IMG/VR virus record: IMGVR_UViG_2724679138_000004 | Source: a virus | Lineage: Duplodnaviria > Heunggongvirae > Uroviricota > Caudoviricetes | Reading direction: 5' to 3' (one strand) | DNA: 36,866 bases | Position numbers and translations under genes: made by a program | The notes under the pieces: generated by a model | The model's input: the letters and a program-made list of their open reading frames with translations, nothing else | Databases searched by the model: none | What the model was told of the DNA's origin: nothing | Part shown: one piece after another, positions 1 to 36,866 of the stretch | How positions within the stretch are numbered: the first letter of the stretch is position 1 | Layout: each line of letters opens with the position of its first letter

Positions 1-1362
1 ATGTTTAAACCGGAACTCCTTTCCCCGGCGGGAACGCTGAAAAATATGCGTTACGCTTTCGCTTATGGCGCAGATGCTGTTTATGCGGGCCAGCCGCGTT
101 ATTCCCTGCGTGTGCGCAACAACGAATTCAACCACGAAAATCTTCAGCTCGGCATCAATGAAGCCCACGCGCTGGGGAAAAAGTTTTATGTCGTGGTCAA
201 CATTGCACCGCACAACGCCAAGCTGAAAACCTTTATCCGTGACCTGAAACCGGTGGTGGAAATGGGGCCGGATGCGCTGATTATGTCCGATCCAGGGCTG
301 ATTATGCTGGTGCGTGAGCACTTCCCTGAAATGCCGATCCACCTTTCGGTGCAGGCTAACGCCGTGAACTGGGCGACGGTGAAATTCTGGCAGCAAATGG
401 GCCTGACCCGCGTGATCCTCTCTCGCGAGCTGTCGCTGGAAGAGATTGAAGAGATCCGCAATCAGGTGCCGGATATGGAGATCGAGATCTTCGTTCACGG
501 CGCGCTGTGCATGGCCTACTCCGGTCGCTGCCTGCTCTCTGGCTATATCAACAAGCGCGACCCGAACCAGGGCACCTGCACCAACGCCTGCCGCTGGGAG
601 TACAACGTCCAGGAAGGGAAAGAAGATGATGTTGGCAACATCGTACACAAGTACGAGCCGATTCCGGTGCAAAATGTTGAGCCGACGCTGGGTATCGGCG
701 CACCAACCGACAAAGTGTTTATGATCGAAGAGGCCCAGCGTCCGGGCGAGTATATGACCGCGTTTGAAGATGAGCACGGCACTTACATCATGAACTCGAA
801 AGATCTGCGCGCCATCGCCCATGTAGAACGCCTGACCAAAATGGGCGTGCATTCGCTGAAAATCGAAGGTCGTACCAAATCTTTCTACTATTGTGCACGC
901 ACCGCACAGGTTTACCGCAAAGCTATCGATGACGCCGCTGCGGGAAAACCGTTCGATACCAGCCTGCTGGAAACTCTGGAAGGTCTAGCGCATCGTGGCT
1001 ATACCGAAGGTTTCCTGCGTCGTCATACTCACGACGATTATCAGAACTACGAATACGGTTATTCAGTTTCTGACCGCCAGCAGTTTGTTGGTGAGTTTAC
1101 CGGTGAGCGCAAGGGGGACCTCGCGGCGGTAGCGGTGAAAAATAAATTCTCCGTTGGCGACAGCCTTGAGCTGATGACGCCGCAAGGCAACATTAATTTT
1201 ACCCTTGAGCACATGGAAAACGCCAAAGGCGAAGCTATGCCGATAGCACCAGGCGATGGTTATACTGTGTGGCTCCCGGTCCCGCAGGATCTTGAGCTCA
1301 ATTACGCGCTGCTGATGCGTAATTTCTCCGGGGAAACCACGCGTAATCCCCACGGTAAGTGA
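1..1362 (+). CDS. yegQ: U32-family peptidase-like protein YegQ (TrhP, tRNA hydroxylation protein)
   Basis: Full 453-aa ORF from ATG at position 1 to TGA at 1360-1362; sequence recognised as E. coli YegQ with the conserved Cys cluster (CMAYSGRC...CTNACRWEY). Confidence 0.9.
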   Translation: MFKPELLSPAGTLKNMRYAFAYGADAVYAGQPRYSLRVRNNEFNHENLQLGINEAHALGKKFYVVVNIAPHNAKLKTFIRDLKPVVEMGPDALIMSDPGLIMLVREHFPEMPIHLSVQANAVNWATVKFWQQMGLTRVILSRELSLEEIEEIRNQVPDMEIEIFVHGALCMAYSGRCLLSGYINKRDPNQGTCTNACRWEYNVQEGKEDDVGNIVHKYEPIPVQNVEPTLGIGAPTDKVFMIEEAQRPGEYMTAFEDEHGTYIMNSKDLRAIAHVERLTKMGVHSLKIEGRTKSFYYCARTAQVYRKAIDDAAAGKPFDTSLLETLEGLAHRGYTEGFLRRHTHDDYQNYEYGYSVSDRQQFVGEFTGERKGDLAAVAVKNKFSVGDSLELMTPQGNINFTLEHMENAKGEAMPIAPGDGYTVWLPVPQDLELNYALLMRNFSGETTRNPHGK

Positions 1363-1400
1363 TTAATTTCGATTATTTTTCCCGGATGGAAAATTCTTAG

Positions 1401-1446
1401 AAACCGATCACATACAGCTGCATTTATTAAGGTTATCATCCGTTTC
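1401..1446 (+). promoter_or_regulatory. Candidate cyaR promoter: -10 TATCAT at 1434-1439 with an upstream CRP-like half-site (TCACA) near 1408-1426
   Basis: -10-like hexamer sits 7 nt upstream of the sRNA 5' end; CyaR is known to be CRP-activated. Site assignment is by eye only. Confidence 0.4.
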
Positions 1447-1533
1447 GCTGAAAAACATAACCCATAAAATGCTAGCTGTACCAGGAACCACCTCCTTAGC
1501 CTGTGTAATCTCCCTTACACGGGCTTATTTTTT
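1447..1533 (+). ncRNA. cyaR: CyaR (RyeE) Hfq-dependent small RNA
   Basis: Matches the CyaR sequence from memory (GCTGAAAAACATAACCCATAAAATGCTAGCTGTACCAGGAACCACCTCCTTAGCC...); 3' terminator hairpin GCCTGTGTAA/TTACACGGGC followed by a T-run; lies directly downstream of yegQ as in E. coli. Confidence 0.85.
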
Positions 1534-1534
1534 A
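1507..1534. repeat. Prophage attachment core, left copy (AATCTCCCTTACACGGGCTTATTTTTTA), overlapping the cyaR terminator
   Basis: Identical 28-bp sequence recurs at 36364-36391, bracketing the whole prophage. Confidence 0.8.
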
Positions 1535-1597
1535 CGTACAACAAATTGAAATAAAAGGATTTATTTCTGGTCACGTCCACACATTGACCACATCGAC

Positions 1598-1622
1598 AAA
1601 AAAAGCCCCTCGACTGAGGGGC
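1598..1622 (-). terminator. Rho-independent terminator downstream of ogr
   Basis: GCCCCTC/GAGGGGC stem with GACT loop; on the minus strand it is followed by a run of 7 T. Confidence 0.6.
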
Positions 1623-1635
1623 TTCCTGTTTCTAA

Positions 1636-1854
1636 TTACATCCACATAATTTGCTGCCCTGACGGCAACGGGTGCGGCCTTACTGCGTGGACTTCTCCCG
1701 GCTTCACGATGTATCTCTGTACCGACTCATAAGTGATGAACGTGGCGCTGCAATTCACGTTCTGACACTGGTGATAACGCTCTTTTGTCGTGTCAGTGAT
1801 ATAGCGACTTGTACGCGCATGTGCGGCATGCTGGCATAAAGGACAATGAAACAT
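1636..1854 (-). CDS. ogr: Ogr late-gene transcriptional activator (zinc finger)
   Basis: 72-aa product starting MFHCPLCQHAAHARTSRYI with a C-x2-C...C-x4-C motif; the listed ORF extends upstream with no better start, ATG at 1852-1854 chosen to match P2 Ogr length. Confidence 0.9.
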   Translation of the reverse strand: MFHCPLCQHAAHARTSRYITDTTKERYHQCQNVNCSATFITYESVQRYIVKPGEVHAVRPHPLPSGQQIMWM

Positions 1855-1935
1855 CGCGAGCACCTCTTCCGGTTTTGTTGATGGTGCCATTTTAGTTAAA
1901 TTATCCTTATAAAACAAACAGATAAAATAAAAACA

Positions 1936-3099
1936 TCACTCATTATCTTCTGTTTCGTACTCCACATCAGAAAGCCTGACCTCAAGCTCCAGGGACGTCG
2001 TGAAGCCGCTATTATTCAGAAAATGTGTCACCTTAGTGATTGTCCAGTCCTGCTCGTCTATGACGCGCTTAAAGCCTGACACTTTGACCGGCGTTTCCGT
2101 GTAAATATCTGCCCGACCGGTAGCCATGCTGATGGAGAACTCCGCAACGCCCCGTTGCAGTTTATCCCACTTCGCCTGAGCGGCGCGCATGGCCTGCGCT
2201 TTCGTGGCATATACCGTGGTCAGGGCAAAAACATTGTCAGCCTCACCGGCCATGTATTCACCTTCGCGCGCTTCCGGCACTTTTGGCGCTTTCTTCTGCG
2301 TGACCGGTTTCGCTTTCGGGTGCTCCAGTGCGCGCAGGTGTTTCTCTTTCTTTTTGCGTTTCAGTTTTACCTTCTGCTTTTGTGGCTTCGGGTCTTTGGT
2401 GTGTAACCACTTTGCCGTTACGCCGGTGTAGGCTCCACGGTCAGCAATCGCAAAATGATGACGGTCGCCGTCGCTGCGGGTGATGGTAATCTGCGGGATT
2501 TTTTTACCGCTGGCCGTCACCCCCTGCCCCGCTTTGAGAAACAACAATTTTCCCATTTTTACCGACACCTCACCGCCGTTGCGTTCAGCAAGGCGGGTCA
2601 GGAATTTTGCATCAGACTCCTGCGACTGGTCGATGTGCGGGATTTTAATTCCGGCCAGTGACGGAGCGACACTGGCTTCCAGCCTGTTACGGGAGGCTAT
2701 CGCCTCAACAATCGCACCGAGCGTGGTGTCATGCCAGGAGCCTTCACGGCGGGAATTGAGCGTCCCGCGAAAATCTGCACTCCGGGCGCGGATGGTGACC
2801 ACATCCGGCGCGCCCCGGTGTTCAACCTCATCAACGGTAAATTTCCCTTTGCATACCAGGGCAAAACCTTTCCAGCCGATATACACCGTCAGGACAGCGC
2901 CACGAACCGGCAGCCCGACCTGCCCGTCGGCATCGTTCAGTTCAATATCAAGCTGGTCAGCCTCAAAGCCCCGGTTATCCGTCAGGGTCATACTCATCAG
3001 ACGGTCGCTGATATTGCCGGTAATATCCCTGCTGTCGAGCATCAGCATGTAATCCGGCATCAGCGTACTGCCTGCATCAAATGTCAGCGCATCCAGCAT
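1936..3099 (-). CDS. D: Tail protein D (late control gene D)
   Basis: 387 aa, same length and position as P2 gpD, immediately downstream of U. Confidence 0.9.
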   Translation of the reverse strand: MLDALTFDAGSTLMPDYMLMLDSRDITGNISDRLMSMTLTDNRGFEADQLDIELNDADGQVGLPVRGAVLTVYIGWKGFALVCKGKFTVDEVEHRGAPDVVTIRARSADFRGTLNSRREGSWHDTTLGAIVEAIASRNRLEASVAPSLAGIKIPHIDQSQESDAKFLTRLAERNGGEVSVKMGKLLFLKAGQGVTASGKKIPQITITRSDGDRHHFAIADRGAYTGVTAKWLHTKDPKPQKQKVKLKRKKKEKHLRALEHPKAKPVTQKKAPKVPEAREGEYMAGEADNVFALTTVYATKAQAMRAAQAKWDKLQRGVAEFSISMATGRADIYTETPVKVSGFKRVIDEQDWTITKVTHFLNNSGFTTSLELEVRLSDVEYETEDNE

Positions 3100-3578
3100 T
3101 ATCCCGCCCCCGTCATACCCGTGAATTTAGTCGCCATACTGCCAGCCTTACCAATGAGCGATTCCGCCTGTTTACCGATATCGCCATAAAGCGCGGCCAG
3201 TGACTCATCAACGCGGGTGAGCGACAGCGTAAAATCAATTTTTCGGGGTGTGCCGTCTGCAAAGAAAATACTCCCTGTTTCACTCACCTTGCTGATGACA
3301 TACATGCCGTAAATCATGCCGGTACCATCCAGCAACGGCCACGCCCGGCCTTCATCTGCCATCAGTCTGAGCGTGGTCATCGTCAGCTTGCCGCCGGTCA
3401 GTTCGGGATAAAGCACACCGGCAAGCGTCATGTTTTCCTCACCAACGCCGAGAAACTGGTAGGCATCCCGTTTACCGATACGGGAATTTGACGGCCAGCG
3501 ATAATCTGATTCACGCTGCATGGTCTGGTGTGGCAGCGTCTGGCGCATAAAAACAAACATACCTAACGCGAGCATCAT
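3099..3578 (-). CDS. U: Tail protein U
   Basis: 159 aa as in P2 gpU; overlaps the D start by 1 nt. Confidence 0.9.
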   Translation of the reverse strand: MMLALGMFVFMRQTLPHQTMQRESDYRWPSNSRIGKRDAYQFLGVGEENMTLAGVLYPELTGGKLTMTTLRLMADEGRAWPLLDGTGMIYGMYVISKVSETGSIFFADGTPRKIDFTLSLTRVDESLAALYGDIGKQAESLIGKAGSMATKFTGMTGAG

Positions 3579-3592
3579 TTTTCGTCACCTCC

Positions 3593-6040
3593 TTAACCGT
3601 CATGCATCATGCTGGCACGGGCGCGCGCACGTTTATCCCGCTCGTATTTTTCGAGCGCATCCTGTAACTGGCGGTCAAGCTGTGTCCCCGGTGCAGTACC
3701 ACCCGTCAGGCTGATGTGATATTCGTTTTTACTCTGGTCCACATAAGAGCGGCCAGCCGGTGCCGTGACCGGCTGATAAGCCTGATAGCCTGCATAAGAG
3801 CTGGTCGCCGGAATATAACCACCGCTGCAATACGTGGCGGCTTGAGTTCTGGCGGCGGTCTGGTCAAGTGTGTCTGACTCTTTGTTGATAACACCGAGTT
3901 TTTCCAGTACCCAGTCAATTCCGCTGCGCAGTTTGTTGAACGCATTAAGCGGCAGCATCAGCGCGTCAGCCAGTGCCTGCCCGAACATGACGCCCGTGTC
4001 ACGGCAACGGTTCAGGGTGTCCTGAGTGGCTTTGACCGGGGCAATCAGGTTTTTAAACCACTGCCACGCGGCCTGTAACTTTTCACCCAGCCAGTCAAAC
4101 ACCGGCTTAAGTGGCGTGAACAGTTCCCCCACCGGCGCAAATGCCACTTTCAGCCCTTCCACCACACCGCCAAAGAATGCGCTGACAGGCTCCCAGTATT
4201 TACGGATAAGCAACGCTCCGGCGACAATGGCGGCCACCACGGCCACAACCGGCCAGCTAATCGCCCCGATGGCCGTCATAACGGCACTGCCAACCGTCGT
4301 GAAGATTGCCCCCATTGCGCCTGCTGCCGCTATGATGGCATTGATGCCGGTGATAACCGGCCAGGCTACAAGACCAATGGCACCGATGATGCCAGTAAGC
4401 GCCAGTGCGCCACCGGCAATGATGCCGATGGTTGACGCCAGTGATTTGTTTTTCTGTATCCAGCCGTCGAGTTTTAACACATACTTTGTGGCCGTCTGCG
4501 TGAGCTTACGCAGCGCGCCTTCCTGCTGGTCAAACAGGTCAGTCCCCACCGCCTCATAAGCGGACTGAAACTCCTTAAAGTCACCGCCGAGGTTATCCTG
4601 CATGATTTTAACCAGCTCTTCCGTTTTACCGTCCGAGGCTTTCAGCGTGGCGGTCAGCGTATCCAGTTTTCCGCTTGCTGCCGCTGCCAGTAAAACGTTC
4701 GCTGATTTCAGGGCTTCCTCACCAAAAATGGTTTTAAGGTATTCCCCCTTCTGAGACGTTCCCAGCTTGTGTTTATCAAAGCTGGCCTGAATCTCTTTCA
4801 GAATGGTGAACAACGGACGCATATTTCCCTTTTTGTCCGAGGTTTTAACGCCAAGCTCTTTGAGTGCATCCCATGCTTTTCCAGTCGGTGCCTGTAATCG
4901 GGTGACAACGGCACTGCTACCCGTACCCGCCATTGACCCCCTGATGTTATTGTCATGCAGCACACCTGTCATGGCCGCTGCCTGTTCAAGACTTACACCT
5001 GCCGTCCTCGCAACCGGCCCGAGGTAAGTCAGTGCATCACTGAGTCCCTGAAAATCAGCCGCCGACTTATTCATCGTTGCCGACAACACGTCGCCCACAT
5101 GGCTGACATCATCATTTGACAGTTGAAAGGATGCCTTAGTCCCCAGCAACAGTTGCGCGTTTTCTTCCATCGACCGCTGATTCGCCAGTGCCATATTCAG
5201 CGTGACCGGCGTTGCCGCCTGAATGGCATCAACATCCCCACCGGCTTTCGCAATAATAATCTGCGCACCGGCTGCATCATCTGCCGAGGCTGCGGTATTG
5301 TCGCCGAGCTGACGCGCCTGCTTGCGTAGTGCAGCCATTTCGGCGGAGTCTTTTGCCACACCGAGCACGGCCTGCAATTCTGAGTTTTTCTGCGCAAACT
5401 CATAACCTGGCATCAGCAGCTTAACACCGGCCATCGTTCCCGCCGCCGCAATCCCCACACCGGCAGCGCCCACTGAGGCCATATTTCCGGCCAGTTCCTT
5501 TCCGGCCTGATAACGCTGTTTGACTGCGTTAAGTTTTGCCTGTTGCGCACTGACACGCGCCAGCGCATCACGCTGACGGTTAAGCTGTGCGGTGGTTTCA
5601 CTGATACGGTTTTTCAGTCCCTGCTCATCATGTGCAAGATTGCGGGTATTAATTCCCACAACGGCCAGTTCCCGCTGCTGGCGTTTAACGGAATCCGTCA
5701 GGCGGTTATATTTCGCCTGTAAGTCCTCCGCCGCACGCTTTGCGGATTCCAGCACTTTCGCCTGAGCACGGGTCGGTCGTTCGGTATTTTTAAACTGTGT
5801 GGCAAGGGCTTCGGCTTCCTGCCGAGCCTTTTCAAGTGCATGACCAGTCACGGCGAGCTGTGCACTGGTCTTGCGAAATCCCTCAATACGGGATGCCTGA
5901 CCGTTCAGCTCGCGCAGTGATTTTTGTGTTTCCCGGATATCCCCCGACAGCGATTTGCTCGCTGTGCGGATGGATTTAAACGGGCGGGATGCCTGGTCAA
6001 CAGCCCTGAGCAATACCTGTAATTTTACATTGTTACTCAT
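3593..6040 (-). CDS. T: Tail tape measure protein T
   Basis: 815 aa, coiled-coil N-terminus, Gly/Ala-rich hydrophobic central segment; P2 gpT length and position. Confidence 0.92.
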   Translation of the reverse strand: MSNNVKLQVLLRAVDQASRPFKSIRTASKSLSGDIRETQKSLRELNGQASRIEGFRKTSAQLAVTGHALEKARQEAEALATQFKNTERPTRAQAKVLESAKRAAEDLQAKYNRLTDSVKRQQRELAVVGINTRNLAHDEQGLKNRISETTAQLNRQRDALARVSAQQAKLNAVKQRYQAGKELAGNMASVGAAGVGIAAAGTMAGVKLLMPGYEFAQKNSELQAVLGVAKDSAEMAALRKQARQLGDNTAASADDAAGAQIIIAKAGGDVDAIQAATPVTLNMALANQRSMEENAQLLLGTKASFQLSNDDVSHVGDVLSATMNKSAADFQGLSDALTYLGPVARTAGVSLEQAAAMTGVLHDNNIRGSMAGTGSSAVVTRLQAPTGKAWDALKELGVKTSDKKGNMRPLFTILKEIQASFDKHKLGTSQKGEYLKTIFGEEALKSANVLLAAAASGKLDTLTATLKASDGKTEELVKIMQDNLGGDFKEFQSAYEAVGTDLFDQQEGALRKLTQTATKYVLKLDGWIQKNKSLASTIGIIAGGALALTGIIGAIGLVAWPVITGINAIIAAAGAMGAIFTTVGSAVMTAIGAISWPVVAVVAAIVAGALLIRKYWEPVSAFFGGVVEGLKVAFAPVGELFTPLKPVFDWLGEKLQAAWQWFKNLIAPVKATQDTLNRCRDTGVMFGQALADALMLPLNAFNKLRSGIDWVLEKLGVINKESDTLDQTAARTQAATYCSGGYIPATSSYAGYQAYQPVTAPAGRSYVDQSKNEYHISLTGGTAPGTQLDRQLQDALEKYERDKRARARASMMHDG

Positions 6041-6460
6041 TCGTGTTTCCGCTTCGCCGGAGCGCCTTTTCGCGCCATGTGATGAGTTCGGTCAGGCTCA
6101 TGGGATACAGTTCTGATGGCGGCCAGTGAAATACAACTGCCACATCCGCCATCAGGTCATCGACCGAGAGATTTTTCGGAAACGTCACTGCACCGAGTTC
6201 GGCGACAAAAAACCGACCACCTTACCGGCCAGCGCCACAAGGTCAGGCAGTTCCAGCGCGGCGACTTCCTGCTCGGTCAGCATCGGTGCCGTCATGCGCG
6301 GCAGCACCTTAATCAGTGCATCGACTTCGGAGTTCGCGACCGCTGCCAGACTGACACCGCGCAGCGTCCCGGCATTGGGTTTCATCAGCGTGACCTGTTC
6401 GATAACCTGCTCACCACGTTTGACCGGATTGTCCAGGGTAATGACATTTTCTTTGTTCAT
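6033..6460 (-). CDS. E': Tail assembly chaperone E+E' made by programmed -1 frameshift at T TTT TTG (plus-strand 6207-6213)
   Basis: After a -1 slip the frame stays open for about 58 further codons (...DLMADVAVVFHWPPSELYPMSLTELITWREKALRRSGNTNE) to TAA at 6033-6035, overlapping the T start; total about 142 aa as for P2 E+E'. Confidence 0.8.
6185..6460 (-). CDS. E: Tail assembly chaperone E
   Basis: 91 aa as in P2 gpE; ends just after the slippery site GGT TTT TTG. Confidence 0.9.
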   Translation of the reverse strand: MNKENVITLDNPVKRGEQVIEQVTLMKPNAGTLRGVSLAAVANSEVDALIKVLPRMTAPMLTEQEVAALELPDLVALAGKVVGFLSPNSVQ

Positions 6461-6516
6461 GGTTTTCTCACTTCTGAATCGGGGTTAACCGGTCAGCCAG
6501 GCTGACCGGATGAAAA

Positions 6517-7035
6517 TCACAGGCCGATATTGCGGCGGTGTTGCTCCAGCCGGTCGACGCCGTTCACCTTCTCAATCATGTTGATGGTGTCAATTTCGAC
6601 CAGCTCCTTACCATCCATCGTCAGCCGGAAATAGGTGCAGACCACGGAGATTTTCGACTCGGTATCTTCTCCCTGTTTCCCCTCGCCGGTGTCGATTTCT
6701 TTCTGACGTCCACGCATGACCACTTCGACGGCCACCGTTTCGCCAGTATCGTCACGCTGGTAAGAGCCAGCAAAACGAATCGGCACGGCATCCACACCGG
6801 TTGCGGCGTAAAGCTCCCAGATAACCGAATCCGGGAAGCCCCCGAGCGACCACTCCATTGACAGCGCATCGTCATCAAGGCCGAGGTCTACCGGTGCGCT
6901 GCCATTCATCCCCGCACCGCGATAGTTTTCGAGCTTACGGGTCAGTTTTGGCAGCGTGACGGACTTTGCAACGCCCTGATAGCTGTAGCCGTTCAGAAAG
7001 ACGTTCATTAACTTGAGTTTGCGCGGCATTGCCAT
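6517..7035 (-). CDS. FII: Tail tube protein FII
   Basis: 172 aa; P2 gpFII length and position. Confidence 0.92.
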   Translation of the reverse strand: MAMPRKLKLMNVFLNGYSYQGVAKSVTLPKLTRKLENYRGAGMNGSAPVDLGLDDDALSMEWSLGGFPDSVIWELYAATGVDAVPIRFAGSYQRDDTGETVAVEVVMRGRQKEIDTGEGKQGEDTESKISVVCTYFRLTMDGKELVEIDTINMIEKVNGVDRLEQHRRNIGL

Positions 7036-7047
7036 CGGTCAGGCTCC

Positions 7048-8226
7048 TTAATTGCTGTTAACCGAAGTGACCAGATTTGCCAGGTATTTATCGGTAATAC
7101 GCTGGCGCAGGGTCAGGTTTTCGAGAGGAGGCACCGGGGTATAGTCATAGTCGATATACAGTTTTCCGGCCTTGAGGGTTTCCGCATCGTTGGATTCTTC
7201 GCTGAACCAGCAGGTCGCATCCACGATATAGCCGTTTGTTTTCAGCTCACGGAATTTGGCATTGATGCCGTCAACGATGTCGCGAATCAGCGTTGCGGTG
7301 ATGGGCTTGTCCACCGCCCACATGTGCGCCTCAGCCATCGTGTCGGCCAGCACCTGCGCGGTGCGGGTGTAGTTTTCAAAGAGGAACAGCGGGTCATCAG
7401 AGCAGGTACGGTTACCCCAGAATCGGAAACCGTCGCGGCGAATCAGCGTAGTGACACCTGCCTCGTTCAGCAGGTCAGCATCGGTGCCGGACTCCTGCAA
7501 ATCCCAGAATACAGATGCGCTGATGCCGGTAACACCGTTCACCCCGACGTTGGACAGCGTTTTATGCCAGCCCTGATCCTGGTCGATTTTAGCACGCAGA
7601 CCCAGCGCACGGGCGGTGGCGGTGGTACTGGTGACCGTATCCCATGCGAGGAAATCCGGCCAGATGACCATCAGCTCACGCTGGCTGAAATTCTGGCGGT
7701 AGGCTTTCACCTCGGAAATGGTTTTACAGCCCCATGCGCTGATATACCCGAAAGCGCGCAGCTTCTGACAGACTGATGCCAGTGCAACAGCCACCTCTTT
7801 GGTGTCCAGTCCCGGCACACCGAGAATACGCGGTTTAACACCGGTTACCGACTCTGCCGCCAGCAGGGCTTTCAGTCCGGTGTACTGACCGTTTTCGTCG
7901 GTGGTGCCGATGATATTGGAAACGGTCTGCGCAAGTTTCGTTTCTTCGTCTTCGCCGGTGCCGTCTTCCACACGTACAACAACGGTGACCGGTTTTGACT
8001 GGTCAGCGATGGCCTGCAACGACGCCGCCAGCGTGCCTTTTTTACCGGCCTTTGCAATTGCGCTCTGCACATTGGTAATCAGCACCGGTTTATTGAGGGG
8101 AAAGGTTTCCGCATCCGCATCGCTGGCCGTGCAGACCATGCCGACAATGGCAGTGGATACGGTGGAAATGACGCGGGTGCCGTCGTTAATCTCCAGCACC
8201 TGCACGCCGTGATGATAGTCACTCAT
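7048..8226 (-). CDS. FI: Contractile tail sheath protein FI
   Basis: 392 aa; P2 gpFI-like sequence and position upstream of FII. Confidence 0.92.
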   Translation of the reverse strand: MSDYHHGVQVLEINDGTRVISTVSTAIVGMVCTASDADAETFPLNKPVLITNVQSAIAKAGKKGTLAASLQAIADQSKPVTVVVRVEDGTGEDEETKLAQTVSNIIGTTDENGQYTGLKALLAAESVTGVKPRILGVPGLDTKEVAVALASVCQKLRAFGYISAWGCKTISEVKAYRQNFSQRELMVIWPDFLAWDTVTSTTATARALGLRAKIDQDQGWHKTLSNVGVNGVTGISASVFWDLQESGTDADLLNEAGVTTLIRRDGFRFWGNRTCSDDPLFLFENYTRTAQVLADTMAEAHMWAVDKPITATLIRDIVDGINAKFRELKTNGYIVDATCWFSEESNDAETLKAGKLYIDYDYTPVPPLENLTLRQRITDKYLANLVTSVNSN

Positions 8227-8322
8227 CCGTTTAACTCCGTGGTTAATGGGTGCAACTATTTTCTGTTGTGCAGAGCATGAGACGCTATTTGACCTGGCTG
8301 GTCAGGGGATGAAACAACAGAT

Positions 8323-8349
8323 AAAGAAAAGGCGGGCAATTCACCCGCC
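8323..8349 (-). terminator. Rho-independent terminator (minus strand) between the cargo module and FI
   Basis: GGCGGG/CCCGCC stem with 7-nt loop; on the minus strand followed by TTTTCTTT. Confidence 0.5.
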
Positions 8350-8751
8350 AGTCGTGATTTGTACTCACTCATTTTCCGACTGACAATTTACTTAGCCCAA
8401 AAGCTATCAAATCTGACAGTCTGCTTTGAGCGATGAGCGGACGTTAATTTGGGGTTGTACGCCAGAACCGCAGAAATTTCCGTGACGCATAATGTTTGCG
8501 GTTGTCTGCCTGTACGTAAGACCGCCGTCAACCGGACAGTAAAGAAATGGCCGTTTGGAACGAAAAATCACTGACCGCAGCGTCTCACATAGCTGGTACG
8601 GATAAATTCTCACTCACGGCACCATAAACGTACACGTCAGCACATGCCAAACATGCTTCAAAATTCGACTAATTCACTGCGCCAGAAATTTCTGGCGGTT
8701 CCGGTACAGCCCCCCTATATTATGCGAATTGTTAATTAACACTGATCAGCA

Positions 8752-9810
8752 TTATTTTTCCTGTGTATCATCATTCAAATCCGGTGCAGTCCGAAGTACA
8801 TTCGTGAAGTTAAGAAGCATTTTTTTTGTGCCAAAAGTGAACATCTCAGAGATTTCAGATGAAATGCTATCCCAAATAAAAATGATATGCCTCAAATACT
8901 CAACAACTCCAGGCCGGTTCAATGTACCTTCGATAAGATAATGTTCAGGAATACCCTCCATTATTCCAGTCTTTCTTATCCAGAAAAGTCCAACCCTGTT
9001 GGCCGATTCACCACCTGCAAGCACATAACTACGACGTTGATCTGTGTTTGGAATAGAAAGTATTTCAAAAATTAAAGGCACGATCATTTCAAGCCTTACG
9101 AATGGCCTAGGATGTGTACCAACTGGTTCTGTTTGAACCTCATAAAGTTTTTCGCCTTGAAAACGATGTAACATTAATGATATACCACATGTCAAAAAGC
9201 AAATTGCCAATTCGCAATCTTCATTAATGGCAAGTTGTCGAACAATTTCTATTACACACATGTATGTGGAAAAATAATCGGCTGCAAGTTCCGTTGCGTG
9301 CCAAATGGCAGATGCATCGTCATTGTCTGATGATAAATTATTTAAGTGAATTTCAGACATTACATTAATTTCGGAACTATACCTGTTCCTTATAAATAAA
9401 TGGCCCTGAGTTAAGTGTCCTAACTCATGAAAAAAAACCCATGTCAAACCTGCTAGAAAAATGTTTTTAGTGAAATTAGTTTTATCCCACTCATTTCTTA
9501 AAGTGGTAAAGTTGGTTTGCCCATTAAACCACATATCATAAACTTCATCATCTTTACCAGAGTGAACATAATCTACAAAAGCAGCAGCATCATCATATAA
9601 TGATCGGATTAATTTATATGTGATTGATATAGCATGCCTTGGTGGTTCATCACGCTCTGAGTAAACTAAAGCTCTAGCGTTCACAATATCTGTAGTTTCA
9701 AATTGTAAAGCGAGACTGCCATTAATTTCTTTATAGTAATGTTCATTCAAATCTTCTGTAATAGAAGACAAAACACTTGTAGCCCAGTTGTATAGCGCGA
9801 TACTTTCCAT
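8752..9810 (-). CDS. Hypothetical protein with zincin-like HExxH motif (FFHELGHLTQGH); candidate defence cargo in the FI-G (Z/fun) hotspot
   Basis: 352-aa ORF, visibly AT-rich relative to flanking tail genes; HELGH encoded at 9415-9429; acidic residues downstream (HATELAAD) could supply the third zinc ligand. No family assignment possible without search. Confidence 0.75.
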   Translation of the reverse strand: MESIALYNWATSVLSSITEDLNEHYYKEINGSLALQFETTDIVNARALVYSERDEPPRHAISITYKLIRSLYDDAAAFVDYVHSGKDDEVYDMWFNGQTNFTTLRNEWDKTNFTKNIFLAGLTWVFFHELGHLTQGHLFIRNRYSSEINVMSEIHLNNLSSDNDDASAIWHATELAADYFSTYMCVIEIVRQLAINEDCELAICFLTCGISLMLHRFQGEKLYEVQTEPVGTHPRPFVRLEMIVPLIFEILSIPNTDQRRSYVLAGGESANRVGLFWIRKTGIMEGIPEHYLIEGTLNRPGVVEYLRHIIFIWDSISSEISEMFTFGTKKMLLNFTNVLRTAPDLNDDTQEK

Positions 9811-10094
9811 TTGACACCATTAGAAAATTTGTTATTTATTTCTATTTTTTGAAAAATCACTTTTTAAAAAGTGGTCATATGCATAACTGAAAGCTGCGTT
9901 GTCACTGTCAAAATCATTTTCCGTTATGGCTTCCCATCCCCTCAACCACTTGTGCCTAATGCGCCACTTATGGGGTCCGCTTGGAAAACGGAAAATATCC
10001 TACGTTAAGCCTGTTTTTTAAGCAAGCATGACAGGCAGCTTTGAGCGAGGAGCGAACATGTGGTTTTTCAATAGTAACACCCGCTCCTTCCATC

Positions 10095-10415
10095 CTACTG
10101 CGGAGTGCAATCTATAGATAAAATCGTTTTCCGTGACTTAGCTTCTGGAGGGGACATTTCCTCGCTTTCGCTGATATTGAAGCTCCATGCGCCAACGCCT
10201 TTGACTTTCGAAAACAACAATTCACCTTCATAGCCTAGATCGTCAGTGCCAGCGATTATGACCATCCCACTCAACGTTCTCTGGTATGCATTCTCAAAAA
10301 CACGCCCCTCATAATCAATAGTTGCCCGTTCTTTGTCGAAGACAACCGCTTTGTCGCCCTCACAACGCATTACTGACTTGGCTTGTGATACACAGGAAAA
10401 ACCCAGAAGGATCAA
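10095..10415 (-). CDS. Small hypothetical protein, possible Sec signal peptide (…LLILILLGFSCVSQA|KSV)
   Basis: 106-aa ORF with TTG start in the track; no in-frame ATG upstream, so the true start and the signal-peptide reading are uncertain. Confidence 0.4.
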   Translation of the reverse strand: MILLGFSCVSQAKSVMRCEGDKAVVFDKERATIDYEGRVFENAYQRTLSGMVIIAGTDDLGYEGELLFSKVKGVGAWSFNISESEEMSPPEAKSRKTILSIDCTPQ

Positions 10416-10481
10416 TATCAGCAGTCTTTTAATTATTTATCTTCTACATACATAATTAAGGAGTGAAGTGGTCAACAAAAA

Positions 10482-10520
10482 CTGGCCGCATTATAAGATA
10501 TGTTTCAAGAACCACAAACG
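10482..10520 (-). promoter_or_regulatory. Candidate sigma70 promoter for the cargo genes (perfect -10 TATAAT on the minus strand at plus 10490-10495; weak -35 TTTGTG)
   Basis: Hexamers read by eye in the G-cargo intergenic region; 17-nt spacer. Confidence 0.3.
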
Positions 10521-10604
10521 TCAGCTTTTGGCACAGAGCGGACTGTCAGATTAGGCTTTACTCTGTTCTATAGGTATGTAAGCTCACACCAGAGTTCATA
10601 CAAC

Positions 10605-11132
10605 TTATTGCGGCATTTCCGGCCATTCAGGATTTGCAGGAACCACACGACTGACCAGAACACTGTAGCGTTCCCATGCCTCCAGTCGACTGCGCTCCTC
10701 ATCTGTTGCCATATTCAGCCTGACAGCGCGCTCCAGCGGCAAAATCACGGATTCAGCATCTGCTAGAAGTCTGGCTTTCCGATTTTCTGCCTGCTGCTGC
10801 AATTCCTCTGCCGTATAAATGCGTTTAATCACTGTGCCATCCTTAAACATCCAGTTCCCTGAAATGTCCGCCCGTCGGTTAGCAGTAATATCCGCCACTT
10901 CAACAACACTTAATCCATCCGGTCTGATAGCTGTCACATCCTTTTCCACATAGCGGATGATATTATCTTTGTCGTACGCTATTTTTATCGTGTCATCAGC
11001 AAAATACTTTTGTTCTTCGTACCAGTTCTTACCATCTTCTGAAAAAAACCAGACAACATCAAAGTCCTTTGTCAATTGATATTGTTCAACCGTTTTTGGA
11101 TTACCCGCCGTAATATTTTTTAAATGCTGCAT
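10605..11132 (-). CDS. G: Tail fibre assembly chaperone G
   Basis: 175 aa as in P2 gpG, directly downstream of H; N-terminal half is AT-richer than the backbone, typical of host-range cassettes. Confidence 0.88.
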
Positions 11133-11135
11133 AAA

Positions 11136-13385
11136 TTATACCTGCGCCACGTTATACCATGTCCCGTTAATGTATTTCTGCACCGGTCTGTAATATACGC
11201 CACCAATGTTATCGGCAGAGTTTGAGCCGGTATCCTGAACAATAATGCCGGTATATACGCAACCTGACGGAGCCTGATGCGTCCATGTAGTACCATTATT
11301 TGCTGGTTTATATGTAGATGCACCGCCCAGCCGCATGTCTCTCACATAACGTGAATCTGACTCAGCTTTGGTGTATGCACCAACATCTCCCGCTGAGGGT
11401 TTATGAGCAGTTGTATATAGTTGCGCCCATCCAGACCAGTTAGCATCTGTGGTATCTCGTCGGGAGCGAATATATGCCGGAGCATGAGCACCGCTGGTTC
11501 CACTCCAGCCAATAAGTAACTCACCCTCTCCTACAGCGGTTACGCCAGTGAGATGAAGCACATTACCATAGGCTGTTGGGTAGCCATTGTTGTATGCCTC
11601 ATACATCTGAATACCTGGTGTCCCCTTTACGCTCCCACCTAATGCAGTAACACGGTTTCTGGATACCAGTGTATTAATATTTATATCGGCAGAGCCATCA
11701 AATCTGACACCATTAATATTTCTTGCGTTCGCTAACTTAGTTGCTGTTGCAGCATTTCCTGAAAGGCTGGAAATAAATGGATGTGAACAGTAATAACCAC
11801 GTCCATTTTTAAAATCCAGAATAGCCTGTACGTTCGTGCTTTCTGTAGCGGGATTAGTTGCCCCCCACTTATATGTCGTCTGACCGACGACATAATCCTC
11901 TGTCGGAACAATAACCGTTAGCCCTTCCTCTGCAAGAATTTGTACTGGGAAAGCTCTGGCTTCAACATAAAAAACACTACATACATCATCATCTTTCAGG
12001 CTTGTAACAATGGAATGGATTGAACGCTCATTAGTCTGATACGTCCAGAAATAACCTGCCGCATATGAACCACGATCGGTCCAGCCTCCGGGCATAACCA
12101 TGCCATTAAACTCGCAGTTATTCATTACATAATCGCCGTTATAACAACCAGTTGAAATAACGACGCGGGATGCCATTTCTCCTGAAAGGCTGGCAGCACG
12201 GCGAAAGATAACGGGATACCACTTCCCGGCAACGACATTTGCAGGGGCTGCAAACGAATACTTTCGCATTCCCTTTTTCTTATCCACTTCACCTTTGCTG
12301 TAAACATTAATGTTACTCAGGAAGCGTCCTTTATCAGGAATATCCGCACCGTTCTGATCTTTCTGAAGACGTTTTTCAGCATTGTCATAGGCAGACTTCA
12401 CCGCTTTTGGTGTTGCAGCCAGCGTTTCAGAATCACTGTTGGTGGCGCTACTGAGCTGGACAAGACCTTTTCGCGCTGTGGTGGCATCCTGTGCAGTGTA
12501 TTTCCCGTTAGCAAGGTCATACGCTGTCTTAACCGCCTTTGGCGTTGCCGCAAGCGTTTCAGAATCGCTGTTGGTGGCGCTACTGAGCTGGACAAGGCCT
12601 TTTCGCGCGGTGGTGGCGTCCTGTGCAGTGTATTTCCCGTTAGCAAGGTCATATGCTGCTTTTACCGCTTTTGGTGTTGCGGCGAGCGTTTCAGACGTGC
12701 TGTTGGTGGCACTACTGAGCTGGACAAGGCCTTTTCGCGCTGTGGTGGCGTCCTGTGCAGTGTATTTCCCGTTAGCAAGGTCATATGCTGCTTTTACCGC
12801 TTTTGGTGTTGCGGCGAGTGTTTCAGACGTGCTGTTGGTCGCACTGCTTAACTGAGTAAAACCTTTGGCGGTCAGCGAGGCGTCCGGGTGACGTCGTGAC
12901 TGTTCATGTTCTGCAATTTTGTCATCAACGTAATCCTGCGTTGCCATCACCGTTGTGGTGTCAATGGTCAGCGCCACTGAGGCCACACTGCTGACGATGA
13001 TGACCATGCGGCAGGTCTGCGAACGCCCTGAGCCTTCGGCAAGAGCTGGCTTATAACTTTCAGCCATGTTCGCCACGGCAATTAACGTTCCAGCATCATC
13101 GTACAGGCCAAGCTCACGCATCCAGAAACCGCCCACCTCCGGCGGAATAACCAGCTCTGCGATAATATAATTACTGTTTCGTTTGTCCTGGCTGATTTTG
13201 TTCAGCGCATGTCGCCAGACTTCGTGGATAAGCCCGGTCTGTCCGGCATCCGGGACAGGCAATTTACCACCGCCATCCCCGACGGCCATCGTGGTAATGT
13301 TGACCTTCCGCCCTCCCGGCGCGGTTGCCGCTGCCAGCTTTGCTGCACCGGCAGTGGTGATAACGGTTTTAAATTTCGTGCTCAT
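11136..13385 (-). CDS. H: Tail fibre protein H with four tandem 44-aa repeats
   Basis: 749 aa; N-terminus matches P2 gpH (MSTKFKTVITTAGAAKLAAA...); central repeats ...LSSATNSTSETLAATPKAVKAAYD...; divergent C-terminal receptor-binding part. Confidence 0.9.
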   Translation of the reverse strand: MSTKFKTVITTAGAAKLAAATAPGGRKVNITTMAVGDGGGKLPVPDAGQTGLIHEVWRHALNKISQDKRNSNYIIAELVIPPEVGGFWMRELGLYDDAGTLIAVANMAESYKPALAEGSGRSQTCRMVIIVSSVASVALTIDTTTVMATQDYVDDKIAEHEQSRRHPDASLTAKGFTQLSSATNSTSETLAATPKAVKAAYDLANGKYTAQDATTARKGLVQLSSATNSTSETLAATPKAVKAAYDLANGKYTAQDATTARKGLVQLSSATNSDSETLAATPKAVKTAYDLANGKYTAQDATTARKGLVQLSSATNSDSETLAATPKAVKSAYDNAEKRLQKDQNGADIPDKGRFLSNINVYSKGEVDKKKGMRKYSFAAPANVVAGKWYPVIFRRAASLSGEMASRVVISTGCYNGDYVMNNCEFNGMVMPGGWTDRGSYAAGYFWTYQTNERSIHSIVTSLKDDDVCSVFYVEARAFPVQILAEEGLTVIVPTEDYVVGQTTYKWGATNPATESTNVQAILDFKNGRGYYCSHPFISSLSGNAATATKLANARNINGVRFDGSADININTLVSRNRVTALGGSVKGTPGIQMYEAYNNGYPTAYGNVLHLTGVTAVGEGELLIGWSGTSGAHAPAYIRSRRDTTDANWSGWAQLYTTAHKPSAGDVGAYTKAESDSRYVRDMRLGGASTYKPANNGTTWTHQAPSGCVYTGIIVQDTGSNSADNIGGVYYRPVQKYINGTWYNVAQV
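12380..12875. repeat. About four tandem copies of a 132-bp coding repeat inside H (phage tail-fibre repeat)
   Basis: Near-identical 132-nt units visible in the DNA; the antisense ORF 12439-12855 is repetitive for the same reason. Confidence 0.85.
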
Positions 13386-13395
13386 TATTCCTCAC

Positions 13396-13926
13396 TTATC
13401 CGGGGTAAACCGTAATTACATCGCCGTCGTAAGCCACACCACCGGCGAACAGATAGCCGGGAATGTCCCGGGTAATGTTCAGGCCAATAAGGTGGCGGCT
13501 TGCAGGTTTGGCATCGGCAATCAGCCGTTCCATTTCCTGATACATTGCCTCTGTGATGCCGCTTTCCAGTACACCAATATCAAGCCGGAAGGTGCCGGGC
13601 GGGTCACTGTTTTCCCACCACTCCGTCACGTTGATGAGATAGCCGAGCGGCTCCACCACACGCCGGATTGCGCCGATAGTGCCTTTATGACAGTGGATGA
13701 AATAGGCATCGCGGATAACGGCGCGTTTTGTCGCTTCCGGCCACTTTTCATCCCACCTGTCGACCGAAAACGCCCACGCCAGCCACGGCAGCAGATTTGC
13801 CGGGCAGGTGTCCGGGTTCCACAGCTCACGAATACTGACCGGTGTTTTTTCAATTTCCGCACAGGCTTTTGCGGCGGCAACTTCAAGCGGTGATGAGCCG
13901 GTCGGCAGCAGTCGCGAATCACTCAT
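13396..13926 (-). CDS. I: Baseplate assembly protein I
   Basis: 176 aa; P2 gpI length and position. Confidence 0.9.
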   Translation of the reverse strand: MSDSRLLPTGSSPLEVAAAKACAEIEKTPVSIRELWNPDTCPANLLPWLAWAFSVDRWDEKWPEATKRAVIRDAYFIHCHKGTIGAIRRVVEPLGYLINVTEWWENSDPPGTFRLDIGVLESGITEAMYQEMERLIADAKPASRHLIGLNITRDIPGYLFAGGVAYDGDVITVYPG

Positions 13927-14827
13927 CCGAGCCTCCGGTCACGACGCGGTATTCGGTACAGAAAGACGCCTGCGTACTGTTGAGCACGATGTCGGCCAGC
14001 GGTGCAGCCAGTTCGACACGCTGCACACCTTCAACATGCAAGGCGGCATAAATGGCAGACAGACGGATGTCGCGCCCCAGCCGGTGCTGTGCCGTGATGT
14101 ATGCTTCCAGTTTTTTCACGGCGGCCGCGCGGATGGGTTCGCTTTCGGGACCAGGGTAAAGGTAAAGCGTGGCGTTTATCTGGTATTCAACAATGGCGGC
14201 AGACTGCACGGTCACGCGGTCGGCCACCGGTCTGACGTCCTCGCCATTCAGGGCGTTACGCACCACGGCCAGCAGGTCTTCGGATGCGACACCGTTATTT
14301 TCACGTGACAGCACAGAGATGGTGACGCAGGCAGGAGACGGACTGGTGACAGAAATATCGGCGACACGCCCGTCGGCACTGCGACCATGATACTGATAAG
14401 CTCCCACTGACCCGGCGACGCTTAAGCCCTCAAAAGCCTGCTGAATACGCAGACGATAATCGGTGTCAGACTCCATCACTGCCGGTGTCGGCGGGATGGT
14501 CGAATCATCTGCCGGAGTGATAGTCAGGCGCGTGGTGTTGTAATTGGCACCAATCACATCAAGGTCATTACCGGCGGCACAGGCCAGCATTACCGCCCGT
14601 GCGGCCTCATTCACACGCTGACGCCAGATAAGCTCACGATAAGCATTTTCCTCCAGCAGTTTGACGAGAGGCTCGGATTCCAGCGTCAGGGTACGGGCGA
14701 CCGCCTCCTGCTGGTCTTCCGGGTAAAGGGAAATCAGTGTCGCCTTGCGTTCGGCAAGAATGGTTTCAAAGTCCAGCTCCTCGACCACATCCGGTGCGGG
14801 TAGCTGGTTCAGGTCGATAATCGGCAT
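13919..14827 (-). CDS. J: Baseplate protein J
   Basis: 302 aa; P2 gpJ length and position. Confidence 0.9.
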   Translation of the reverse strand: MPIIDLNQLPAPDVVEELDFETILAERKATLISLYPEDQQEAVARTLTLESEPLVKLLEENAYRELIWRQRVNEAARAVMLACAAGNDLDVIGANYNTTRLTITPADDSTIPPTPAVMESDTDYRLRIQQAFEGLSVAGSVGAYQYHGRSADGRVADISVTSPSPACVTISVLSRENNGVASEDLLAVVRNALNGEDVRPVADRVTVQSAAIVEYQINATLYLYPGPESEPIRAAAVKKLEAYITAQHRLGRDIRLSAIYAALHVEGVQRVELAAPLADIVLNSTQASFCTEYRVVTGGSDE

Positions 14828-14831
14828 GGTT

Positions 14832-15179
14832 TCAACTCACAGGGATGGTTAACGAAAGTGGCTGGCCGGTGTCGTTGTGCTGGCCGGTTAACGTGACCGT
14901 CATTCGCCCGTCAAAACTGCGCTCAGTGGTGACGGATGACAGGGTGACGCGGGGTTCCCATTTCAGCACCGCCATGTAACAGGCGACCTTAATCTGCAAC
15001 TCAAGCGCCGGGGTCTGCGGCTGGTCAATCATTGACGCCAGCAACGAGCCGTAATCACGGCGCATCACCCGTGAGCCGACCGGTGTGCGCAGGATATCGC
15101 CGATACTCTGGCTGATATGCTCAAGGTCAGTGACAGTCAGGCCATCACTGCGATTCATTCCGAGATAACGCGCTGTCAT
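14832..15179 (-). CDS. W: Baseplate wedge protein W
   Basis: 115 aa; P2 gpW length and position. Confidence 0.9.
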   Translation of the reverse strand: MTARYLGMNRSDGLTVTDLEHISQSIGDILRTPVGSRVMRRDYGSLLASMIDQPQTPALELQIKVACYMAVLKWEPRVTLSSVTTERSFDGRMTVTLTGQHNDTGQPLSLTIPVS

Positions 15180-15811
15180 AGAGGACTCCCGGTTGTGCCG
15201 CCGCTGTCGCCGGGGTGTTTATGGGTATGCAGTACCTTACCGTTCGATGAGAGTTCACCGCCGGTGTGTTCAATGTTGCCGCGCATCGTCCCGCCCTTCT
15301 GCACTTCCAGCGTGCCGGTAATCAGCCTGTTGGTGCAGACCACCTCCGGTGTGTCCAGGGTGACGCGGGTTGATGCTTTCACCGTGACCACCGGCACCGT
15401 GGCAGTAACAGAATCAGAAGCCGTCACGCTGGCCGTTTTAATTCCGCTTACCGTGAGTGCACTGGTTTCGGGTTCATATTCAATCACCGCCCCGTCAGGG
15501 AAACGGATATGCAGGGCATCCGCCGACACAGACGGCGAGGGGTTATCGCCGGAATAAATCCCCGGCAGAACGAACGCCGTGTCGAGTTCACCGCCCACGG
15601 CCAGAATCAGCACCTGTTCCCCCACGGAAGGTGCCCACCATGTGCGCGAACGCCCGGCACGATGGGTCAGCCACTGAAGCCAGTCGGTGCACATGCCGCC
15701 GGTCTGCACACGGCAGCGACCGGCGTTAAGGTTGGTTTCGACGACAAGACCGGTGCGAATCATGTTGCGCAGTGCGCGCGCGAGTTCCTGAATATTTGCG
15801 AGAGTGTTCAT
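15176..15811 (-). CDS. V: Baseplate spike / assembly protein V
   Basis: ATG at 15809-15811 gives 211 aa (MNTLANIQELARAL...), matching P2 gpV; the listed ORF begins at an upstream TTG. Confidence 0.88.
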   Translation of the reverse strand: MNTLANIQELARALRNMIRTGLVVETNLNAGRCRVQTGGMCTDWLQWLTHRAGRSRTWWAPSVGEQVLILAVGGELDTAFVLPGIYSGDNPSPSVSADALHIRFPDGAVIEYEPETSALTVSGIKTASVTASDSVTATVPVVTVKASTRVTLDTPEVVCTNRLITGTLEVQKGGTMRGNIEHTGGELSSNGKVLHTHKHPGDSGGTTGSPL

Positions 15812-15894
15812 GCGTGTGAGATTGCACAATATATAAAAGTTATGCTATCTGGATTCATTTGTAGAACGACCATACAACATTCGAGGAGAGCGTA

Positions 15895-16680
15895 ATGTTC
15901 AGTGATAATGTGACTAATGCGTGGTGGTTTATCTCTTTGTATCTATTTTTATTAATAGCATTAACATTTATTACCTTTGGTAAAAGTAATCTTATGAGAT
16001 TTATTGCACATCATTTCAATTTTGAGTATTCAGACAGAAAGTTAAAAATGCTCGACAAAAAATGGCGCGACATTCAACTATTTAAAATAATTAACGGAAT
16101 CAATGTATCAGGCATCGAAGATGTGAGAATGATACAGCAGGGGCTGATTGATGGAAAACTAAAAACATCGTATTTTTTTCTTACTCGCTTCTGGGGTGAC
16201 ATAACAAAACCACCACACATAATTAAAACAATAATTGTAATTCTGTCCAGCATTATTTATATTCTCTTCGCATGTTATATACACAACAAACAATCCGCTA
16301 TAGTAAGAGATGCCATAGGCATACCATATAAAAATATGATGTACTATGTTTATAGTGACAAAGTTCTTTTATCCTTCAACAATAAAACAGTTGAATTCAA
16401 TAAAACTTATAGCCTTGCCGATTGCAAGAGGCTACGAAACGTATTTATAAAAGACACACTTCCTGAGATCGCCTGCAATAAGCTCTTACAGCTAAACGAG
16501 GAGGACTCGGAATGGTTAAGTCAGGAGATTAAAGATAATAACAGCCAAAAAAAAGCATTATTAATAATATCCCTCATCTATTTCATTTCAGGTCTGGTTA
16601 TATTCCTGTCATATACAAAATTCCTTTACGCCAATAAGAAGGTTGTAGAATACAAAGCATCAAATAAAAATCACTCATAA
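15895..16680 (+). CDS. AT-rich moron: hypothetical membrane protein with three predicted transmembrane helices
   Basis: 261-aa ORF on the strand opposite the late genes; strong RBS GAGGAGAG 5-12 nt upstream of ATG; hydrophobic segments near aa 9-28, 108-128 and 220-245; occupies the P2 orf30 position between V and S. Confidence 0.8.
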   Translation: MFSDNVTNAWWFISLYLFLLIALTFITFGKSNLMRFIAHHFNFEYSDRKLKMLDKKWRDIQLFKIINGINVSGIEDVRMIQQGLIDGKLKTSYFFLTRFWGDITKPPHIIKTIIVILSSIIYILFACYIHNKQSAIVRDAIGIPYKNMMYYVYSDKVLLSFNNKTVEFNKTYSLADCKRLRNVFIKDTLPEIACNKLLQLNEEDSEWLSQEIKDNNSQKKALLIISLIYFISGLVIFLSYTKFLYANKKVVEYKASNKNHS

Positions 16681-16686
16681 ACCTCT

Positions 16687-16721
16687 AAACATTGAGCGAC
16701 CAGCATGGCCGCTCAATGTTT
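16687..16721. terminator. Bidirectional hairpin terminator between the moron (+) and S (-)
   Basis: Perfect 12-bp inverted repeat AAACATTGAGCG / CGCTCAATGTTT with an 11-nt loop, T-rich on both sides. Confidence 0.55.
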
Positions 16722-16751
16722 AATTGCGCATCAGCCTCTGCCTGGATAAAA

Positions 16752-17204
16752 CTAACGCTCAAGGTGAGCCAGGATAATCTCTTCAATCATCTGCACATCC
16801 TCACCGGTAAAGCCGAGCAGAGGACGCGCCGGATAATCAATTTTCTTACCGTCTTTCCGGGTTTCTTCCGACAGACCGAACTGATGCACACTGGCGATTT
16901 TCGGCGACTTCCCGCCGTAAAATTCCATTGATGCCTGTTCCGGGCTGGCGCGGATATGCAAAAAACGACTGGTGATAAGTTTCGCAAACATTTTTCGTTT
17001 AACGCGACCGGTCTTTTTTCTGGCGCTCTGCTGCTGGCGTGGTGCGTAGGGTGTGCCGTCCGGGGCTTTCTGTGCCATCACCCGACGCTGCTGACTCTGA
17101 CGCAGACGTTTCGCCAGTTCGGCACTCAGTCGCCGACGCCCTGACGGTGACAGCGACTCAATAAGTCCGGTCAGCCGGTCTTCAAAACGCTTAAACTCAT
17201 TCAT
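16752..17204 (-). CDS. S: Tail completion protein S
   Basis: 150 aa; P2 gpS length and position. Confidence 0.9.
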   Translation of the reverse strand: MNEFKRFEDRLTGLIESLSPSGRRRLSAELAKRLRQSQQRRVMAQKAPDGTPYAPRQQQSARKKTGRVKRKMFAKLITSRFLHIRASPEQASMEFYGGKSPKIASVHQFGLSEETRKDGKKIDYPARPLLGFTGEDVQMIEEIILAHLER

Positions 17205-17664
17205 CCCACTTGCTCACCAGTTCGCCATTGATATACAGCTCCATCGGGCGGGTAACCGGCTCCGGCGGCGGAGGTTCAGGGATATTCTTCACATGCAGCG
17301 CGCCGTCCACCTCACTGACCAGCGTGCGCTCGGTCAGCATCAGGCTGATGCTTATATCAAAGCTGCTGTCATTGTTGATGTCTGCATAAAACGTGAAGCC
17401 CTTTTTCTGGCCTTCGTCGGTGGTCATGATGTCGGGCTGATTTTCCCGCAGCCACGCCAGCACCGGCACGATGAGCAGGTCAAAATCACCGGTAAAGTCG
17501 GTCACAATCACATTGAGCGTGTAACGCTTTTCGAATGACAACGACGCCGCCAGTGTGGAGGCAATACTCCCGTTATCCACGAATATCCGCAGCATATCGG
17601 GGTTAGTTTTCAACGCCGTGACGGCATCAGTCAGCGCCCTGCGCAGGCTGTCGGGTTTGAGCAT
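17197..17664 (-). CDS. R: Tail completion protein R
   Basis: 155 aa; P2 gpR length and position. Confidence 0.9.
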   Translation of the reverse strand: MLKPDSLRRALTDAVTALKTNPDMLRIFVDNGSIASTLAASLSFEKRYTLNVIVTDFTGDFDLLIVPVLAWLRENQPDIMTTDEGQKKGFTFYADINNDSSFDISISLMLTERTLVSEVDGALHVKNIPEPPPPEPVTRPMELYINGELVSKWDE

Positions 17665-17917
17665 CGTTTTCGTCCTGACAGTGTTTAACCATTTTTACCT
17701 GGCTGGCACAGCGTGCCAGCGCGTTCTCAAGCTGCCGGATATCGGCACTTAAATCGCCGTTCGTCTGCGGGTCACTGCCCGGCATCGGGCAAAGGCTCAC
17801 TTTCGGGCAGGCGTTGTGGACAATCACTGGCGTCGGTGCAGGCGGGGCGCTGGTGCAACCGGCGCACAGCATCAGGCAGGTCAGCACCGTACCAGCGGCG
17901 AAAATCTTCGTTTTCAT
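17627..17917 (-). CDS. lysC: LysC, Rz1-like outer-membrane spanin lipoprotein, nested across the lysB/R junction
   Basis: 96-aa ORF in an alternative frame; lipoprotein-type signal (…LTCLMLCAGC), Pro-rich mature part. Confidence 0.7.
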   Translation of the reverse strand: MKTKIFAAGTVLTCLMLCAGCTSAPPAPTPVIVHNACPKVSLCPMPGSDPQTNGDLSADIRQLENALARCASQVKMVKHCQDENDAQTRQPAQGAD

Positions 17918-18197
17918 TCAGTAACCTCGTGATGGTTTTCTCGCGCTGTGCTTCACGCTTCGCGGCGTTCTCCAGTTCCTGACGCAGTGCCACCTGCGCC
18001 AGCTCGTTTTTGTCTGCCCTGGTGAGGGCAACATGAAGCTGCTTTTTCAGCATGGTGATGGTCGTCTGCTGCCCACTGGCGACGTTGTTCGCCCTGTCCA
18101 GCGAGGCGCGCAGGCTGGCGTTTTCATGCTTCGCCAGAAACAGCCCCGCCACCGCCAGCGATAACAACACGACCAGCACAATCATCAGCTTTGACAT
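17772..18197 (-). CDS. lysB: LysB, Rz-like inner-membrane spanin
   Basis: 141 aa; N-terminal TM helix then coiled-coil; P2 LysB length. Confidence 0.88.
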   Translation of the reverse strand: MSKLMIVLVVLLSLAVAGLFLAKHENASLRASLDRANNVASGQQTTITMLKKQLHVALTRADKNELAQVALRQELENAAKREAQREKTITRLLNENEDFRRWYGADLPDAVRRLHQRPACTDASDCPQRLPESEPLPDAGQ

Positions 18198-18610
18198 AAT
18201 TCCCGCCCCTCAAGACGCTGACGACAGGCCGTACGTATCAGCCGGAAGAACACCGACGCCACGAGGTAAATCAGCGCAGTAAAAATCCACCCGGCGGCAA
18301 CCAGCGAGATAAACGTCGCCACCATCACCACCAGAGCCGCCGCCCGTCTGCGCCACGGCACCGGCTGCAAAAACAGCGACGTGACAATCTTCACGGCCAG
18401 CGATTCCGGCGGCAGCTCCCGCCCGTAGCGTTCCAGCACATACTCAGTGGCATACACGCCGACACTACCGGCAACCACACAGATAACCATCGCCAGAATC
18501 GCCCAGGCAGCGACAAAACTGACGGCCACGCTCTGCGGGTAAATCAGGGACAGTGCCAGCATCAGCGCCAGCGACACGTTCAGCATCAGTGAAAGGGATA
18601 ATTTCTTCAT
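18185..18610 (-). CDS. lysA: LysA lysis-timing membrane protein
   Basis: 141 aa, multi-TM; P2 LysA length and position. Confidence 0.85.
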   Translation of the reverse strand: MKKLSLSLMLNVSLALMLALSLIYPQSVAVSFVAAWAILAMVICVVAGSVGVYATEYVLERYGRELPPESLAVKIVTSLFLQPVPWRRRAAALVVMVATFISLVAAGWIFTALIYLVASVFFRLIRTACRQRLEGRELCQS

Positions 18611-18624
18611 GGTGTTTACTCCGT

Positions 18625-19122
18625 TTAAGCCGGTACGCCGCCAGCGGTACGCCAGACGGTGACCAGTTTTTCCAGTGAATGCTCACGCTGACCGTAACCG
18701 GCACCCGGCAGGGACGCCCAGATATTGCGACAGCGTGAAATGGCGCGCTCAATGCGTCCCGCCCGGATGTCATCCAGCGCACCGCGTTCGCGGATCAACT
18801 GAATGGCGAGTCTGTCCTGTGACAACGGACTGAAATCCGGCAGGGCAAGCTGTTTGCGGTAATGCGGCCAGAACAGGTAAAGCTGCTGATAGCGACCGGA
18901 GGCCGTGGATTTTTCACCGCGACGGTTAAACACCTTCGCCGGTCGGCCATGCGCGAACGGGTGGTCACTGTAGTCGGTGAAAATTTCCGGCTTCCCGTCC
19001 AGTCCGGTGACTATCACGTCATAGCCACGGTTTTTCGTCAGCGGATGATTCGCCGTCCCTTCGGATACCGCCAGCATGTCGAGAAAGGCGGCGATATTCT
19101 GATGCGTGTTAATTACCGGCAT
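18625..19122 (-). CDS. K: Endolysin K (lysozyme)
   Basis: 165 aa; P2 gpK length and position. Confidence 0.9.
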   Translation of the reverse strand: MPVINTHQNIAAFLDMLAVSEGTANHPLTKNRGYDVIVTGLDGKPEIFTDYSDHPFAHGRPAKVFNRRGEKSTASGRYQQLYLFWPHYRKQLALPDFSPLSQDRLAIQLIRERGALDDIRAGRIERAISRCRNIWASLPGAGYGQREHSLEKLVTVWRTAGGVPA

Positions 19123-19403
19123 TACGGTTTCCCCCTGCCCTTAAAGCGGCGCTGAATGGCAATCTCAATCACCTGATAACCGGCGATACCCAGCATGGAG
19201 CCGATGCCGCACACTGCAGGCAGTGACAGGTCAGGAAACTGCACCAGAACAACACCGGCAACCATCGAGACAAAACCACCGAGCAACATGCGCCCGATAA
19301 ACAGACGCGGGGTGATGGGTTCACCACCGGCAAGCACCTTGCCGACAACAATCAGCACCCCAATCATGAAAAGCGACAGGACGCTTTTTTCTTCTGCTGT
19401 CAT
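19122..19403 (-). CDS. Y: Holin Y
   Basis: 93 aa with hydrophobic helices; P2 gpY length and position. Confidence 0.9.
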   Translation of the reverse strand: MTAEEKSVLSLFMIGVLIVVGKVLAGGEPITPRLFIGRMLLGGFVSMVAGVVLVQFPDLSLPAVCGIGSMLGIAGYQVIEIAIQRRFKGRGKP

Positions 19404-19406
19404 GCG

Positions 19407-19610
19407 TTACTCCCACAGATTGACAGTTTCAGCCACGGGCGCGGTCTGAACGTCGGGCAGTTCGACGGCGGTGCCGTGTGGCAGCACCGCACCCAGTTCA
19501 GCCAGTCCCGGATTTGCGGCGAGCACGGTCTCAACCACGCCCTCAGTGCGCCCGTAATACCGGACACAAATGGCGTCGAGCGTGTCGCCCTGTAGCGCAA
19601 AGGTCTTCAT
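19407..19610 (-). CDS. X: Tail protein X
   Basis: ATG at 19608-19610 gives 67 aa (MKTFALQGDTLDAICVRYYG...), as P2 gpX; the listed ORF is extended upstream. Confidence 0.85.
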   Translation of the reverse strand: MKTFALQGDTLDAICVRYYGRTEGVVETVLAANPGLAELGAVLPHGTAVELPDVQTAPVAETVNLWE

Positions 19611-20119
19611 CAGATTTGACTCACGATGCAGCGCGGCTTGTCCTGGATACGCGCCACCGCCCAGCGCATATCCCGCCACAGCTCATCAATGGTGCTGTCT
19701 ATGCTGTCGGCCTTTTTGTCGCCTTTCGCACTGGCATCCACGCCGCGATAACGCTCATAAAGCGACGCGGTCGCCATCGCACACACGGCGCGCTCGTAGT
19801 AAAAAACCCTGATGCTTTCACCGTCGATGTCGTCCGCCGGGACGTCCGCCAGACGCGTAAAACCGGCGGCAATTTTCTGTTCGCGGTACTCGTACAGCTC
19901 CGCATTCGTCTCCGCCATGCCTGACTTGATGGCCTCACGCAGACGGGCGGGGGCGACGGTCTGCTCAAGGCGCATACGTTCCCGGACGCGCTTCGGGTCG
20001 ATATCGGGAAAAAAGAACGTGTTTTTAATCACCGGCTCGTCGCCTGCCGGTTGCGGGATGACCACCGTACCCTCACCGGACACGGGAGCCTCCTTTTGCG
20101 GAATAATCAGCGTCATCAT
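19610..20119 (-). CDS. L: Head completion / stabilisation protein L
   Basis: ATG at 20117-20119 gives 169 aa (MMTLIIPQKEAP...), as P2 gpL. Confidence 0.85.
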   Translation of the reverse strand: MMTLIIPQKEAPVSGEGTVVIPQPAGDEPVIKNTFFFPDIDPKRVRERMRLEQTVAPARLREAIKSGMAETNAELYEYREQKIAAGFTRLADVPADDIDGESIRVFYYERAVCAMATASLYERYRGVDASAKGDKKADSIDSTIDELWRDMRWAVARIQDKPRCIVSQI

Positions 20120-20218
20120 GACTACCTCTGAAAAGTCGGGCGGTGGACGCCGGTGCAGTGTCAGGTGATTCACCCTCACTGACCGGCGTGCCGCCCTGGC
20201 GCGGGGCGCATTCGGTTG

Positions 20219-20962
20219 TTAACTGGCTTTCTTTTTCGGGCGTCCACGTTTTGCCGGTGTCACGCTCCGGGTCTTACGCGGGGCGCGGGTGGCCGCTTTT
20301 GGCTGCGGCTCCGGCTTCGGTTTCAGCTCCCGCTCCAGTCGTTCAATCTCTTTTTTGACGCCTGCCTGACAGTCGAGCTGTGTCGCACGTTGCAGGTGAG
20401 CCAGCGCACCGGCGGCATCACCAGCGTCACGCAGAAACAGACCGGTGATTTTGTGCAGCTTTGCGCGCACTTCATCAGGCATGTCAGCCGTGGCGGTCAG
20501 TTCAATGGTCTCCGTCAGCAGGCGGGTATCCACAGACTCACCGGCAGCGTGGGCACGCATGGCCGCAAGCGCGACCTCCTCGGTGAACATGTACGGCGGG
20601 GTGCGGCGGTGTTTACCCGGCATGGTCAGACCGTACTTCAGGGCATAACGGGCAATCTCCAGCGCACCGGCAATATCGCCGGTATCCAGACGCCACAGCA
20701 TGACCGTCATCAGAATGTCATCCTGTGCGCCTTTGCCCTGCTCCAGCACGCCGTTCACCCACGGCAACCAGAACGGCAGCAGTTCGCGCTTTTTCGCGGC
20801 CTTCAGCTCTTTTGAATAAATCGCTTTCAGTGTGCGCTGGTCTGCGGCCAGCTTGACCAGCATCTGCTCATAGACAGTTGCATGTCGCAGCGGGGCGGCT
20901 TCCCGCTGCGCGGTCATCGCTGCCGAGACCCGCATCATGTGGCGCTGTGCGGGACTCGTCAT
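20219..20962 (-). CDS. M: Terminase endonuclease (small) subunit M
   Basis: 247 aa; P2 gpM length and position; basic C-terminal tail. Confidence 0.9.
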   Translation of the reverse strand: MTSPAQRHMMRVSAAMTAQREAAPLRHATVYEQMLVKLAADQRTLKAIYSKELKAAKKRELLPFWLPWVNGVLEQGKGAQDDILMTVMLWRLDTGDIAGALEIARYALKYGLTMPGKHRRTPPYMFTEEVALAAMRAHAAGESVDTRLLTETIELTATADMPDEVRAKLHKITGLFLRDAGDAAGALAHLQRATQLDCQAGVKKEIERLERELKPKPEPQPKAATRAPRKTRSVTPAKRGRPKKKAS

Positions 20963-20965
20963 CGG

Positions 20966-22039
20966 TTACGCTCCCGGCTCTGCGGTCGCCTTAGCCGGTG
21001 TGGAGAAATCACCGACCTTAATTTTTTCCACCAGACAACCGGCGGCGTAGTCTTCCACCACGTAATCAATGTTCATTGACTCGTAGTTCTCCACGCGGTC
21101 GAGTTTCGGGTTTTCCTCAATCACGCGGCGATGGCTGTCATCCATGTAGTAGATGGACAGGTTTTCCAGCTTCGTGATGAGCATCGCATCCGCCGGGAAG
21201 TACGGGACGCGTACCGCCGGCAGGTTACCGATGCGTTTCTGGCTGATGATGACGTCAGCGGCCAGCATTTCGCTGTTGTCCTGCTCCTTGTTGACGATGG
21301 GAAAATACTTGTCCGCCAGTAGCTGACGTCCCACAATCACCACAAGGTCAGGGTCTTCCTGATACCACGGCTCAATCAGGTTGTTGGTCGCATCCATCAC
21401 CAGTGCATCAAGGCTGGCATAATCACCGCCCTTACCCACGCGGATAACCTCAGAGGTGGTGCGGCCTTCCTCGTCAGTGACCTTGCTCATCACGCGCGCC
21501 GGGGCTTCATTGCGGTATTTCTGCAGCCAGCCGACCGCCACATCCTGAAGCATCGGATTGCTGCTGCGGTCAGAGGTTTCGGCACGCTTCACGCCGTTAA
21601 AACCGGCCATGATGAAATCAAGGGACTGGCGTTTGATAATGGCGTTACGGATACGGAGCTGGAAATCCTGATAACGCGCCCACAGGTCCAGCGTTTTGTA
21701 GCGGATATAAAAATCGAAGTTAATCTGGTCGCATTCGTACTTGTTTGACGCCAGCTTCGAGAAGTCCTTCGGCTGACGCTCGGTGCCACCGGCGGTGTCG
21801 GTGGTGCTGGCGATGGAGCCGGTGACACCAATACCAATTTTTTCCCCTTTCATTTCGCTGACCGGCACAATGTTGATGCGGGTCAGAAAATCAGAGGACT
21901 CCTGCATGGTGTTCATCAGGGTCTGGGTGACCGATGGTTCAACGGTGAATTTTTTCGACACATCACCGGCGTCGATGCCGTTCAGTTCGGCAACACGGGA
22001 CAGGTAGGCATTAAATTTAAAGCGGGTTTCCTGGCGCAT
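20966..22039 (-). CDS. N: Major capsid protein N
   Basis: 357 aa; P2 gpN length and position. Confidence 0.92.
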   Translation of the reverse strand: MRQETRFKFNAYLSRVAELNGIDAGDVSKKFTVEPSVTQTLMNTMQESSDFLTRINIVPVSEMKGEKIGIGVTGSIASTTDTAGGTERQPKDFSKLASNKYECDQINFDFYIRYKTLDLWARYQDFQLRIRNAIIKRQSLDFIMAGFNGVKRAETSDRSSNPMLQDVAVGWLQKYRNEAPARVMSKVTDEEGRTTSEVIRVGKGGDYASLDALVMDATNNLIEPWYQEDPDLVVIVGRQLLADKYFPIVNKEQDNSEMLAADVIISQKRIGNLPAVRVPYFPADAMLITKLENLSIYYMDDSHRRVIEENPKLDRVENYESMNIDYVVEDYAAGCLVEKIKVGDFSTPAKATAEPGA

Positions 22040-22097
22040 AGTTTTTCCTGAAATTAAGGGTTAATCGTGAAGGTTTTCCCGGACTGACTGACGCCGG

Positions 22098-22952
22098 TCA
22101 GCAGTTCGTCATCAGGGCGTCACCGCCACCACCGGTGGCCTTGCTGCGGCGCTGCTGGGTCAGACTTTCGGTGTGGTCGAGACTGTTTTTCAGGCGGGTG
22201 AATGCCTGGCTGGTTTCATCCGCCCTGTCAGTCACCTCCTGCTTAAGTGCGGAAAAGGCGGTTTCCATCTCCGCGAGGCGCTGCTCAGTGGCGCTCAGTT
22301 TTTCCTGCACATGTTCAGCAACAGCGGTCACCGCTTCATGCACGTCATTCAGACGGGCATCATCGCTGGCCTGTTTGCGGCCAAAAATGGACTTCACCTT
22401 TTCGGTCAGGGCGGTGAACACGGTTTCAGGCAGGTCTTCAAATTCCAGCTCAACAGGCGTTGCCACTGAAATCAGGTTTTCAGGGCTTAATTTGAAGCGG
22501 TTCAGGGGGTTGTGTTTTGCCGTGCGGCAGAATTCCAGGTATTCCGTGCCGAGGCTTGCCGGGTCATCGGTGACGGCCAGCCCCACCAGATAACATTTGC
22601 CGGTGTTGGCAAAGTTCGGCTGAATTTCCATTGAGGTGTAGACCTTCTGCGCGGCCTTGTTCATCGCGATAAGGTCATCGGTCGGGGTGATTTTCGCAAA
22701 CAGCGCCCATTTGCCTTTCAGCGCCGAATCATCGTCAATCTTTTCGGCCTTCAGTTCGACCACATCGCCATAACGCTTAAAAATACCGTCAGGCAGGATG
22801 CCGCGCAGATGTTCCAGGTTAATGCGGCAACCATAGACTCGCGGGTCAAAGGTTTCGGCCATTTCCTGAATATCCTGCGCACTGATGACACGCCCGTCAC
22901 AGGTGTCACCCTCAACGCCGATACGAAAGAATTTTGAGACTTTTTTTGCCAT
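22098..22952 (-). CDS. O: Capsid scaffolding protein O
   Basis: ATG at 22950-22952 gives 284 aa (MAKKVSKFFRIGVEGDTCDGR...), as P2 gpO. Confidence 0.88.
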   Translation of the reverse strand: MAKKVSKFFRIGVEGDTCDGRVISAQDIQEMAETFDPRVYGCRINLEHLRGILPDGIFKRYGDVVELKAEKIDDDSALKGKWALFAKITPTDDLIAMNKAAQKVYTSMEIQPNFANTGKCYLVGLAVTDDPASLGTEYLEFCRTAKHNPLNRFKLSPENLISVATPVELEFEDLPETVFTALTEKVKSIFGRKQASDDARLNDVHEAVTAVAEHVQEKLSATEQRLAEMETAFSALKQEVTDRADETSQAFTRLKNSLDHTESLTQQRRSKATGGGGDALMTNC

Positions 22953-23125
22953 TGTCAGGAGTCCTGAATAGTGATTAGAGGAGTCACATGTCGGCATCAG
23001 TTTCCCGACGATACGCATCCTCCGCCATCAGTCCCGGATGGCTTATCACTGACACAACAGCACCTTAGCGAATCGCGGGGCGCGACTCAGTAGCCTTGCC
23101 GTGTATTCATCACGGCGAGGTATTC

Positions 23126-24898
23126 ATGACCATCACCACAGACACCACTCTTTTACACGACCCGCGTCGTCAGGCGGCGCTGCTGTACTGGCAGGGGTTT
23201 TCCGTGCCGCAGATTGCCGCCATGTTGCAGATGAAACGCCCGACGGTGCAGAGCTGGAAACAGCGCGACGGCTGGGACAGCGTTGCCCCCATCAGCCGTG
23301 TCGAAATGAGTCTGGAAGCGCGGCTGACCCAGCTCATCATCAAACCGCAGAAAACCGGCGGTGACTTCAAGGAAATTGACCTGCTGGGACGCCAGATTGA
23401 ACGACTGGCACGGGTCAACCGCTACAGCCAGACCGGCAACGAGGCAGACCTTAATCCGAACGTCGCTAACCGCAACAAAGGCGGGCGGCGCAAACCGAAA
23501 AAGAATTTTTTCAGTGACGAGGCCATCGAAAAGCTGGAGCAGATTTTCTTTGAGCAGTCTTTCGATTATCAGTTGCACTGGTATCGCGCCGGGCTTGAGC
23601 ACCGCATCCGCGATATCCTGAAATCCCGCCAGATTGGCGCGACGTTTTATTTTTCCCGCGAGGCGCTGCTGCGCGCCCTGAAAACCGGTCATAACCAGAT
23701 TTTTCTGTCGGCCAGTAAAACGCAGGCGTATGTGTTCCGTGAATACATCATCGCCTTTGCCCGTCTGGTTGATGTTGACCTGACCGGTGACCCGATTGTC
23801 CTGGGCAATAACGGCGCAAAACTGATTTTTCTCGGCACCAACTCCAACACCGCACAGAGCCATAACGGCGACCTGTACGTCGATGAGATTTTCTGGATCC
23901 CGAATTTTCAGGTACTGCGTAAGGTGGCATCAGGTATGGCCTCACAGAGTCACCTGCGCTCGACCTATTTCTCCACCCCGTCCACGCTGGCGCACGACGC
24001 CTATCCGTTCTGGTCGGGTGAACTGTTTAACCGGGGACGCGCCAGTGCCGCTGAACGCGTGGAAATCGACGTCAGTCATAACGCCCTTGCCGGTGGGCTT
24101 CTCTGTGCGGACGGCCAGTGGCGACAGATTGTCACCATTGAGGACGCGCTGAAAGGCGGCTGCACGCTGTTCGACATTGAGCAGCTCAAACGCGAAAACA
24201 GCGCCGACGATTTTAAAAACCTGTTCATGTGTGAATTTGTTGACGACAAGGCGTCGGTGTTCCCGTTTGAGGAGCTGCAACGCTGCATGGTCGACACGCT
24301 GGAAGAATGGGAAGACTATGCGCCGTTTGCCGCCAATCCGTTCGGCTCCCGCCCGGTATGGATTGGTTACGACCCGTCACACCGTGGCGACAGCGCCGGA
24401 TGCGTGGTGCTGGCACCGCCGGTGGTGGCCGGTGGCAAATTCAGAATACTTGAGCGTCACCAGTGGAAAGGCATGGACTTTGCCACTCAGGCGGAATCCA
24501 TCCGCAAACTCACCGAAAAATACAACGTCGAATACATCGGTATTGATGCCACCGGCCTCGGTGTCGGCGTGTACCAGCTCGTGCGCTCGTTCTATCCCGC
24601 CGCGCGCGATATCCGCTACACGCCGGAAATGAAAACCGCAATGGTGCTCAAGGCAAAAGACGTTATTCGCCGTGGCTGTCTGGAATATGACGTCAGCGCC
24701 ACCGACATCACCAGCTCGTTTATGGCTATCCGCAAGACCATGACCAGCAGCGGACGCAGCGCCACCTATGAGGCCAGCCGCAGCGAGGAAGCCAGCCACG
24801 CCGACCTCGCCTGGGCGACCATGCACGCCCTGTTAAATGAGCCACTCACCGCCGGTATCAGCACCCCGCTGACATCCACCATTCTGGAGTTTTACTGA
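23126..24898 (+). CDS. P: Terminase ATPase (large) subunit P
   Basis: ATG at 23126 with GAGG RBS gives 590 aa (MTITTDTTLLH...), as P2 gpP; divergent from O. Confidence 0.9.
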   Translation: MTITTDTTLLHDPRRQAALLYWQGFSVPQIAAMLQMKRPTVQSWKQRDGWDSVAPISRVEMSLEARLTQLIIKPQKTGGDFKEIDLLGRQIERLARVNRYSQTGNEADLNPNVANRNKGGRRKPKKNFFSDEAIEKLEQIFFEQSFDYQLHWYRAGLEHRIRDILKSRQIGATFYFSREALLRALKTGHNQIFLSASKTQAYVFREYIIAFARLVDVDLTGDPIVLGNNGAKLIFLGTNSNTAQSHNGDLYVDEIFWIPNFQVLRKVASGMASQSHLRSTYFSTPSTLAHDAYPFWSGELFNRGRASAAERVEIDVSHNALAGGLLCADGQWRQIVTIEDALKGGCTLFDIEQLKRENSADDFKNLFMCEFVDDKASVFPFEELQRCMVDTLEEWEDYAPFAANPFGSRPVWIGYDPSHRGDSAGCVVLAPPVVAGGKFRILERHQWKGMDFATQAESIRKLTEKYNVEYIGIDATGLGVGVYQLVRSFYPAARDIRYTPEMKTAMVLKAKDVIRRGCLEYDVSATDITSSFMAIRKTMTSSGRSATYEASRSEEASHADLAWATMHALLNEPLTAGISTPLTSTILEFY

Positions 24899-25917
24899 TG
24901 AGCAAGAAAAAAGGGAAAACACCGCAACCTGCGGCAAAAACAATGACCGCCAGCGCCCCGAAAATGGAGGCATTCACCTTTGGTGAGCCGGTGCCGGTAC
25001 TCGACCGCCGTGACATTCTGGATTACGTCGAGTGCATCAGTAACGGCAGATGGTATGAGCCGCCGGTCAGCTTTACCGGTCTGGCGAAAAGCCTGCGTGC
25101 TGCCGTGCATCACAGCTCGCCGATTTACGTCAAACGCAATATTCTGGCCTCGACATTTATCCCGCATCCGTGGCTTTCCCAGCAGGATTTCAGCCGCTTT
25201 GTGCTGGATTTTCTGGTGTTCGGTAATGCGTTTCTGGAAAAGCGTTACAGCACCACCGGTAAGGTCATCAGACTGGAAACCTCACCGGCAAAATATACCC
25301 GCCGTGGCGTGGAGGAGGATGTTTACTGGTGGGTGCCGTCCTTCAACGAGCCGACAGCCTTCGCGCCCGGCTCCGTGTTTCACCTGCTGGAGCCGGATAT
25401 CAATCAGGAGCTGTACGGCCTGCCGGAATATCTCAGCGCCCTTAACTCTGCCTGGCTGAATGAGTCGGCCACGCTGTTCCGCCGCAAGTATTACGAAAAC
25501 GGCGCTCATGCCGGATACATCATGTATGTCACCGATGCCGTGCAGGATCGCAACGATATCGAAATGCTTCGCGAAAACATGGTTAAGTCGAAAGGCCGCA
25601 ACAACTTTAAAAACCTGTTTCTCTATGCCCCACAGGGGAAAGCCGACGGCATTAAAATTATCCCCCTCAGTGAAGTGGCGACGAAGGACGATTTTTTTAA
25701 TATCAAAAAAGTCAGCGCCGCAGATCTCCTGGACGCACACCGCATCCCCTTTCAGTTGATGGGCGGTAAGCCGGAGAATGTCGGGTCACTAGGAGATATT
25801 GAAAAAGTGGCAAAGGTCTTTGTCCGCAATGAACTCATTCCATTACAGGAGAGAATAAAGTCAATAAATGAATGGTTAGATATGGAAGTCATAAAATTCC
25901 TTGATTATAACTTATAA
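24898..25917 (+). CDS. Q: Portal protein Q
   Basis: 339 aa; P2 gpQ-like, immediately downstream of P. Confidence 0.9.
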   Translation: MSKKKGKTPQPAAKTMTASAPKMEAFTFGEPVPVLDRRDILDYVECISNGRWYEPPVSFTGLAKSLRAAVHHSSPIYVKRNILASTFIPHPWLSQQDFSRFVLDFLVFGNAFLEKRYSTTGKVIRLETSPAKYTRRGVEEDVYWWVPSFNEPTAFAPGSVFHLLEPDINQELYGLPEYLSALNSAWLNESATLFRRKYYENGAHAGYIMYVTDAVQDRNDIEMLRENMVKSKGRNNFKNLFLYAPQGKADGIKIIPLSEVATKDDFFNIKKVSAADLLDAHRIPFQLMGGKPENVGSLGDIEKVAKVFVRNELIPLQERIKSINEWLDMEVIKFLDYNL

Positions 25918-25929
25918 GTAAATATATAA

Positions 25930-25956
25930 AGTTGGCGGAATGCAATCCCGCCAACT
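25930..25956. terminator. Hairpin terminator between convergent Q (+) and the 2TM gene (-)
   Basis: Perfect 9-bp stem AGTTGGCGG / CCGCCAACT; T-rich on the minus-strand 3' side. Confidence 0.55.
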
Positions 25957-25959
25957 TAA

Positions 25960-26667
25960 CTATATATACTTCCTTTTCACTCTACTTAATTCTATCACTG
26001 ATGAGGAGTGACAAAATGACAAATTAATAGTATCGATATAATCCAAAATTTGACTCTCAACCTCAATAAAAATATTTTTGGGCCCATTACTAATCGATAT
26101 ACCGATTTCATCCAAAACAGCCATCATTTTTCTCTGATGAGTTTTATATTTATAGTCTTTATTTTCCTCTGTAATATGCGCATTGGCTTCCTCAATAACG
26201 CATTTGATTCTAGATATTATTTCTAGATAATCTCTCGAAACAGATATATCACCGCCTTGCGCTTCAGGGAACATAACCCTATACCATCTAAAAAAATTAA
26301 CTTTCTCTGGATAGATGCTACTTCTTTTAGTTAACTCAGCACTTGCAAATTCTCTAAACATCGTCAGATGACTAGTGTAATTACTATTATTATTATTTTT
26401 AACTCCAGCGTTATATGTCATCAAAGCAATCATAACACCAAAAACGGTAACAAAAGTTGTTATAAGCCATCCAAACGCCTGAAAATACATTACTATACCA
26501 GATGTTTTTTCCGCAAAAAATTTTAAGCACTGGCTATCGAAGCATATATCACGCTCATATAGCTTTTCATTCTGAATAGTTTCAAAAAGAGAAATTAGCG
26601 AAAAAATCAAAAAAAGAGCTGACGACACACCGACAATATATTTGAGAAGTCTAATATTTGCATTCAT
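25960..26667 (-). CDS. Two-transmembrane-helix protein, putative effector partner of the upstream reverse transcriptase
   Basis: 235 aa, strongly AT-rich; hydrophobic helices near aa 8-28 and 58-85; start ATG overlaps the RT stop (ATGA), indicating translational coupling. Confidence 0.8.
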   Translation of the reverse strand: MNANIRLLKYIVGVSSALFLIFSLISLFETIQNEKLYERDICFDSQCLKFFAEKTSGIVMYFQAFGWLITTFVTVFGVMIALMTYNAGVKNNNNSNYTSHLTMFREFASAELTKRSSIYPEKVNFFRWYRVMFPEAQGGDISVSRDYLEIISRIKCVIEEANAHITEENKDYKYKTHQRKMMAVLDEIGISISNGPKNIFIEVESQILDYIDTINLSFCHSSSVIELSRVKRKYI

Positions 26668-27938
26668 AATGGTTTTAAAGATGCCAATCTAGATTTAAAA
26701 CACTCCAGTTTTTCTTTAAATGATTCAGAGCGAGTAAGAATAATCATCTTATATCTCGTCAAATCATATTTTCTTTTATACCAATGTTTATTTTGATTAC
26801 CTTTCGAATACGACAACTCTAAACTTTTTATAGCTGCATCAATCACAGCAACATCTCTTTTAGATGGCATCGGTTTTATTGCCTGCAACTGTTTCTTGAA
26901 TGATTCATATTTTTCATGCCCAACACGGCCAAGCTTATTCACTCTCCCCATACATCTATTGAATTCTTTTCTGTATGCAACACTTGTTTTTGTGTTATTT
27001 TTTGCCGCCAGTAATTTCAAATTATGTATAGATGCCCTGATTCTTTTGACTTCATCGGATGGTAGTCGAGGTGAGTCATAGTCAACTCTTAAACCATGTA
27101 CTTTTATAGGTTCAGATGAACAGTGAAATATTTTAGTTTTGTGCTTATTTATCGGCAAGTCATGCTCAGAAAGCATCCTCTCTATATGGCTTTGCATTTG
27201 AGAAAAATCATAATTACTTATTTTAGATGACACGGTAATATCATCTACCAAACGCGTATAAACAAGTCCTTTCCTCTGCGCACGTCTTACCACATCCCCT
27301 TCAACAGCGAATAAACACAAAGTTGCTATATAGCTTGATGTTAAGGCCCCCTGTACGACAAAATCATCCTTAGTACATATATCCACCAAGTATTCAAGAG
27401 CCTCATCCTTAATATGCAATATCTCCTCAAACACGCTCCTAACCAGATCTCTATGGATATTATCGAAAAAATTACTTATATCCACCTTGAGAACTGTTTT
27501 TGCTCCACAATGAGCCTTTGCACATGAAACATAGTCACGTTTGACATTAGAATTTAAAACATCATTTTTACTGGGAACTGAACCAAACAAAAATGAAGGA
27601 AAAACAACCAATTCCTTAAAGATACGTTTATTAATTCTACTCTGTAATAATCTCATTTTAGGATGCAGGGAGTAGACAATCCGTTTGCTTCCGTCAATTT
27701 TGGGAATTTCTTTTAGAGTATATTTCTCATCTAATGGTAATTCTGCAATAGCTTTAAGCTCTTCAACAGAAATCGATAAAGCCTTTGACAACTTTTCAAG
27801 TGTTGTGATAGGAGCATTGGATTTGCTGTATGGTTTAAATTTATCCATAAACATACCATTCAAATTCAAAGTTACGTACGGTCTTCCCATACTCAAGGGT
27901 GGAACAGCAGAGATGCTTACATCAACAATTGTCAGCAA
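26664..27938 (-). CDS. Retron-type reverse transcriptase (candidate); start codon uncertain
   Basis: RT motifs in order: LKVDISNFFDNI, QGALTSSYIATLCL, YTRLVDDITVSS (catalytic xDD at about 27239-27248), LPINKHKTKIF, VHGL; ORF in track starts at TTG 27938, alternative ATG starts at 27890, 27854, 27848. Confidence 0.8.
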   Translation of the reverse strand: MLTIVDVSISAVPPLSMGRPYVTLNLNGMFMDKFKPYSKSNAPITTLEKLSKALSISVEELKAIAELPLDEKYTLKEIPKIDGSKRIVYSLHPKMRLLQSRINKRIFKELVVFPSFLFGSVPSKNDVLNSNVKRDYVSCAKAHCGAKTVLKVDISNFFDNIHRDLVRSVFEEILHIKDEALEYLVDICTKDDFVVQGALTSSYIATLCLFAVEGDVVRRAQRKGLVYTRLVDDITVSSKISNYDFSQMQSHIERMLSEHDLPINKHKTKIFHCSSEPIKVHGLRVDYDSPRLPSDEVKRIRASIHNLKLLAAKNNTKTSVAYRKEFNRCMGRVNKLGRVGHEKYESFKKQLQAIKPMPSKRDVAVIDAAIKSLELSYSKGNQNKHWYKRKYDLTRYKMIILTRSESFKEKLECFKSRLASLKPL

Positions 27939-28106
27939 CAGCCTCTGCTATCTTTCGACCGTACGTAATGTCGTCGGCTACGGCACCATCGTAGTTGACG
28001 ACGGTGGGGCCTCGCTGATAGGTCCATAGTGGACGCTTTTTTGTAAAAGCAAAAACTGACAATTTAATGTTGTTGACTGCCGCATACCAAGCGAATCGCT
28101 GGTGCG
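27927..28106 (-). ncRNA. Candidate retron msr/msd-like non-coding RNA upstream of the RT
   Basis: 9-bp inverted repeats (plus-strand CTGACAATT 28056-28064 and AATTGTCAG 27927-27935) bracket about 120 nt containing hairpins, e.g. GTCGTC-aa-CTACG-loop-CGTAG-cc-GACGAC at about 27968-28005; hypothetical. Confidence 0.3.
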
Positions 28107-28112
28107 CTAAGA

Positions 28113-28141
28113 ATAATGCAACAAAAAAATAAGAATTTCAA
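28113..28141 (-). promoter_or_regulatory. Candidate sigma70 promoter driving the candidate ncRNA and RT (TTGAAA-17 nt-CATTAT on the minus strand)
   Basis: -35 at plus 28136-28141, -10 at plus 28113-28118, 17-nt spacer. Confidence 0.4.
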
Positions 28142-28179
28142 CCGGGTAACTGCAAGCCAGCGACATCGTTTAGCGCGCA

Positions 28180-28198
28180 GTGCTTTCCCCGCCTCGCC
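28180..28198. other. cos cohesive-end site (reverse complement of GGCGAGGCGGGGAAAGCAC)
   Basis: Exact match to the 19-nt P2 cohesive end as I recall it; lies between Q and A as expected. Confidence 0.75.
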
Positions 28199-28404
28199 CG
28201 CCCGCTTCATGGGGCGGTTTTAATGCAGTTGCATGACCACTCAACTAGCGCGCCAGTCCTGATGTCGCCAGGCAGTTATTGTTCTCTGACTTGCATGCGC
28301 TTCGATGCAGAGTAATGCACTTCCTGAATTGCTCGCATTCGCATCGTTATCATGATAGAAAACAGGTAGTTATTTGTGCGCAACTTAAGAAGAAATCACT
28401 AATT

Positions 28405-29948
28405 ATGAAAAAGATTTATGAATTAACTACTGGTAGAGCGCTTAAGTATTTTCTGCAGCATGATTCATACACTACTCTGGAGCTACCCAGTTATGTCGAT
28501 TTTTCTTCCTTGCTTGAAGAAATCAACTCCGCGATAGATGAAGGTAAAATCAACTTCCAACCTGACTCCAAGTCATTGATGGGGAAGAATATAAATTACG
28601 AGGTTTTAGTCAGCAAAGATGGCTTATATAGCTGGCGACGAATAACACTAATTAATCCTCTGTACTACGTGTATTTTTGTAAACTTATTACATCCCCTTC
28701 CAACTGGAAGGCTATAAGGAATAAATTTAGAGAGTTTGAGTCTAATGATCTTTTTTATGCTCAAGTACCCCAGTGAGCAAAAAGAACACCTCAAACGTAG
28801 CTGCATCTGTTTTAAACTGGTGGGAAGATTTTGAACAAAAAAGTCTTTCATTGGCTCTTGAGTATGAGTTCATGTTCAGCACAGATATTTCAAACTTCTA
28901 CCCTTCTATTTACACTCATAGCTTTGAATGGGTATTCATCTCAAAAGAAGAGGCCAAAAAGAAAGAAAATAACAATAACCCAGGACGATTGATTGACACT
29001 CATATCCAGATGATGATGAGTAATCAGACAAACGGAATACCATTGGGTAGTACGTTGATGGATACATTTGCCGAATTAATTTTAGGCGAAATTGATTTAC
29101 AGCTAAGAAAAAAAACTGAAGAGCAAAAAATAACGGATTACAAAGTAGTTCGCTACAGAGATGATTATCGAATATTTTCAAGCAGTAAAGATGATTTGGA
29201 CAAAATCTCAAAGTGTTTGGTTGAGGTCTTAGGTGAGTTTGGGCTTGATTTAAACTCAAGAAAAACAGAACTACATGACGACATCATTCTTCACTCCCTT
29301 AAATCAGCAAAAAAAGAATATATTATAGAAAGGTCGTTCAACTCCCTACAGAAAATGTTGTATGCAATATATTTATTTTCTTTAAAACATCAAAACTCCA
29401 AAATTACAGTTAGATATTTAAATGATTTCTTGCGAAAATTATTTAGGAAGAAAAAGATCACAAATAGTGGGCATCAACTAGATGCAATGCTTGGAATTAT
29501 TTCAAGCATCATGGCTAAAAACCCAACCACCTACCCAGTGGGAATGGCTATTTTCGCAAAACTCTTGACCTTCCTTTATGACGACGATGAACTCAAATTT
29601 GGCAAGTTACAACAACTTCATTGTAAACTAGGTAAACAACCAAATACTGAAATGTTAGATATTTGGTTTCAACGAGTTCAAGGGAAGATACACACACAAT
29701 GGGAAGGCGATTACAAAACAGCCCTATGTCAACGCATAAATGATGAACTCAAGGAAAAAAAAACATTTACCATTGATGGCCTGTGGGATGTAGAGTGGAT
29801 TCCGGGTTCAGCCAAAAATAAAAACAAACAGAAAATACTATCAATTTTGAAAAAAACAAAAATTGTGGATTTAGATGCATTCGAAGAAATGGATAATGAT
29901 ATTACACCAGAAGAAGTGAACTTATTCGACAAGGAACACAGCGCTTAA
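28405..29948 (+). CDS. Abi/UG-type reverse transcriptase split by a -1 frame change at a T6 run (segments 28405-28776 and 28773-29948); possible pseudogene or programmed frameshift
   Basis: Segment 1 carries RT motif 1-like RRITLINPLYYVYFCKL; segment 2 carries FMFSTDISNFYPSI, NGIPLGSTLMDTFAEL, VVRYRDDY (YRDD at 29154-29165) and FGLDLNSRKTEL; frame 0 opens at 28749 and the T6 run is 28751-28756. Confidence 0.75.
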
Positions 29949-30046
29949 CGAAACAATGTTATTAACTCAACATGACTTCGTTAAGCATTAAAGCGAACAG
30001 TCATATGAAATTTCGACATCCCTAACGCCTCGCAAGCTCGTTGTTC

Positions 30047-30092
30047 ACCCCCGCCAGCACTGAAAGCGAGTTTCAGCGTCGACGGGGTTTTC
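30047..30092 (+). terminator. Rho-independent terminator downstream of the second RT
   Basis: GC-rich imperfect hairpin CCCCGCCAGCACTGAAA-gcgag-TTTCAGCGTCGACGGGG followed by TTTTC. Confidence 0.6.
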
Positions 30093-30113
30093 TATGGTCA
30101 ACGTGGTGACAGA

Positions 30114-30374
30114 TTATGGGCACGCGTGAAGGTAGAAATATGGACGGTTGGGATTATTGATTTCTCCCATACGGCTGCAGTTATCACTGACGCTCTCAGT
30201 CCCTCCGACCAACTCGTAGAGGGTCAGATTCTCTTTGACCATAATTTGTAAACAATAGCCATCAGCCGCAGACTCTTGCACGAGTACAATGGCGGAACCG
30301 GACGCATAGCTAGTAATGTATGCATTAGTCATAATGACATGCTTCCAAAGCAAGATCGCCACGCAGTTCCGCAT
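30114..30374 (-). CDS. Small hypothetical protein downstream of A (P2 orf91 position)
   Basis: 86-aa ORF only; no recognisable motif. Confidence 0.3.
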   Translation of the reverse strand: MRNCVAILLWKHVIMTNAYITSYASGSAIVLVQESAADGYCLQIMVKENLTLYELVGGTESVSDNCSRMGEINNPNRPYFYLHACP

Positions 30375-30435
30375 GATCCATCAGTTGCTGATACCAACCA
30401 TCAAGTGGAAGAAAAATCAACCATTTCAATCATTT

Positions 30436-32712
30436 TTATATGTTTGTTGAGAATCCCGGCCACTCATCAGCGACCGGATACGTGAATTTTTCCCCGTCAT
30501 AATTTACGGTCGCGCCACGCGCCAGCGCCTCAAGCTCCCATCGCTGTGGCCTGATACCGTTCTGAGCAAGGTCAACGCGGATACGGGTAATTTGCGTTCG
30601 TTCCGACCGGGTCAGTCTGGCCGATGGCGCTATTTCATGTGGTTTTAACGGGCTTCCGTTTCTCTGCTGACGATTTGGTGTTCTCAGTTCGTGTTTTAAT
30701 GCACCTCTGAGCGCCCTCACGACCTCTGGCTCATTCCATTCGATAACACCGTCATCAACCAGATTAAGCACTGCTGCGGCGTGCTCAGAAGGTGTGGGAG
30801 CCGGTAACGAAGTATCACCGTCGGTAAGCTTTCCACAGTTATTGACAGGACTCCGAGGCGCGGCGATGCCGCTTTTTAAAGTCAAAGGCTCAACGACCGG
30901 CACTTTCGGAACAATGCGCCAGTCCGTCGTTCTGGTGATATGAATATGACGCGCGCCGAGATGCGGCGCGTAAATGCCGACCACTCTCTCGACTTCTTCC
31001 TCGTACTCGTTAACGTCATCCGACGGGCTACGGGCAACCCTGACAGTCTGGCAATCGCGCGGGACATTTGCCCCACCCTGCGCGCTGATATACAGCGCAA
31101 AATCACCACTGTCTGCGGCGGCGCGTGCAGCCTCGACGCGCTCGTCAAACTCATCAGCAATGCTGACGCCGCGAGGCAATTTGCGTAGTTCACGGTAAGC
31201 CCCCATTGTCGGCAGGCCAACCGTTTTAAATTGCGGAATGCGCCACGTTGACGCCCATGCGGTAACAGCCGCGGCAGTATCTTTCAGCGGTCTGCCGGTA
31301 TCGTTATCGAGCTGCCCATCCAGTGCATAGCCGTCGATATTTTTTGAGATGTATTTCGCGATATACCCCGCAGCACCGCCCCAGTTAAGGTGTTTTGCCT
31401 GAAAACGGTTTCGCGCGGCTCCTCTTTCGTCGCCATCCTCTTTGAGCGCATAGCGACGCATGATTTCGATAATCTGGTTACGCTGGCGTGGATGACAAAA
31501 AAGCATCATATGCCAGTGCGGCGTTCCGTCGTGGTGTGGCTCGACGACACGCAAACCGTAGACCTGTAAATCATTATCCTTGAATGCCGTGCGCATCAGG
31601 CTCCAGATACGGCAGAGATAACGCTGCGCATCCTTTGGATTAAATGCCTCATCGTTCCAGCCGTGATTAAGCTGAACGGTTTTACTTTCGCCTTTTCCGA
31701 CCTGACGTGTCGGGTGATACTTTGACGGCGCGGTCAGCGTGATAAACATCCCCAAATCACCCTCTGCGGCGGCGTAACGCTCAATACCGGCAATGGTGTT
31801 CATCAGCTCCATCCGGCGAATTTCTGGATTAGAAATACTGCCCATCACCTTACTGATAAGGTCGATGCGCTCGCCGGTTTCCCTGTTTTCAAGGTCACAC
31901 GATTTAAGAAATTCCAGATTTGCCTGGCGGCGCGCACGCACATCACGAATGGCATGTTTACTGGCATAAGGAGAACGGTCTTTATTGACCTCCCCGACAG
32001 CAATCAGTAACGCCTCATGCCAGCGCATACGCTGGCCTTTAAGCTGACTAATCCACCACTCATCGTTAAACAGACGGGCAATGGCAGAATATGCCTGCCT
32101 CGTGGTCATCTGTCCTTTACGGTATTTTTTCCAGTAGAGCGGGGAAATATTGAAAGCACGTGCAGCGCCAGCAACATGACCATACAGGTGAGCCTGCGCC
32201 TCATCCGTAAACAGCGATTCTTTTTCACCATGCGCATCAACCCATGCATCGCAGAGTTCCTCATACATCATGAAAAGCTGCGATGAGATACGGGCGGCAA
32301 ACTTTTTCAGCTCCTTGTCATTCATTCCAGGCAGGCGCGCATAGTGGTCACGCTCTGCCAGAAACAGCAACGACGCGTCGGTGTTCATTTCATGGCGCTG
32401 ATTCACGCGCTCAATGCGCGGCCATAAACGACGCTGAAAAGTGGATGTGAGGAAATAAAACCCGTGCACCGGGCTTTTATTGCGCCGGATGTAGTCATAG
32501 CGTGAAGTAAACAGCGAGCGCAAAAAGTAAGGCAGGCGGTTAATCGTGGATAAAACACCTTGCACCTGACGCATCTCGTCACGTGTAAGGGGTCTTTCGC
32601 GCCCGACAGCCTCGCGTGGCGCGTTCCATACATAAGCACCGGTAAACGTCTTACCGGTGCCTGCGGCAAATGCTGACGGAGGGACAAAACGCCCGGAGGC
32701 TTTAACGGCCAT
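30436..32712 (-). CDS. A: Replication initiation protein A (rolling-circle nickase)
   Basis: ATG at 32710-32712 gives 758 aa (MAVKASGRFVPP...), close to P2 gpA; the listed ORF extends to an upstream TTG. Confidence 0.9.
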   Translation of the reverse strand: MAVKASGRFVPPSAFAAGTGKTFTGAYVWNAPREAVGRERPLTRDEMRQVQGVLSTINRLPYFLRSLFTSRYDYIRRNKSPVHGFYFLTSTFQRRLWPRIERVNQRHEMNTDASLLFLAERDHYARLPGMNDKELKKFAARISSQLFMMYEELCDAWVDAHGEKESLFTDEAQAHLYGHVAGAARAFNISPLYWKKYRKGQMTTRQAYSAIARLFNDEWWISQLKGQRMRWHEALLIAVGEVNKDRSPYASKHAIRDVRARRQANLEFLKSCDLENRETGERIDLISKVMGSISNPEIRRMELMNTIAGIERYAAAEGDLGMFITLTAPSKYHPTRQVGKGESKTVQLNHGWNDEAFNPKDAQRYLCRIWSLMRTAFKDNDLQVYGLRVVEPHHDGTPHWHMMLFCHPRQRNQIIEIMRRYALKEDGDERGAARNRFQAKHLNWGGAAGYIAKYISKNIDGYALDGQLDNDTGRPLKDTAAAVTAWASTWRIPQFKTVGLPTMGAYRELRKLPRGVSIADEFDERVEAARAAADSGDFALYISAQGGANVPRDCQTVRVARSPSDDVNEYEEEVERVVGIYAPHLGARHIHITRTTDWRIVPKVPVVEPLTLKSGIAAPRSPVNNCGKLTDGDTSLPAPTPSEHAAAVLNLVDDGVIEWNEPEVVRALRGALKHELRTPNRQQRNGSPLKPHEIAPSARLTRSERTQITRIRVDLAQNGIRPQRWELEALARGATVNYDGEKFTYPVADEWPGFSTNI

Positions 32713-32977
32713 ATGAGCCAAAAGCCTCTGAACAACGCTTGCTGAGTTGCTCAACCTGCGCGTTTAAATCAGCAAAAGACTTTGCGCTTCCGGTCAGAAT
32801 ATCGTGATGCATCAGGCCGGAAACGAGCTGGCTTAATTTCGGGTAATAACCAACCACCGCCAGCCATTCCTGACCGGCGTTTTTACCGCTTTCCGCTCTC
32901 TTTTTCTCGTGGAGAATAAACTGAAAGCTGTCACTGGTAACGACATAACGTTCGCCAATTTCAATACGAATACTCAT
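32702..32977 (-). CDS. P2 orf83-like hypothetical protein
   Basis: 91-aa ORF in the conserved early-operon position upstream of A. Confidence 0.7.
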   Translation of the reverse strand: MSIRIEIGERYVVTSDSFQFILHEKKRAESGKNAGQEWLAVVGYYPKLSQLVSGLMHHDILTGSAKSFADLNAQVEQLSKRCSEAFGSYGR

Positions 32978-33198
32978 GCCGTTCTCCGGTAATGTTTGTT
33001 TTTTGCTTCAAAGACTGACTGACAGGAAACACAACGCGTGGCTGACGGGTAAGCCGCACGACGGGCAGCAGGTATTGGCGCGTCACACTCTTCGCAAACC
33101 AGCGCAGAAGCACCGCAATGTTTTACCCTTGCCGCGTTAATCTGGCGCTCCAGTAATTCAGCCTGTTGTTCCTGAATAAAATCTACGTTGTCCGGCAT
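32974..33198 (-). CDS. P2 orf82-like DksA/TraR-type C4 zinc-finger protein
   Basis: 74 aa with C-x2-C...C-x2-C (CEECDAPIPAARRAAYPSATRCVSCQ). Confidence 0.8.
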   Translation of the reverse strand: MPDNVDFIQEQQAELLERQINAARVKHCGASALVCEECDAPIPAARRAAYPSATRCVSCQSVFEAKNKHYRRTA

Positions 33199-33200
33199 TA

Positions 33201-33503
33201 TCAGCTCCTTTTATCGTTAAGTTTCCTGGATACATCAGCGCAATAACTGGCAAGTTCTGTCGTTAATTTTGTCAGTTCATCCACTGAGGAAATTTGCTTG
33301 TGGAATACAGCGCGTTTAACAAGTAAATTGACCACATCAGACAGGAGGTTTAATTCATTCTGATAAATCGCGATAACAGATTCAGTTATGTCGCGTTTTT
33401 CTTTATCAAGGTAAAGTTGAATAAGAGACAAATCGCCATTTTTCATAACGGCGATTTTTAAGGCGTTATTCAGTAATACAACTGAATGAGAACAGGACAT
33501 CAA
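33201..33503 (-). CDS. P2 orf81-like hypothetical protein
   Basis: 100-aa ORF, abutting orf82 and orf80. Confidence 0.7.
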
Positions 33504-33724
33504 AGCACCTCCCCGCGAGACAATCCGATATTGTGAAATTTTTCCGACTCCTGACTGAGCAGCTCGACTATCTCCACGCGGGATAACTCCGCCTTTGTGA
33601 TATGGCGAATCATGGCGTCAAGATGAGAAGAAAAGCGAGTCGCTGCGTCGGCCTGTGCTTCGGCTCTGGCCTGTTGCAGCAGTAATGCGTATTTACCGCA
33701 CTTGTTTTCAGAAACTGTATGCAT
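33500..33724 (-). CDS. P2 orf80-like hypothetical protein
   Basis: 74-aa ORF in the conserved early-operon position. Confidence 0.7.
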
Positions 33725-33787
33725 GACTTTCTCCAGGCAAAAAGAAGCCCCGCACGATTAAGTGCGTTAAAAACTCTGGTTAATTAT

Positions 33788-34288
33788 TTAATGCAGATAT
33801 TGCTCTGGTTTTACCGACGTCAGAATTGTCGGTGCATACTCAAACAGGCTGAATAATTCACGTAATGCACGGAATAAAGCATCACGCCAGTAACATGATT
33901 CTTCATTAATTCGCCAGTATGGCTGGTTGAATTCTTTTTCAGTCAATCCGGCATGCATAAATAAAGTACGACGCTGACTGACTGTTAAAAAACTAATATA
34001 TGCATACTCACTTGCGCCAACCTGACGGCGTTTTGAGAATGCCCCACGCAATTCATCAATTGCACAAACCAACCGTTCACGTTCGACGTCGTTCATTTCT
34101 TCAAAACGCATCGTTGCGTGACGCTGTTTTAACTGCGCATGGAAGCAAACCGTTAGCCGTTCGCGTTCCATCATCTGATTATAATAATCACATGTATCCT
34201 GCCAGCGAGGGACGGCAAGATGCTTGCCAATTATCCGGCGCATAGCTGCTGGCTGTTTTTCAACGAGATTGAGCGTCATCACTGTCAT
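33788..34288 (-). CDS. B: Replication protein B (helicase-loader-like)
   Basis: ATG at 34286-34288 gives 166 aa (MTVMTLNLVEKQPAAMRRI...), as P2 gpB. Confidence 0.88.
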   Translation of the reverse strand: MTVMTLNLVEKQPAAMRRIIGKHLAVPRWQDTCDYYNQMMERERLTVCFHAQLKQRHATMRFEEMNDVERERLVCAIDELRGAFSKRRQVGASEYAYISFLTVSQRRTLFMHAGLTEKEFNQPYWRINEESCYWRDALFRALRELFSLFEYAPTILTSVKPEQYLH

Positions 34289-34455
34289 TTCCATACCCTC
34301 CGGCTTTTCAGAAAGGTCAGAGCCTTTTTTAACGGACTCTGTTTTTTGGTGCGGATAATGATTCCCTTACGCCCCTTACCGTGGGTGATGGTGAAGTCAA
34401 TCGCCCTGGGGCTTTCGTTACGCAGTAACTGAGCAATACAACGAGGCTCATTCAT
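34285..34455 (-). CDS. P2 orf78-like small protein
   Basis: 56 aa from the internal ATG of the listed 64-aa ORF; start uncertain. Confidence 0.5.
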   Translation of the reverse strand: MNEPRCIAQLLRNESPRAIDFTITHGKGRKGIIIRTKKQSPLKKALTFLKSRRVWK

Positions 34456-34465
34456 ACGGTTCTCC

Positions 34466-34741
34466 TTAACGTGGTTCACCGAGACCTAACCACATCAACC
34501 AGCCGTCACGAATCTCTTTAGGGCGGCTTTCATAAGCCAGTTTTAGTCCGTTATTCCATGCCGGAAGGTATACCCAATATTCACCTGCACGACCTGAAGC
34601 TGATTGTGGATCGGTCATATCAATTACAGGCAGCTTTCCTTTATCGATCATCCGACGAACCGCTCCTGTCGATTTTCCTATTAGTTTTGCGAACTCCTGA
34701 TAAGGAATCGCATCAGTCATGAGTGTTACTTGCTTGCTCAT
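34466..34741 (-). CDS. cox: Cox (excisionase and repressor of Pc)
   Basis: 91 aa (MSKQVTLMTDAIPYQEFAKLIGK...), first gene of the early operon, divergent from C. Confidence 0.9.
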   Translation of the reverse strand: MSKQVTLMTDAIPYQEFAKLIGKSTGAVRRMIDKGKLPVIDMTDPQSASGRAGEYWVYLPAWNNGLKLAYESRPKEIRDGWLMWLGLGEPR

Positions 34742-34855
34742 GTCGTCCTCTAGCCCTCATGAATTGCGTTTAATGTCTTATAATGCCTTTTAGTGCCCAC
34801 ATCCAAGCACTAAACAATCTACATCTAAACTAAATACTATTGAGATCTAAACACC
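34742..34855. promoter_or_regulatory. Immunity switch region with face-to-face Pe/Pc promoters and two C-repressor operator half-sites
   Basis: Direct repeats ATCTAAAC at 34823-34830 and 34845-34852, 22 bp centre to centre, as described for the P2 C operators flanking the Pe -10. Confidence 0.6.
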
Positions 34856-35155
34856 ATGTCAAACACGATAAGCGAGAAGATAGTCTTAATGCGAAAATCA
34901 GAGTATTTGAGCAGACAACAACTTGCTGATTTAACAGGGGTTCCGTATGGCACGCTGAGTTACTATGAAAGTGGTCGTTCAACACCTCCAACAGATGTCA
35001 TGATGAACATCCTGCAGACCCCACAATTCACCAAATACACTTTATGGTTCATGACCAATCAGATCGCTCCTGAGTCCGGGCAAATTGCGCCCGCTCTCGC
35101 ACACTTTGGGCAAAACGAAACAACGTCGCCCCACTCCGGTCAAAAGACTGGTTAA
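34856..35155 (+). CDS. C: Immunity repressor C
   Basis: 99 aa with HTH (…LSRQQLADLTGVPYGTLSYYESG…); P2 C length and position. Confidence 0.9.
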   Translation: MSNTISEKIVLMRKSEYLSRQQLADLTGVPYGTLSYYESGRSTPPTDVMMNILQTPQFTKYTLWFMTNQIAPESGQIAPALAHFGQNETTSPHSGQKTG

Positions 35156-35270
35156 CAATTCATCGTGAATATATTCATCACAAGTACCTACTATTGGTGG
35201 CTAAATTTCAGCCACCACGAAAAAAGCGATTAGTAGTCGCAAAAAAACACACCACTCGGAGGGTTTTCTG

Positions 35271-36284
35271 ATGGCAATCAAAAAACTCGATGATGGTCGA
35301 TATGAAGTGGACATCCGCCCTACTGGACGTAATGGAAAACGCATCCGTAGGAAGTTTGATAAGAAAAGCGAAGCTGTCGCTTTCGAGAAATACACGTTGT
35401 ACAACCACCACAATAAAGAATGGCTATCAAAACCAACAGACAAGCGACGTCTGTCGGAGCTGACACAGATCTGGTGGGATTTAAAGGGTAAACACGAAGA
35501 GCATGGGAAATCTAATCTTGGGAAAATTGAAATCTTCACAAAAATAACGAATGACCCATGCGCATTTCAAATTACGAAATCGCTTATCAGCCAGTACTGC
35601 GCCACCCGAAGAAGTCAGGGTATTAAACCTTCGAGTATCAATCGTGATTTAACATGTATTAGCGGCATGTTTACAGCCCTGATTGAAGCGGAGTTATTCT
35701 TTGGTGAGCACCCTATCAGAGGGACAAAAAGGCTTAAGGAGGAAAAACCAGACACAGGCTATCTCACGCAGGAAGAAATTGCCTTACTGCTTGCTGCTCT
35801 TGACGGCGACAACAAAAAGATTGCGATTCTTTGCCTGAGTACTGGAGCACGTTGGGGAGAAGCAGCTCGTTTGAAAGCAGAAAATATCATCCATAACCGC
35901 GTCACGTTTGTTAAAACGAAAACAAACAAACCACGCACCGTCCCGATCTCAGAGGCTGTTGCCAAAATGATCGCGGATAACAAACGAGGTTTTTTATTCC
36001 CTGATGCTGATTACCCTCGCTTCAGACGAACAATGAAAGCAATAAAACCGGATTTGCCAATGGGGCAAGCTACACATGCACTAAGGCACAGCTTTGCCAC
36101 TCATTTCATGATTAATGGAGGAAGTATTATCACGCTACAACGGATACTAGGTCACACGCGGATTGAGCAAACTATGGTTTACGCTCATTTTGCGCCAGAG
36201 TACCTTCAGGACGCCATTTCTCTTAATCCGCTAAGAGGTGGTACTGAGGTCGAGAGTGTCCACACTGTGTCCACAGTAGAGTAA
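35271..36284 (+). CDS. int: Tyrosine-type integrase
   Basis: 337 aa; RBS GGAGGG; catalytic-domain residues (…HALRHSFATH…, …LGHTRIEQTMVYAH…); adjacent to the right attachment core. Confidence 0.92.
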   Translation: MAIKKLDDGRYEVDIRPTGRNGKRIRRKFDKKSEAVAFEKYTLYNHHNKEWLSKPTDKRRLSELTQIWWDLKGKHEEHGKSNLGKIEIFTKITNDPCAFQITKSLISQYCATRRSQGIKPSSINRDLTCISGMFTALIEAELFFGEHPIRGTKRLKEEKPDTGYLTQEEIALLLAALDGDNKKIAILCLSTGARWGEAARLKAENIIHNRVTFVKTKTNKPRTVPISEAVAKMIADNKRGFLFPDADYPRFRRTMKAIKPDLPMGQATHALRHSFATHFMINGGSIITLQRILGHTRIEQTMVYAHFAPEYLQDAISLNPLRGGTEVESVHTVSTVE

Positions 36285-36363
36285 CGTTTAAGGGCTTTCA
36301 GTGGTAATTTATGCCGCTCAAACCCGCATTGTACCGTTGAAAGCCCCTACTGGTGACACCCTA

Positions 36364-36391
36364 AATCTCCCTTACACGGGCTTATTTTTTA
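36364..36391. repeat. Prophage attachment core, right copy
   Basis: 28-bp identity with 1507-1534; the upstream sequence here cannot form the cyaR terminator stem, so this is the displaced copy. Confidence 0.8.
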
Positions 36392-36548
36392 TGCATAAGC
36401 CCTATCCCTGGTCACCGTCTTCCATTGACCACATCGATAGAATCTCCCTTCATAGCACGATGCCTTTCACGTAACGGCATCGTGCTCGCACAGGTTCCGG
36501 CTAAGCACAACCAGAACGCGCATGTTTGACGCTTACCAAAAAATATTC

Positions 36549-36866
36549 TCACTCTCCACATTTGAATGTCAGACGAGCGACGCCATGTAATCCTGCACCT
36601 TCTGTCTTCAGGTCAACTATCTGCATTTTTTTGCCCTGAGTAACACAGAAATGGGCTGCATCATTTTTTACTATATTTTCTGCACCAGATATTCTGCCCC
36701 TGGCTAAAGAAGCTTCGGCTTCGGTGTAGTATTGGTTATCGAGTTTACGCTGAATATTACTTTTATATGCAAGACCAAATTTACCGATACTTGTCTCATC
36801 ATTATGCACAGCACAACCAGACACAATAAAAATACTAATTAATGATATAGCAACTATCTTTTTCAT
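36549..36866 (-). CDS. yegR: Lipoprotein YegR
   Basis: 105-aa ORF with lipoprotein signal (…ISIFIVSGC); start codon occupies the last three bases of the window; recognised as E. coli YegR. Confidence 0.8.
   Translation of the reverse strand: MKKIVAISLISIFIVSGCAVHNDETSIGKFGLAYKSNIQRKLDNQYYTEAEASLARGRISGAENIVKNDAAHFCVTQGKKMQIVDLKTEGAGLHGVARLTFKCGE

Follow-up and report, generated by a model that had tools for sequence, protein, structure and literature searches.

Results

A P2-type prophage between cyaR and yegR

The window analysed here, the whole stretch of 36,866 nucleotides, begins and ends in chromosomal DNA colinear with Escherichia coli K-12 and carries, between two copies of a 28-bp direct repeat, 34.9 kb of prophage DNA. 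Its flanks, junctions and backbone genes are as follows.

1..1362, plus strand: yegQ/trhP, left chromosomal flank (colinear with K-12 trhP; annotated yegQ in E. coli EC93)
1445..1533, plus strand: cyaR (ryeE), intact sRNA gene (Rfam RF00112; the K-12 cyaR annotation maps to 1447-1533)
1507..1534, plus strand: attL, our label for the junction adjoining cyaR and ogr (exact repeat, P2 attP core)
1603..1624: terminator hairpin of ogr and the F operon (P2 annotation 24265-24288; terminator-like match)
1636..1854, minus strand: ogr, late-gene activator (72/72 aa identical to P2 Ogr)
1936..8226, minus strand: F operon, tail genes D, U, T, E/E', FII, FI (full length, 92-100% aa identity to P2)
10605..15811, minus strand: V operon, V, W, J, I, H (tail fibre, 749 aa), G (P2 protein alignment)
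15895..16680, plus strand: P2 orf30 homologue, non-essential (85% aa identity; phrog_2407)
16752..22952, minus strand: O operon, O, N, M, L, X, Y, K, lysA, lysB, lysC, R, S, with roles in capsid, lysis and tail completion (full length, 94-100% aa identity)
23126..25917, plus strand: P, terminase ATPase (99.8%), and Q, portal (96.5% over 339/344 aa)
28180..28198: cos, 19-nt cohesive-end sequence (exact reverse complement of P2 cosL/cosR)
30114-30374: small ORF at the P2 orf91 position (phrog_13272)
30436..34741, minus strand: early operon, cox, orf78, B, orf80-83, A (89-100% aa identity to P2)
34856..35155, plus strand: C, immunity repressor (99/99 aa identical to P2 C)
35271..36284, plus strand: int, P2 tyrosine integrase (99.4% aa identity; tyrosine recombinase family matches)
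36364..36391, plus strand: attR, our label for the junction adjoining int and yegR (second core copy, without the terminator 5' stem upstream)
36549..36866, minus strand: yegR, right chromosomal flank (colinear with K-12 yegR)

Nucleotide identity to P2 (AF063097 / NC_001895), the phage of the locI site in E. coli C, is 94-98% over about 26 kb in three colinear blocks. Thirty-eight of 42 P2 proteins align at full length, in P2 order and at 75-100% amino acid identity, the exception being the tail fibre H, which matches P2 solely in its N-terminal 251 residues. The C-terminal part of H is thus divergent from P2, as is G, the 75% identical protein, and three 132-nt tandem repeats lie within the H gene at 12378-12866. 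The proteins governing immunity, excision and late transcription (C, Cox and Ogr) are 100% identical to those of P2, and the 19-nt cos matches exactly and has conserved flanks. Among the 42 proteins compared, fun(Z), orf91, tin and old, all non-essential, are absent. From these alignments the element is apparently an ordinary, complete copy of the classic coliphage P2.

Accessory cargo in the variable loci

In place of the four absent genes, the P2 backbone bears three accessory defence-type modules, each in a known variable locus.

8446..10516: Z/fun variable locus, low-GC cargo replacing P2 fun(Z) (no P2 homology, GC 0.395)
8752-9810, minus strand: 352-aa HEXXH protein, probably a distant relative of Lit peptidase (HELGH, PADLOC Lit, PF10463 in homologues)
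25960..28170, minus strand: Ec48-family (type IV) retron between Q and cos (PADLOC, NCBIfam)
25960-26667, minus strand: retron 2TM effector (PADLOC 2TM_IV, 4.1e-85; NCBIfam equivalog)
26664-27848, or to 27938 from a TTG start, minus strand: retron reverse transcriptase (PADLOC RT_IV, 7.6e-177)
about 27960-28170, minus strand: candidate retron msr/msd region (inverted-repeat hint only)
28405..29948, plus strand: AbiP2-like reverse transcriptase in the tin/old locus, frameshifted (PADLOC AbiP2 matches on both halves)

The HEXXH protein carries its HELGH motif at residues 128-132. Its PADLOC match to Lit (E 1.4e-5) covers 59 residues only, and a Pfam scan of the protein itself gave no match at E <=0.01; PF10463 is precomputed for 13 of 13 clusters of its homologues. 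No tblastn match was found in 50,697 phage records, nor any sequence relative in the PDB or family in PHROG or NCBIfam. This candidate Lit-like peptidase of the Z/fun locus is rare.

Assignment of the retron is based on the PADLOC profiles, on the NCBIfam retron_Ec48_2TM equivalog, which scores 226.7 bits where the cutoff is 65, and on the RefSeq protein names available for its genes. The candidate msr/msd region holds one 12-nt, 83% inverted repeat pair (27968-27979 and 28155-28166), and a search for the ncRNA across 27850-28300 returned no Rfam match at E <=1.

A T7-to-T6 frameshift at about 28751 splits the AbiP2-like gene, so that the profile matches in two pieces rather than in a single intact ORF of about 490-515 aa; the gene differs by 1 bp from the intact 514-aa gene of EC93. 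This frameshift could be a sequencing error. In the nearly identical EC93 RefSeq assembly it is the tail-sheath gene that is marked frameshifted, while the window copy of that gene (FI) is intact and aligns to P2 over 396/396 aa. Since each of the two sequences is intact where the other is frameshifted, single-base homopolymer calls are uncertain in this lineage.

These same observations bear on whether the element is instead a defective, cryptic P2-like prophage that neither excises nor makes particles, caught at an earlier stage of decay than the remnant in K-12. Both the tail-sheath call in EC93 and the frameshifted cargo gene would fit such decay; however, every P2 backbone gene is full length in the window, both attachment cores are perfect, cos is exact, the arm sites described below are conserved, and the lone frameshift falls in a non-essential accessory gene. 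We regard a defective element as unlikely. The description of this DNA in the earlier note as an intact P2-type prophage agrees with the reading preferred here, in which the element is, to judge by its genes and sites, one of P2 immunity, P2 integrase and P2 attP with different accessory cargo.

The 28-bp repeat is the P2 attachment core

The sequence AATCTCCCTTACACGGGCTTATTTTTTA has exact copies in the window, on the plus strand, at 1507-1534 and 36364-36391 only; a search allowing up to 3 mismatches found no third copy in the window, and 100 shuffles gave 0 matches. The similarity of the two copies extends to 35 nt at 91%. In P2 record AF063097, the annotated 27-nt attP core (P2 24356-24382) reads as the reverse complement of the repeat; the core proper is therefore 27 nt (1507-1533), and the 28th repeat base matches fortuitously. 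In circular permutation this core sits between the P2 int and ogr genes, it is the same in attP and attB, and it forms the direct repeat at each prophage end. It is also the sequence quoted for locI, 5'-AAAAAATAAGCCCGTGTAAGGGAGATT-3', identical to attP, in PMC3931495, which summarises Barreiro and Haggård-Ljungquist (1992).

That a direct repeat flanks the element could also reflect a transposable-element target-site duplication or coincidence. No transposase is present, zero chance matches are expected, and the repeat coincides with an annotated attP core between int and ogr; the shuffles and the core identity together refute a reading that we consider scarcely credible. A tRNA or tmRNA as the true integration target was likewise ruled out, as ARAGORN finds neither in the window.

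Beyond the core, the arm sites of attP were placed by near-identical alignment to the features of the P2 record.

1532-1565: IHF site, P arm (P2 feature 24324-24357)
1569-1596: Int arm-type site GGTCACGTCCACACATTGACCACATCGA, P arm (P2 feature 24293-24320)
36250-36276: Int arm-type site, P' arm (P2 feature 24470-24496)
36274-36347: Cox binding region, P' arm (P2 feature 24399-24472)

Across the annotated Int arm, IHF, core and Cox sites, the attP rebuilt from the two junctions differs from that of P2 at only a handful of positions.

The core is part of the cyaR terminator

CyaR (RF00112) matches at 1445-1530 on the plus strand, scoring 100.7 bits where 47 would suffice for gathering, and is the only Rfam family in the window at gathering threshold. 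In K-12, transcription of CyaR depends on CRP-cAMP, and its regulation of targets depends on Hfq. Folding and a terminator scan place the terminator stem-loop at 1498-1525 and its T-run at 1526-1533; the repeat therefore takes in the final 2 nt of the 5' stem and all that follows them, namely loop, complete 3' stem and T-run. In a 45-nt frame the left core copy gives a strong terminator fold (-15.9 kcal/mol, z -6.65), while the right copy, in the same frame, reaches -3.5 kcal/mol (z +0.73) and has no terminator fold. The possibility that the int-side hairpin serves as a terminator for int was rejected, for it consists of just a 3-bp helix and has no terminator-like match. Thus the claims that the repeat overlaps the cyaR terminator from its loop through the 3' stem and T-run, that the left copy completes an intact sRNA while the right lacks the 5' stem, and that the cyaR 3' end is the attachment site were all upheld, the last by the Rfam match and the K-12 mapping.

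With P2 biology as a guide, integration would proceed by recombination, carried out by Int with IHF, between the 27-nt attP core of the circularised phage and its identical chromosomal counterpart; for excision, Cox would be required as well. Because the phage core is a second copy of the terminator from loop to T-run, the cyaR-side junction rebuilds the sRNA gene exactly, in the manner of tRNA-targeting integrases, and the int-side junction carries an orphan 3' half that forms no terminator.

The earlier note had further supposed that cyaR can have its terminator and 3' end changed when the prophage integrates or excises. This was not borne out: as far as the end of the T-run, the gene in the window is the same as in K-12 and as at empty sites. 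As the phage core is identical to the last 27 nt of cyaR, the gene in the lysogen is base-for-base unchanged. The sole variation seen at the 3' end is a T6/T7 polymorphism of the T-run, which is T6 in most empty sites, T7 in BL21(DE3) and, in K-12, T6 at the cyaR junction and T7 in the stump of the other junction. Lysogens and non-lysogens might accordingly differ in CyaR terminator, 3' end or level, and the K-12 pattern would fit a cyaR T-run of phage origin in that strain; the sequence past the T-run also differs, being ACGTACAA at occupied and ATGCATAA at empty sites. Yet both cores are identical in the window, the terminator fold is unchanged, and homopolymer length may vary independently of recombination or by sequencing error. 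A change in CyaR upon integration is, in our estimation, very improbable, and exact restoration of the gene remains the preferred account.

Empty sites and the K-12 remnant

When the two flanks were joined through one core, the resulting sequence matched NZ_CP027462.1, another E. coli in which the site is naturally empty, as one uninterrupted stretch of 1009 nt at 100% identity. The joined sequence is present at one place, with at least 80% coverage, in 4565 of 5426 complete E. coli genomes, and empty-site genomes aligned to the left junction stop exactly at window position 1534, the core end. The same int-yegR junction as in the window occurs in about 15% (about one in seven) of complete E. 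coli genomes.

K-12 is colinear with window positions 1-2148 at 98.8%, through cyaR, the left junction, ogrK and a gpD stump (yegZ), and resumes at 36373-36866; RefSeq annotates the ogrK-yegZ stretch as 'cryptic prophage PR-X'. This agrees with the statement in the earlier note of ogrK and a gpD fragment between cyaR and yegR, and the left junction is identical. PR-X thus shares with the window the cyaR 3' junction and orientation; it differs in having lost everything from inside gpD (about window position 2148) to inside the other core (36373), whereby the first 9 nt of the right core are gone, and in that its stump has T7, not T6. The K-12 genes represent the decayed stump of an earlier, similar insertion at the same junction. 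Taken together, the alignments make us highly confident that the window holds a complete P2 prophage at locI, integrated in the last 27 nt of a rebuilt cyaR, and that K-12 retains a stump of the same arrangement.

This arrangement is already known, as the classical P2 locI site (Barreiro and Haggård-Ljungquist 1992, as summarised in PMC3931495). PMC3931495 describes locI as preferred in E. coli C and as occupied by a P2 remnant in K-12; P2 Int also accepts numerous secondary sites, in which up to 37% of the core may be mismatched (PMC3931495). Table 2 of PMC3032704 gives 'cyaR RNA' as the site used by Wphi2 (P2) in E. coli W, ogr-D' in K-12 and P2*B in B, and ryeE has been called 'previously known to be targeted by phages' (PMC3603311). 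Wphi2 and P2*B are P2-type prophages at the same site (Archer et al. 2011, PMC3032704), but in other strains and with other accessory genes; phage Wphi aligns to window 1507-25000, the larger part of the prophage, at 96.4% identity over 81%. Temperate elements inserted at the 3' ends of tRNA and tmRNA genes, or of other sRNA genes such as ryeB/sdsR in Salmonella, similarly regenerate the gene from a phage-borne 3' copy, and the hairpin dyad of the structured RNA likewise serves as the recombinase core (PMC3603311, PMC3333887); unlike in the tRNA-targeting elements, the target here is the terminator of an Hfq-dependent sRNA. As P2 at locI, the K-12 remnant and the equation of that site with cyaR/ryeE were all described in publications of 1992-2011, the locus has little discovery value. 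Its value is for annotation, as a clean, base-exact case of an sRNA terminator used as attB and regenerated by the phage copy.

A fossil P arm to the right of the core

Directly past the core, about 40-60 bp of the empty site are colinear with the P2 P arm.

36403..36442: fossil P2-type P arm in the chromosomal flank (repeat D3, local alignment)

The alignment scores 38, against 15.3 +/- 2.3 in shuffles, of which 0/2000 reach 38. The left flanks of the two cores, compared as a control, show no similarity (score 12), which confines the resemblance to the right side. In the relic, one Int arm repeat of the two, CCATTGACCACATCGA, is intact and perfectly conserved. Homology of this flank to the P2 P arm is well supported. 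Extending it to the proposition that, throughout the genus Escherichia, even the 'empty' cyaR-yegR site is what remains of an ancient P2-like prophage is speculative, and we think it decidedly unlikely. If the relic still binds Int, it could help to explain the preference of P2 for locI over secondary sites, and the int-side junction of the lysogen would be a pseudo-attP, its core flanked left and right by arm-type sites; both suggestions are pure inference. Relative to P2, the arm in E. coli and Shigella has a 16-bp deletion that removes the IHF-site region, and in Escherichia sp. MOD1-EC7003 a longer P-arm relic is found in which that region is still present.

The direct repeat at the 3' end of cyaR

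The window begins at the ATG of yegQ/trhP (1-1362, + strand) and closes at the ATG of yegR (36549-36866, - strand). At the gathering threshold, Rfam recognizes a single family within it, CyaR/RyeE, at 1445-1530 on the + strand (100.7 bits; gathering score 47). The sequence AATCTCCCTTACACGGGCTTATTTTTTA is present at 1507-1534 and again at 36364-36391; no further copy occurs in the window, even with up to three mismatches tolerated, and shuffled sequences gave zero matches. The cyaR terminator hairpin occupies 1498-1525 and is followed by a T-run, so that the repeat begins with the last two 5'-stem bases and continues through loop, 3' stem and T-run. An earlier note, made from sequence inspection, had placed the repeat over the loop, 3' stem and T-run of this terminator; the direct repeat is confirmed and the account proved base-accurate. 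Folding also bore out its reading that the left copy yields an intact sRNA while the right copy lacks the 5' stem: the left copy forms the terminator fold (-15.9 kcal/mol, z -6.65), whereas the right copy fails to form it in the equivalent frame (-3.5 kcal/mol, z +0.73), and a scan there yielded nothing terminator-like.

The note further proposed that integration and excision can alter the cyaR terminator. For this window that corollary is unsupported, since cyaR in the lysogen is the same as the K-12 gene and the empty-site version: the core brought in by the phage repeats the last 27 nt of cyaR and thereby regenerates the gene. We regard the interpretation as supported, with the exception of this functional corollary, which was overstated.

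A P2 genome between the repeats

Megablast of window positions 1507-25000 against phage genomes returned P2 and its nearest relatives, among them P2_AC1, vB_EcoM-12474 and Wphi, with identities of about 96% and 81-86% of the query covered. Three blocks are colinear with P2 (AF063097), namely 1507-8445 (94%), 12661-25856 (97%) and 30445-36391 (97.7%), and the 19 nt of cos are reproduced without a mismatch at 28180-28198. When all 42 P2 proteins were searched by tblastn, 38 were present; the four without a match, fun(Z), orf91, tin and old, are all non-essential. Those found are full length and uninterrupted, except for tail fibre H, which matches over its N-terminal 251 residues only. Ogr, C, Cox, N, K, X, Y, I, FII, orf78 and orf82 are 100% identical to P2, Int 99.4% and A 97.6%. 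Judged by its sequence, the element is an intact P2 with P2 immunity and the P2 integrase. The P2 C repressor is not known to be SOS-inducible, and mitomycin C or UV would accordingly not be expected to induce this prophage.

The H gene (11136-13385, - strand) carries three tandem 132-nt (44-aa) repeats at 12378-12866, 83-88% identical, where P2 has one copy; its product is 749 aa as against 669 aa in P2, and both the C-terminal part of H and protein G differ from their P2 counterparts.

In the P2 GenBank record, the attP core (24356-24382) reads AAAAAATAAGCCCGTGTAAGGGAGATT; reverse-complemented, it equals bases 1-27 of the repeat, and base 28 is a chance identity of the two flanks. An attP reconstructed by joining the int-proximal and ogr-proximal ends via one core shows almost no differences from P2 over the annotated Int P-arm site, IHF site, core, Cox region and Int P'-arm site.

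Predicted attachment-site elements, transferred from the P2 annotation
1532-1565, IHF site (predicted)
1569-1596, Int P arm site (predicted)
36250-36276, Int P' arm site (predicted)
36274-36347, Cox region (predicted)

The cores at both ends are identical, the arms are conserved, int and cox are intact, and a natural empty site equals the joined flanks. Following established P2 biology, Int together with IHF would recombine attP with attB, and excision would need Cox in addition.

Occupied and empty chromosomal sites

Joining window positions 1001-1534 and 36392-36866 through one core rebuilds a 1009-nt empty site, which is found contiguous and at 100% identity in NZ_CP027462.1; of 5426 complete E. 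coli genomes, 4565 cover at least 80% of it at a single place. Alignments of the left junction to empty-site genomes end precisely at 1534, and those of the right junction begin at 36364, which marks the insertion as site-specific and precise. The int-core-yegR junction occurs in 812 of the 5426 genomes (15%) and the cyaR-core-ogr junction in 1126 (21%), a surplus explained at least in part by ogr-proximal stumps of the K-12 type.

K-12 itself (NC_000913.3) is colinear with window positions 1-2148 at 98.8%, sharing the same cyaR, the same left junction, ogrK and the 3' portion of gpD (yegZ), and then joins straight to 36373-36866. This arrangement indicates a deletion running from within gpD into the other core, the first 9 nt of which are gone. 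RefSeq labels the interval cryptic prophage PR-X, and the earlier note was right that only ogrK and a gpD fragment remain between cyaR and yegR in K-12; the remnant shows no deviating junction that would speak against the note's reading.

A genome contig scan (loci L005-L024) revealed that cyaR ends in the exact 27-mer in Enterobacter hormaechei and several Kluyvera species as well. The P arm of another P2-like phage comes after the 27-mer in Kluyvera intermedia and in a record labelled E. coli ECDA1023, implying that the site is used across genera. The cyaR of ECDA1023 looks Kluyvera-like.

Insertion of P2 at cyaR/locI is already known, and our main claim is in this respect nothing new. According to PMC3931495, which summarises Barreiro & Haggård-Ljungquist (1992), locI is the preferred P2 site in E. 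coli C and contains a P2 remnant in K-12; its core, identical to attP, is given there as exactly this 27-mer. In the table of Archer et al. (2011, PMC3032704), Wphi2 (P2) of E. coli W, ogr-D' of K-12 and P2*B of B all have 'cyaR RNA' as their insertion site. Bobay et al. (2013, PMC3603311, citing Wassarman et al. 2001) describe E. coli ryeE as 'previously known to be targeted by phages'.

The sole related variation seen was a T6/T7 polymorphism of the cyaR T-run, compared at window positions 1526-1533 and 36383-36390 and at two loci of other genomes, L001 (positions 1684 and 2313) and L026. Most empty sites and most strains have T6, BL21(DE3) and Shigella flexneri have T7, and K-12 has both: T6 at its cyaR junction and T7 in the stump left at the other. 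This pattern fits a phage-derived T-run at K-12 cyaR, and could equally reflect independent homopolymer slippage. Strain R11 carries a G-to-A change in the 3' stem, converting a U-G pair to U-A, and a 170-bp insertion located closer to yegR.

A fossil P arm beside the int-side core

Positions 36403-36442, on the immediate right of the int-side core, are similar to 1562-1601, the stretch of P2 P arm in the same position relative to the cyaR-side core. Their local alignment scores 38, against 15.3 +/- 2.3 for shuffles, none of 2000 of which reached 38; the left flanks of the two cores, aligned locally as a control, share no similarity. The match coincides with the annotated Int P-arm binding site, one of whose two repeats is intact. 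Comparison of the window with four loci of other genomes (L025, L010, L011 and L022) indicated that the empty site of Escherichia sp. MOD1-EC7003 retains the intervening IHF-region sequence CAATGAAACAGAAGGATTTAT, 16 bp having been deleted from this region in E. coli and Shigella. From these alignments, the flank right of the core is best described as a decayed copy of the P2 P arm, and the P-arm likeness together with the IHF region in MOD1-EC7003 makes the unoccupied Escherichia site look like all that is left of a far older P2-like prophage. The papers covered, to which the primary 1992 paper does not belong, make no mention of such a relic. Any functional effect of this arm is speculative.

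The adjacent yegR matches PHROG phrog_21109, of unknown function (4e-70). This match may stem merely from wrongly drawn prophage boundaries in that database; alternatively, yegR could itself have been left behind by the ancient prophage.

Accessory cargo and relation to EC93

Three non-P2 stretches are GC-poor (0.35-0.40 against 0.54 for the backbone).

Accessory features of the prophage
25960-28170, - strand, Ec48-family type IV retron (reverse transcriptase and 2TM effector), between Q (portal) and cos
28405-29948, + strand, AbiP2-like reverse transcriptase, between cos and A
8752-9810, - strand, 352-aa HEXXH protein (HELGH at 128), in the Z/fun locus (8446-10516)

The retron assignment draws on PADLOC RT_IV (7.6e-177) for the reverse transcriptase and on an NCBIfam 2TM equivalog for the effector. 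Its msr/msd RNA gave no Rfam match, and the only candidate structure was one 12-nt inverted-repeat pair (27968-27979 / 28155-28166). The retron lies on the other side of cos from the tin/old position of P2. The block comprising retron and AbiP2 is found in 42 of the 5426 genomes.

Against E. coli EC93 (NZ_CP061329.1) the window shows 99.989% identity. The four differences are one additional T in the window at 8000, a T7-to-T6 change at about 28751, and two SNPs (30412 and 31383). FI, the tail-sheath gene with the additional T, is intact in the window, whereas the EC93 RefSeq copy is marked frameshifted; homopolymer calls in this lineage are unreliable. The AbiP2-like gene, intact in EC93 (514 aa), is split into two ORFs in the window by the 1-bp deletion near 28751, a change that is either genuine and inactivating or an error in sequencing the homopolymer.

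The HELGH protein has a weak PADLOC match to Lit and appears to be distantly related to that peptidase (U49). Its family is very small, with 13 clusters among 5.8 billion proteins, all carrying a precomputed Peptidase_U49 assignment, and no relative was found in a collection of 50,697 phage genomes or in the PDB. The Z/fun cargo locus occurs in only 9 of the 5426 E. coli genomes and is flanked by short plasmid/Tn3-like scraps (approximately 8447-8713 and 9968-10054). A 2026 survey of P2 defence hotspots reported Lit in a single P2-like prophage.

Follow-up and report, generated by a model that had tools for sequence, protein, structure and literature searches.

A divergent gene for a predicted Lit-like zinc metalloprotease, cargo of the Z/fun slot in a P2-like prophage

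What does the AT-rich insert between the tail sheath gene and the tail-fibre assembly gene of a P2-like prophage encode, and what might it do for its carrier? The DNA analysed here, hereafter the window, is a stretch of 36,866 nucleotides from a virus of the Caudoviricetes (IMGVR_UViG_2724679138_000004), in which the slot is flanked by the sheath gene FI (7048-8226) and by gene G (10605-11132; Caudo_TAP, E 1.4e-32), the position of Z/fun in P2. An earlier note on this DNA had described the slot as a variable locus carrying a 352-residue HExxH protein and a small, possibly exported protein, and had proposed an anti-phage or toxin-like function for a protein to which it could assign no family. 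The cargo of the P2 G-FI variable locus was reportedly treated by Nilsson et al. in 2004.

The distribution of the insert bears out that the locus is variable. The insert is present in just 9 of 5426 complete E. coli genomes; 1302 of these genomes match part of the query, and in the best-ranked records the partial matches comprise the two ends of the query, about 11-13% of its length. Across 71 P2-like viral contigs the gap between G and FI ranges from 1.08 to 7.6 kb, and the 352-aa gene is absent from the gap in all of them. Examples of what the slot holds in other prophages are an HNH endonuclease, and an acetyltransferase together with an HTH protein. The slot and its flanking inverted repeats are shared with P2 Z/fun and with the Z regions of P2-EC67 and P2-EC58 (AJ512685, AJ512683), whereas the cargo genes of P2 Z/fun and of other G-FI inserts are unrelated to the 352-aa gene. 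The gene thus sits where Z/fun cargo is found, between G and FI and within conserved inverted repeats, and it occurs in a minority of P2-like phages. The terminator that had been proposed to separate the insert from FI is likewise present, as a minus-strand hairpin with a T-run (8349-8331) in conserved backbone of 94-96% identity to P2 and Wphi. Anti-phage genes have been reported in the P2 Z/fun slot (PMC9122126; PMC13586616), and in the other hotspot of this prophage lie a type IV retron and AbiP2, the latter split. Table 1 lists the features of the locus.

Table 1. Features in and around the G-FI slot, in window coordinates.
Feature	Position	Strand	Basis or remark
Intrinsic terminator, P2 backbone, upstream of FI	8321-8349	-	8-pair stem, 6 G-C pairs, T-run
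Boundary hairpin repeat, inner end of the Z region 'right inverted repeat' (8352-8442)	8414-8442	+	8352-8442 mapped from AJ512685
Palindromic non-coding element, about 275 bp, directly 3' of the protease gene	8443-8728		Single long imperfect hairpin
Predicted Lit-like zinc metalloprotease gene, 352 aa	8752-9810	-	ORF, weak Lit-model matches and profile comparison
THPRPFVR, HPxxxxR motif (H233, P234, R239)	9094-9117	-	Invariant in 49 members
HATELAAD, ExxAD motif (E174, A177, D178)	9277-9300	-	Invariant; helix 164-193 of model
HELGH (H128, E129, H132), start of HExxHxxxxH	9415-9429	-	Invariant in 49 members; helix 110-134 of model
AT-rich region upstream of the protease gene, travels with the gene	9811-9961	-	94.7% identical in CU42ET-1 cassette
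Solo 38-bp Tn3-family terminal inverted repeat (GGGGTCCGCTTGGAAAACGGAAAATATCCTACGTTAAG)	9972-10009	+	98% match, truncated Tn3-family transposase gene end
Internal boundary-repeat copy, between the two genes	10029-10057	+	86% identical, direct; none expected by chance
Predicted small secreted-protein gene, separate cassette	10095-10433	-	112 aa in relatives; ATT replaces ATG here
TATAAT hexamer, 57 nt upstream of the small-ORF start position	10490-10495	-	Frequency at chance level
Left boundary hairpin, just downstream of G	10517-10552		Inverted partner of 8410-8445; degenerate here

The 352-aa reading frame is as AT-rich as had been noted, with a GC content of 36%, where the window has 50% and FI 56%. 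Its HExxH motif is not a chance occurrence, as 49 homologues show no variation at H128, E129 or H132; H137, which completes HExxHxxxxH, is unchanged in 49/49 as well, and the twelve residues that are invariant in this set, in which identity falls to 22%, include every residue of the catalytic motifs. The AlphaFold2 model of the protein (pLDDT 85.7, pTM 0.90) has the features of a gluzincin, namely HExxH on one helix, a glutamate on the next long helix and a predicted zincin fold, with E174 of the ExxAD motif as the presumed third zinc ligand. A zincin fold is by itself silent on what is cut. The Kyte-Doolittle maximum in a 19-residue window is 1.48, so the protein should have no membrane helix, and a search of the protein for a signal peptide or a membrane helix found none; it is predicted to be soluble and cytoplasmic.

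Comparison with known families points to Lit, the Peptidase U49 or 'cell death peptidase' of the cryptic prophage e14 of E. coli K-12 (MEROPS U49; PF10463; NF007238). A Lit model is the best match of the protein in each of the three libraries searched that include a Lit or Peptidase U49 model, PADLOC (E 1.4e-5), NCBIfam (NF007238, E 0.0018) and Pfam (PF10463, E 0.035), and 13 of the 49 clade members match PF10463 at E < 0.01 (best 1.2e-4), while ten more distant members gave no match to it. The curated Lit cut-offs are not reached (14.2 against 23.9 bits in Pfam, 17.6 against 274 in NCBIfam), and the protein is therefore placed in a separate sister clade. Aligned with hhalign, a profile of the family (49 sequences) matches a profile of Lit (23 sequences) with 96.5% probability and E 7.6e-10 over 141 columns, spanning residues 73-246 here and 105-245 in Lit; with a profile of 13 sequences and K-12 Lit as a lone sequence, the probability was 61.5% over 35 columns. 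The alignment pairs H128/E129/H132/H137 with H160/E161/H164/H169 of Lit, themselves invariant in 23 Lit-family sequences, followed in the same order by E174/A177/D178 with E181/A184/D185 and by H233/P234/R239 with H232/P233/R238. All three motifs, HExxHxxxxH, ExxAD and HPxxxxR, are thus invariant in both families. By these profile and model matches the 352-aa protein is a divergent Lit homologue in a sister clade, and a family can be named where the earlier note saw none; the RefSeq name of WP_021541094.1 from strain 2c3, 'phage exclusion protein Lit family protein', agrees. In a set of 1.84 billion representative proteins, the clade accounts for about 145 of the clusters formed at 50% identity. 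A literature search by the protein accessions found no mention.

The predicted structures agree with this assignment in their order of elements. In the models of the 352-aa protein and of Lit (AlphaFold2, pLDDT 88.4, pTM 0.90) an N-terminal helix is followed by three strands, the last ending at residue 64, a long helix, the HExxH helix, the glutamate helix, a further helix, the HP-R helix and C-terminal helices. The closest solved folds among 48,164 chains are also the same for both, namely BepA, 3c37, Ste24 and ZMPSTE24 of M48, PepO and neprilysin of M13, BlaR1, and CapP. A Foldseek search of the PDB with the 352-aa model returned nothing at E ≤ 0.001 and no global match, and a profile search of PDB sequences with the family gave no match. 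The M48/M56 gluzincins (BepA, HtpX, Ste24/ZMPSTE24, BlaR1) and the M13 enzymes (neprilysin, PepO) share 10-18% identity with the protein and are membrane-bound, periplasmic or secreted, unlike the predicted soluble enzyme; CapP, which is associated with CBASS, works with CapH and the CBASS operon, whereas the 352-aa gene has no partner gene. Weak sequence matches to HEPN_LA2681, SspB and M48 were treated as noise, as was the weak match found in PHROGs, to a family of unknown function. The protein is not one of the structural or morphogenesis proteins that P2-like phages have in common, and the earlier idea of an anti-phage or toxin-like cargo survives this check.

Lit is itself AT-rich, single-gene prophage cargo, and silencing by H-NS has been reported for lit (bioRxiv 10.64898/2026.09.05.749240). 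The differences are nevertheless considerable. Identity over the aligned core is about 15%; Lit has 297 residues against 352 here, where the C-terminal helical region is longer; the alignment leaves out the N-terminal 72 and C-terminal 105 residues, so that the similarity concerns the core only; a 23-residue insertion (151-173) follows the HExxH helix, between the first and second motifs; and the conserved residues outside the motifs differ between the families. With the similarity confined to the core and this insertion present, partner recognition in the 352-aa protein may differ from that of Lit, which is triggered by the Gol peptide of T4 gp23. The major capsid protein gp23 of T4 activates Lit, and Lit cuts EF-Tu (PMC13581612; bioRxiv 10.64898/2026.09.05.749240). 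In a 2026 survey, Lit systems were largely plasmid-borne, with one homologue in a P2-like prophage (PMC13586616). With a Lit name already in RefSeq and a Lit homologue already noted in a P2-like prophage, the result is an unremarkable one of practical use. This sister clade of single-gene cargo on phages, satellites and plasmids escapes the curated family models, and this P2 Z/fun cargo can now be labelled in annotation.

We somewhat favour the reading in which the product is a zinc metalloprotease of the cytoplasm, soluble and related to Lit as a distant full-length homologue, and in which the gene is carried as a single-gene Z/fun cassette. The homology of the core to Lit, the three conserved motifs, the shared order of predicted helices and strands, the single-gene architecture and the presence on mobile elements, within variable regions or defence regions, are what the comparison establishes. 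Of the two functions offered earlier, anti-phage defence is the best reading. By analogy with Lit, the lysogen would contain small amounts of the enzyme in a latent state until a protein of a superinfecting phage, alone or bound to a host factor, generates the substrate or makes it accessible. Cleavage of a host protein that the cell cannot do without, perhaps a translation factor such as EF-Tu, would follow; protein synthesis in the infected cell would stop, phage multiplication would fail and sister lysogens would be protected. Latency, triggering and the identities of trigger and target are all drawn from this analogy, as is the anti-phage role itself. Lit cleaves EF-Tu between Gly59 and Ile60. 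To our knowledge Lit is among the oldest abortive-infection systems, and studies so far have dealt only with the e14 enzyme and its T4 trigger; the identity of the activating phage protein here, and whether EF-Tu is cut as well, would tell if Lit-type suicide proteases are general, diversified sensors or a one-off.

The contexts of the homologues bear on this proposal. At 90% identity or more, copies are found in Escherichia, Klebsiella, Enterobacter and Citrobacter, and in strain CU42ET-1 a protease cassette of 97% identity lies outside any P2. Homologues are found as lone genes, after a tail-fibre assembly gene in another prophage, beside KAP NTPase and gop-beta-cII genes in a P4-like element, on conjugative plasmids or ICEs, at one prophage end, and in islands adjoining DUF3800 or DUF4365 genes. 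Several plasmid homologues lie near the anti-restriction or silencing genes ArdC, Hha and H-NS, a setting that would equally well fit a protease, comparable to the metalloprotease domain of ArdC, that cuts a host immune or restriction component on entry. We regard such an anti-defence or establishment role as unlikely, since sequence comparison places the protein nearest to Lit, a defence protease that kills the host, since ArdC ranks well below the M13, M48 and CapP structural matches, and since the gene accompanies defence cargo in prophages and in the P4-like element; in ArdC, moreover, the protease domain is fused to an ssDNA-binding domain, and the 352-aa protein has no fused domain of this kind. 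Some other cellular role, as a repressor-cutting regulatory protease of the ImmA/IrrE type or as a toxin against competing bacteria, would suit a generic HExxH zincin fold on mobile-element cargo and appears less probable still. That the gene is an inert relic without current function seems very improbable: its rarity (9/5426 E. coli genomes), the lack of a clear promoter in the scan and the decay nearby (an ATT start in the small ORF, the split AbiP2, the transposon-end stump) would fit, but the gene has an unbroken reading frame, twelve of its residues do not vary among 49 homologues with identities as low as 22%, and near-identical copies have spread across four genera.

The second gene of the insert had been described as a 106-aa ORF with a possible signal peptide. 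The signal peptide is found in the relatives, whose version begins with MKRLLILILLGFSCVSQA at an ATG equivalent to position 10433 and has 112 residues; the length of 106 holds only for a start at TTG 10415, and here a single base change at 10431 has turned the start codon into ATT. Since the start codon is ATT, the ORF is probably barely translated in this prophage, and in annotation it is an independent gene whose start codon is damaged in this strain. Almost every family member read retains the signal peptide along with two cysteines, although one has Y in place of the signal-peptide cysteine, and the product is predicted to be a small periplasmic protein encoded by an independent cassette.

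Could the small exported protein and the protease nevertheless form a two-gene system, the pair implied by the earlier note? Their locus tags are adjacent in E. coli and Klebsiella genomes within the cluster of at least 90% identity, and both genes occur in the island of strain 167, which is not a P2 prophage. We nonetheless consider this highly improbable. The small ORF was found in 0 of 7 contexts of deeper homologues (30-65% identity) and is missing from the CU42ET-1 cassette; conversely, it stands without the protease in three contexts, Enterobacter kobei, other chromosomes and a lambdoid prophage. In all, eight protease contexts lack the small ORF, and the two genes are separated by a copy of the boundary repeat and by the end of a Tn3-family transposon; the pairing does not hold up. 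One product is predicted to be periplasmic and the other cytoplasmic, and the protease ORF has stayed intact here while the start of the small ORF is ATT. A conserved partner downstream of the protease was rejected too, as the 94-aa and 95-aa ORFs that follow the two nearest homologues on plasmids show no relationship to one another.

A promoter of their own had been suggested for the two genes, by way of a near-perfect TATAAT. The hexamer exists on the minus strand, upstream of the small ORF only, but TATAAT occurs 10 times against 12.4 expected, and the promoter scan found no acceptable -35 for this copy. At other loci, too, the sequence around it (10462-10519) precedes the small ORF, with 79-83% conservation. 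The hexamer belongs with the small ORF and is no evidence for a promoter common to both ORFs. For the protease gene, a scan of the upstream region (9811-9961) found no convincing sigma-70 promoter.

Repeats delimit the insert and divide it. The extent of the right inverted repeat given in Table 1 is the AJ512685 annotation mapped onto the window; homology with the CU42ET-1 and strain 167 cassettes begins within it, at 8427, and that with CU42ET-1 stops at 10059. The left boundary hairpin is a perfect palindrome with a 12-bp stem in other P2-like phages; two viral contigs with overlapping boundary-motif matches on both strands, candidates for empty sites, were rejected on this ground, the sequence of one (L059) showing the left repeat as a perfect palindrome. 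Tentatively, and with more doubt than for the protease itself, protease and small ORF could be separate cassettes of an integron-like, hairpin-delimited system that moves defence genes between phages, islands and plasmids, with the Lit-like clade responding to a trigger other than Gol. The 3' end of each cassette on the coding strand would then be a hairpin of about 29 nt, TGACAGTCYGCT-N9/10-RAGCGGAC, the array would start at the palindromic copy, a site-specific recombinase would shuttle the defence genes, and the target of the clade might be other than EF-Tu. Such arrays are seen in three settings, the Z/fun slot of P2, a CP4-type selC island and the IS-flanked chromosomal region of CU42ET-1.

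An Rfam search over 8100-10700 at E ≤ 1 gave no match. The element of about 275 bp next to the protease gene was compared with F-type Frpo/ssi, which was rejected as there is no similarity anywhere in the F leading region, and with a Tn3-type miniature, which was dropped: the GGGG inverted ends are there, but a 5-bp target duplication was not seen. An alignment of four copies shows common GGGG...CCCC inverted ends, with divergent sequence beyond them. Copies of 80-90% identity, mostly unannotated, are present on 404 plasmids and in 527/5426 E. coli genomes, and the element of about 90 nt around the Tn3-family end is found on 3127 plasmids; plasmids commonly carry the associated non-coding elements, not the hairpin arrays.

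The 352-aa ORF in the variable slot between G and FI encodes a protein that is very probably homologous to Lit, the abortive-infection protease of e14 (Peptidase U49), a family assignment the earlier note had considered out of reach from sequence alone. Its HELGH and HATELAAD motifs (9429-9415 and 9300-9277, minus strand) were found where that note had read them. In single-sequence searches the Lit or Peptidase U49 model was the top match in every library that holds one, always below threshold (NCBIfam NF007238, 17.6 bits at a cut-off of 274; Pfam PF10463, 14.2 bits at a cut-off of 23.9; PADLOC Lit, E 1.4e-5), and PHROGs returned a weak match alone, to a family of unknown function. A word-indexed search yielded 13 clusters, and exhaustive phmmer against 1.84 billion representatives yielded 145 clusters at E<=1e-3, 36 of them below 1e-30. 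One protein from the latter search, P0092 (425 aa), carries serine recombinase domains (Resolvase, Recombinase), with its C-terminal residues 309-404 matching 58-153 of the Lit-like protein, and is either a gene-calling fusion or a genuine one.

An alignment of 49 family members, with identities down to 22%, contains 12 invariant columns (A45, H128, E129, H132, Q135, H137, E174, A177, D178, H233, P234 and R239), while 23 canonical Lit sequences, seeded with K-12 Lit from e14, share H160, E161, H164, H169, E181, A184, D185, P233 and R238, with H232 nearly invariant. The pattern common to both is HExxHxxxxH, ExxAD and HPxxxxR. Compared with each other, the two profiles align with 96.5% probability (E 7.6e-10, 141 columns), pairing residues 73-246 with Lit 105-245 and keeping all three motifs in register. 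The weakness of the single-sequence matches is understandable, since a 13-sequence profile reaches only 61.5% over 35 columns against the lone Lit sequence. The relation to Lit is distant and probably full-length, with every catalytic motif kept.

HELGH falls within helix 110-134 of the predicted structure and E174 within the long helix that comes after it, which in the model is the gluzincin arrangement; among solved folds the model scored 6.8 with CapP, 6.2 with BlaR1, 6.1 with ArdC and 5.7 with thermolysin. As a control, Lit itself was modelled (pLDDT 88.4, pTM 0.90), and the predicted elements of the two proteins agree in order one for one. An N-terminal helix leads into three strands, the last ending at residue 64; a long helix follows, then the HExxH helix, the Glu helix, one more helix, the HP-R helix and finally C-terminal helices. 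Unlike the Lit model, that of the 352-aa protein has an insertion predicted with low confidence (about residues 143-163), and its helical C-terminal part is longer. Neither a signal peptide nor a membrane helix was detected in the 352-aa protein, and the product is predicted to be soluble and is encoded by a single gene.

Lit is switched on by T4 gp23 and cuts EF-Tu (PMC13581612; bioRxiv 10.64898/2026.09.05.749240). By analogy, the 352-aa enzyme would lie latent in the cell until a protein of an infecting phage activated it, whereupon it would cut an essential host factor and the infection would be aborted. Judged from this parallel, an abortive-infection or defence role is the reading we lean towards, while EF-Tu as the target is a rather doubtful extension of it. 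The protein is a divergent newcomer to a known type of system, where it belongs to a sister clade, and is already labelled in one recent RefSeq record, that of strain 2c3 ('phage exclusion protein Lit family protein', the sole such label).

Features of the G-FI insert, its flanks and the other accessory regions (window coordinates, except for the E. coli island loci L011 and L027)
Feature	Position	Strand	Remark
Tail sheath FI	7048-8226	-	sheath domains, E 4e-33
Intrinsic terminator	8349-8331	-	hairpin + T-run, rated good
Palindromic non-coding element, about 275 bp	8443-8728		GGGG...CCCC inverted ends, one long hairpin
352-aa ORF	8752-9810	-	Lit-like
Solo Tn3-family terminal inverted repeat, 38 bp	9972-10009		upstream of Lit-like gene
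Tail-fibre assembly G	10605-11132	-	Caudo_TAP, E 1.4e-32
Tail fibre H	11136-13385	-	
Hairpin repeat copies, window	8414-8442, 10029-10057, 10517-10552		
Hairpin repeat copies, L011	2488/4092/4533		
Hairpin repeat copies, L027	2488/4103/4631/7085		
Retron 2TM effector	25960-26667	-	E 4e-85
Retron RT	26664-27938	-	PADLOC RT_IV, E 7.6e-177; hotspot adjoins portal gene
AbiP2-type reverse transcriptase, part 1	28279-28776		profile positions 4-118
AbiP2-type reverse transcriptase, part 2	28773-29948		profile positions 127-487

The window is a P2-like prophage with its late genes on the minus strand, and the order at the locus is H, G, small ORF, 352-aa ORF, FI. The GC content of the 352-aa ORF is 36%, against 56% for FI and 50% for the window. 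A terminator does separate the insert from FI, as had been proposed; since the DNA around it shares 94-96% identity with P2 and Wphi, this terminator is part of the phage backbone upstream of FI. FI itself is 12 nt (4 codons, in frame) shorter than in strain 2c3, and in EC93, otherwise identical over the insert region, it carries a frameshift of 1 nt and bears a pseudogene annotation; in FI, therefore, the window is not exactly the EC93 sequence.

The Z/fun position is one of two loci of P2-like phages whose variable contents include anti-phage genes (PMC9122126; PMC13586616), and the variability claimed for it in the earlier note is borne out by gap size, cargo and rarity. Parts of the 2378-bp query matched 1302 of 5426 complete E. 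coli genomes, the partial matches in the best-ranked records being its two ends (about 11-13% of 2378 bp), and the entire insert occurs in only nine. No sequenced phage in GenBank carries it. In other prophages the position is taken, for instance, by an HNH endonuclease or by an acetyltransferase accompanied by an HTH protein. The boundary motif retrieved 120 P2-like viral contigs, of which 71 contain both G and FI; their G-FI gap spans 1.08 to 7.6 kb and encodes neither the 352-aa protein nor the small ORF.

Inverted repeats at 8410-8445 and 10517-10552 flank the insert and match the annotated 'right' and 'left inverted repeats' of the P2-EC67 and P2-EC58 Z regions. The 29-nt core recurs a third time between the two genes, at 10029-10057, direct relative to 8414-8442 and with a chance expectation of none. 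Homology to CU42ET-1 covers 8427-10059, exactly from direct copy to direct copy, and homology to strain 167 covers 8427-10543, from right to left copy; at these loci, neither of which is a P2 prophage, more copies divide additional genes. The repeat, a hairpin of about 29 nt with the consensus TGACAGTCYGCT-N9/10-RAGCGGAC, delimits each gene cassette, and P2-like viral contigs that contain it number at least 120. Because the repeats separate genes at these loci, every cassette has one hairpin copy at its end when followed along the coding strand, and a palindromic copy opens the array; such arrays, in which direct copies are closed off by an inverted, palindromic one, were seen in the P2 Z/fun slot and two non-P2 E. 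coli islands. This layout resembles an integron, but no recombinase was identified. Nilsson and colleagues reportedly proposed site-specific exchange in 2004; the exchange may be site-specific or may be plain homologous recombination at common hairpins.

Within the insert, the Tn3-family repeat sits in an element of about 90 nt that 3127 plasmids carry, and suggests a plasmid origin of the Lit-like cassette. Copies of the 275-bp element, mostly unannotated, occur on 404 plasmids, conjugative for the most part, and in 527 of 5426 E. coli genomes, BL21(DE3) included; the element matches nothing in Rfam, does not resemble the F leading region and shows no target-site duplication. Together, the two relics point to a plasmid history of the cassette.

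In all contexts examined, the Lit-like gene is a lone gene, either on a mobile element or amid mobile-element genes. It lies immediately behind the tail-fibre assembly gene of an unrelated myovirus-type prophage, beside KAP NTPase and gop-beta-cII genes in a P4-like element, behind an IS3 element at a prophage end, and next to IS66 and a DUF3800 gene in CU42ET-1. In strain 167 it is part of a CP4-type island with DUF4365 and YiiX-like genes beside setC and yicL, which we take to be the selC locus. On plasmid/ICE contigs it accompanies ArdC, Hha, H-NS and KfrA, or TrwB, TrwC and Mrr, or is flanked by two Fic genes. The two nearest plasmid homologues are directly followed by ORFs that are mutually unrelated, and hence no partner gene is conserved. 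At 90% identity or more, copies are known from Escherichia, Klebsiella, Enterobacter and Citrobacter, annotated 'hypothetical protein' throughout. A 2026 survey of P2/P4 defence repertoires describes Lit as mainly plasmid-borne and reports just one P2-like prophage that has a homologue (PMC13586616). The main competing explanation, an anti-defence or establishment protease of plasmids, would sit well with these plasmid contexts; set beside the kinship with Lit, we regard it as improbable. The Lit-like gene is mobile-element cargo in variable or defence regions.

The earlier note paired the protease with an upstream ORF of 106 aa. That length reflects a truncated reading from TTG 10415: in strain 2c3 the gene encodes 112 aa from an ATG equivalent to 10433, and homologues in other loci likewise start with Met. 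A single base difference at 10431 makes the window codon (10431-10433) ATT, and EC93, PapRG-06-3 and EcWJ are 100% identical to the window across this region, the RefSeq record of EC93 leaving the gene unannotated. The small gene is probably silenced in the window/EC93 lineage, its protein presumably made poorly or not at all in the window's strain. The proposed signal peptide holds for the family (8 clusters, all at least 84% identical, without a Pfam domain), whose N-terminus reads MK[RKI]LLIL..LLG[FY]S[CY][VL].QA, the signal-peptide cysteine being Y in one member. Since the two cysteines of the mature part are also kept in every member examined, the product is a small protein that is exported, probably to the periplasm. 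The 91-aa database versions are gene-calling artefacts, as the upstream signal-peptide codons are intact. The suggested TATAAT hexamer exists (10495-10490) and moves with the small ORF as part of its upstream stretch, but as a promoter it finds no support, occurring at chance frequency in the window with no acceptable -35. Nor does the two-gene pairing stand: the small gene is found unaccompanied by the protease in Enterobacter kobei islets, other enterobacterial chromosomes and a lambdoid prophage, and the many genomes with both genes adjacent belong to a recent near-identical lineage, so that adjacency is recent common descent and not a conserved partnership.

The other hotspot of the prophage harbours a type IV retron together with AbiP2, so the accessory slots of this prophage are filled with defence genes. 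The AbiP2 gene looks split into two overlapping ORFs, probably a frameshift or pseudogene. A 261-aa ORF of 34% GC (15895-16680), lying on the opposite strand among minus-strand phage genes, had no PADLOC match and matched Pfam DUF6535 below threshold (19.8 bits, cut-off 23.9); it may mark a third accessory slot, at the position of orf30 in P2.

Follow-up and report, generated by a model that had tools for sequence, protein, structure and literature searches.

Candidate recombination sites of two spacer classes delimit cargo cassettes in the Z/fun hotspot of P2-like phages

Among the elements that carry anti-phage systems in E. coli, P2-like prophages rank with the most important, and the turnover of the P2 hotspot is faster than that of the phage backbone. 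A paper by Nilsson, Karlsson and Haggard-Ljungquist from 2004 (Mol Biol Evol 21:1) reportedly proposes, in its title, that site-specific recombination links P2-like phages and pathogenic enterobacteria. The inverted repeats that flank the Z/fun region are already present in GenBank (AJ512683 and AJ512685), where just two long repeats are annotated, and the swapping of hotspot contents has been treated as recombination of unknown type (PMC9122126, PMC13586616). The sites described here are at the same locus and have the same sequences as these repeats; to the annotated pair, the present analysis adds internal direct copies. These copies, an 8-8-8 anatomy, two spacer classes, junctions with swapped arms and a candidate recombinase are absent from the literature searched, which nowhere prints the site motif (the text of Nilsson 2004 lies outside this literature), and the sites are not described in the literature on P2 hotspots, pipolins and serine-recombinase markers.

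The stretch of DNA that was analysed, called the window from here on, is 36,866 nucleotides long and belongs to a P2-like prophage. Its sites are located between the tail fibre assembly gene G and the tail sheath gene FI, as judged from the open reading frames (ORFs) and the RefSeq annotation, and this FI-G interval is the known Z/fun defence hotspot. A first-pass annotation had drawn attention to two repeats in the same orientation, one on each side of a gene for a 352-aa HExxH protein. Both repeats exist, and the gene lies between them (Table 1). The first had been placed at about 8411-8440, which is a few bases off: the 28-mers in question are 8415-8442 and 10030-10057 (23/28 identical), and the identity amounts to 25/29 between 8414-8442 and 10029-10057. 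A degenerate pattern has two matches in the 36.9 kb, exactly at both repeats, and none in 100 dinucleotide shuffles. With a position matrix made from about 105 related site copies, the repeats, named A1 and A2, score 47.8 and 34.3 bits, while the best of 20 shuffled windows reaches 9.3 bits. A chance repeat is excluded by these shuffles and matrix scores. A third, inverted copy, site B, had been overlooked; it scores 48.7 bits with the same matrix. Together, A1, A2 and this inverted copy give the order site, cassette, site, cassette, inverted site or, named from the other end, B, cassette 2, A, cassette 1 (with the Lit-like gene), A. Site A1 is the junction of the P2 backbone and cassette 1; A2 is an internal A-class site, somewhat degenerate in both arms, dividing cassette 1 from cassette 2; and B, inverted with respect to A1 and A2, is the junction of cassette 2 and the backbone.

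Table 1. Features of the FI-G interval in the window, in window coordinates
Feature	Position	Strand	Basis or remark
Intrinsic terminator, P2 backbone	8322..8349	-	terminator scan
FI-side outer flank, conserved P2 backbone	8352..8415	.	kept in 36 unique FI-side flanks
Site A1: ACA GTCTGCTT TGAGCGAT GAGCGGAC GTT	8416..8445	+	repeat copy 1 of the first-pass annotation
MITE-like repeat, 266 bp	8451..8716	.	belongs to cassette 1
Cassette 1 cargo, 352-aa HExxH protein	8752..9810	-	
Site A2: ACA GGCAGCTT TGAGCGAG GAGCGAAC ATG	10031..10060	+	repeat copy 2 of the first-pass annotation
Cassette 2 cargo, hypothetical ORF, 106-112 aa	10095..10433	-	ORF list and RefSeq CDS in L005
Site B, minus-strand reading: ACA GTCCGCTC TGTGCCAA AAGCTGAC GTT	10517..10546	-	B-class spacer
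G-side outer flank, backbone	10547..10632	.	overlaps the 3' end of gene G (stop 10605)

Each site of about 30 bp can be read as a 3-nt flank, an 8-bp arm, an 8-bp spacer, an inverted 8-bp arm and a second 3-nt flank, with the consensus GTCYGCTY / TGWGCSAR / RAGCGGAC over 172 unique copies. Judged by its sequence, each copy is organised like a tyrosine-recombinase core site of the lox, FRT or dif kind, with inverted arms and a spacer within 6-8 bp. It is unlike the 28-bp, 11-6-11 dif consensus, which we take to be GGTGCGCATAA-N6-TTATGTTAAAT. Two spacer classes can be distinguished, TGAGCGAR (class A, to which the A1 spacer belongs) and TGTGCCAR (class B); the class-defining bases are A and G in 83, T and C in 72 and mixed in 17 of the 172 copies, a separation that may look cleaner than it really is, as the search matrix derives from the same family of copies. 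A tandem GAGCGA hexamer had been reported in each repeat. It is exact in copy 2 (GAGCGA-N-GAGCGA), while copy 1 reads GAGCGA-T-GAGCGG, and in the proposed layout it is simply the spacer plus one arm. The variable core positions (4, 8, 16-17, 21 and 25, in 58 + 47 unique copies) are symmetric about the spacer and have no 3-nt period. A coding remnant, with the minus-strand peptide VRSSLKAxC, was considered and rejected: the variable positions are not 3-periodic in about 105 copies and there is no common ORF. Single-strand folding of the three window sites is no better than that of shuffles (z = -1.8, +1.3 and -0.3); nor is that of the B-A junction of the genomic island L004 (z = -0.7 and 0.0 for the two strands). 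The junction of the lambdoid prophage L087 does fold (z = -3.3), each site forming its own separate hairpin and not one long attC-like hairpin. Rfam covariance models have no match with E <= 1 across 8200-10700. A structured single-stranded DNA or RNA element was rejected on the grounds that the window sites and the L004 junction fold like shuffles and that Rfam is empty; an intrinsic terminator was likewise rejected as a general explanation, since the scan picked out A1 alone, with a poor T-run and on the antisense strand, and neither A2 nor B.

Across 44 anchored P2-like loci the sites are confined to the hotspot: of 85 sites, every one falls within the FI-G interval (75 kb in total) and none in the 428 kb outside. 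A B+ A- pair is present in 32 of the 44, longer arrays with sites between ORFs in five, and phage P2 itself carries the same B/A pair. In these intervals the repeats mark the boundaries of exchangeable cargo. Variable, unrelated cargo is found between conserved repeats (33 to 36 unique flank/cargo junctions), conservation ends abruptly 3 nt past the inner arm, and this arm is kept despite the unrelated cargo adjoining it. The megablast homology of more than 60 P2-like phages to the window stops at 8445-8450, on the cassette side of A1. In P2-like phages with an empty site (L012, L024, L057 and L074), the stop codon of G, followed by CAGGCGGGC..GCCCGCCTTTT, directly abuts the terminator hairpin. 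Mapped base by base, the segments 8352-8415 and 8416-8442 constitute the 'right inverted repeat' of the P2 Z-region in GenBank, and 10520-10546 and 10547-10632 the 'left inverted repeat'; the inner ends of both coincide exactly with the cores of sites A1 and B. This identity of the outer pair with the annotated Z/fun repeats had been missed by the first-pass annotation. The long inverted repeats of 91 and 113 nt as such were rejected as the functional unit, good pairing being limited to the inner ~36 nt; of the FI-side outer flank, no more than the final ~10 nt (AATCTGACA) form good pairs with the G side. One cargo type (L016, L031, L044 and L046) goes together with a variant distal arm, so that part of the P2-to-P2 swapping is probably due to ordinary homologous recombination in the genes on either side.

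The most informative junctions are those of cassettes shared between different contexts. Five cassettes, among them both cassettes of the window, are found again, from site to site and at 92-100% identity, in genomic islands, in a lambdoid prophage and in Erwinia; as a whole, the same sites and cassettes are present in islands, lambdoid prophages and plasmids. Cassette 1 of the window is found in island L003 (97%), whose cassette also matches L062, and cassettes 1 and 2 together in island L004 (99.4%). The cassette of the P2-like locus L013 is 99.9% identical to that of an island (L089) over all 978 nt and 92.6% identical to that of Erwinia (L096), and the cassette of L038, also P2-like, is 99.1% identical over all 1911 nt to that of the lambdoid prophage L087. 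For the window, homology to both islands begins inside site A1; it stops exactly at site A2 for L003 and at 10543, inside site B, for L004. All five cassettes break within the site and never in adjoining sequence. Furthermore, the cassette-proximal arm and the spacer are common to every pair, and the distal arm goes with the context (five cassettes, two or three contexts each). The identical stretch at the shared junctions is about 19-22 bp, and the polarity of the cassettes relative to the A and B classes is constant in all contexts. The sites are kept with the same cargo in islands of E. coli CU42ET-1 and strain 167, so that the absence of the repeat alongside this cargo, named in the first-pass annotation as a counter-test, is not observed. 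Homology between unrelated contexts thus begins and ends within the sites, which strongly supports the earlier suggestion that cargo cassettes are exchanged at the repeats.

Cassette 1 contains more than its gene. The region 8350-8751 had been described as non-coding with a normal GC content, and it is indeed poor in ORFs, with a GC content of about 0.46-0.49 (0.30-0.41 for the cargo gene). Its interpretation as backbone remnant or RNA element is not supported: these ~400 bp comprise a backbone flank of 64 nt, the 30-bp site and, for the most part, a MITE-like repeat of 266 bp, and Rfam finds nothing there. The MITE-like element has imperfect terminal inverted repeats of ~30 bp (GGGGTTGTACGCCAGAACCGCAGAAATTTC ... 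GAAATTTCTGGCGGTTCCGGTACAGCCCC) and travels with cassette 1; it was detected as an inverted repeat in L003 (single-stranded DNA fold z = -3.4), and copies are found on 395 enterobacterial plasmids, near full length in 164. Its ends, which start with GGGG, presumably resemble Tn3-family repeats. A target duplication could not be defined for this family, and an adjacent 'transposase' annotation was uninformative. The 352-aa cargo carries the RefSeq name 'phage exclusion protein Lit family protein'. PADLOC detects similarity to Lit (E = 1.4e-5), local and around HExxH only; the NCBIfam Lit model gives 17.6 bits, far under its cut-off of 274; a precomputed PF10463 match is marked weak; and a Pfam search at 0.01 gives nothing. 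The protein is a candidate phage-exclusion protease, distantly Lit (Peptidase_U49)-like and below the family cut-off. Exact copies of it are confined to the same P2 context; a 352-aa ORF between sites in L019, considered as the same cargo, is unrelated at the DNA level. The ORF of cassette 2 has no match in Pfam, NCBIfam or PADLOC and was seen solely alongside cassette 1, in nine E. coli genomes; the pre-insertion state, cassette 2 without cassette 1, occurs in none of 5426 E. coli genomes. In general, cargo lies in either orientation, with space for its own promoter.

The window encodes no recombinase of the family that accompanies these sites elsewhere. This is a tyrosine recombinase of 200 aa (for example WP_001305361.1) that consists of the PF00589 catalytic domain only, with R51, K79, H148, R151, H174 and Y183 readable in the sequence. 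In many genera its gene lies between a site ~37 nt 5' of the ATG and another 19 nt past the stop; among 13 genomes of Enterobacterales and Alteromonadales, 12 have the downstream site and seven the upstream one. The gene adjoins a four-cassette array in L230 and is also found inside the P2 hotspots L050 and L090, where it is without its last ~12 codons and without the downstream site, so that these copies look like decaying passengers. The recombinase is present in 863 of 5426 E. coli genomes (~16%) and has relatives in more than 547 species. In Pseudomonas and Burkholderiales the genes of relatives with 61-65% identity are flanked by a diverged version of the site (GTCCGCTTCTGGCCGG), which is enriched there (82 matches versus 7-15 in shuffles). 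The protein falls under the cut-off of every NCBIfam family, has no sequence match in the PDB and bears only generic names in public records. From this co-location of gene and site, it is most likely the recombinase of the cassette sites.

We therefore propose, with a probability of roughly two in three, that the repeats are two A-class duplex recombination sites of about 30 bp, delimiting Z/fun cassettes that would be exchanged site-specifically by a small recombinase acting in trans. The hotspot would be bounded by a B site on the G side and an A site on the FI side, inverted to each other. Since the spacers differ at two coupled positions, such a B/A pair is expected to cause neither deletion nor inversion of the cargo, but the whole cargo could be swapped with that of another element having the same pair, as in recombinase-mediated cassette exchange (RMCE). 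A circular cassette with one A site could integrate into an A site, leaving two direct A copies, as is the case around the Lit-like cassette of the window. The enzyme would be provided from islands, lambdoid prophages, plasmids and a few P2 hotspots, which encode it between such sites, and would reach this prophage in trans. The catalysed nature of the exchange, the role of this enzyme and the logic of the two spacers are all inferred from sequences. Several observations count against the model: the window lacks the enzyme, which only ~16% of E. coli genomes carry; its copies in P2 hotspots look decayed; one cargo type has a linked variant distal arm; cassette 2 never occurs alone; the arms of A2 are degenerate; and the arm-swap pattern could also come from a homology-dependent crossover in the ~19-22 identical bases.

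The last point bears on another explanation, in which the motif is a conserved 'boundary sequence' with a different role, such as transcription insulation or host-protein binding, and exchange occurs on the patch of identity by homologous or short-homology recombination through RecA or phage Red/RecET-like enzymes. Junction identity is near the lower limit for homology-dependent exchange, FI and G provide P2 phages with long flanking homology, a linked variant distal arm is seen in at least one cargo type, and the swapping has been treated as recombination of unknown type (PMC9122126, PMC13586616). However, such a boundary does not account for an inverted-arm 8-8-8 layout and two discrete spacer classes kept beside unrelated cargo in several genera, for a tyrosine recombinase gene framed by sites at fixed offsets, and for breaks that fall inside the site in all five cross-context cassettes; the window sites fold like shuffles, and the single terminator-like flag is antisense. 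This explanation is unlikely. In a further explanation, replication of a P2 rolling-circle intermediate would switch templates at its long inverted repeats, looping out the cargo for a copy-choice swap, in line with the inverted repeats of 91 and 113 nt given in GenBank around the cargo. It has the least to recommend it, as pairing of the flanks is patchy beyond the inner ~36 nt and as islands, lambdoid prophages and plasmids, which do not replicate in this fashion, have the same sites and cassettes.

The remaining alternatives dispense with an exchange site altogether or move it to the ends of a mobile unit. The first-pass annotation had also considered a regulator binding site or a remnant of duplicated backbone, and the tandem GAGCGA is suggestive of the former; for the latter, or for a leftover coding segment, it can be said that both copies lie in spurious ORFs sharing the minus-strand peptide VRSSLKA[D/A]C, with three of the five differences synonymous on that strand. 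Yet the variable positions lack a 3-nt period and are symmetric about the spacer (58 + 47 unique copies), and no ORF spans the copies in other loci. A backbone remnant is not supported, as the internal copy is without any backbone flank and the motif bounds unrelated cassettes in non-P2 elements; a regulator site predicts no homology breakpoints and so leaves those observed unexplained. Operators or leftovers with no role in exchange are, all in all, very unlikely. Slightly more remote is a non-autonomous transposon-like A...B unit with the sites as terminal inverted repeats, the direct repeat then stemming from nested or tandem insertions. Inverted copies do bound units, whole units recur in different replicons, and a genuine MITE-like element lies beside A1. 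Nevertheless, there is no target-site duplication (the outer triplets ACA...TGT are inverted, not direct), the units always adjoin another site and not random targets, no transposase is associated, and, with the distal arm staying with the context, the 'ends' of the unit are not carried along.

Site-specific exchange at these sites thus being the reading that we prefer, its wider form is put forward more tentatively, at somewhat less than even odds: an undescribed integron-like system with duplex sites, in which the 200-aa recombinase (at least 61% identity, in Proteobacteria and beyond) would shuttle cassettes, those for defence among them, via two heterospecific 30-bp sites among P2-like phages, lambdoid prophages, islands and plasmids, as a natural form of RMCE and the missing mechanism of Z/fun swapping. 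With a 30-bp site, junctions at nucleotide level and a named candidate enzyme, the question can now be tested in a two-plasmid assay. The occurrence of sites, cassettes and the small candidate recombinase in other phages, islands and plasmids suggests a testable route for the trade in anti-phage genes. If true, this would explain why different genera have identical defence cassettes, be it in phages, islands or plasmids; the sites would be a sequence signature for cassette boundaries and hence for complete new defence systems; and a compact recombinase with two orthogonal sites would be added to the genome-engineering toolbox.

The proposed system has features in common with several known ones. 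As in integrons, a tyrosine recombinase gene stands beside an array of cassettes (in L087, L091-L097 and L230, not in the window, which has no integrase), each cassette is bounded by a conserved recombination site, the cassettes, often anti-phage, are common to several replicons, and the site on the recombinase side has one degenerate arm, like attI. In contrast to integrons, the recombinase has only 200 aa and is without the IntI-specific insertion (TIGR02249 gives 15.9 bits against a cut-off of 265), the sites are simple 30-bp duplex-type sites and not attC hairpins of 57-141 nt, the two classes of site stand inverted to each other, and cargo is found in either orientation. The pdif modules of Acinetobacter plasmids also lie between inverted arm-spacer-arm sites and on many replicons, but they use 11-6-11 XerC/XerD sites and the host Xer proteins instead of an 8-bp spacer and a dedicated small candidate recombinase. 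FimB- and FimE-type proteins, small tyrosine DNA invertases, likewise have ~200 aa and a catalytic domain only, with no separate core-binding domain; however, the candidate scores 18-25 bits against their cut-offs of 221-222, and no inversion is seen, the polarity being kept in every shared cassette. A further analogy is RMCE with heterospecific lox or FRT sites, where equal arms with incompatible 8-bp spacers flank a cassette, blocking excision and inversion and permitting replacement by double crossover. That is a laboratory design for Cre or Flp, while the bimodality of the spacers and the anatomy of the junctions suggest a natural counterpart in the Z/fun hotspot.

The window is a P2-like prophage, and the interval between its tail sheath gene FI and tail fibre assembly gene G corresponds to the Z/fun locus, one of the two classical variable regions of P2, now viewed as a defence hotspot (PMC9519451; bioRxiv 10.1101/2024.10.15.618418). 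The direct repeats of about 30 bp that the first-pass annotation reported on either side of the 352-aa HExxH gene are confirmed: the 28-mers at 8415-8442 and 10030-10057 have the same orientation and 23 of 28 matching bases, and the degenerate pattern has exactly these two matches across the window and none in any of 100 shuffled sequences. An inverted-repeat scan revealed a third copy, in inverted orientation (10517-10546), that had been overlooked. The sites, named A1 (FI side), A2 (internal) and B (G side), reach 47.8, 34.3 and 48.7 bits with a matrix derived from related copies, as against 9.3 bits for the best of 20 shuffled windows, and the matrix finds no further match across the 36.9-kb window. 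From G to FI the order is B, cassette 2 (112-aa ORF), A2, cassette 1 (Lit-like gene and MITE-like element) and A1. A 27-nt inverted repeat with 81% complementarity (8755-8781/10375-10401), also kept in island L004, joins the Lit-like gene, at its 3' end, to the 5' portion of the 112-aa ORF; chance may account for it, since 14 comparable pairs exist in 2.7 kb. The protein encoded by tail fibre gene H contains 3-4 tandem units of about 42 aa (...GLVQLSSATNS[TD]SETLAATPKAVKxAYDLANGKYTAQDATTARK...).

Coordinates of the features discussed (window positions unless a comparison locus, L, is named)
Feature	Position	Strand	Remarks
Tail sheath gene FI	7048-8226	-	window ORFs and annotation
P2 backbone	8350-8415		part of the 'non-coding 400 bp'
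Site A1	8416-8445	+	ACA GTCTGCTT TGAGCGAT GAGCGGAC GTT; part of the 'non-coding 400 bp'
266-bp element	8451-8716		imperfect terminal inverted repeats of ~30 bp, starting GGGGTTGTAC
352-aa HExxH ORF	8752-9810	-	flanked by both direct repeats
Site A2	10031-10060	+	ACA GGCAGCTT TGAGCGAG GAGCGAAC ATG
Site B	10517-10546	-	ACA GTCCGCTC TGTGCCAA AAGCTGAC GTT
Tail fibre assembly gene G	10605-11132	-	window ORFs and annotation
Tail fibre gene H	11136-13385	-	window ORFs and annotation
200-aa recombinase gene	L086:11126-11728; L087:6424-7026; L088/L089:7001-7603; L090:6983-7567	-	
200-aa recombinase gene	L091-L170		further loci

A consensus built from 58 and 47 unique copies consists of a 3-nt flank, an 8-bp arm GTCYGCTY, an 8-bp spacer, an 8-bp arm RAGCGGAC and RTT, beyond which conservation stops sharply. 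Around the spacer the two arms form an inverted repeat, the classical layout of tyrosine-recombinase core sites. Two spacer classes are distinguished at two coupled positions: class A, TGAGCGAR, with A and G (83 copies), and class B, TGTGCCAR, with T and C (72 copies), while only 17 of 172 copies are mixed. The tandem GAGCGA hexamer noted earlier is the A-class spacer followed by an arm.

For P2-like phages, 80 IMG/VR loci encoding the same sheath protein were compared, 44 of which have both G and FI anchored. In these 44 all 85 sites fall between FI and G, and the remaining 428 kb contain none. The simple arrangement, with B 62 nt past the G stop and an inverted A about 215 nt ahead of the FI start, is seen in 32 loci. 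Five others contain longer arrays (B A A; B A A A; B A / B A; B A A / B A; an inverted pair of two A-class sites) with sites placed between ORFs. Four (L012, L024, L057, L074) have an empty interval of 127-132 nt: the G stop codon leads directly into the terminator, and neither site is present, nor its flank. Compared with these phages, the entire region that bears the sites is therefore inserted DNA. In an otherwise identical prophage an IS110-family transposase gene separates G from the Lit-like cassette as an insertion (L173:3558-4562).

The same cassettes occur outside P2 prophages. In complete E. coli genomes the window cargo is found in CP4-like islands (alpA ... GTPase ... Ag43), where the match is limited to 8427-10059 (A1 to A2) in strain CU42ET-1 and to 8427-10543 (A1 to B) in strain 167, with additional sites between other genes of both islands. 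All-against-all comparison of site-to-site segments identified whole cassettes common end to end to P2 hotspots and other contexts: 978 nt in P2 locus L013 versus island L089 (99.9% identity) and versus L096 of Erwinia aeris (92.6%), 1911 nt in P2 locus L038 versus lambdoid prophage L087 (99.1%), and about 411 nt in island L003 versus P2 locus L062 (93.7% over 381 nt). When flanking sites were aligned, the cassette-side arm and spacer were common across contexts in five of five cassettes, and the far arm matched the surrounding element, a pattern that would be the expected product of strand exchange across a common spacer. The earlier suggestion of exchange sites is thus supported and can be specified to arms and spacer, as cassettes end inside the sites across contexts. 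The A/B polarity of each cassette is constant in every context, so that there is no sign of inversion. One site-bounded unit of about 5.7 kb in the E. coli Nissle island (L086:3279-9028) holds a complete TonB-dependent receptor and ABC transporter operon; cassettes are therefore not restricted to single small defence genes.

The stretch of about 400 bp beside the Lit-like gene, proposed as a possible backbone remnant, comprises P2 backbone at 8350-8415, site A1 and the 266-bp element. This element has copies on 395 plasmids of enterobacteria, most of them conjugative; its predicted fold is a long hairpin (z = -3.4), and it moves with cassette 1 into islands. It is best called MITE-like; neither a target duplication nor a parent transposon was identified. 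The similarity of the 352-aa protein to Lit (Peptidase_U49) is local, around HExxH, and family cut-offs lie far above its score; RefSeq names it Lit family, and proteins at least 90% identical exist in Escherichia, Enterobacter, Klebsiella and Citrobacter.

Of 5426 E. coli genomes, 852 contain the junction of adjacent units (B, 18 nt, A). In both junction contexts inspected, the Nissle island and a lambdoid prophage, the array includes a 200-aa 'site-specific integrase'. The gene for this protein is found in 863 of the 5426 genomes, and relatives with at least 61% identity are spread over more than 547 species of several phyla. The protein has a PF00589 catalytic domain, in which R51, K79, H148, R151, H174 and Y183 are legible, and almost no N-terminal domain; no named family reaches its cut-off, Xer-like models being closest, no PDB sequence matches, and public-record names are generic only. 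Sites frame the gene at constant distances: upstream, an A-type site ends about 37 nt from the ATG; downstream, a B-type site begins 19 nt past the stop, and its far arm doubles as the 3' half of the terminator hairpin. A conserved hairpin directly ahead of the ATG (ATCTCC-N9-GGAGAT) includes the ribosome-binding site. Thirteen genomes (from Pectobacterium, Buttiauxella, Pantoea, Phytobacter, Klebsiella, Erwinia, Leclercia, Edaphovirga, Providencia, Rahnella and Pseudidiomarina) were scored for these sites: 12 have the one downstream and 7 the one upstream, and arrays of units surround them. Relatives of 61-65% identity (Pseudomonas, Burkholderiales, others) are flanked by a diverged site, GTCCGCTTCTGGCCGG, enriched about sevenfold over shuffles in their loci. 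The gene also lies inside the P2 Z/fun hotspots of L050 and E. coli HS13-1, 3'-truncated in both; the window encodes no member of the family.

The comparisons show directly the sites with their positions and two classes, the sharing of cassettes with arm-swapped junctions, and the placement of the recombinase gene together with the sites. From these we infer a mechanism of cassette exchange in which this candidate small recombinase would act in trans at A and B sites. With unlike spacers in A and B, an inverted B/A pair would guard the phage cargo against loss or flipping, and it would permit whole-cargo replacement through double exchange with any element bearing the same pair. A single cassette with one A site could integrate at an A site, leaving direct A repeats such as those at 8416-8445 and 10031-10060. 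In its simplest form, the history of the window would have two steps: the Lit-like cassette first entered a unit that already contained the 112-aa ORF, at its A site, and the resulting two-cassette unit was later exchanged between the prophage and an island like that of strain 167.

A possible alternative is exchange that depends on homology, with the motif as a conserved 'boundary sequence': identical stretches of about 20 bp are available, and the long FI and G homology could be used for P2-to-P2 swaps. This alternative leaves unexplained the kept site architecture, the two spacer classes and the site-framed recombinase. Movement as a transposon fails on the absence of target duplication and on the far arm, which is left behind. 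The models of a coding remnant and of terminators fail as well; the variable positions lack 3-periodicity, so that the sites are not coding remnants, and a terminator scan indicates no general terminator function. The sites show no hairpin behaviour, single-strand folding of the window copies giving z = -1.8, +1.3 and -0.3, and no Rfam family matched. Binding sites for a regulator, as once suggested, are improbable and would leave the breakpoints unaccounted for; template switching likewise fails as a model.

Part of the system has been described before. GenBank entries AJ512685 and AJ512683 (Nilsson et al. 2004) annotate 'right' and 'left' inverted repeats around cargo, at 8352-8442 and 10520-10632 on window coordinates. 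Their inner ends coincide exactly with those of A1 and B, and phage P2 also carries the pair; the outer pair was therefore already known. Site-specific recombination was reportedly proposed in the title of that 2004 study. The searchable texts, outside which the full Nilsson paper falls, contain no description of the internal direct copy, site anatomy, arrays, junctions or enzyme. What appears to be new is thus fourfold, namely the arrays of cassettes, the anatomy of their junctions, the spacer logic and the candidate enzyme; all four are relevant to a question described as open in recent papers. On two IMG/VR contigs with neither FI nor G in the stretch examined, arrays of three to four B...A units extend over L230:7124-14487 and L232:2242-5313. 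The former has four units and terminates at the recombinase gene, and these two are the most integron-like arrays seen.

Follow-up and report, generated by a model that had tools for sequence, protein, structure and literature searches.

The question raised by positions 15,812 to 16,721 of the analysed window, a 36,866-nt stretch of DNA from a virus of the Caudoviricetes (IMG/VR record IMGVR_UViG_2724679138_000004), is which gene this AT-rich segment holds and what that gene may do for a prophage. The gene at 15895-16680 (+ strand) is almost certainly orf30 of a P2-type prophage, a single-gene accessory cassette that lies between genes S and V and is antisense to both late operons. The product was collinear with P2 Orf30 (AAD03281.1) at 85% protein identity over 261 aa without gaps. 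The slot, the strand and the ribosome-binding site of orf30 are the same as in P2, and the flanking annotation is also the same and maps one-to-one onto the window. DNA identity across V-orf30-S was 92.9% to P2 and 99.3% to Peduovirus P24A7b, which carries the closest deposited phage allele of Orf30 (99%), and E. coli EC93 has a P2-like prophage to which the whole window is 99.99% identical. In a PHROG search, phrog_2407 matched residues 1-261 of the 261 in Orf30 (E 8e-144), and the S-orf30-V architecture was identical in eight phages. Compared with P2 Orf30, the window protein differs only as an allele, and most of the substitutions fall in two of its membrane helices, the N-terminal one and the second. 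Between V and orf30, the intergenic DNA that includes the pV activator site has 98% identity to P2, and P2 has the same hairpin as the window. The first-pass annotation had stated that the segment sits where P2 has orf30. It was right about the slot and wrong in implying a new gene, since this is an orf30 allele at 85% amino acid identity. The feature itself is not new: the P2 GenBank entry and publications on P2 have for years covered orf30, its cargo slot, the promoter element and the terminator.

The left anchor of the slot is gene V (baseplate spike; 15176-15811, - strand), which opens the late V operon; it is an ORF with 97% DNA identity to P2 V and is annotated in EC93 as "phage baseplate assembly protein V". 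The right anchor is gene S (tail completion; 16752-17204, - strand), with which the late O operon ends; this ORF was identified by the P2 and EC93 annotation. Between them lies a replaceable AT-rich segment of 937 bp (15811-16747) with the pV promoter region, orf30 and a hairpin; it was delimited by the drop in GC and by homology to P22H1, which ends at 15810 and resumes at 16748. In P22H1 and S164 the S-V slot is empty, with a 66-bp gap in which an unrelated spacer of ~63 bp stands instead of the segment, and the junctions are precise. S-V is one of three recognised cargo sites in P2-like phages (PMC3091744, PMC6823313, PMC2771037). A moron on the strand opposite to the late genes, as had been proposed, is what was found: an accessory gene of foreign composition, present or absent among P2-like phages. 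Among complete E. coli genomes, orf30 occurs at 482 places vs 1810 for the P2-type V gene (~27% of slots) and is present in about 9% of the genomes.

The reading frame starts with ATG and encodes a predicted inner-membrane protein of 261 aa. GC was 0.31-0.34 over 15850-16600 vs 0.55-0.60 in V, W, S and R (overall 0.33 vs 0.58); at 33% GC, the chance of 261 stop-free codons computed from base composition is ~2e-9. An Rfam search of the region gave no RNA family. The Shine-Dalgarno sequence GAGGAGAG was read from the sequence at 15883-15890 (+ strand), 6 bases 5' of the ATG, and is kept in P2 and P24A7b. Three hydrophobic segments (residues 11-29, 109-127 and 221-239) are helical in the AlphaFold model too (pLDDT 85, pTM 0.74). 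Both earlier claims about the frame, that of an AT-rich 261-aa ORF with three membrane helices (here 15895-16680, GC 0.31-0.34, three hydrophobic segments) and that of an own ribosome-binding site (15883-15890), were borne out.

The topology is predicted to be N-out/C-in with three inner-membrane helices, on the basis of a positive-inside charge pattern and a cysteine pair in loop 2. The family-mean net charge was +5.5 in loop 1, 0 in loop 2, +2.2 in the C-tail and -1 at the N-terminus. Loop 1 (residues 30-108, ~80 residues) is basic, helical and predicted to be cytoplasmic, and carries the most conserved motif of the family, D-x-Q-L-F-K/R-x-x-N-G-I-N. Loop 2 (135-219, ~85 residues) is predicted to be periplasmic, with a four-stranded sheet and helices, and contains C177 and C194. 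A C-x(13-17)-C pair occurs in 27/27 family members, and the median number of cysteines in loop 1 is zero; the conserved loop-2 pair probably forms a disulfide. An inner-membrane location, as in superinfection-exclusion membrane proteins, is predicted from the three hydrophobic helices, the charge pattern and the AlphaFold model.

The Orf30 family consists of 44 clusters among 1.8 billion proteins, with ~27 full-length members that diverge to ~20% identity and keep the motifs. It appears to be a small, enterobacterial family distantly related to Pfam DUF6216 (PF19723), judging from a 76%-probability profile match over under half of the protein. PF19723 matched 5/27 Orf30 relatives (best E 8.7e-7), and the window protein itself gave no match to it even at E<=1. 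One member of DUF6216 is the protein encoded by ECD_RS04470 of BL21(DE3) (WP_000115390.1; 44.5 bits to PF19723, cutoff 27.3), whose gene lies in the same S-V slot of a P2-like prophage on the opposite strand. The BL21 protein resembles Orf30 in its length of 268 aa, three hydrophobic helices and gene GC of 0.33, and its periplasmic domain, with a D-C...C-x-x-L cysteine pair, and third helix align collinearly to Orf30; within the BL21-type DUF6216 family, C154 and C177 do not vary. It differs in that the N-terminal half is not alignable and the large cytoplasmic domain bearing Q-L-F...N-G-I-N is absent. The BL21 gene also overlaps the end of S, whereas orf30 is set apart from S by the hairpin. 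Aligning the Orf30 family with the BL21-type family using hhalign gave a probability of 76% (E 2.3e-5) over 115 columns that cover only the periplasmic domain and the third membrane helix; in a pairwise comparison of the two proteins the similarity was not significant and identity was below 20%.

Other searches gave no assignment. The Pfam scan of Orf30 had a sole, sub-threshold match to DUF6535 over 36 N-terminal residues, and the NCBIfam scan had sub-threshold noise only (an antiporter subunit). With PADLOC-DB 2.0, the window protein had 0 matches and the 27 relatives yielded one chance-level match (E 0.0067). No PHROG with an annotated function was matched in the PHROG search, no match was found in the viral fold library at E<=0.001, and the sequence-profile search of PDB returned nothing meaningful. 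Foldseek against PDB gave a best E of 0.06 with a TM-score of 0.15, which is not significant; claudin/TARP-like folds recurred among these non-significant top matches because they share the shape of membrane helices plus an outer sheet. Homology to YmfE/Kunado of e14 was considered and rejected (hhalign probability at most 0.6%). Among deposited phage genomes, no distant relatives were found beyond 21 P2-type records, and the BL21-type protein had no phage match.

The first-pass annotation had suggested a lysogen-expressed function such as superinfection exclusion or another membrane-acting defence. A 2026 preprint reports that the BL21 DUF6216 gene in the S-V slot lies under an H-NS ChIP-seq peak and is transcriptionally silent, and that it is upregulated in an hns/stpA double mutant (bioRxiv 10.64898/2026.09.05.749240), which argues against simple constitutive expression of orf30 in the lysogen. 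GC was 0.32-0.35 in every family member examined vs 0.43-0.57 in the surrounding locus. Our best guess, tentatively held, is that orf30 may encode an H-NS-silenced, envelope-level phage-exclusion protein. On this reading orf30 would stand outside the virion and the lysis programme, and its 33%-GC DNA would probably be coated and silenced by H-NS/StpA like the BL21 DUF6216 gene. Orf30 would then be made at a low level only, or upon relief of silencing, and from its place in the inner membrane it would shield the lysogen against other phages, most likely by interfering with DNA entry (superinfection exclusion) or, alternatively, through a membrane-damaging abortive response. H-NS silencing is also the likely reason that orf30 has no observed phenotype: none has been reported in P2 beyond "nonessential" in the P2 record, and no experiment connects phage resistance with orf30 or with a protein of the DUF6216 family. 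Taken as a whole, the explanation that combines the orf30 identity, the predicted membrane product and the exclusion mechanism is given a little less than an even chance. In favour of the exclusion mechanism are the accessory character of orf30 and its relatives and the defence systems at another cargo site of the window. On the other side, the silencing evidence is from one relative, <20% identical, in one preprint; the searches matched no PADLOC model, no PHROG of known function, no significant fold and not YmfE/Kunado; the promoter scan upstream of orf30 was negative; and other P2 genes already account for the classical exclusion phenotypes.

Known systems offer partial parallels. Like orf30, the P2 genes old, tin and fun(Z) are nonessential, of foreign composition and located at recognised variable sites (PMC3091744, PMC6823313); they differ in that their exclusion phenotypes are established and their sequences are unrelated to Orf30, a membrane protein. 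The classical P2 exclusion phenotypes are already accounted for by old, tin and fun(Z) (cited in bioRxiv 10.1101/2024.10.15.618418 and PMC9122126). YmfE/Kunado of e14 is a functional analogy only, as a single prophage gene with predicted transmembrane regions that is H-NS-silenced (bioRxiv 10.64898/2026.09.05.749240). The same applies to P22 SieA, which is prophage-expressed and described as both necessary and sufficient to exclude superinfecting phages (PMC10883804). A wider proposal, somewhat doubtful, is that Orf30 and DUF6216 could belong to one superfamily, so far unrecognised, whose members are single-gene, H-NS-silenced anti-phage proteins of the inner membrane. They would be the resident defence of the S-V cargo site in P2-like prophages, and their periplasmic disulfide domain would sense or obstruct the injection apparatus of an incoming phage.

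The placements of relatives, located with a 6-member family alignment, point to an autonomous accessory role. In two Enterobacter chromosomes, the relative is a solitary AT-rich islet from which phage genes are absent, flanked by an ECF-sigma/DsbD-like cluster and a chemoreceptor gene, and on another contig a relative adjoins LysE/LysR-type genes. In a 186-like Pantoea prophage, the relative comes last in the cI-int operon and shares an 8-bp overlap with int, and in a Pantoea prophage remnant between 87-bp repeats it is the sole intact gene. One relative lies directly 3' of a P2-type portal gene (the portal at 70% identity), a position that is the known P2 defence hotspot (PMC9122126). Eroded P2-like remnants, among them those of Serratia and Klebsiella, still carry DUF6216 genes; retention in remnants could mean that silenced DNA is harmless rather than useful, a reading that would count against the exclusion mechanism. 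It is unlikely, in our estimate, that orf30 is instead host-fitness cargo unrelated to phages, which would change the envelope (for example towards colicin, tailocin, contact-dependent toxin or stress tolerance) or help colonisation. The solitary chromosomal gene kept in Enterobacter, the relative beside LysE/LysR-type genes, the retention in eroded remnants, the purifying selection on orf30 and the lack of a match to any defence family in PADLOC would all fit such a role. Against it, the protein has no domain suggesting a transport, enzymatic or signalling function, the placements are mostly phage cargo slots with the P2 defence hotspot among them, and the chromosomal neighbours differ across genera.

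The transcription signals around orf30 bear on a role in the lytic cycle. The late promoter pV has an Ogr/delta-type activator-binding site, which maps to 15853-15880 (- strand) from positions 10239-10266 of the P2 record AF063097, where it is annotated as "activator binding site; activation of pV promoter". V transcription is annotated to start at 15811, at a distance of 55.5 bp from the centre of this site. The dyad TTGTAG-N7-ATACAA is present at 15859-15877, inside the mapped site, which supports its earlier reading as a late-promoter or regulator site. A promoter scan found no sigma-70-like promoter in the 83 bp upstream of orf30, and all of its matches were inside the ORF; a TATAAA seen by eye at 15832-15837 lacks a suitable -35 element. 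Activation of orf30 by Ogr from the pV site was also considered and rejected on geometry: mirrored about the centre of the site, transcription would begin near 15922, which is 27 nt into the ORF, and such a start would remove the N-terminal helix, which is conserved family-wide.

On the other side of orf30, a symmetrical hairpin at 16686-16722 lies between the converging orf30 and S. The P2 annotation makes it the putative rho-independent terminator for the late O operon, whose transcription approaches from S. Its arms (16686-16702 and 16706-16722) are 17 nt long and 94% complementary, and contain a perfect 12-bp stem (16687-16698 and 16710-16721). The + strand fold had -21.6 kcal/mol (z -5.0), and an 86-nt - strand stretch containing the hairpin had -37.8 kcal/mol (z -6.3); in each case 0/200 shuffles were as stable. 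The hairpin is conserved across 8 alleles (diversity 0.026). Its U-tract is weak in both directions, and a simple terminator scan did not call it. It probably ends the orf30 transcript as well. Of the dedicated bidirectional terminator with a 12-bp stem that the first-pass annotation described, the stem holds and "dedicated" does not, since the hairpin is shared with the O operon and primarily annotated for it.

It is quite improbable that orf30 is a lytic-cycle helper made in P2 infection, with a part in tuning lysis or in shielding the infected cell or the progeny, such as a block to superinfection or re-adsorption in the latent period. The gene does lie among lysis and tail genes, with lysA-lysB-lysC-R-S directly downstream on the other strand, the predicted N-out/C-in three-helix membrane topology would suit such a helper, and orf30 is nonessential, like lysis modulators. 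This is outweighed by the antisense orientation to both late operons, by an Ogr site placed for pV only (the mirrored start at ~15922 being inside the ORF), by relatives outside any phage or in a cI-int lysogenic operon, by loops of 80-90 residues unlike those of holins or antiholins, and by the absence of orf30 from about three quarters of E. coli P2-type prophages.

Selection was estimated from 8 alleles. The dN/dS of orf30 was 0.46 vs 0.14 for V and 0.06 for S, and 8/8 orf30 alleles have an intact frame and no indels. Within Orf30, dN/dS was 0.30-0.39 in the two soluble domains and ~1 in the N-terminal helix, probably because hydrophobic swaps are cheap there. The lack of indels, the dN/dS of 0.46, the conserved family motifs and the confident AlphaFold model indicate that orf30 is a real, selected gene. 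Diversifying selection as the signature of an arms race was not supported, as dN/dS is <1 except for ~1 in the N-terminal helix. Least probable of all is that orf30 is inert or tolerated cargo, an AT-rich gene from a P2 ancestor that persists as H-NS-silenced and harmless with no present benefit: no function has been assigned 25 years after annotation of the P2 genome, dN/dS is several-fold above that of the flanking genes and reaches ~1 in the N-terminal helix, the family has very few members and one relative is H-NS silenced (preprint), but the frame is intact and indel-free in all eight alleles with dN/dS of 0.46 (0.30-0.39 in the soluble domains), the motifs and the cysteine pair are conserved to ~20% identity, and the gene survives as the sole intact one in eroded remnants.

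Among the P2 cargo sites, orf30 occupies the one without a link to function in the literature examined. The handles gained on the putative exclusion protein are the predicted topology, the periplasmic cysteine pair, the link to DUF6216 and H-NS silencing as the likely cause of the missing phenotype. If Orf30 is a true exclusion protein, all three variable sites of P2 would carry defence functions, and a function would be named for a Pfam domain of unknown function. Of the other two cargo sites in the window, one carries known defence systems, a type IV retron and AbiP2, and the other (the Z/fun slot) carries a protein with only a weak Lit-like match.

The 261-aa ORF between genes V (15176-15811, minus strand) and S (16752-17204, minus strand) runs from an ATG at 15895 to 16680 on the plus strand, with the Shine-Dalgarno sequence GAGGAGAG (15883-15890, plus strand) six bases before the ATG. 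GC content is 0.31-0.34 over the ORF versus 0.55-0.60 in the neighbouring genes, and the chance of 261 stop-free codons at this composition, computed from base composition, is about 2e-9. The ORF, its low GC and its ribosome-binding site had been described in the first-pass annotation, and all were found as stated. The P2-like prophage that E. coli EC93 carries between yegQ and yegR matches the window at 99.99% identity over 36.7 kb. The V-ORF-S DNA is 92.9% identical to bacteriophage P2 and 99.3% identical to Peduovirus P24A7b; the protein is 99% identical to that of P24A7b, 85% identical without gaps to P2 Orf30, and matches phrog_2407 (labelled 'unknown function') over its whole length (E 8e-144). 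On the closeness of these matches the ORF is identified as orf30 itself. The position assigned to it in the first-pass annotation was thus right, and the implied distinct gene was an allele of P2 Orf30. The gene is not new, having been annotated in P2 as 'nonessential' (GenBank record AF063097), and the function proposed for it here is a hypothesis.

The orf30 position is one of three recognised sites for horizontally acquired nonessential genes in P2-like phages, and no function is assigned to orf30 there (PMC3091744, PMC6823313, PMC2771037). In the P2-like phages P22H1 and S164, which lack orf30, the S-V gap is only 66 bp and homology to the window stops at 15810 and restarts at 16748. From these breaks, the exchangeable unit is estimated at 937 bp, comprising the pV promoter region, the ORF and the hairpin, and the sharp junctions bear out the earlier description of an AT-rich moron. 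The P2-type V gene was found at 1810 places in 1581 complete E. coli genomes and orf30 at 482 places in 464, all chromosomal, with about one quarter of the P2-type prophages in these genomes carrying orf30. The empty-slot spacer of P22H1 (L016 813-878) holds a GC-rich hairpin, GCCGCCGG...CCGGCGGC; as this spacer bears no relation to the pV promoter region of P2, V must have a differently organised promoter there. The S-V slot of an Enterobacter P2-like prophage (L003 6945-7766, minus strand) contains an extra 273-aa ORF beside the Orf30 relative, with no match in Pfam or PADLOC.

An inverted repeat with 17-nt arms (16686-16702 and 16706-16722, 94% complementary) lies 3' of orf30 and contains the 12-bp perfect stem reported earlier. 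None of 200 shuffled sequences folded as well (z -5.0 and -6.3 on the two strands). The strong hairpin was confirmed, and its dedication to orf30 was not: AF063097 annotates it (16686-16722) as 'putative rho-independent terminator for O operon', and orf30 shares it with this late operon, which runs towards it. V and orf30 are separated by 83 bp that match P2 at 98% identity, and the 28-bp stretch labelled 'activator binding site; activation of pV promoter' in AF063097 maps to 15853-15880. The dyad TTGTAG-N7-ATACAA (15859-15877), previously suggested as a late-promoter or regulator site, falls inside this site, and from the mapped annotation and the spacer identity it is recognised as the core of an activator site, of the Ogr/delta type, already known for late promoter pV. 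Service of orf30 by this activator site from the standard position was ruled out, the mirrored start falling at about 15922, within the ORF. A scan for sigma-70-like promoters gave matches only within the ORF and none in the 83 bp preceding it. AF063097 places the V-operon transcription start exactly where the V start codon begins (window 15811, L001 1612), which implies a leaderless V mRNA.

The Orf30 family is small: five 90%-identity clusters were found among 5.8 billion proteins, and searching 1.84 billion representatives exhaustively with a profile returned 44 (36 with E<=1e-10), with named members from Escherichia, Enterobacter and Pantoea. Searches with Orf30 against Pfam, NCBIfam, PADLOC and PDB sequence profiles, and fold searches, gave nothing informative; PF19723 (DUF6216) was matched weakly by 5 of 27 Orf30 relatives. 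BL21(DE3) ECD_RS04470 (268 aa, 'DUF6216 family protein') lies on the opposite strand between S and V of a P2-like prophage remnant, matching orf30 in slot and orientation. The two proteins show no significant pairwise similarity. From the second helix to the C-terminus, the Orf30-family profile and the BL21 protein align collinearly, and profile-profile comparison with the BL21-type family gave a 115-column match (probability 76%, E 2.3e-5) spanning the periplasmic cysteine domain and third helix. Distant homology over the C-terminal 60% is probable on these results; membership of DUF6216 by Pfam's definition was not accepted. The DUF6216 connection and the S-V slot common with the BL21 gene are modestly new, as are the predicted topology with its conserved periplasmic cysteine pair and the survival in prophage remnants described below.

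Relatives were found in varied contexts. One from an Enterobacter metagenome-assembled genome (38% identity) occupies the V-S interval of a P2-like prophage, beside the 273-aa ORF noted above. On two Enterobacter chromosomes (36-37% identity) the relative forms a lone AT-rich islet, flanked on one side by an ECF-sigma/DsbD-like cluster and on the other by a chemoreceptor gene, and phage genes are absent from the vicinity. The Pantoea sp. S-LA4 relative (22% identity) is the last gene of a 186-like prophage, in a cI-yebY-int lysogenic operon, and overlaps the integrase stop by 8 bp; at the same chromosomal site in Pantoea sp. ARC270 only a 79-aa integrase remnant and an intact homolog remain, flanked by an 87-bp repeat. 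A metagenomic-contig relative lies directly 3' of a portal gene 70% identical to that of the window, a position known as a P2 anti-phage hotspot (PMC9122126). BL21-type DUF6216 genes are also kept where P2-like prophages have eroded heavily, in Serratia, Klebsiella and another enterobacterium. From this variety, the gene acts alone, moves among cargo sites and tends to outlive its carrier prophage. All the Orf30/DUF6216 genes examined (L003, L004, L005, L006, L009, L010, L014 and L015) have GC of 0.32-0.35 in loci of 0.43-0.57, even at about 20% protein identity; low GC looks like a maintained property, not a mark of recent transfer. In one remnant (L031 5257-7849), the DUF6216 gene has as neighbours a CI-type repressor and an AAA_15/AAA_21 ATPase of 662 aa that also matches DUF2813 faintly, a layout resembling a small defence island.

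Hydropathy placed membrane helices at residues 11-29, 109-127 and 221-239, in agreement with the three claimed at first pass. For 22 family members with exactly three helices called by hydropathy threshold, mean net charge was -1 for the N-terminus, +5.5 for loop 1, 0 for loop 2 and +2.2 for the C-terminal tail; read with the positive-inside rule, this pattern predicts that the periplasm holds the N-terminus and loop 2, and the cytoplasm loop 1 and the tail. A C-x(13-17)-C pair is present in loop 2 of all 27 full-length relatives (median of zero cysteines in loop 1) and fits a predicted periplasmic disulfide. The AlphaFold2 model, from a 27-sequence alignment, was confident (pLDDT 85, pTM 0.74), with a helix at 4-28, a helical cytoplasmic domain at 30-94, a helix at 109-134, a four-stranded sheet at 141-173 followed by two short helices, and one long membrane-crossing helix at 202-260. 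G68, G87, C194 and I212 are invariant in the family and G29, Q61, D76 and K254 nearly so; the cytoplasmic domain carries the strongest motif, D-x-Q-L-F-K/R-x-x-N-G-I-N.

Selection was estimated from eight alleles (window, P2 and six other phages) with identical gene boundaries and no indels. For orf30, dN was 0.070, dS 0.15 and dN/dS 0.46, versus 0.013, 0.09 and 0.14 for V and 0.007, 0.11 and 0.06 for S. Within orf30, the values were 0.153, 0.159 and 0.97 for the N-terminal helix, and 0.049-0.057, 0.15-0.16 and 0.30-0.39 for the cytoplasmic and periplasmic domains. The gene is kept by selection, and its protein evolves several times faster than flanking V and S, a rate compatible with an arms-race function and no proof of one. 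Experimental evidence on expression comes only from the BL21 relative, which a preprint reports to be H-NS-bound, with transcription of such bound regions rising in an hns/stpA double mutant (bioRxiv 10.64898/2026.09.05.749240). By analogy, ordinary lysogens probably keep orf30 (33% GC) silent, presumably through H-NS, which would explain why no phenotype has been attached to it to date. The e14 protein YmfE ('Kunado'), another silenced prophage membrane protein, blocks T5-like phages post-adsorption (bioRxiv 10.64898/2026.09.05.749240). Homology of YmfE to Orf30 and DUF6216 was looked for and not found, making YmfE a precedent and not a relative. The leading but tentative proposal is that Orf30 acts against phages at the envelope, through a DNA-entry block or a membrane-based abortive response. 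A host-fitness envelope function independent of phages is unlikely. A role as lytic-cycle helper is quite improbable for a gene independent of the late operons, and tolerated cargo without function is slightly more so for one kept by selection.

Other features were noted in the window. The portal-side site (25960-27938, minus strand) holds a type IV (Ec48-like) retron, with a reverse transcriptase matching RT_IV (E 8e-177) and a two-helix membrane effector matching 2TM_IV (E 4e-85). An AbiP2-type defence reverse transcriptase (28279-29948, plus strand) is split into ORFs of 165 and 391 aa by a frame change at about 28773. In the EC93 record, 99.99% identical, it is one intact 514-aa gene, and the discrepancy is either a genuine frameshift or a sequencing difference of one base. 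The tail-sheath gene (7048-8226, minus strand) is intact at 392 aa and frameshifted in the EC93 annotation, which explains the second single-base indel between the two sequences. The Z/fun cargo slot (8752-9810, minus strand) encodes a 352-aa hypothetical protein with a weak local Lit peptidase match (E 1.4e-5, residues 88-146). Internal repeats in the tail-fibre gene (12378-12845) recur every 132 bp (self-match identity of 91% at an offset of 132 bp and 86% at 264 bp), and the host sRNA gene CyaR (RyeE) lies at 1445-1530 (plus strand; Rfam 100.7 bits), just beyond the ogr end of the prophage.

Follow-up and report, generated by a model that had tools for sequence, protein, structure and literature searches.

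The window analysed here is the whole 36,866-nt stretch of a Caudoviricetes genome record (IMG/VR IMGVR_UViG_2724679138_000004). In it, the gap between the P2-type backbone genes Q and A is filled by two AT-rich cargo blocks that are split by a GC-rich cos core. The features of the locus, in order of position, are:

24898–25917, plus strand: portal gene Q, backbone (Pfam Phage_portal, 4e-14)
25929–25957, minus-strand match AAGTTGGCGGGATTGCATTCCGCCAACTT: 13-bp terminator-like hairpin in the convergent gap between Q and the retron effector gene (terminator scan)
25960–26667, minus strand: retron Ec48 effector, 235 aa, two-transmembrane (NCBIfam NF038235, PADLOC 2TM_IV)
26664–27848, minus strand: reverse transcriptase (RT) of retron Ec48 (Retron-Eco6, type IV), 394 aa from MDKFK (PADLOC RT_IV, Pfam RVT_1)
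27872–28108, minus strand: retron ncRNA, msr-msd plus a conserved 3' element (census match, fold, relatives)
28113–28141, minus strand: promoter-like site of the retron operon, TTGAAA-17-CATTAT, inside the left cargo block
28172–28241, no strand: cos core, 70 bp, the sole segment in common with other P2-like phages
28180–28198, minus strand (read 28198→28180): 19-nt cohesive end, GGCGAGGCGGGGAAAGCAC
28242–28404, plus strand: AbiP2 upstream region, part of the right cargo block
28405–29948, plus strand: AbiP2 (Abi-P2), RT-superfamily polymerase, frameshifted (PADLOC AbiP2, PDB entry 7R08)
30049–30091, plus strand: compound GC hairpin followed by TTTT, the likely AbiP2 terminator (read from the sequence)
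30114–30374, minus strand: ORF85, small protein of the right cargo block (phrog_13272, 2.9e-53)
30436–32754, minus strand: replication gene A, backbone (Pfam Phage_GPA, 7.1e-123)

Q ends at 25917 and A is reached at 30436, as in the preliminary description. These positions are correct as gene ends, but not as limits of the backbone: the cargo has recombined at points within the 3' ends of Q (~25857) and A (~30445–30455) and not at the stop codons. The match to the retron-less relatives L013 and L014 ends at 25856, inside Q, and the match to two retron-bearing relatives (L011 and L012) picks up again at 30445–30456, inside A. The last ~60 nt of Q (25857–25917) are part of the variable AT-rich block. 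The GC content is 0.349 in the left cargo (25857–28171), 0.629 in the cos core and 0.379 in the right cargo (28242–30444), against 0.54–0.56 in the backbone, in agreement with the earlier observation of a GC-richer cos stretch with low-GC genes on both sides. The hairpin at 25929–25957 was scored as terminator-like on the minus strand only, on the side of the retron operon, and occupies the place equivalent to that of the P2 terminator tQ. A counterpart of P2 Orf91 (DUF3850) was not found downstream of A (best tblastn E = 1.2). The interval is very probably the accessory hotspot next to cos in a P2-like prophage that sits between yegQ and yegR.

The cohesive end is identical at 19 of 19 positions to the annotated cosL/cosR of P2 (NC_001895), 55 of the 56 bases of the P2 cos junction are conserved, and the cosR record of phage fiAA91-ss terminates at window position 28180. 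Positions 28198–28217 of the core hold a GC hairpin with a T run after it. About 100 phage records align with the cos query at positions 73–143 only. Breakpoints on the left of the core were located at 28172–28173 in L013 and L014, and on the right at 28241 in L012.

On its sequence, the left cassette is retron Ec48 (Retron-Eco6, type IV). The effector scores 226.7 bits against the equivalog NF038235 (retron_Ec48_2TM; cutoff 65) and 4.1e-85 against PADLOC 2TM_IV, and its gene has 100% DNA identity and the same coordinates as the EC93 gene encoding WP_000993280. The RT covers 384 of the 386 profile positions of PADLOC RT_IV (7.6e-177) and matches Pfam RVT_1 (1.7e-31), with the catalytic VDD motif at residues 201–203; an alternative start at the ATG at 27890 yields the numbering of Millman et al. 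(D216/D217). The RT, the 2TM effector, the gene order, the 4-nt overlap between the two genes and the ncRNA sequence are all as in the published retron. There is no detectable difference from it, and the setting is a native P2 prophage, 39 nt from the cohesive end. The cassette would be transcribed away from cos, in the order ncRNA, RT and 2TM effector, from its own promoter. By eye, the non-P2 relatives L002, L003 and L006 show consensus-like −35 and −10 boxes in the corresponding place upstream of their ncRNA. The msDNA made by the Ec48 RT is 48 nt long, and inhibition of RecBCD by phage proteins, for example lambda Gam or T7 gp5.9, leads the system to kill the cell (Millman et al., 2020).

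A retron-like module with a candidate ncRNA had been proposed, and the ncRNA is borne out by the published one: the segment 28127→27942 is the Eco6 ncRNA as printed in the supplement of the retron census. The predicted fold (z = −4.0) comprises the following minus-strand elements:

28102–28087: 5' hairpin
28050–28022: two small hairpins
28002–27970: variable msd-type hairpin
27968–27957/27883–27872: outer stem of a Y-shaped element
27952–27942/27913–27903: inner stem of the Y-shaped element
27899–27886: small hairpin of the Y-shaped element
28064–28056/27935–27927: long-range helix

Paired cells make up 76% across 12 type IV relatives, compared with 62% after shuffling, and both sides have changed in 31 of 41 pairs. 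The long-range helix covaries and was found again independently in relatives of unrelated sequence. Three models of the a1/a2 pairing were weighed: the a1 of the census, which falls within the predicted promoter; the outer stem of 12 bp, for which the branch G would be permuted, at 27879, and which was rejected as this G is not conserved in the relatives; and the long-range helix. The published 5' end of the RT-DNA falls at 27961, 26 nt off this helix, and the helix is not flanked by an invariant G. An Rfam scan of 25000–31000 (E ≤ 1) returned only a chance snoRNA match, and no family covers the retron ncRNA. Of the sources examined, the census supplement alone prints the ncRNA and the RT-DNA; Palka (2022) and Simon (2019) give no sequence in their supplements, and a full-text sequence search had no match. 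The native Ec48 ncRNA appears to run into a conserved, covarying Y-shaped element that adjoins the RT start and that is cut through by the published ncRNA boundaries.

By homology, the right cassette is AbiP2 with ORF85. The two RTs are different and point away from cos in opposite directions, as described earlier, one matching PADLOC RT_IV on the minus strand and the other PADLOC AbiP2 on the plus strand; the orientation of AbiP2, which would be transcribed away from cos, is that of old/tin in P2. The PADLOC AbiP2 model is covered at positions 4–487 across two ORFs, the first matching at 4–118 (8.8e-36) and the second at 127–487 (1.8e-116). The protein, with its helical C-terminal domain, aligns with PDB entry 7R08 over residues 1–508 (E = 7.6e-258, 74.7% identity). 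Two features of the AbiP2 of P2-like coliphages (Figiel et al., 2022) are conserved: the priming tyrosine, which is Tyr30 of the 514-aa protein and Tyr61 of the 7R08 construct (an offset of 31), and the catalytic YRDD motif of the palm, which lies within the second ORF and, in the protein once restored, at residue 251. The position between cos and A is also the same. AbiP2 is a trimeric, template-independent DNA polymerase that is protein-primed from a tyrosine (Figiel et al., 2022), and published work shows that it aborts T5 infection. The DNA is 99.6% identical to the ORF544 and ORF85 record of P2-EC58, one of the two phages (P2-EC30 and P2-EC58) of Odegrip et al. (2006); the longer ORF544 start (Odegrip et al.; 7R08) corresponds to the ATG at 28315. 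The upstream region 28242–28404 travels with AbiP2 in L013, L014 and P2-EC58, where the right arm is present, and a promoter scan of this region detected no consensus promoter for AbiP2 on the plus strand. The hairpin at 30049–30091 was absent from the automatic terminator scan owing to its long loop. ORF85, annotated as ORF85 in P2-EC58 and as ORF34 in pro147, travels with the AbiP2 allele of the window. The 487 bp from 29949 to 30435 occur in L013 and L014 at 98.4% identity and are absent from L011, L012 and P2.

The assignment of the second RT as Abi-like was right as to family, but a frameshift in the window had been missed. AbiP2 is not a single uninterrupted ORF of ~514–544 aa here; it reads as two ORFs (28279–28776 and 28773–29948), and translation from 28405 halts at 28776 after 123 aa. 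The cause is a one-base deletion that cuts the protein after 117 native residues: a run of six T residues at 28751–28756, where 65 of 65 other copies have seven. The intact 514-aa AbiP2 of EC93 differs solely by the one extra T. A programmed frameshift at the T run was considered and rejected, as the heptamer, in this frame, does not form a canonical slippery site and T7 is what all of the other copies have. The missing base reflects either a private mutation of very recent date or a sequencing error at the homopolymer. We put the chance that the organism carries an intact gene, and that the frameshift is an assembly or sequencing error, at about even. The change is a single base within a homopolymer whose length is T7 in every other copy, and two of the four positions at which the window and the EC93 prophage differ in 36,866 are indels of a single T in homopolymers, opposite in direction: AbiP2 is broken by one of them in the window, and the tail sheath gene by the other in EC93. 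A recent true loss of function in a costly abortive-infection gene would, however, look identical, and in about four other genomes AbiP2 is also one base shorter (1,544 versus 1,545 nt), in one of them annotated as two ORFs. As read, only the retron would be functional here, AbiP2 being interrupted, and in a defence annotation of this genome AbiP2 should be flagged as frameshifted.

The comparison across P2-like relatives that had been suggested was run on 5,426 complete E. coli genomes, ~2,200 of which carry the flanking P2 genes. The retron was found in 57 and the AbiP2 allele of the window in 64 (75 with the alleles taken together), so that neither RT is conserved backbone, and the view of the locus as variable defence cargo next to cos holds. 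The modules co-occur in 45 genomes, and they also occur separately: 12 genomes have only the retron and 30 only AbiP2. L011 combines the retron with a second AbiP2 allele (72% identity) and L012 combines it with a DUF7380 gene, whereas AbiP2 lies opposite a different left gene in L013 and faces an empty left arm in L014. The Q allele tracks the retron and the A allele tracks AbiP2. On this evidence, two independent cargo cassettes make up the hotspot, each abutting the 70-bp core and inherited as a separate linkage block (Q with the left cargo, the right cargo with A), with recombination at cos. In P2 itself cargo is found on the A side only, likewise directed away from cos in the old/tin region, and cos-to-Q is 167 bp; in the window the Q side is occupied too, and the two sides act as separate sub-hotspots.

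Co-regulation of the retron and AbiP2 through common DNA, raised in the preliminary description, is unlikely because, in relatives, either arm is exchanged without the other, with breakpoints at the cos core, and each module brings its own upstream region. Only 70 bp (28172–28241) of the proposed shared intergenic region (27939–28404) are common, and these are backbone; the remainder belongs to one module or the other. The cos-spanning inverted repeats I3, I6 and I12 were considered as shared operators and are attributed to chance, being short and imperfect, with different centres, and lying in independently exchanged blocks.

The strong linkage of the two systems is most simply explained by descent in one phage lineage. 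It could instead reflect a co-selected, functionally coupled pair held together by flanking cos, through layered abortive infection or shared DNA products. In favour of selection for cooperation, each system is rare (57 and 75 of ~2,200), yet 45 of the 57 retron carriers also have AbiP2 where ~2 would be expected if the two were independent, and the same retron lies opposite two AbiP2 alleles that are just 72% identical. However, the 42 main cases of the pair are 99.6–100% identical over 4.9 kb, indicating one lineage and few independent events; among the matches listed, the genomes with the retron and the second allele share one layout and probably one origin; and each system also occurs without the other. 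Each works alone when cloned (Millman et al., 2020; Mestre et al., 2022), and AbiP2 is broken in the window. We therefore regard a pair kept across cos by selection as improbable. If true, it would account for 45 of 57 Ec48 prophages carrying AbiP2 though each system is in ~3% of P2-like prophages, and AbiP2 may cover phages that escape the RecBCD-guarding retron, or the DNA products may interact; to this extent the strong linkage in E. coli offers a hypothesis of synergy. Misassembly of the interval, or RTs that are selfish retroelements (a group II intron or a DGR), has a negligible probability: nothing beyond the RVT_1 domains speaks for either, the RTs match the retron type IV and AbiP2 families best and score only 45 and 42 bits with the model for group II maturases (cutoff 300), and the identical contiguous sequence is present in 42 complete genomes and one isolated phage genome, pro147.

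Very probably, then, this is the known P2 cos hotspot carrying retron Ec48 and a frameshifted AbiP2, which are inherited separately and have no common regulatory DNA except the cos core. The two-RT arrangement was correctly observed but is not new. The 4.9-kb interval is 99.6% identical in Escherichia phage pro147 (NC_028896) and ~100% identical in the E. coli EC93 prophage, with AbiP2 intact in both; the 42 genomes carry it, and Table S5A of Rousset et al. (2022) enters it as 'RVT_1 + hypothetical + RVT_1'. Both systems are already characterized. The locus is the same as the P2 old/tin (TO) region, the gpA–gpQ hotspot (Rousset et al., 2022; NAR 2026, gkag898), with the same AT-rich mosaic character, and P2 old shares with retron Ec48 a response to the loss of RecBCD activity. 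As a textbook cos-proximal defence hotspot with two published abortive-infection systems, it adds little that is new; gpA–gpQ, a single locus in the literature, here takes the form of two sub-hotspots, with recombination between them at a 70-bp cos core.

The ORF listing and family searches place three backbone genes around the interval, and the late region of the window is P2-type as judged from its sequence:

23096-24898, plus strand: terminase P
24898-25917, plus strand: portal Q
30436-32754, minus strand: replication gene A

Two AT-rich blocks are sited between Q and A, with GC contents of 34.9% (left, 25857-28171) and 37.9% (right, 28242-30444) against 54-56% for the backbone, and are kept apart by a 70 bp segment of 62.9% GC. 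Within this segment, minus-strand positions 28198 to 28180 carry GGCGAGGCGGGGAAAGCAC, the same sequence as that annotated for cosL/cosR in P2 (NC_001895), and 55 of 56 bases of the cos junction equal those of the circularised P2 junction. Approximately 100 P2-like phage records align to the intergenic region solely at 28172-28242; in the fiAA91-ss record, cosR terminates exactly at window position 28180. With the GC values, the cos identity and the restriction of these records to 28172-28242 confirm the preliminary description of cos as lying in a GC-richer stretch between the AT-rich cargo of two reverse transcriptases (RTs). The coding 3' ends of Q (25857-25917) and A (30436-30455) fall inside the cargo cassettes. 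Q is 339 residues long in the window versus 344 in P2 and the retron-less relatives, and its AT-rich C-terminus differs.

The left arm was assigned to retron Ec48 (Retron-Eco6, type IV) from the following features:

25929-25957: 13 bp hairpin between the convergent effector and Q genes
25960-26667, minus strand: retron Ec48 two-transmembrane effector, 235 residues (NCBIfam equivalog, 226.7 bits, cutoff 65)
26664-27848, minus strand: type IV retron RT, overlapping the effector ORF (PADLOC, 7.6e-177; catalytic VDD present)
27968-27957/27883-27872, minus strand: covariation-supported outer stem of a Y-shaped element, part of the ncRNA at 27872-28108
28141-28113, minus strand: promoter-like TTGAAA-17-CATTAT of the retron operon (sequence scan)

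The effector ORF also matches PADLOC 2TM_IV (4e-85). An alternative RT start, the ATG at 27890, lies 14 codons upstream and gives the aspartates the numbers D216/D217 used for the Ec48 mutants of Millman et al. In the literature, Ec48 yields an msDNA of 48 nt and sets off abortive infection when RecBCD is inhibited by phage proteins. By eye, unrelated marine type IV retrons have similar -35 and -10 boxes at the same position.

Apart from a few characters that are wrong in the stored text, minus-strand positions 28127 to 27942 correspond to the Retron-Eco6 ncRNA as the retron census gives it in its supplement. The ncRNA was compared with 12 type IV relatives from marine genomes and viral contigs (RT identity 26-77%). 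All share a 5' hairpin and the Y-shaped element directly 5' of the RT start. Compensatory changes are abundant: 76% of cells across the alignment are paired, versus 62% in shuffles and 37-44% with the partners slid, and both sides change in 31 of 41 pairs. A long-range helix (28064-28056 with 27935-27927) is also present in the relatives, its sequence being unrelated from one to the next, and looks like a canonical a1/a2 stem. The 5' end of the census Eco6 RT-DNA is the complement of C27961, inside the outer stem of the Y and 26 nt from the long-range helix, and the census ncRNA start falls within the predicted promoter. The boundaries as published cut through the native Ec48 structure (Y-shaped element plus long-range helix, 27872-28108). 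This mismatch with the published RT-DNA end leaves the verdict on the finding unchanged.

In the right arm, the PADLOC AbiP2 model is split over neighbouring ORFs, 28279-28776 (profile positions 4-118, N-terminal) and 28773-29948 (127-487); as read, an N-terminal fragment of 123 residues is all that the window encodes. A T run at 28751-28756 has six T in the window versus seven in the nearly identical prophage of E. coli EC93. In complete E. coli genomes, an 83-base probe over the run found 65 copies, all with T7 and none with T6. Putting the T back gives a single 514-residue AbiP2 ORF from 28405 (E = 7.6e-258 and 74.7% identity to the Abi-P2 structure 7R08) in which the YRDD motif is retained, as is the priming tyrosine (Y30, equivalent to Tyr61 of the crystallised construct). 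The window and EC93 differ at four of 36 866 positions, and two of the four are indels of a single T in homopolymers, one in each direction: at the second (window 8000), the tail sheath gene is frameshifted in EC93 and intact in the window, whereas for AbiP2 the reverse holds. The opposite indels suggest that one or both assemblies contain sequencing errors and, as the differences are so few, we consider it evenly balanced whether the AbiP2 lesion would be such an error. Two features lie downstream of AbiP2:

30049-30091: hairpin and T run
30114-30374, minus strand: ORF85 (phrog_13272)

ORF85 accompanies the window's AbiP2 allele in HKUOPY1, WS3294A and the 2006 P2-EC58 record, and is missing with the second allele (PSS-11). 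It is contained in the 487 bp tail of the AbiP2 cassette (29949-30435) and is without PGAP annotation in EC93. Its PHROG match is limited to residues 15-86, so its true start is probably internal.

Whether the two RT modules act independently or are co-regulated had been left as a question; independence is favoured by the separate exchange of the arms among relatives. In TUM1226 the same retron faces a DUF7380 gene, in PSS-11 it faces the second AbiP2 allele (just 72% identical to that of the window), HKUOPY1 combines AbiP2 with another Q-side gene, and WS3294A has AbiP2 and an empty Q-side arm. Homology to the window breaks at 28172-28173 and 28241, which leaves the cos core as the sole DNA common to both modules; the retron promoter lies in the left cassette and the AbiP2 upstream region in the right. 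The Q allele tracks the retron (99.5% identity versus 93-94% in retron-less relatives) and the A allele tracks AbiP2 (98% versus about 94%), so the prophage acts as two linkage blocks meeting at cos. Terminase cutting would create DNA ends at cos and allow recombination there, a reasonable cause of this pattern.

Among roughly 2200 genomes with the locus, the retron is carried by 57 and AbiP2 by 75 (64 with the window's allele, 11 with the second). The two stand side by side in 45, far above the approximately two expected by chance, as would be seen if selection kept the pair; but the main cases, 42 in number, represent one phage lineage in near-identical copies and the second-allele cases listed have a single layout. 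The independent pairings therefore probably number two or three, and selection for the pair is a minor, distinctly improbable explanation.

Other features of the window were recorded. An AT-rich island at 8400-10600 (GC 0.36-0.43) lies where P2 has Z/fun, with the tail sheath gene on one side and the tail-fibre assembly gene on the other; its minus-strand ORF 8752-9810 (352 residues) matches PADLOC Lit only weakly and in part (1.4e-5, residues 88-146) and nothing in Pfam or PHROG, and ORF 10095-10415 (minus strand) gave no matches. A second island (15600-16800, GC 0.35-0.43) amid tail and baseplate genes holds plus-strand ORF 15895-16680 (261 residues; phrog_2407, unknown function, 8e-144). 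The tail-fibre gene (11136-13385, minus strand) contains direct repeats at 12378-12845 (offset 132 nt, about 86-91% identity), seen as secondary BLAST hits against EC93.

The arrangement of retron, cos and AbiP2 is already known. Forty-two complete E. coli genomes and Escherichia phage pro147 carry the whole 4.9 kb at 99.6-100% identity. In many complete E. coli chromosome records (RefSeq) the region is at 2113-7014; the PSS-11 and TUM1226 records have their position 1 where the prophage gpA gene starts, and the placement looks like an artefact of assembly rotation to a 'replication' gene. Odegrip et al. (2006) had already described the right arm as the locus of P2-EC58. The cos-proximal gpA-gpQ hotspot was defined by Rousset et al. 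(2022), who list 'RVT_1 + hypothetical + RVT_1' with the same protein accessions (Table S5A, which covers roughly 18,000 gpA-gpQ loci) and name the type IV retron (Table S5B); AbiP2 appears again among P2 defences in a 2026 survey. Two RT modules do flank cos as the preliminary description held, but they are not new: the observation is confirmed, its interpretation is partly supported and the arrangement was known already.

Follow-up and report, generated by a model that had tools for sequence, protein, structure and literature searches.

Retron Ec48 (Retron-Eco6) as probable cargo beside cos in a P2-like prophage, and a conserved RNA hairpin upstream of its reverse transcriptase gene

The stretch of DNA analysed here (the window, 36,866 nt; virus record IMGVR_UViG_2724679138_000004) carries a two-gene operon on the minus strand between portal gene Q and cos. 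GC content is 0.32–0.37 over 26000–28000, with flanks at about 0.55, which together with the two ORFs bears out the AT-rich operon reported in a preliminary description made from the sequence alone. The first gene encodes a reverse transcriptase (RT; 26664–27848, minus strand, 394 aa from the ATG at 27848) and the second a two-transmembrane protein of 235 aa (25960–26667, minus strand), with hydrophobic segments at about residues 5–32 and 58–86 in the hydropathy profile. The start of the second gene overlaps the RT stop by 4 nt (ATGA), and the ORFs, the overlap and the two N-terminal transmembrane segments are all as first described. A terminator-like hairpin with a 13-bp stem and a T-rich tail (25929–25957) lies between the stop of the second gene and the end of gene Q.

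Mechanical ORF calling gives the RT 424 aa, from a TTG (26664–27938, minus strand). These coordinates, used in the preliminary description, are correct for the ORF, but the start is over-extended, the first 30 or so "codons" being a conserved RNA hairpin (see below). Since the RefSeq start is at 27848 and most homologs are 394–396 aa long, the RT probably starts at 27848. Two further in-frame ATGs lie upstream, at 27854 and 27890. Counted from the latter (a 408-aa form), the catalytic aspartates are residues 216 and 217, the D216/D217 of the literature, and both the numbering and the positions of the published Ec48 D216/D217 and transmembrane-segment mutants (Millman 2020) agree with this locus, where both hydrophobic segments fall within residues 3–85. 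All 13 closer sequences keep the ATG at 27890, which is in frame with the RT in the closest ones only; a leader peptide or conserved RT start there was rejected, as the ORF that follows it stops after 2–14 codons in relatives.

Both proteins belong to families named for type IV retrons. The RT matches the PADLOC profile RT_IV with an E value of 7.6e-177 (586 bits; residues 36–423 of the 424-aa ORF on positions 2–385 of the 386 in the profile), the runner-up retron profile being RT_V (3.8e-63, 212 bits), and also matches Pfam RVT_1. The 235-aa protein has 2TM_IV as its sole PADLOC family match (4.1e-85), scores 226.7 bits (2.3e-67) against the NCBIfam equivalog retron_Ec48_2TM, for which the cut-off is 65 bits, and is named as Ec48 family by RefSeq (PGAP). 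Its exact sequence bears the UniRef RepID TM48_ECOLX ("Retron Ec48 transmembrane protein"), in a cluster that could be of the 90% or the 50% level. The retron with a two-transmembrane effector proposed earlier is thus borne out. Two supposed anomalies of the RT proved otherwise in an alignment of homologs, in which YTRLVDD and the N-terminal SISxLxxLSxALSI are invariant or conserved throughout the type IV family: LVDD, regarded as a non-canonical catalytic box, is an invariant trait of the family, and the HTH-like N-terminus, regarded as unusual, is a conserved one.

Upstream of the RT gene lies a perfect 9-nt inverted repeat (28056–28064 and 27927–27935) with 120 nt between its arms, and the RNA inside the repeats folds better than 200 of 200 shuffled sequences (z = -3.9). 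From inverted repeats and covariation, the 5' arms of the priming duplex were placed at 28056–28076 (a1' 28076–28072 and a1 28064–28056) and the 3' arms at 27922–27935 (a2 27935–27927 and a2' 27926–27922), all on the minus strand. Compensatory changes were found at 7 of the 9 a1/a2 pairs in alignment A3 (13 sequences) and at all 9 in 21 distant sequences, with 90–92% pairing against 27–49% in slid controls. This covariation, which extends across 33 related loci, marks the 9-bp repeats as genuine a1/a2 priming repeats. The preliminary description had allowed that such repeats might be absent from homologous loci; they are present there and covary, and its ncRNA, bracketed by a1/a2 and with hairpins in between, stands with an exact repeat and a low-energy fold. 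Its statement that the downstream copy abuts the RT start does not, as this applies to the mechanical TTG only and the start at 27848 lies 79 nt beyond a2. In A3 (the 13 closer relatives) a1 ends in an invariant AG (A51 and G52), and the terminal a1/a2 pair is G-C in 15 of the 21 distant loci, making G28056 a candidate for the branching G.

The predicted transcript begins with a hairpin, H0 (28086–28103, minus strand), whose 7 pairs include 5 with compensatory changes and are formed in 100% of cells across 13 sequences. The msr body as aligned (27984–28050, minus strand) consists of H1 (28050–28035), H2 (28034–28022), a conserved linker and H3 (28006–27984). Covariation was seen for a1'/a2', H1 and H2 in both close and distant relatives. 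H3 occurs in every sequence, but as the MAFFT alignment leaves its register ambiguous it was omitted from covariance model R2. This model replaced a gapless search for a1 in the distant loci, whose significance per locus was marginal since it misses bulged duplexes. Hairpin H4 was not conserved in the distant relatives (43% paired), and a closing stem proposed by RNAalifold (GCAR/YUUGC) showed no compensatory changes, one of its pairs varying on one side only. A scan of viral contigs with the motif CACCCTTGANNATGGG gave 120 loci, 9 with the RT and 3 of these adding diversity; the remaining loci were rejected as relatives, being chance matches to the 14 specified bases. The ncRNAs of retrons vary from one type to another (Mestre 2020). 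An Rfam scan of 25500–30500 at E <= 1 returned no retron RNA family and only a chance snoRNA match inside the effector gene; as Rfam holds no type IV model, this non-match does not tell against type IV. The Eco6 ncRNA sequence was not found in Palka 2022 or in the supplements of the retron census, and substrings of the ncRNA and msDNA sequences had no match in a full-text literature search.

A sigma-70-like promoter, TTGAAA-17-CATTAT (28113–28141, minus strand), precedes H0. It was correctly located in the preliminary description, but "well-formed" is too strong a term for it: the consensus scan gives 9 of 12 positions, and the match is not significant alone, with 11 comparable sites in the region against 9.4 expected. 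Similar hexamers were read by eye at an equal distance 5' of H0 in several relatives (including L036, L134 and L037). Transcription from this promoter would begin near 28106, at a distance of about 40 nt from the site of cos cleavage. The 19-mer GGCGAGGCGGGGAAAGCAC (28180–28198, minus strand), which we take to be P2 cos, matches exactly and bounds the retron cargo, and the stretch around it (28172–28256) is all of the query that P2-family phages conserve. From gpQ to this conserved segment there are about 160 nt in the retron-less P2-like phage 9W and about 2,250 nt here, in agreement with the earlier remark that P2 has almost nothing between Q and cos.

The hotspot of P2 between gpA and gpQ is reported to contain retrons (Rousset et al. 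2022). The present locus resembles it in having AT-rich cargo beside cos, between gpQ and gpA, where other P2-like phages carry other systems, but differs in that cos is flanked by RT systems on both sides, the retron towards Q and AbiP2 across cos from it. The AbiP2 gene (PADLOC match, 1.8e-116) appears to be broken in the window by a 1-nt deletion at a T-run (28746–28751).

RT, effector and ncRNA of the Ec48 family are all present and intact at this locus. We therefore identify the module, with a probability of about 0.93, as retron Ec48 (Retron-Eco6) of type IV, carried as cargo by a P2-like prophage in its defence hotspot near cos. The question left by the preliminary description, whether this is a known retron type or a divergent one, is thereby answered: the element is already known, and it is neither divergent nor an unknown RT system. 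Ec48/Eco6 is the type IV reference retron and among the best-characterised anti-phage retrons. The locus shares with it the RT family, the effector family, the gene order (ncRNA, RT and, overlapping the RT stop, a two-transmembrane gene) and residue numbers that fit those published, with no demonstrable difference; the evidence that its ncRNA and RT are those of the reference isolate (Mao et al. 1997) is indirect. The accession of the reference RT is WP_097505494.1. A 2,361-nt segment spanning the locus recurs at 100% identity in three complete E. coli genomes, among them EC93, the locus is 99.7% identical in phage pro147 and is carried by 57 of 5,426 genomes, and the RT is paired with an Ec48-type effector gene in all 10 relatives retrieved by protein look-up. 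Retron Ec86 (Eco1) shares the retron RT fold by sequence (E=6e-16, residues 15–277) and the a1/a2-primed msDNA mechanism, but is of type II-A, with another effector and a long, self-paired msd hairpin. In a PDB sequence search, Ec86 was the closest solved retron RT structure (top match, 6e-16), and no structure of a type IV RT or effector was found.

Two other accounts of the module were weighed. That it is a non-retron defence RT of the Abi, UG or DRT class adjoining a membrane protein by chance might be thought of because the neighbouring gene beyond cos encodes a genuine AbiP2-class RT, so that non-retron RT systems do use this hotspot, and because the catalytic box is LVDD where YADD is typical of retron RTs. 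In the comparison with retron, Abi, UG and DRT profiles, however, RT_IV was the best by far and no non-retron clade was favoured, the NCBIfam profiles Drt3a, Drt2 and AbiA reaching only 3e-10 to 1e-5, far under their cut-offs; with LVDD invariant among type IV retron RTs and covarying a1/a2 repeats bracketing an ncRNA, this reading is effectively refuted. A decayed or silent Ec48 copy that has lost its function is very improbable as well. The apparent break in the AbiP2 gene does suggest that cargo decay occurs in this prophage, and the match of the promoter is modest, but both retron ORFs are intact, identical sequences occur on hundreds of contigs, YTRLVDD and every family-invariant residue are retained, all ncRNA helices are intact, and three other genomes carry the segment unchanged.

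In Eco6, priming takes place at the 2'-OH of the a1-terminal G, from which the RT reverse-transcribes the neighbouring msd RNA; the product, an msDNA of 48 nt (45 nt by sequencing), has been observed by PAGE and sequencing (Palka 2022) and is made constitutively and in abundance. From the position of a2 and the published length, the msd template was predicted at 27936–27983 (minus strand); the RT would prime at the a1-terminal G and copy this template into an msDNA equal to the plus strand of 27936–27983, CAACAGCCTCTGCTATCTTTCGACCGTACGTAATGTCGTCGGCTACGG. Defence by Ec48 needs RT activity and both transmembrane helices of the effector (Millman 2020), and the Eco6 effector expressed alone is non-toxic (Palka 2022). 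Ec48 guards RecBCD: when this is blocked by lambda Gam or T7 gp5.9, cells die before the phage cycle is completed, i.e. by abortive infection (Millman 2020), and triggering of Eco6 by Gam has also been reported independently. Here, too, a phage inhibitor of RecBCD (Gam or gp5.9) would be expected to cause death of the retron-bearing cell and abortion of the phage cycle.

A further structure was detected at the 3' side of the ncRNA by means of a 12-nt perfect repeat, RNAalifold and covariation. This conserved 3' hairpin (27872–27968, minus strand) consists of an outer helix (27968–27957 with 27883–27872; 98.7% of cells paired, compensatory changes at 7 of 12 pairs), an inner helix (27952–27943 with 27912–27903; 91.5% paired, 8 of 10 pairs) and a side branch (27901–27886) with the motif CACCCUUGAnnAUGGG, which is identical in the six closest sequences, differs slightly beyond these and is kept in Pseudomonas. 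Its 5' arms are formed by the predicted msd template and its 3' arms by the RT leader, and a2 sits in the apical loop. With covariance model R1 the hairpin was recovered from 28 of the 32 distant loci, 27 of them at E <= 2e-4, in every case directly 5' of the RT, with 96.2% of hairpin cells paired and compensatory changes at 24 of 25 pairs, a result reached by none of 500 shuffles. No description of this architecture was found in the searchable literature.

Since the msd template and the RT leader make up the two sides of the hairpin, which holds a2 in its loop, a pseudoknot or a switch is implied: the hairpin would either form a pseudoknot with a1/a2 or alternate with a1/a2 pairing. We tentatively suggest, while regarding it as rather doubtful, that the type IV ncRNA is not a plain msr-msd closed by a1/a2, its msd being held in a 22-bp two-helix hairpin, and that msDNA synthesis is coupled to expression of the RT and effector. 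Reverse transcription with RNase H would destroy the 5' arms and free the 3' arm and CACCCUUGAnnAUGGG immediately 5' of the RT ribosome-binding site, so that each round of msDNA synthesis would remodel the leader of the RT mRNA. The hairpin could instead be a passive element, namely a stabiliser of the 3' end, a leaky attenuator raising the ncRNA over the RT mRNA, or an RNase III site, which is plausible although short of probable. This very stable hairpin (-41.8 kcal/mol) dominates the minimum-energy fold and ends 17–43 nt upstream of the RT start at every locus, with a short U-run after it in some relatives (TTTTAAT in Pseudomonas), and retron ncRNA regions are reported to exceed the remainder of the operon greatly in abundance. 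A simple stabiliser, on the other hand, needs neither a 5' arm made of msd template nor a2 in the loop, and both are kept in 41 of 41 sequences examined; the conservation of the side-branch motif, which does not vary among the closest relatives and persists in Pseudomonas, also speaks against a passive role. No consistent U-tract follows the hairpin, and a role as intrinsic terminator was rejected on this ground.

Type VI retrons, the sister group of type IV in RT clade 3, offer a comparison for the suggested coupling of msDNA synthesis to expression (bioRxiv 10.1101/2025.10.22.683967). In the type VI Retron-Vpa2, as here, structured RNA extends past the classical msr-msd and base pairing or repeats link the msd physically to a downstream translation-initiation region. 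There, a small toxic ORF is embedded, direct repeats let the msDNA pair with a riboregulator, and msDNA is undetectable until triggered. In type IV, by contrast, the repeats are inverted, so that the msDNA is of like sense to the downstream arm and unable to pair with it; no small ORF is conserved, and msDNA is abundant and constitutive. If the coupling is true, the type IV hairpin may be a cis-acting counterpart of the msDNA-controlled riboregulator of type VI.

The element itself adds little to what is known, as Ec48/Eco6 had been described, the effector already named by PGAP and the P2 cos hotspot published. The comparative data suggest that the classical a1/a2 model gives an incomplete picture across the whole type IV family, which bears on the trimming of retron ncRNAs for genome-editing constructs and on a possible ancestral link, in clade 3 retrons, between msDNA synthesis and the control of translation. 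The locus also provides a natural example of a putative retron promoter situated this close to the cos cleavage site, with a second RT system across it. Type IV retrons are found in other mobile elements as well, as they lie within P4-like satellites in 7 of the 10 relatives for which gene context was retrieved.

Between portal gene Q and cos, the window carries an AT-rich block of two minus-strand genes (GC 0.32–0.37, versus approximately 0.55 in the phage structural genes to the left), with P2-type terminase and portal genes as left-hand neighbours. A mechanically called ORF of 424 aa with a TTG start (26664–27938, minus strand) overlaps by ATGA with an ORF of 235 aa (25960–26667, minus strand). 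In the 235-aa protein, hydrophobic segments at about residues 5–32 and 58–86 match the two transmembrane (2TM) helices previously placed near its N-terminus, and the promoter-like sequence TTGAAA-17-CATTAT is indeed present at 28141–28113 (minus strand). An exact copy of the 19-mer assigned to P2 cos, which we take to be the P2 cos sequence, was found at 28198–28180. The distance from the end of gpQ to the conserved cos segment is about 2,250 nt in the window versus about 160 nt in the P2-like phage 9W, which lacks this cargo. Base composition, ORFs, overlap and spacing all agree with the block outlined in the preliminary description. In the 42-nt gap between the ends of Q (25917) and the effector gene (25960), a terminator-like hairpin with a 13-bp stem (25929–25957) is likely a bidirectional terminator shared by these converging genes. 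A 48-aa ORF at 28064–28210 (minus strand), comparable to ORF32 of Escherichia phage pro147, overlaps the cos site and the retron promoter; small hypothetical proteins are annotated at a similar place in several P2-like phage records, and the ORF, lying over conserved cos DNA, is probably a spurious gene call.

The block had been proposed to be a retron with a 2TM effector, and profile searches bear this out. Along its whole length the reverse transcriptase (RT) matched PADLOC's profile for type IV retron RTs (E = 7.6e-177), with RT_V as the second-best retron type (E = 3.8e-63), and the effector matched only 2TM_IV in PADLOC (4.1e-85) and scored 226.7 bits with the NCBIfam equivalog retron_Ec48_2TM (cut-off 65). 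RefSeq names the effector "retron Ec48 family effector membrane protein", and its exact sequence is listed under the UniRef name "Retron Ec48 transmembrane protein" (RepID TM48_ECOLX), which could be the name of a 90% or 50% cluster. A 2,361-nt query spanning the module (25900–28260) was matched at 100% identity by three complete E. coli genomes (EC93, PapRG-06-3 and EcWJ), was covered to at least 80% in 57 of 5,426 genomes, and shared 99.7% identity with phage pro147. Ec48 is inactivated by RT D216A/D217A and by deletion of effector residues 3–85 (Millman et al.); the catalytic aspartates fall exactly at 216/217 when numbered from the in-frame ATG 27890, and both hydrophobic segments lie inside residues 3–85. 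We conclude from these sequence comparisons that the module is very probably retron Ec48 (Retron-Eco6), which Mestre's classification uses as its type IV reference.

The cos-proximal gpA–gpQ interval of P2-like phages is a defence hotspot, with retrons among its 169 systems (Rousset et al.). The finding is real and was correctly interpreted, but since Ec48/Eco6 in the P2 hotspot is already known, the module as such is of low interest. Among other Enterobacterales, most type IV relatives lie in P4-like satellites, at the equivalent hotspot bounded by the Ogr/Delta gene and the integrase. In seven such loci (L037, L038, L160–L163 and L165, from Providencia, Morganella, Cronobacter, Citrobacter, Pectobacterium, Yersinia and Proteus) the P4-like satellite has the retron downstream of the primase, so that type IV retrons occupy both P2 and P4 hotspots. 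A locus of Enterobacter kobei (L164) has neither context; its Ec48-type effector (2685–3725) has 346 aa instead of the usual ~235, and its upstream neighbour contains type VI secretion domains (ImpA_N/VasL).

Two traits of the RT regarded as unusual in the preliminary description proved to be ordinary. In an alignment of 24 family members (46–79% identity), Y-T-R-[LF]-V-D-D does not vary, which makes LVDD normal for the family; the VHGLR block is also invariant, and the N-terminal "HTH-like" stretch is likewise conserved. The TTG at 27938 falls within the ncRNA and is too far upstream: most homologs have 394–396 aa, their first residue corresponding to M31 of the 424-aa ORF (27848), where RefSeq also annotates the start.

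The a1/a2 repeats were located as described, as a perfect 9-nt inverted repeat (28056–28064 and 27927–27935), and the RNA enclosed folds better than 200 of 200 shuffles (z = -3.9). Relatives were taken from 10 closer loci (RT identity 52–77%) plus 3 viral contigs, and from 33 distant loci (one genome per species, RT identity 40–55%). In the 13 non-redundant alignable sequences, a1/a2 showed compensatory changes in 7 of 9 pairs (93% of cells paired), a second segment, a1'/a2' (28076–28072 with 27926–27922), in 2 of 5 and the 5' hairpin H0 in 5 of 7, with covariation also in hairpins H1 and H2. Overall pairing was 90.4%, versus 33–45% with slid partners, and 0 of 500 shuffles reached the observed covariation. 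The last two bases of a1 are AG in all 13 sequences, as would be expected around the branching G. R2, a covariance model built on this canonical fold, detected the element 5' of the RT gene in distant genomes, where 9 of 9 pairs in a1/a2 and 5 of 5 in a1'/a2' were compensatory; the repeats are thus present and covarying in homologous loci, close and distant.

A second structure, the 3' hairpin (27872–27968, minus strand), crosses these repeats. Its outer helix, a perfect 12-nt inverted repeat found by repeat search (27968–27957 with 27883–27872), is 98.7% paired with 7 of 12 pairs compensatory in the 13 sequences, and its inner helix (27952–27943 with 27912–27903) is 91.5% paired with 8 of 10. 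The computed energy of the hairpin with both helices is -41.8 kcal/mol, and RNAalifold, run independently, favours this hairpin over a1/a2. R1, a covariance model of the hairpin alone, matched at full length in 28 of 32 distant loci (27 at E <= 2e-4, best 5e-17), always on the RT strand and ending 17–43 nt upstream of the RT start; in this independent set 96.2% of cells were paired and 24 of 25 pairs compensatory, values reached by 0 of 500 shuffles. The hairpin is well supported as a structure. Its 5' arms belong to the predicted msd template and its 3' arms to the RT leader, with a2/a2' in the 30-nt apical loop. Since the two helix sets cross, they must form a pseudoknot or alternative states. 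The minimum-energy fold of the full leader (-82.7 kcal/mol) contains the 3' hairpin, versus -76.0 kcal/mol for the nested fold with a1/a2 forced; the a1/a2 duplex by itself gives -17.5 kcal/mol.

The side branch of the hairpin carries a motif (CACCCUUGAnnAUGGG) that does not vary among the six closest sequences and is kept in Pseudomonas. In the window it reads CACCCUUGAGUAUGGG (27886–27901, minus strand), with slight variants in L160 and L162–L164, and contains ATG 27890, the origin of the 408-aa RT numbering in the literature. All 13 closer relatives keep this ATG, yet several have a stop 2–14 codons further on, so it is conserved at the RNA level; the motif probably acts as RNA and might bind a protein. 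No description of a type IV 3' hairpin was found in the searchable literature, where Mestre's ncRNA models are trimmed at a1/a2, and a search for retron pseudoknots returned solely engineered or DRT2 cases. The crossing hairpin is the only potentially new point.

For Ec48, msDNA synthesis has been shown by others, defence depends on RT catalysis and the transmembrane helices, and the RecBCD inhibitors Gam and gp5.9 activate the system, leading to cell death. In the window, one transcript would start near 28106, and the RT would prime from G28056 and copy 27936–27983, giving a predicted 48-nt msDNA, CAACAGCCTCTGCTATCTTTCGACCGTACGTAATGTCGTCGGCTACGG. The RT would have to unwind the 3' hairpin while copying, and once RNase H had removed the template, the 3' arm and the conserved motif would be left unpaired a short way 5' of the RT ribosome-binding site. 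This may regulate expression of RT and effector, or the hairpin may serve only as a scaffold for priming, or may stabilise the ncRNA or attenuate it; a classical terminator is disfavoured because no consistent U-tract follows it. In the recently described type VI retrons (RT clade 3, sister to type IV), msDNA derepresses translation inside a longer "hybrid RNA". This works through direct repeats and a toxic small ORF that is absent from type IV.

Across cos from the retron, an AbiP2-class RT gene (28405–29948, plus strand) matched PADLOC AbiP2 in two pieces (8.8e-36 and 1.8e-116), being split into ORFs of 165 and 391 aa by an apparent frameshift near 28746–28751. The T-run there is T6 versus T7 in EC93, the sole difference in 1.7 kb, where RefSeq shows the gene unbroken at 1,545 nt; the missing T reflects either a genuine frameshift or an error in sequencing the homopolymer. 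Two further low-GC islands (8500–10500 and 16000–17000; GC 0.34–0.43 in an otherwise 0.55-GC prophage) are possible sites of other variable P2-like phage cargo.

Follow-up and report, generated by a model that had tools for sequence, protein, structure and literature searches.

The window analysed here, the whole 36,866-nt stretch of DNA, is a P2-like prophage lying between yegQ/trhP and yegR. Its cohesive-end site was located with the 19-mer that we take to be the P2 cos sequence, and between cos and replication gene A, the position of tin/old in P2, lies a reverse transcriptase (RT) gene of the Abi-P2 type that is broken into two open reading frames (ORFs; Table 1). An Abi-P2-type RT had been placed at this position in the original prediction, and both the AbiP2 profile and the locations of cos and gene A bear this out. 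The Abi-P2 region has a GC content of 35%, as against 50% for the whole window, which fits the low-GC, variable cos-to-gene A (tin/old) location of this family, and the Klebsiella and Salmonella Abi-P2 homologues are placed between the portal gene and gene A. A small ORF between the RT and gene A, for which no family match was found, is part of the variable cargo segment shared with the Abi-P2 gene. Between the portal gene and cos, on the portal side, lies a retron Ec48-type system with its own RT and effector. With the retron RT on the portal side and Abi-P2 on the gene A side, RT-based defences flank cos on both sides; the earlier description of a second RT on the other side of cos therefore holds, in that cos lies between the Abi-P2 and retron loci. 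An Rfam scan of 25500-30600 returned no msr/msd and no other RNA at E <= 0.1.

Table 1. Coordinates of the features discussed, as positions in the 36,866-nt window.
Feature	Position	Strand	Remark
352-aa ORF	8752-9810	-	Z/fun-type variable position, tail-fibre assembly to tail sheath genes
Tail-fibre gene tandem repeat	12378-12845		About 3.5 copies of 132 bp (44 aa), 86-91% mutually identical
261-aa ORF	15895-16680	+	Opposite strand to the late genes; orf30-type moron position
2TM effector of the retron Ec48-type system	25960-26667	-	Beside its RT
Retron Ec48-type (type IV) RT	26664-27848	-	PADLOC
P2 cos, exact 19-nt cohesive-end sequence	28180-28198	-	0 mismatches; 0 chance matches expected
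ORF1, 5' fragment of the Abi-P2 gene	28405-28776	+	123 codons plus stop
3' part of the Abi-P2 gene, -1 frame (ORF2)	28749-29948	+	Possible GTG start at 28773, giving 391 aa
T6 run, site of the 1-bp deletion	28751-28756	+	Base-by-base comparison with EC93, EcWJ and P2-EC58 (all T7)
Small ORF between the RT and gene A	30114-30374	-	86 aa; ORF85 in the P2-EC58 record
Replication gene A	30436-32712	-

The 5' fragment reads in frame from its ATG to the TGA at 28774-28776, and the -1 frame opens just 3' of a TGA at 28746-28748, contains the GTG and stops at 29946-29948. The sequence CTTTTTTA at 28750-28757 lies inside the overlap of both ORFs, and insertion of one T into the run fuses the two frames into a protein of 514 aa followed by a stop, against about 515 aa proposed originally. 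All coordinates and quoted motifs of that proposal, in which a -1 frame change at the T run divides the RT, were recovered. The frame is broken after codon 117, with a stop 7 codons past the run, and the last 6 codons of ORF1 (YAQVPQ) are out-of-frame sequence. ORF1 carries the fingers helices, the priming tyrosine Tyr30 and RT motif 1, and ORF2 supplies the palm, whose catalytic Asp residues lie in DISNFYPSI and YRDD, and the C-terminal helical domain. Searched separately against the PADLOC AbiP2 profile, ORF1 covers positions 4-118 (E 5.9e-36) and ORF2 positions 127-487 (E 1.8e-116). As these are adjoining stretches of one profile, and motif 1 does lie in ORF1, the two are parts of one protein rather than unrelated proteins, which had been named as one outcome that would overturn the idea.

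The protein obtained by restoring one T, hereafter the repaired protein, matched the PADLOC AbiP2 profile over positions 4-487 of 489 in a profile search (E 1.2e-159), that is, over both the RT-like part and the family-specific C-terminal helical domain. The HMM classification suggested for the fused protein thus returns the AbiP2 family from end to end, with Drt6 as runner-up (E 2.8e-47). Pfam RVT_1 was matched in the ORF2 part and in the repaired protein. Over all 514 aa the repaired protein shows 100% identity to WP_087889730.1, the RT of E. coli EC93, as it does to orf544 of phage P2-EC58 (CAJ43157.1; AM157368.1), and such identity to a known protein puts the split RT far beyond chance. 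Judged by these matches, the gene encodes an abortive-infection enzyme that is already known, the Abi-P2 polymerase (P2-EC58 orf544 type) of a P2-like prophage. At the DNA level these two references are 99.8-99.9% identical to the window, with like placement between cos and gene A and the like neighbour ORF85. They differ in having T7 where the window has T6. An intact member of the family would give a polymerase and T5 exclusion; here the ORF is interrupted, so the locus is classed as an Abi-P2 family member in disrupted form.

The closest solved structure is PDB 7R08 (E 7.6e-258, residues 1-508), which is the Abi-P2 of phage P2-EC30 (orf570; Odegrip 2006; Figiel 2022; PMC9508834). Abi-P2 is a trimeric RT-like enzyme that carries out template-independent DNA synthesis primed from its own Tyr61, a residue required for priming (PMC9508834). 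Exclusion of phage T5 by the P2-EC30 gene is credited to earlier work in passages of PMC9508834 and PMC8632793. The P2-EC30 protein resembles the EC58 type in its RT-like palm and fingers, its helical domain, its priming tyrosine and its YRDD box, but protein identity to the repaired protein is only ~75% and DNA identity 72%, and both T5 exclusion and polymerase activity were demonstrated with the P2-EC30 allele rather than with one of the EC58 type. In the 514-aa protein, Tyr30 aligns with Tyr61 of 7R08 (an offset of 31 residues) and is invariant in 113/113 full-length homologues, whereas Tyr15 aligns with Tyr46, which is dispensable. The N-terminal priming tyrosine expected of the family is therefore present, though on ORF1 and parted from the palm. 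The catalytic box is present as VVRYRDDYRIF. Its YRDD had been singled out as unusual, and for the Abi-P2 family this is wrong: the Arg is invariant in all 113 Abi-P2 homologues, down to 32% identity, YRDD also occurs in 7R08, and the box of Abi/UG enzymes is given as Y(R/V)DD (PMC8632793). We accordingly rejected YRDD as an anomaly.

The repaired protein also matched the PADLOC Drt4, Drt6 and AbiK families, at 1e-30 to 1e-47. These matches to AbiK/AbiA/DRT4-type enzymes are far weaker than that to AbiP2, and the enzymes concerned have other C-terminal domains and another oligomeric state, AbiK being a hexamer. They belong to a common superfamily with Abi-P2 and are likewise protein-primed and template-independent, with a Y(R/V)DD active site (PMC8632793).

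We compared the run with 68 close loci, 65 from complete-genome records of E. coli and 3 from phage records. The 111-bp segment of the window around the run corresponds to 112 bases in each of the 60 E. coli records listed out of 65, and the 40 E. coli records listed for a 1,722-bp query show 1,723 bases, as do all 3 phage records. Direct reading of EC93, EcWJ and P2-EC58 gave T7, and in each of them the annotation has a single ORF. An exact match to the 111-bp T6 segment was found in 0/65 of the E. coli complete-genome records, and every one of the 68 loci has a continuous single ORF across the T7 site, with none split there. The exact 391-aa ORF2 occurs in one NCBI contig only, LRAB01000032.1 (GCA_001596855.1), although other assemblies and the Logan read assemblies were also searched. 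Among more distant homologues the frame is continuous as well, the codons at the run being ATT TTT TTA in Salmonella (82% protein identity), ATA TTT TTA in Klebsiella (86%), CTT TTC TTA in a Logan contig (91%) and CTT TTT ACA, with no T7, in the P2-EC30 clade (about 75%). The run has thus been altered by synonymous substitutions in homologues 75-91% identical and is not conserved. No naturally split Abi-P2 was found among 261 homologues, the shorter entries being partial or truncated. Set against these relatives, the T6 is a private 1-bp deletion, T7 to T6, in the tEc draft assembly LRAB01000032.1.

Strain 'tEc', the commensal E. coli of the mouse behind the LRAB accession, was sequenced on Illumina MiSeq, with about 2.28 Gb for a 4.7-Mb genome, or roughly 480x, and assembled with GS Assembler (Newbler) and CLC, the result being hand-curated and its gaps closed by PCR and Sanger sequencing (PMC5482719). 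Compared with its counterpart prophage in E. coli EC93 and EcWJ, the 36.9-kb window shows 99.989% identity over its full length, and it departs from both at 3 shared positions, namely the T run, 30412 and 31383. With only these three differences in 36.9 kb, the T-run change is very recent. The three private differences cluster within 2.6 kb (P about 0.015 if randomly placed). At 30412, in the intergenic stretch that parts ORF85 from the end of gene A, the window has A for C, and 0/65 records match the segment exactly. At 31383 it has A for G, within gene A on the minus strand, which changes Arg to Trp (…HLNWGGAAGYIAKY…); 0/1,406 E. coli records match this segment of the window exactly, and the best differ at 1/71 bases. 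The altered residue lies just upstream of YIAKY, presumably the active-site tyrosine motif of P2 A, and the 31383 change either damages the replication gene or is an error. Other P2-like prophages in these genomes also carry gene A. A chimeric consensus drawn from such a paralogous prophage was considered for 30412 and 31383 and found no support, as the alleles occur in 0/65 and 0/1,406 E. coli records, though within the strain itself it may apply. Elsewhere in the prophage, at window position 8000 in the tail sheath gene, it is EC93 that has its own 1-bp deletion and is annotated 'frameshifted', while the window and EcWJ are intact.

We favour a recent and real loss of function of the Abi-P2 defence gene in tEc, with a probability of about one half. 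Most likely by ordinary replication slippage in the tEc lineage, T7 would have become T6, and translation would stop 7 codons past the run to give a 123-aa fragment with Tyr30 and the fingers/motif 1; the 3' part, which encodes the catalytic palm and helical domain, would be translated poorly or not at all. With Tyr30 on ORF1 and the catalytic YRDD palm on ORF2, the T6 allele is predicted to be null, and the outcome would be a recent pseudogene of a defence gene rather than a regulated frameshift. The identity of the gene, the missing T, its restriction to this assembly and the parting of essential residues are shown directly, and we infer from there that function was lost and that the deletion has a biological, not a technical, origin. 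Several observations bear on that origin. The A9, A8 and A7 runs of the Abi-P2 gene, all longer than the T run, match the reference exactly, and the window shows no other indel against the references across 36.9 kb. MiSeq is a platform with few homopolymer errors, and a slip from T7 to T6 is a common real mutation. Taken together, the ~480x Illumina coverage, the intact A runs and the lack of any other indel favour a real deletion, and they argue against the T6 being a consensus or assembly error in LRAB01000032.1. If it were such an error, the strain would carry an intact T7 gene like EC93 and EcWJ, and we rate the chance of this as considerable, if somewhat short of even. The T6 is on record in one assembly only, the private differences crowd into a short interval, and the Newbler and CLC contigs were curated by hand and their gaps bridged by PCR and Sanger sequencing, all of which is compatible with a locally poor consensus. 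In addition, gene A, being repeated in other P2-like prophages, is a typical gap location, and the 31383 change would set a Trp beside the catalytic tyrosines of that gene. An inactivated gene and a homopolymer error, two of the three options offered in the original prediction, both fit these data, whereas the third, a frameshift- or phase-regulated RT, does not, the homologues being single ORFs with T7, which is the homologue half of the condition set there for refuting it.

The functional readings are together improbable. A programmed -1 frameshift or transcriptional slippage that yields a set ratio of full-length RT, or a phase-variable on/off switch, strikes us as very unlikely, even though a P-site tRNA-Phe slip from UUU (28753-55) to UUU (28752-54) would restore the exact wild-type sequence and homopolymer indels do recur in this gene. 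The comparison of T-run length among homologues, proposed at the outset, speaks against regulation: the near-identical loci have T7 and one ORF at the site (68/68), and synonymous changes break the run in relatives, so that a conserved two-ORF layout with a slippery site is lacking. In the T6 allele, which reads GAU CUU UUU UAU, an X XXY YYZ heptamer in phase is lacking, and the 94 nt downstream show no better folding than shuffled sequences do (z = -1.5; 14/200 shuffles equal it), which leaves neither heptamer nor stimulatory structure. Run-length polymorphism, as would mark a phase-variable locus, is likewise missing, with no T6 or T8 variant at the site among close isolates (65 E. coli genomes), and six or seven Ts are too few to support efficient transcriptional slippage or high-rate phase variation. 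Programmed frameshifting was rejected on the combined evidence of the 68 close and 4 distant loci, the heptamer search and the downstream RNA folding. The known programmed -1 sites of dnaX (A AAA AAG) and HIV-1 (U UUU UUA) offer a partial likeness, as the intact T7 allele has U UUU UUA in phase and the T6 mutant needs a -1 shift for readthrough; unlike them, however, the present site has an unconserved run, no split homologues, no stimulatory structure and, in the T6 allele, no in-phase heptamer. More doubtful again is the idea that the T6 is real and the gene partly alive, with a low-level tRNA-Phe slip on CUU UUU U keeping a toxic polymerase at a very low level and T6-to-T7 reversion, which would bring back full defence, serving as a crude on/off switch for a costly gene. 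Rare P-site tRNA-Phe slippage would be the sole route to activity, and nothing suggests selection for it. Hardly credible is a split enzyme, in which ORF1 and ORF2 are both made through coupling at GTGA (28773-28776) and come together in trans as an Abi-P2 complex, active or altered. The ORF1 stop does overlap a GTG in the ORF2 frame and Abi-P2 is oligomeric (PMC9508834), but the GTGA overlap is also found in the intact gene, without a role there, the break falls within the fingers subdomain of a single fold by the 7R08 alignment, a natural split is missing among the 261 homologues, and ORF1 was not even predicted by the gene caller in the record that carries ORF2.

The intact T7 allele deserves a remark of its own. 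At positions 6470-6480 of locus L002, equivalent to window 28749-28758, it reads CUU UUU UUA and thereby holds the HIV-1 gag-pol slip heptamer U UUU UUA in phase. A -1 shift at this heptamer would meet a stop after 7 codons and give an N-terminal fragment of ~124 aa. The heptamer of the T7 allele is not conserved in relatives.

The correct label for the locus is a frameshifted Abi-P2 of the P2-EC58 orf544 type, not two genes or a new regulated RT, and it is of little importance beyond annotation, offering no new regulatory mechanism. Should the deletion prove real, one of the two RT defences flanking cos, which EC93 and EcWJ keep, is gone from tEc, and tEc against EC93/EcWJ would be a natural isogenic pair for finding out what the EC58-type Abi-P2 guards against. 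Single-base deletions in A or T runs were found in the Abi-P2 gene of 4/69 loci, and homopolymer indels, whether biological or technical, recur in this AT-rich gene. Their recurrence calls for caution in defence-system censuses on long-read or draft assemblies. Apart from the window, the complete genome of S56 has a 1-bp deletion in the A8 run of the gene, and those of EC12 and TW10573 have 1-bp deletions in the A9 run. These map to ~29108-29118 and ~29755-29763 of the window; they are independent, and the annotations are split or truncated.

The prophage carries further variable features (Table 1). The 352-aa ORF at the Z/fun-type position, for which no Pfam family was found, gave a weak local match to a Lit protease model (E 1.4e-5, 59 residues). 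The 261-aa ORF lies between the virion morphogenesis and baseplate V genes; it matched no PADLOC family and gave a sub-threshold Pfam match only. The tail-fibre gene contains a tandem repeat. Lastly, in more than 20 E. coli chromosome records the Abi-P2 RT stands at exactly 2713-4435, from which it follows that base 1 of each is the first base of P2 gene A, apparently because start-fixing software took the replication gene of the prophage for the start of the chromosome.
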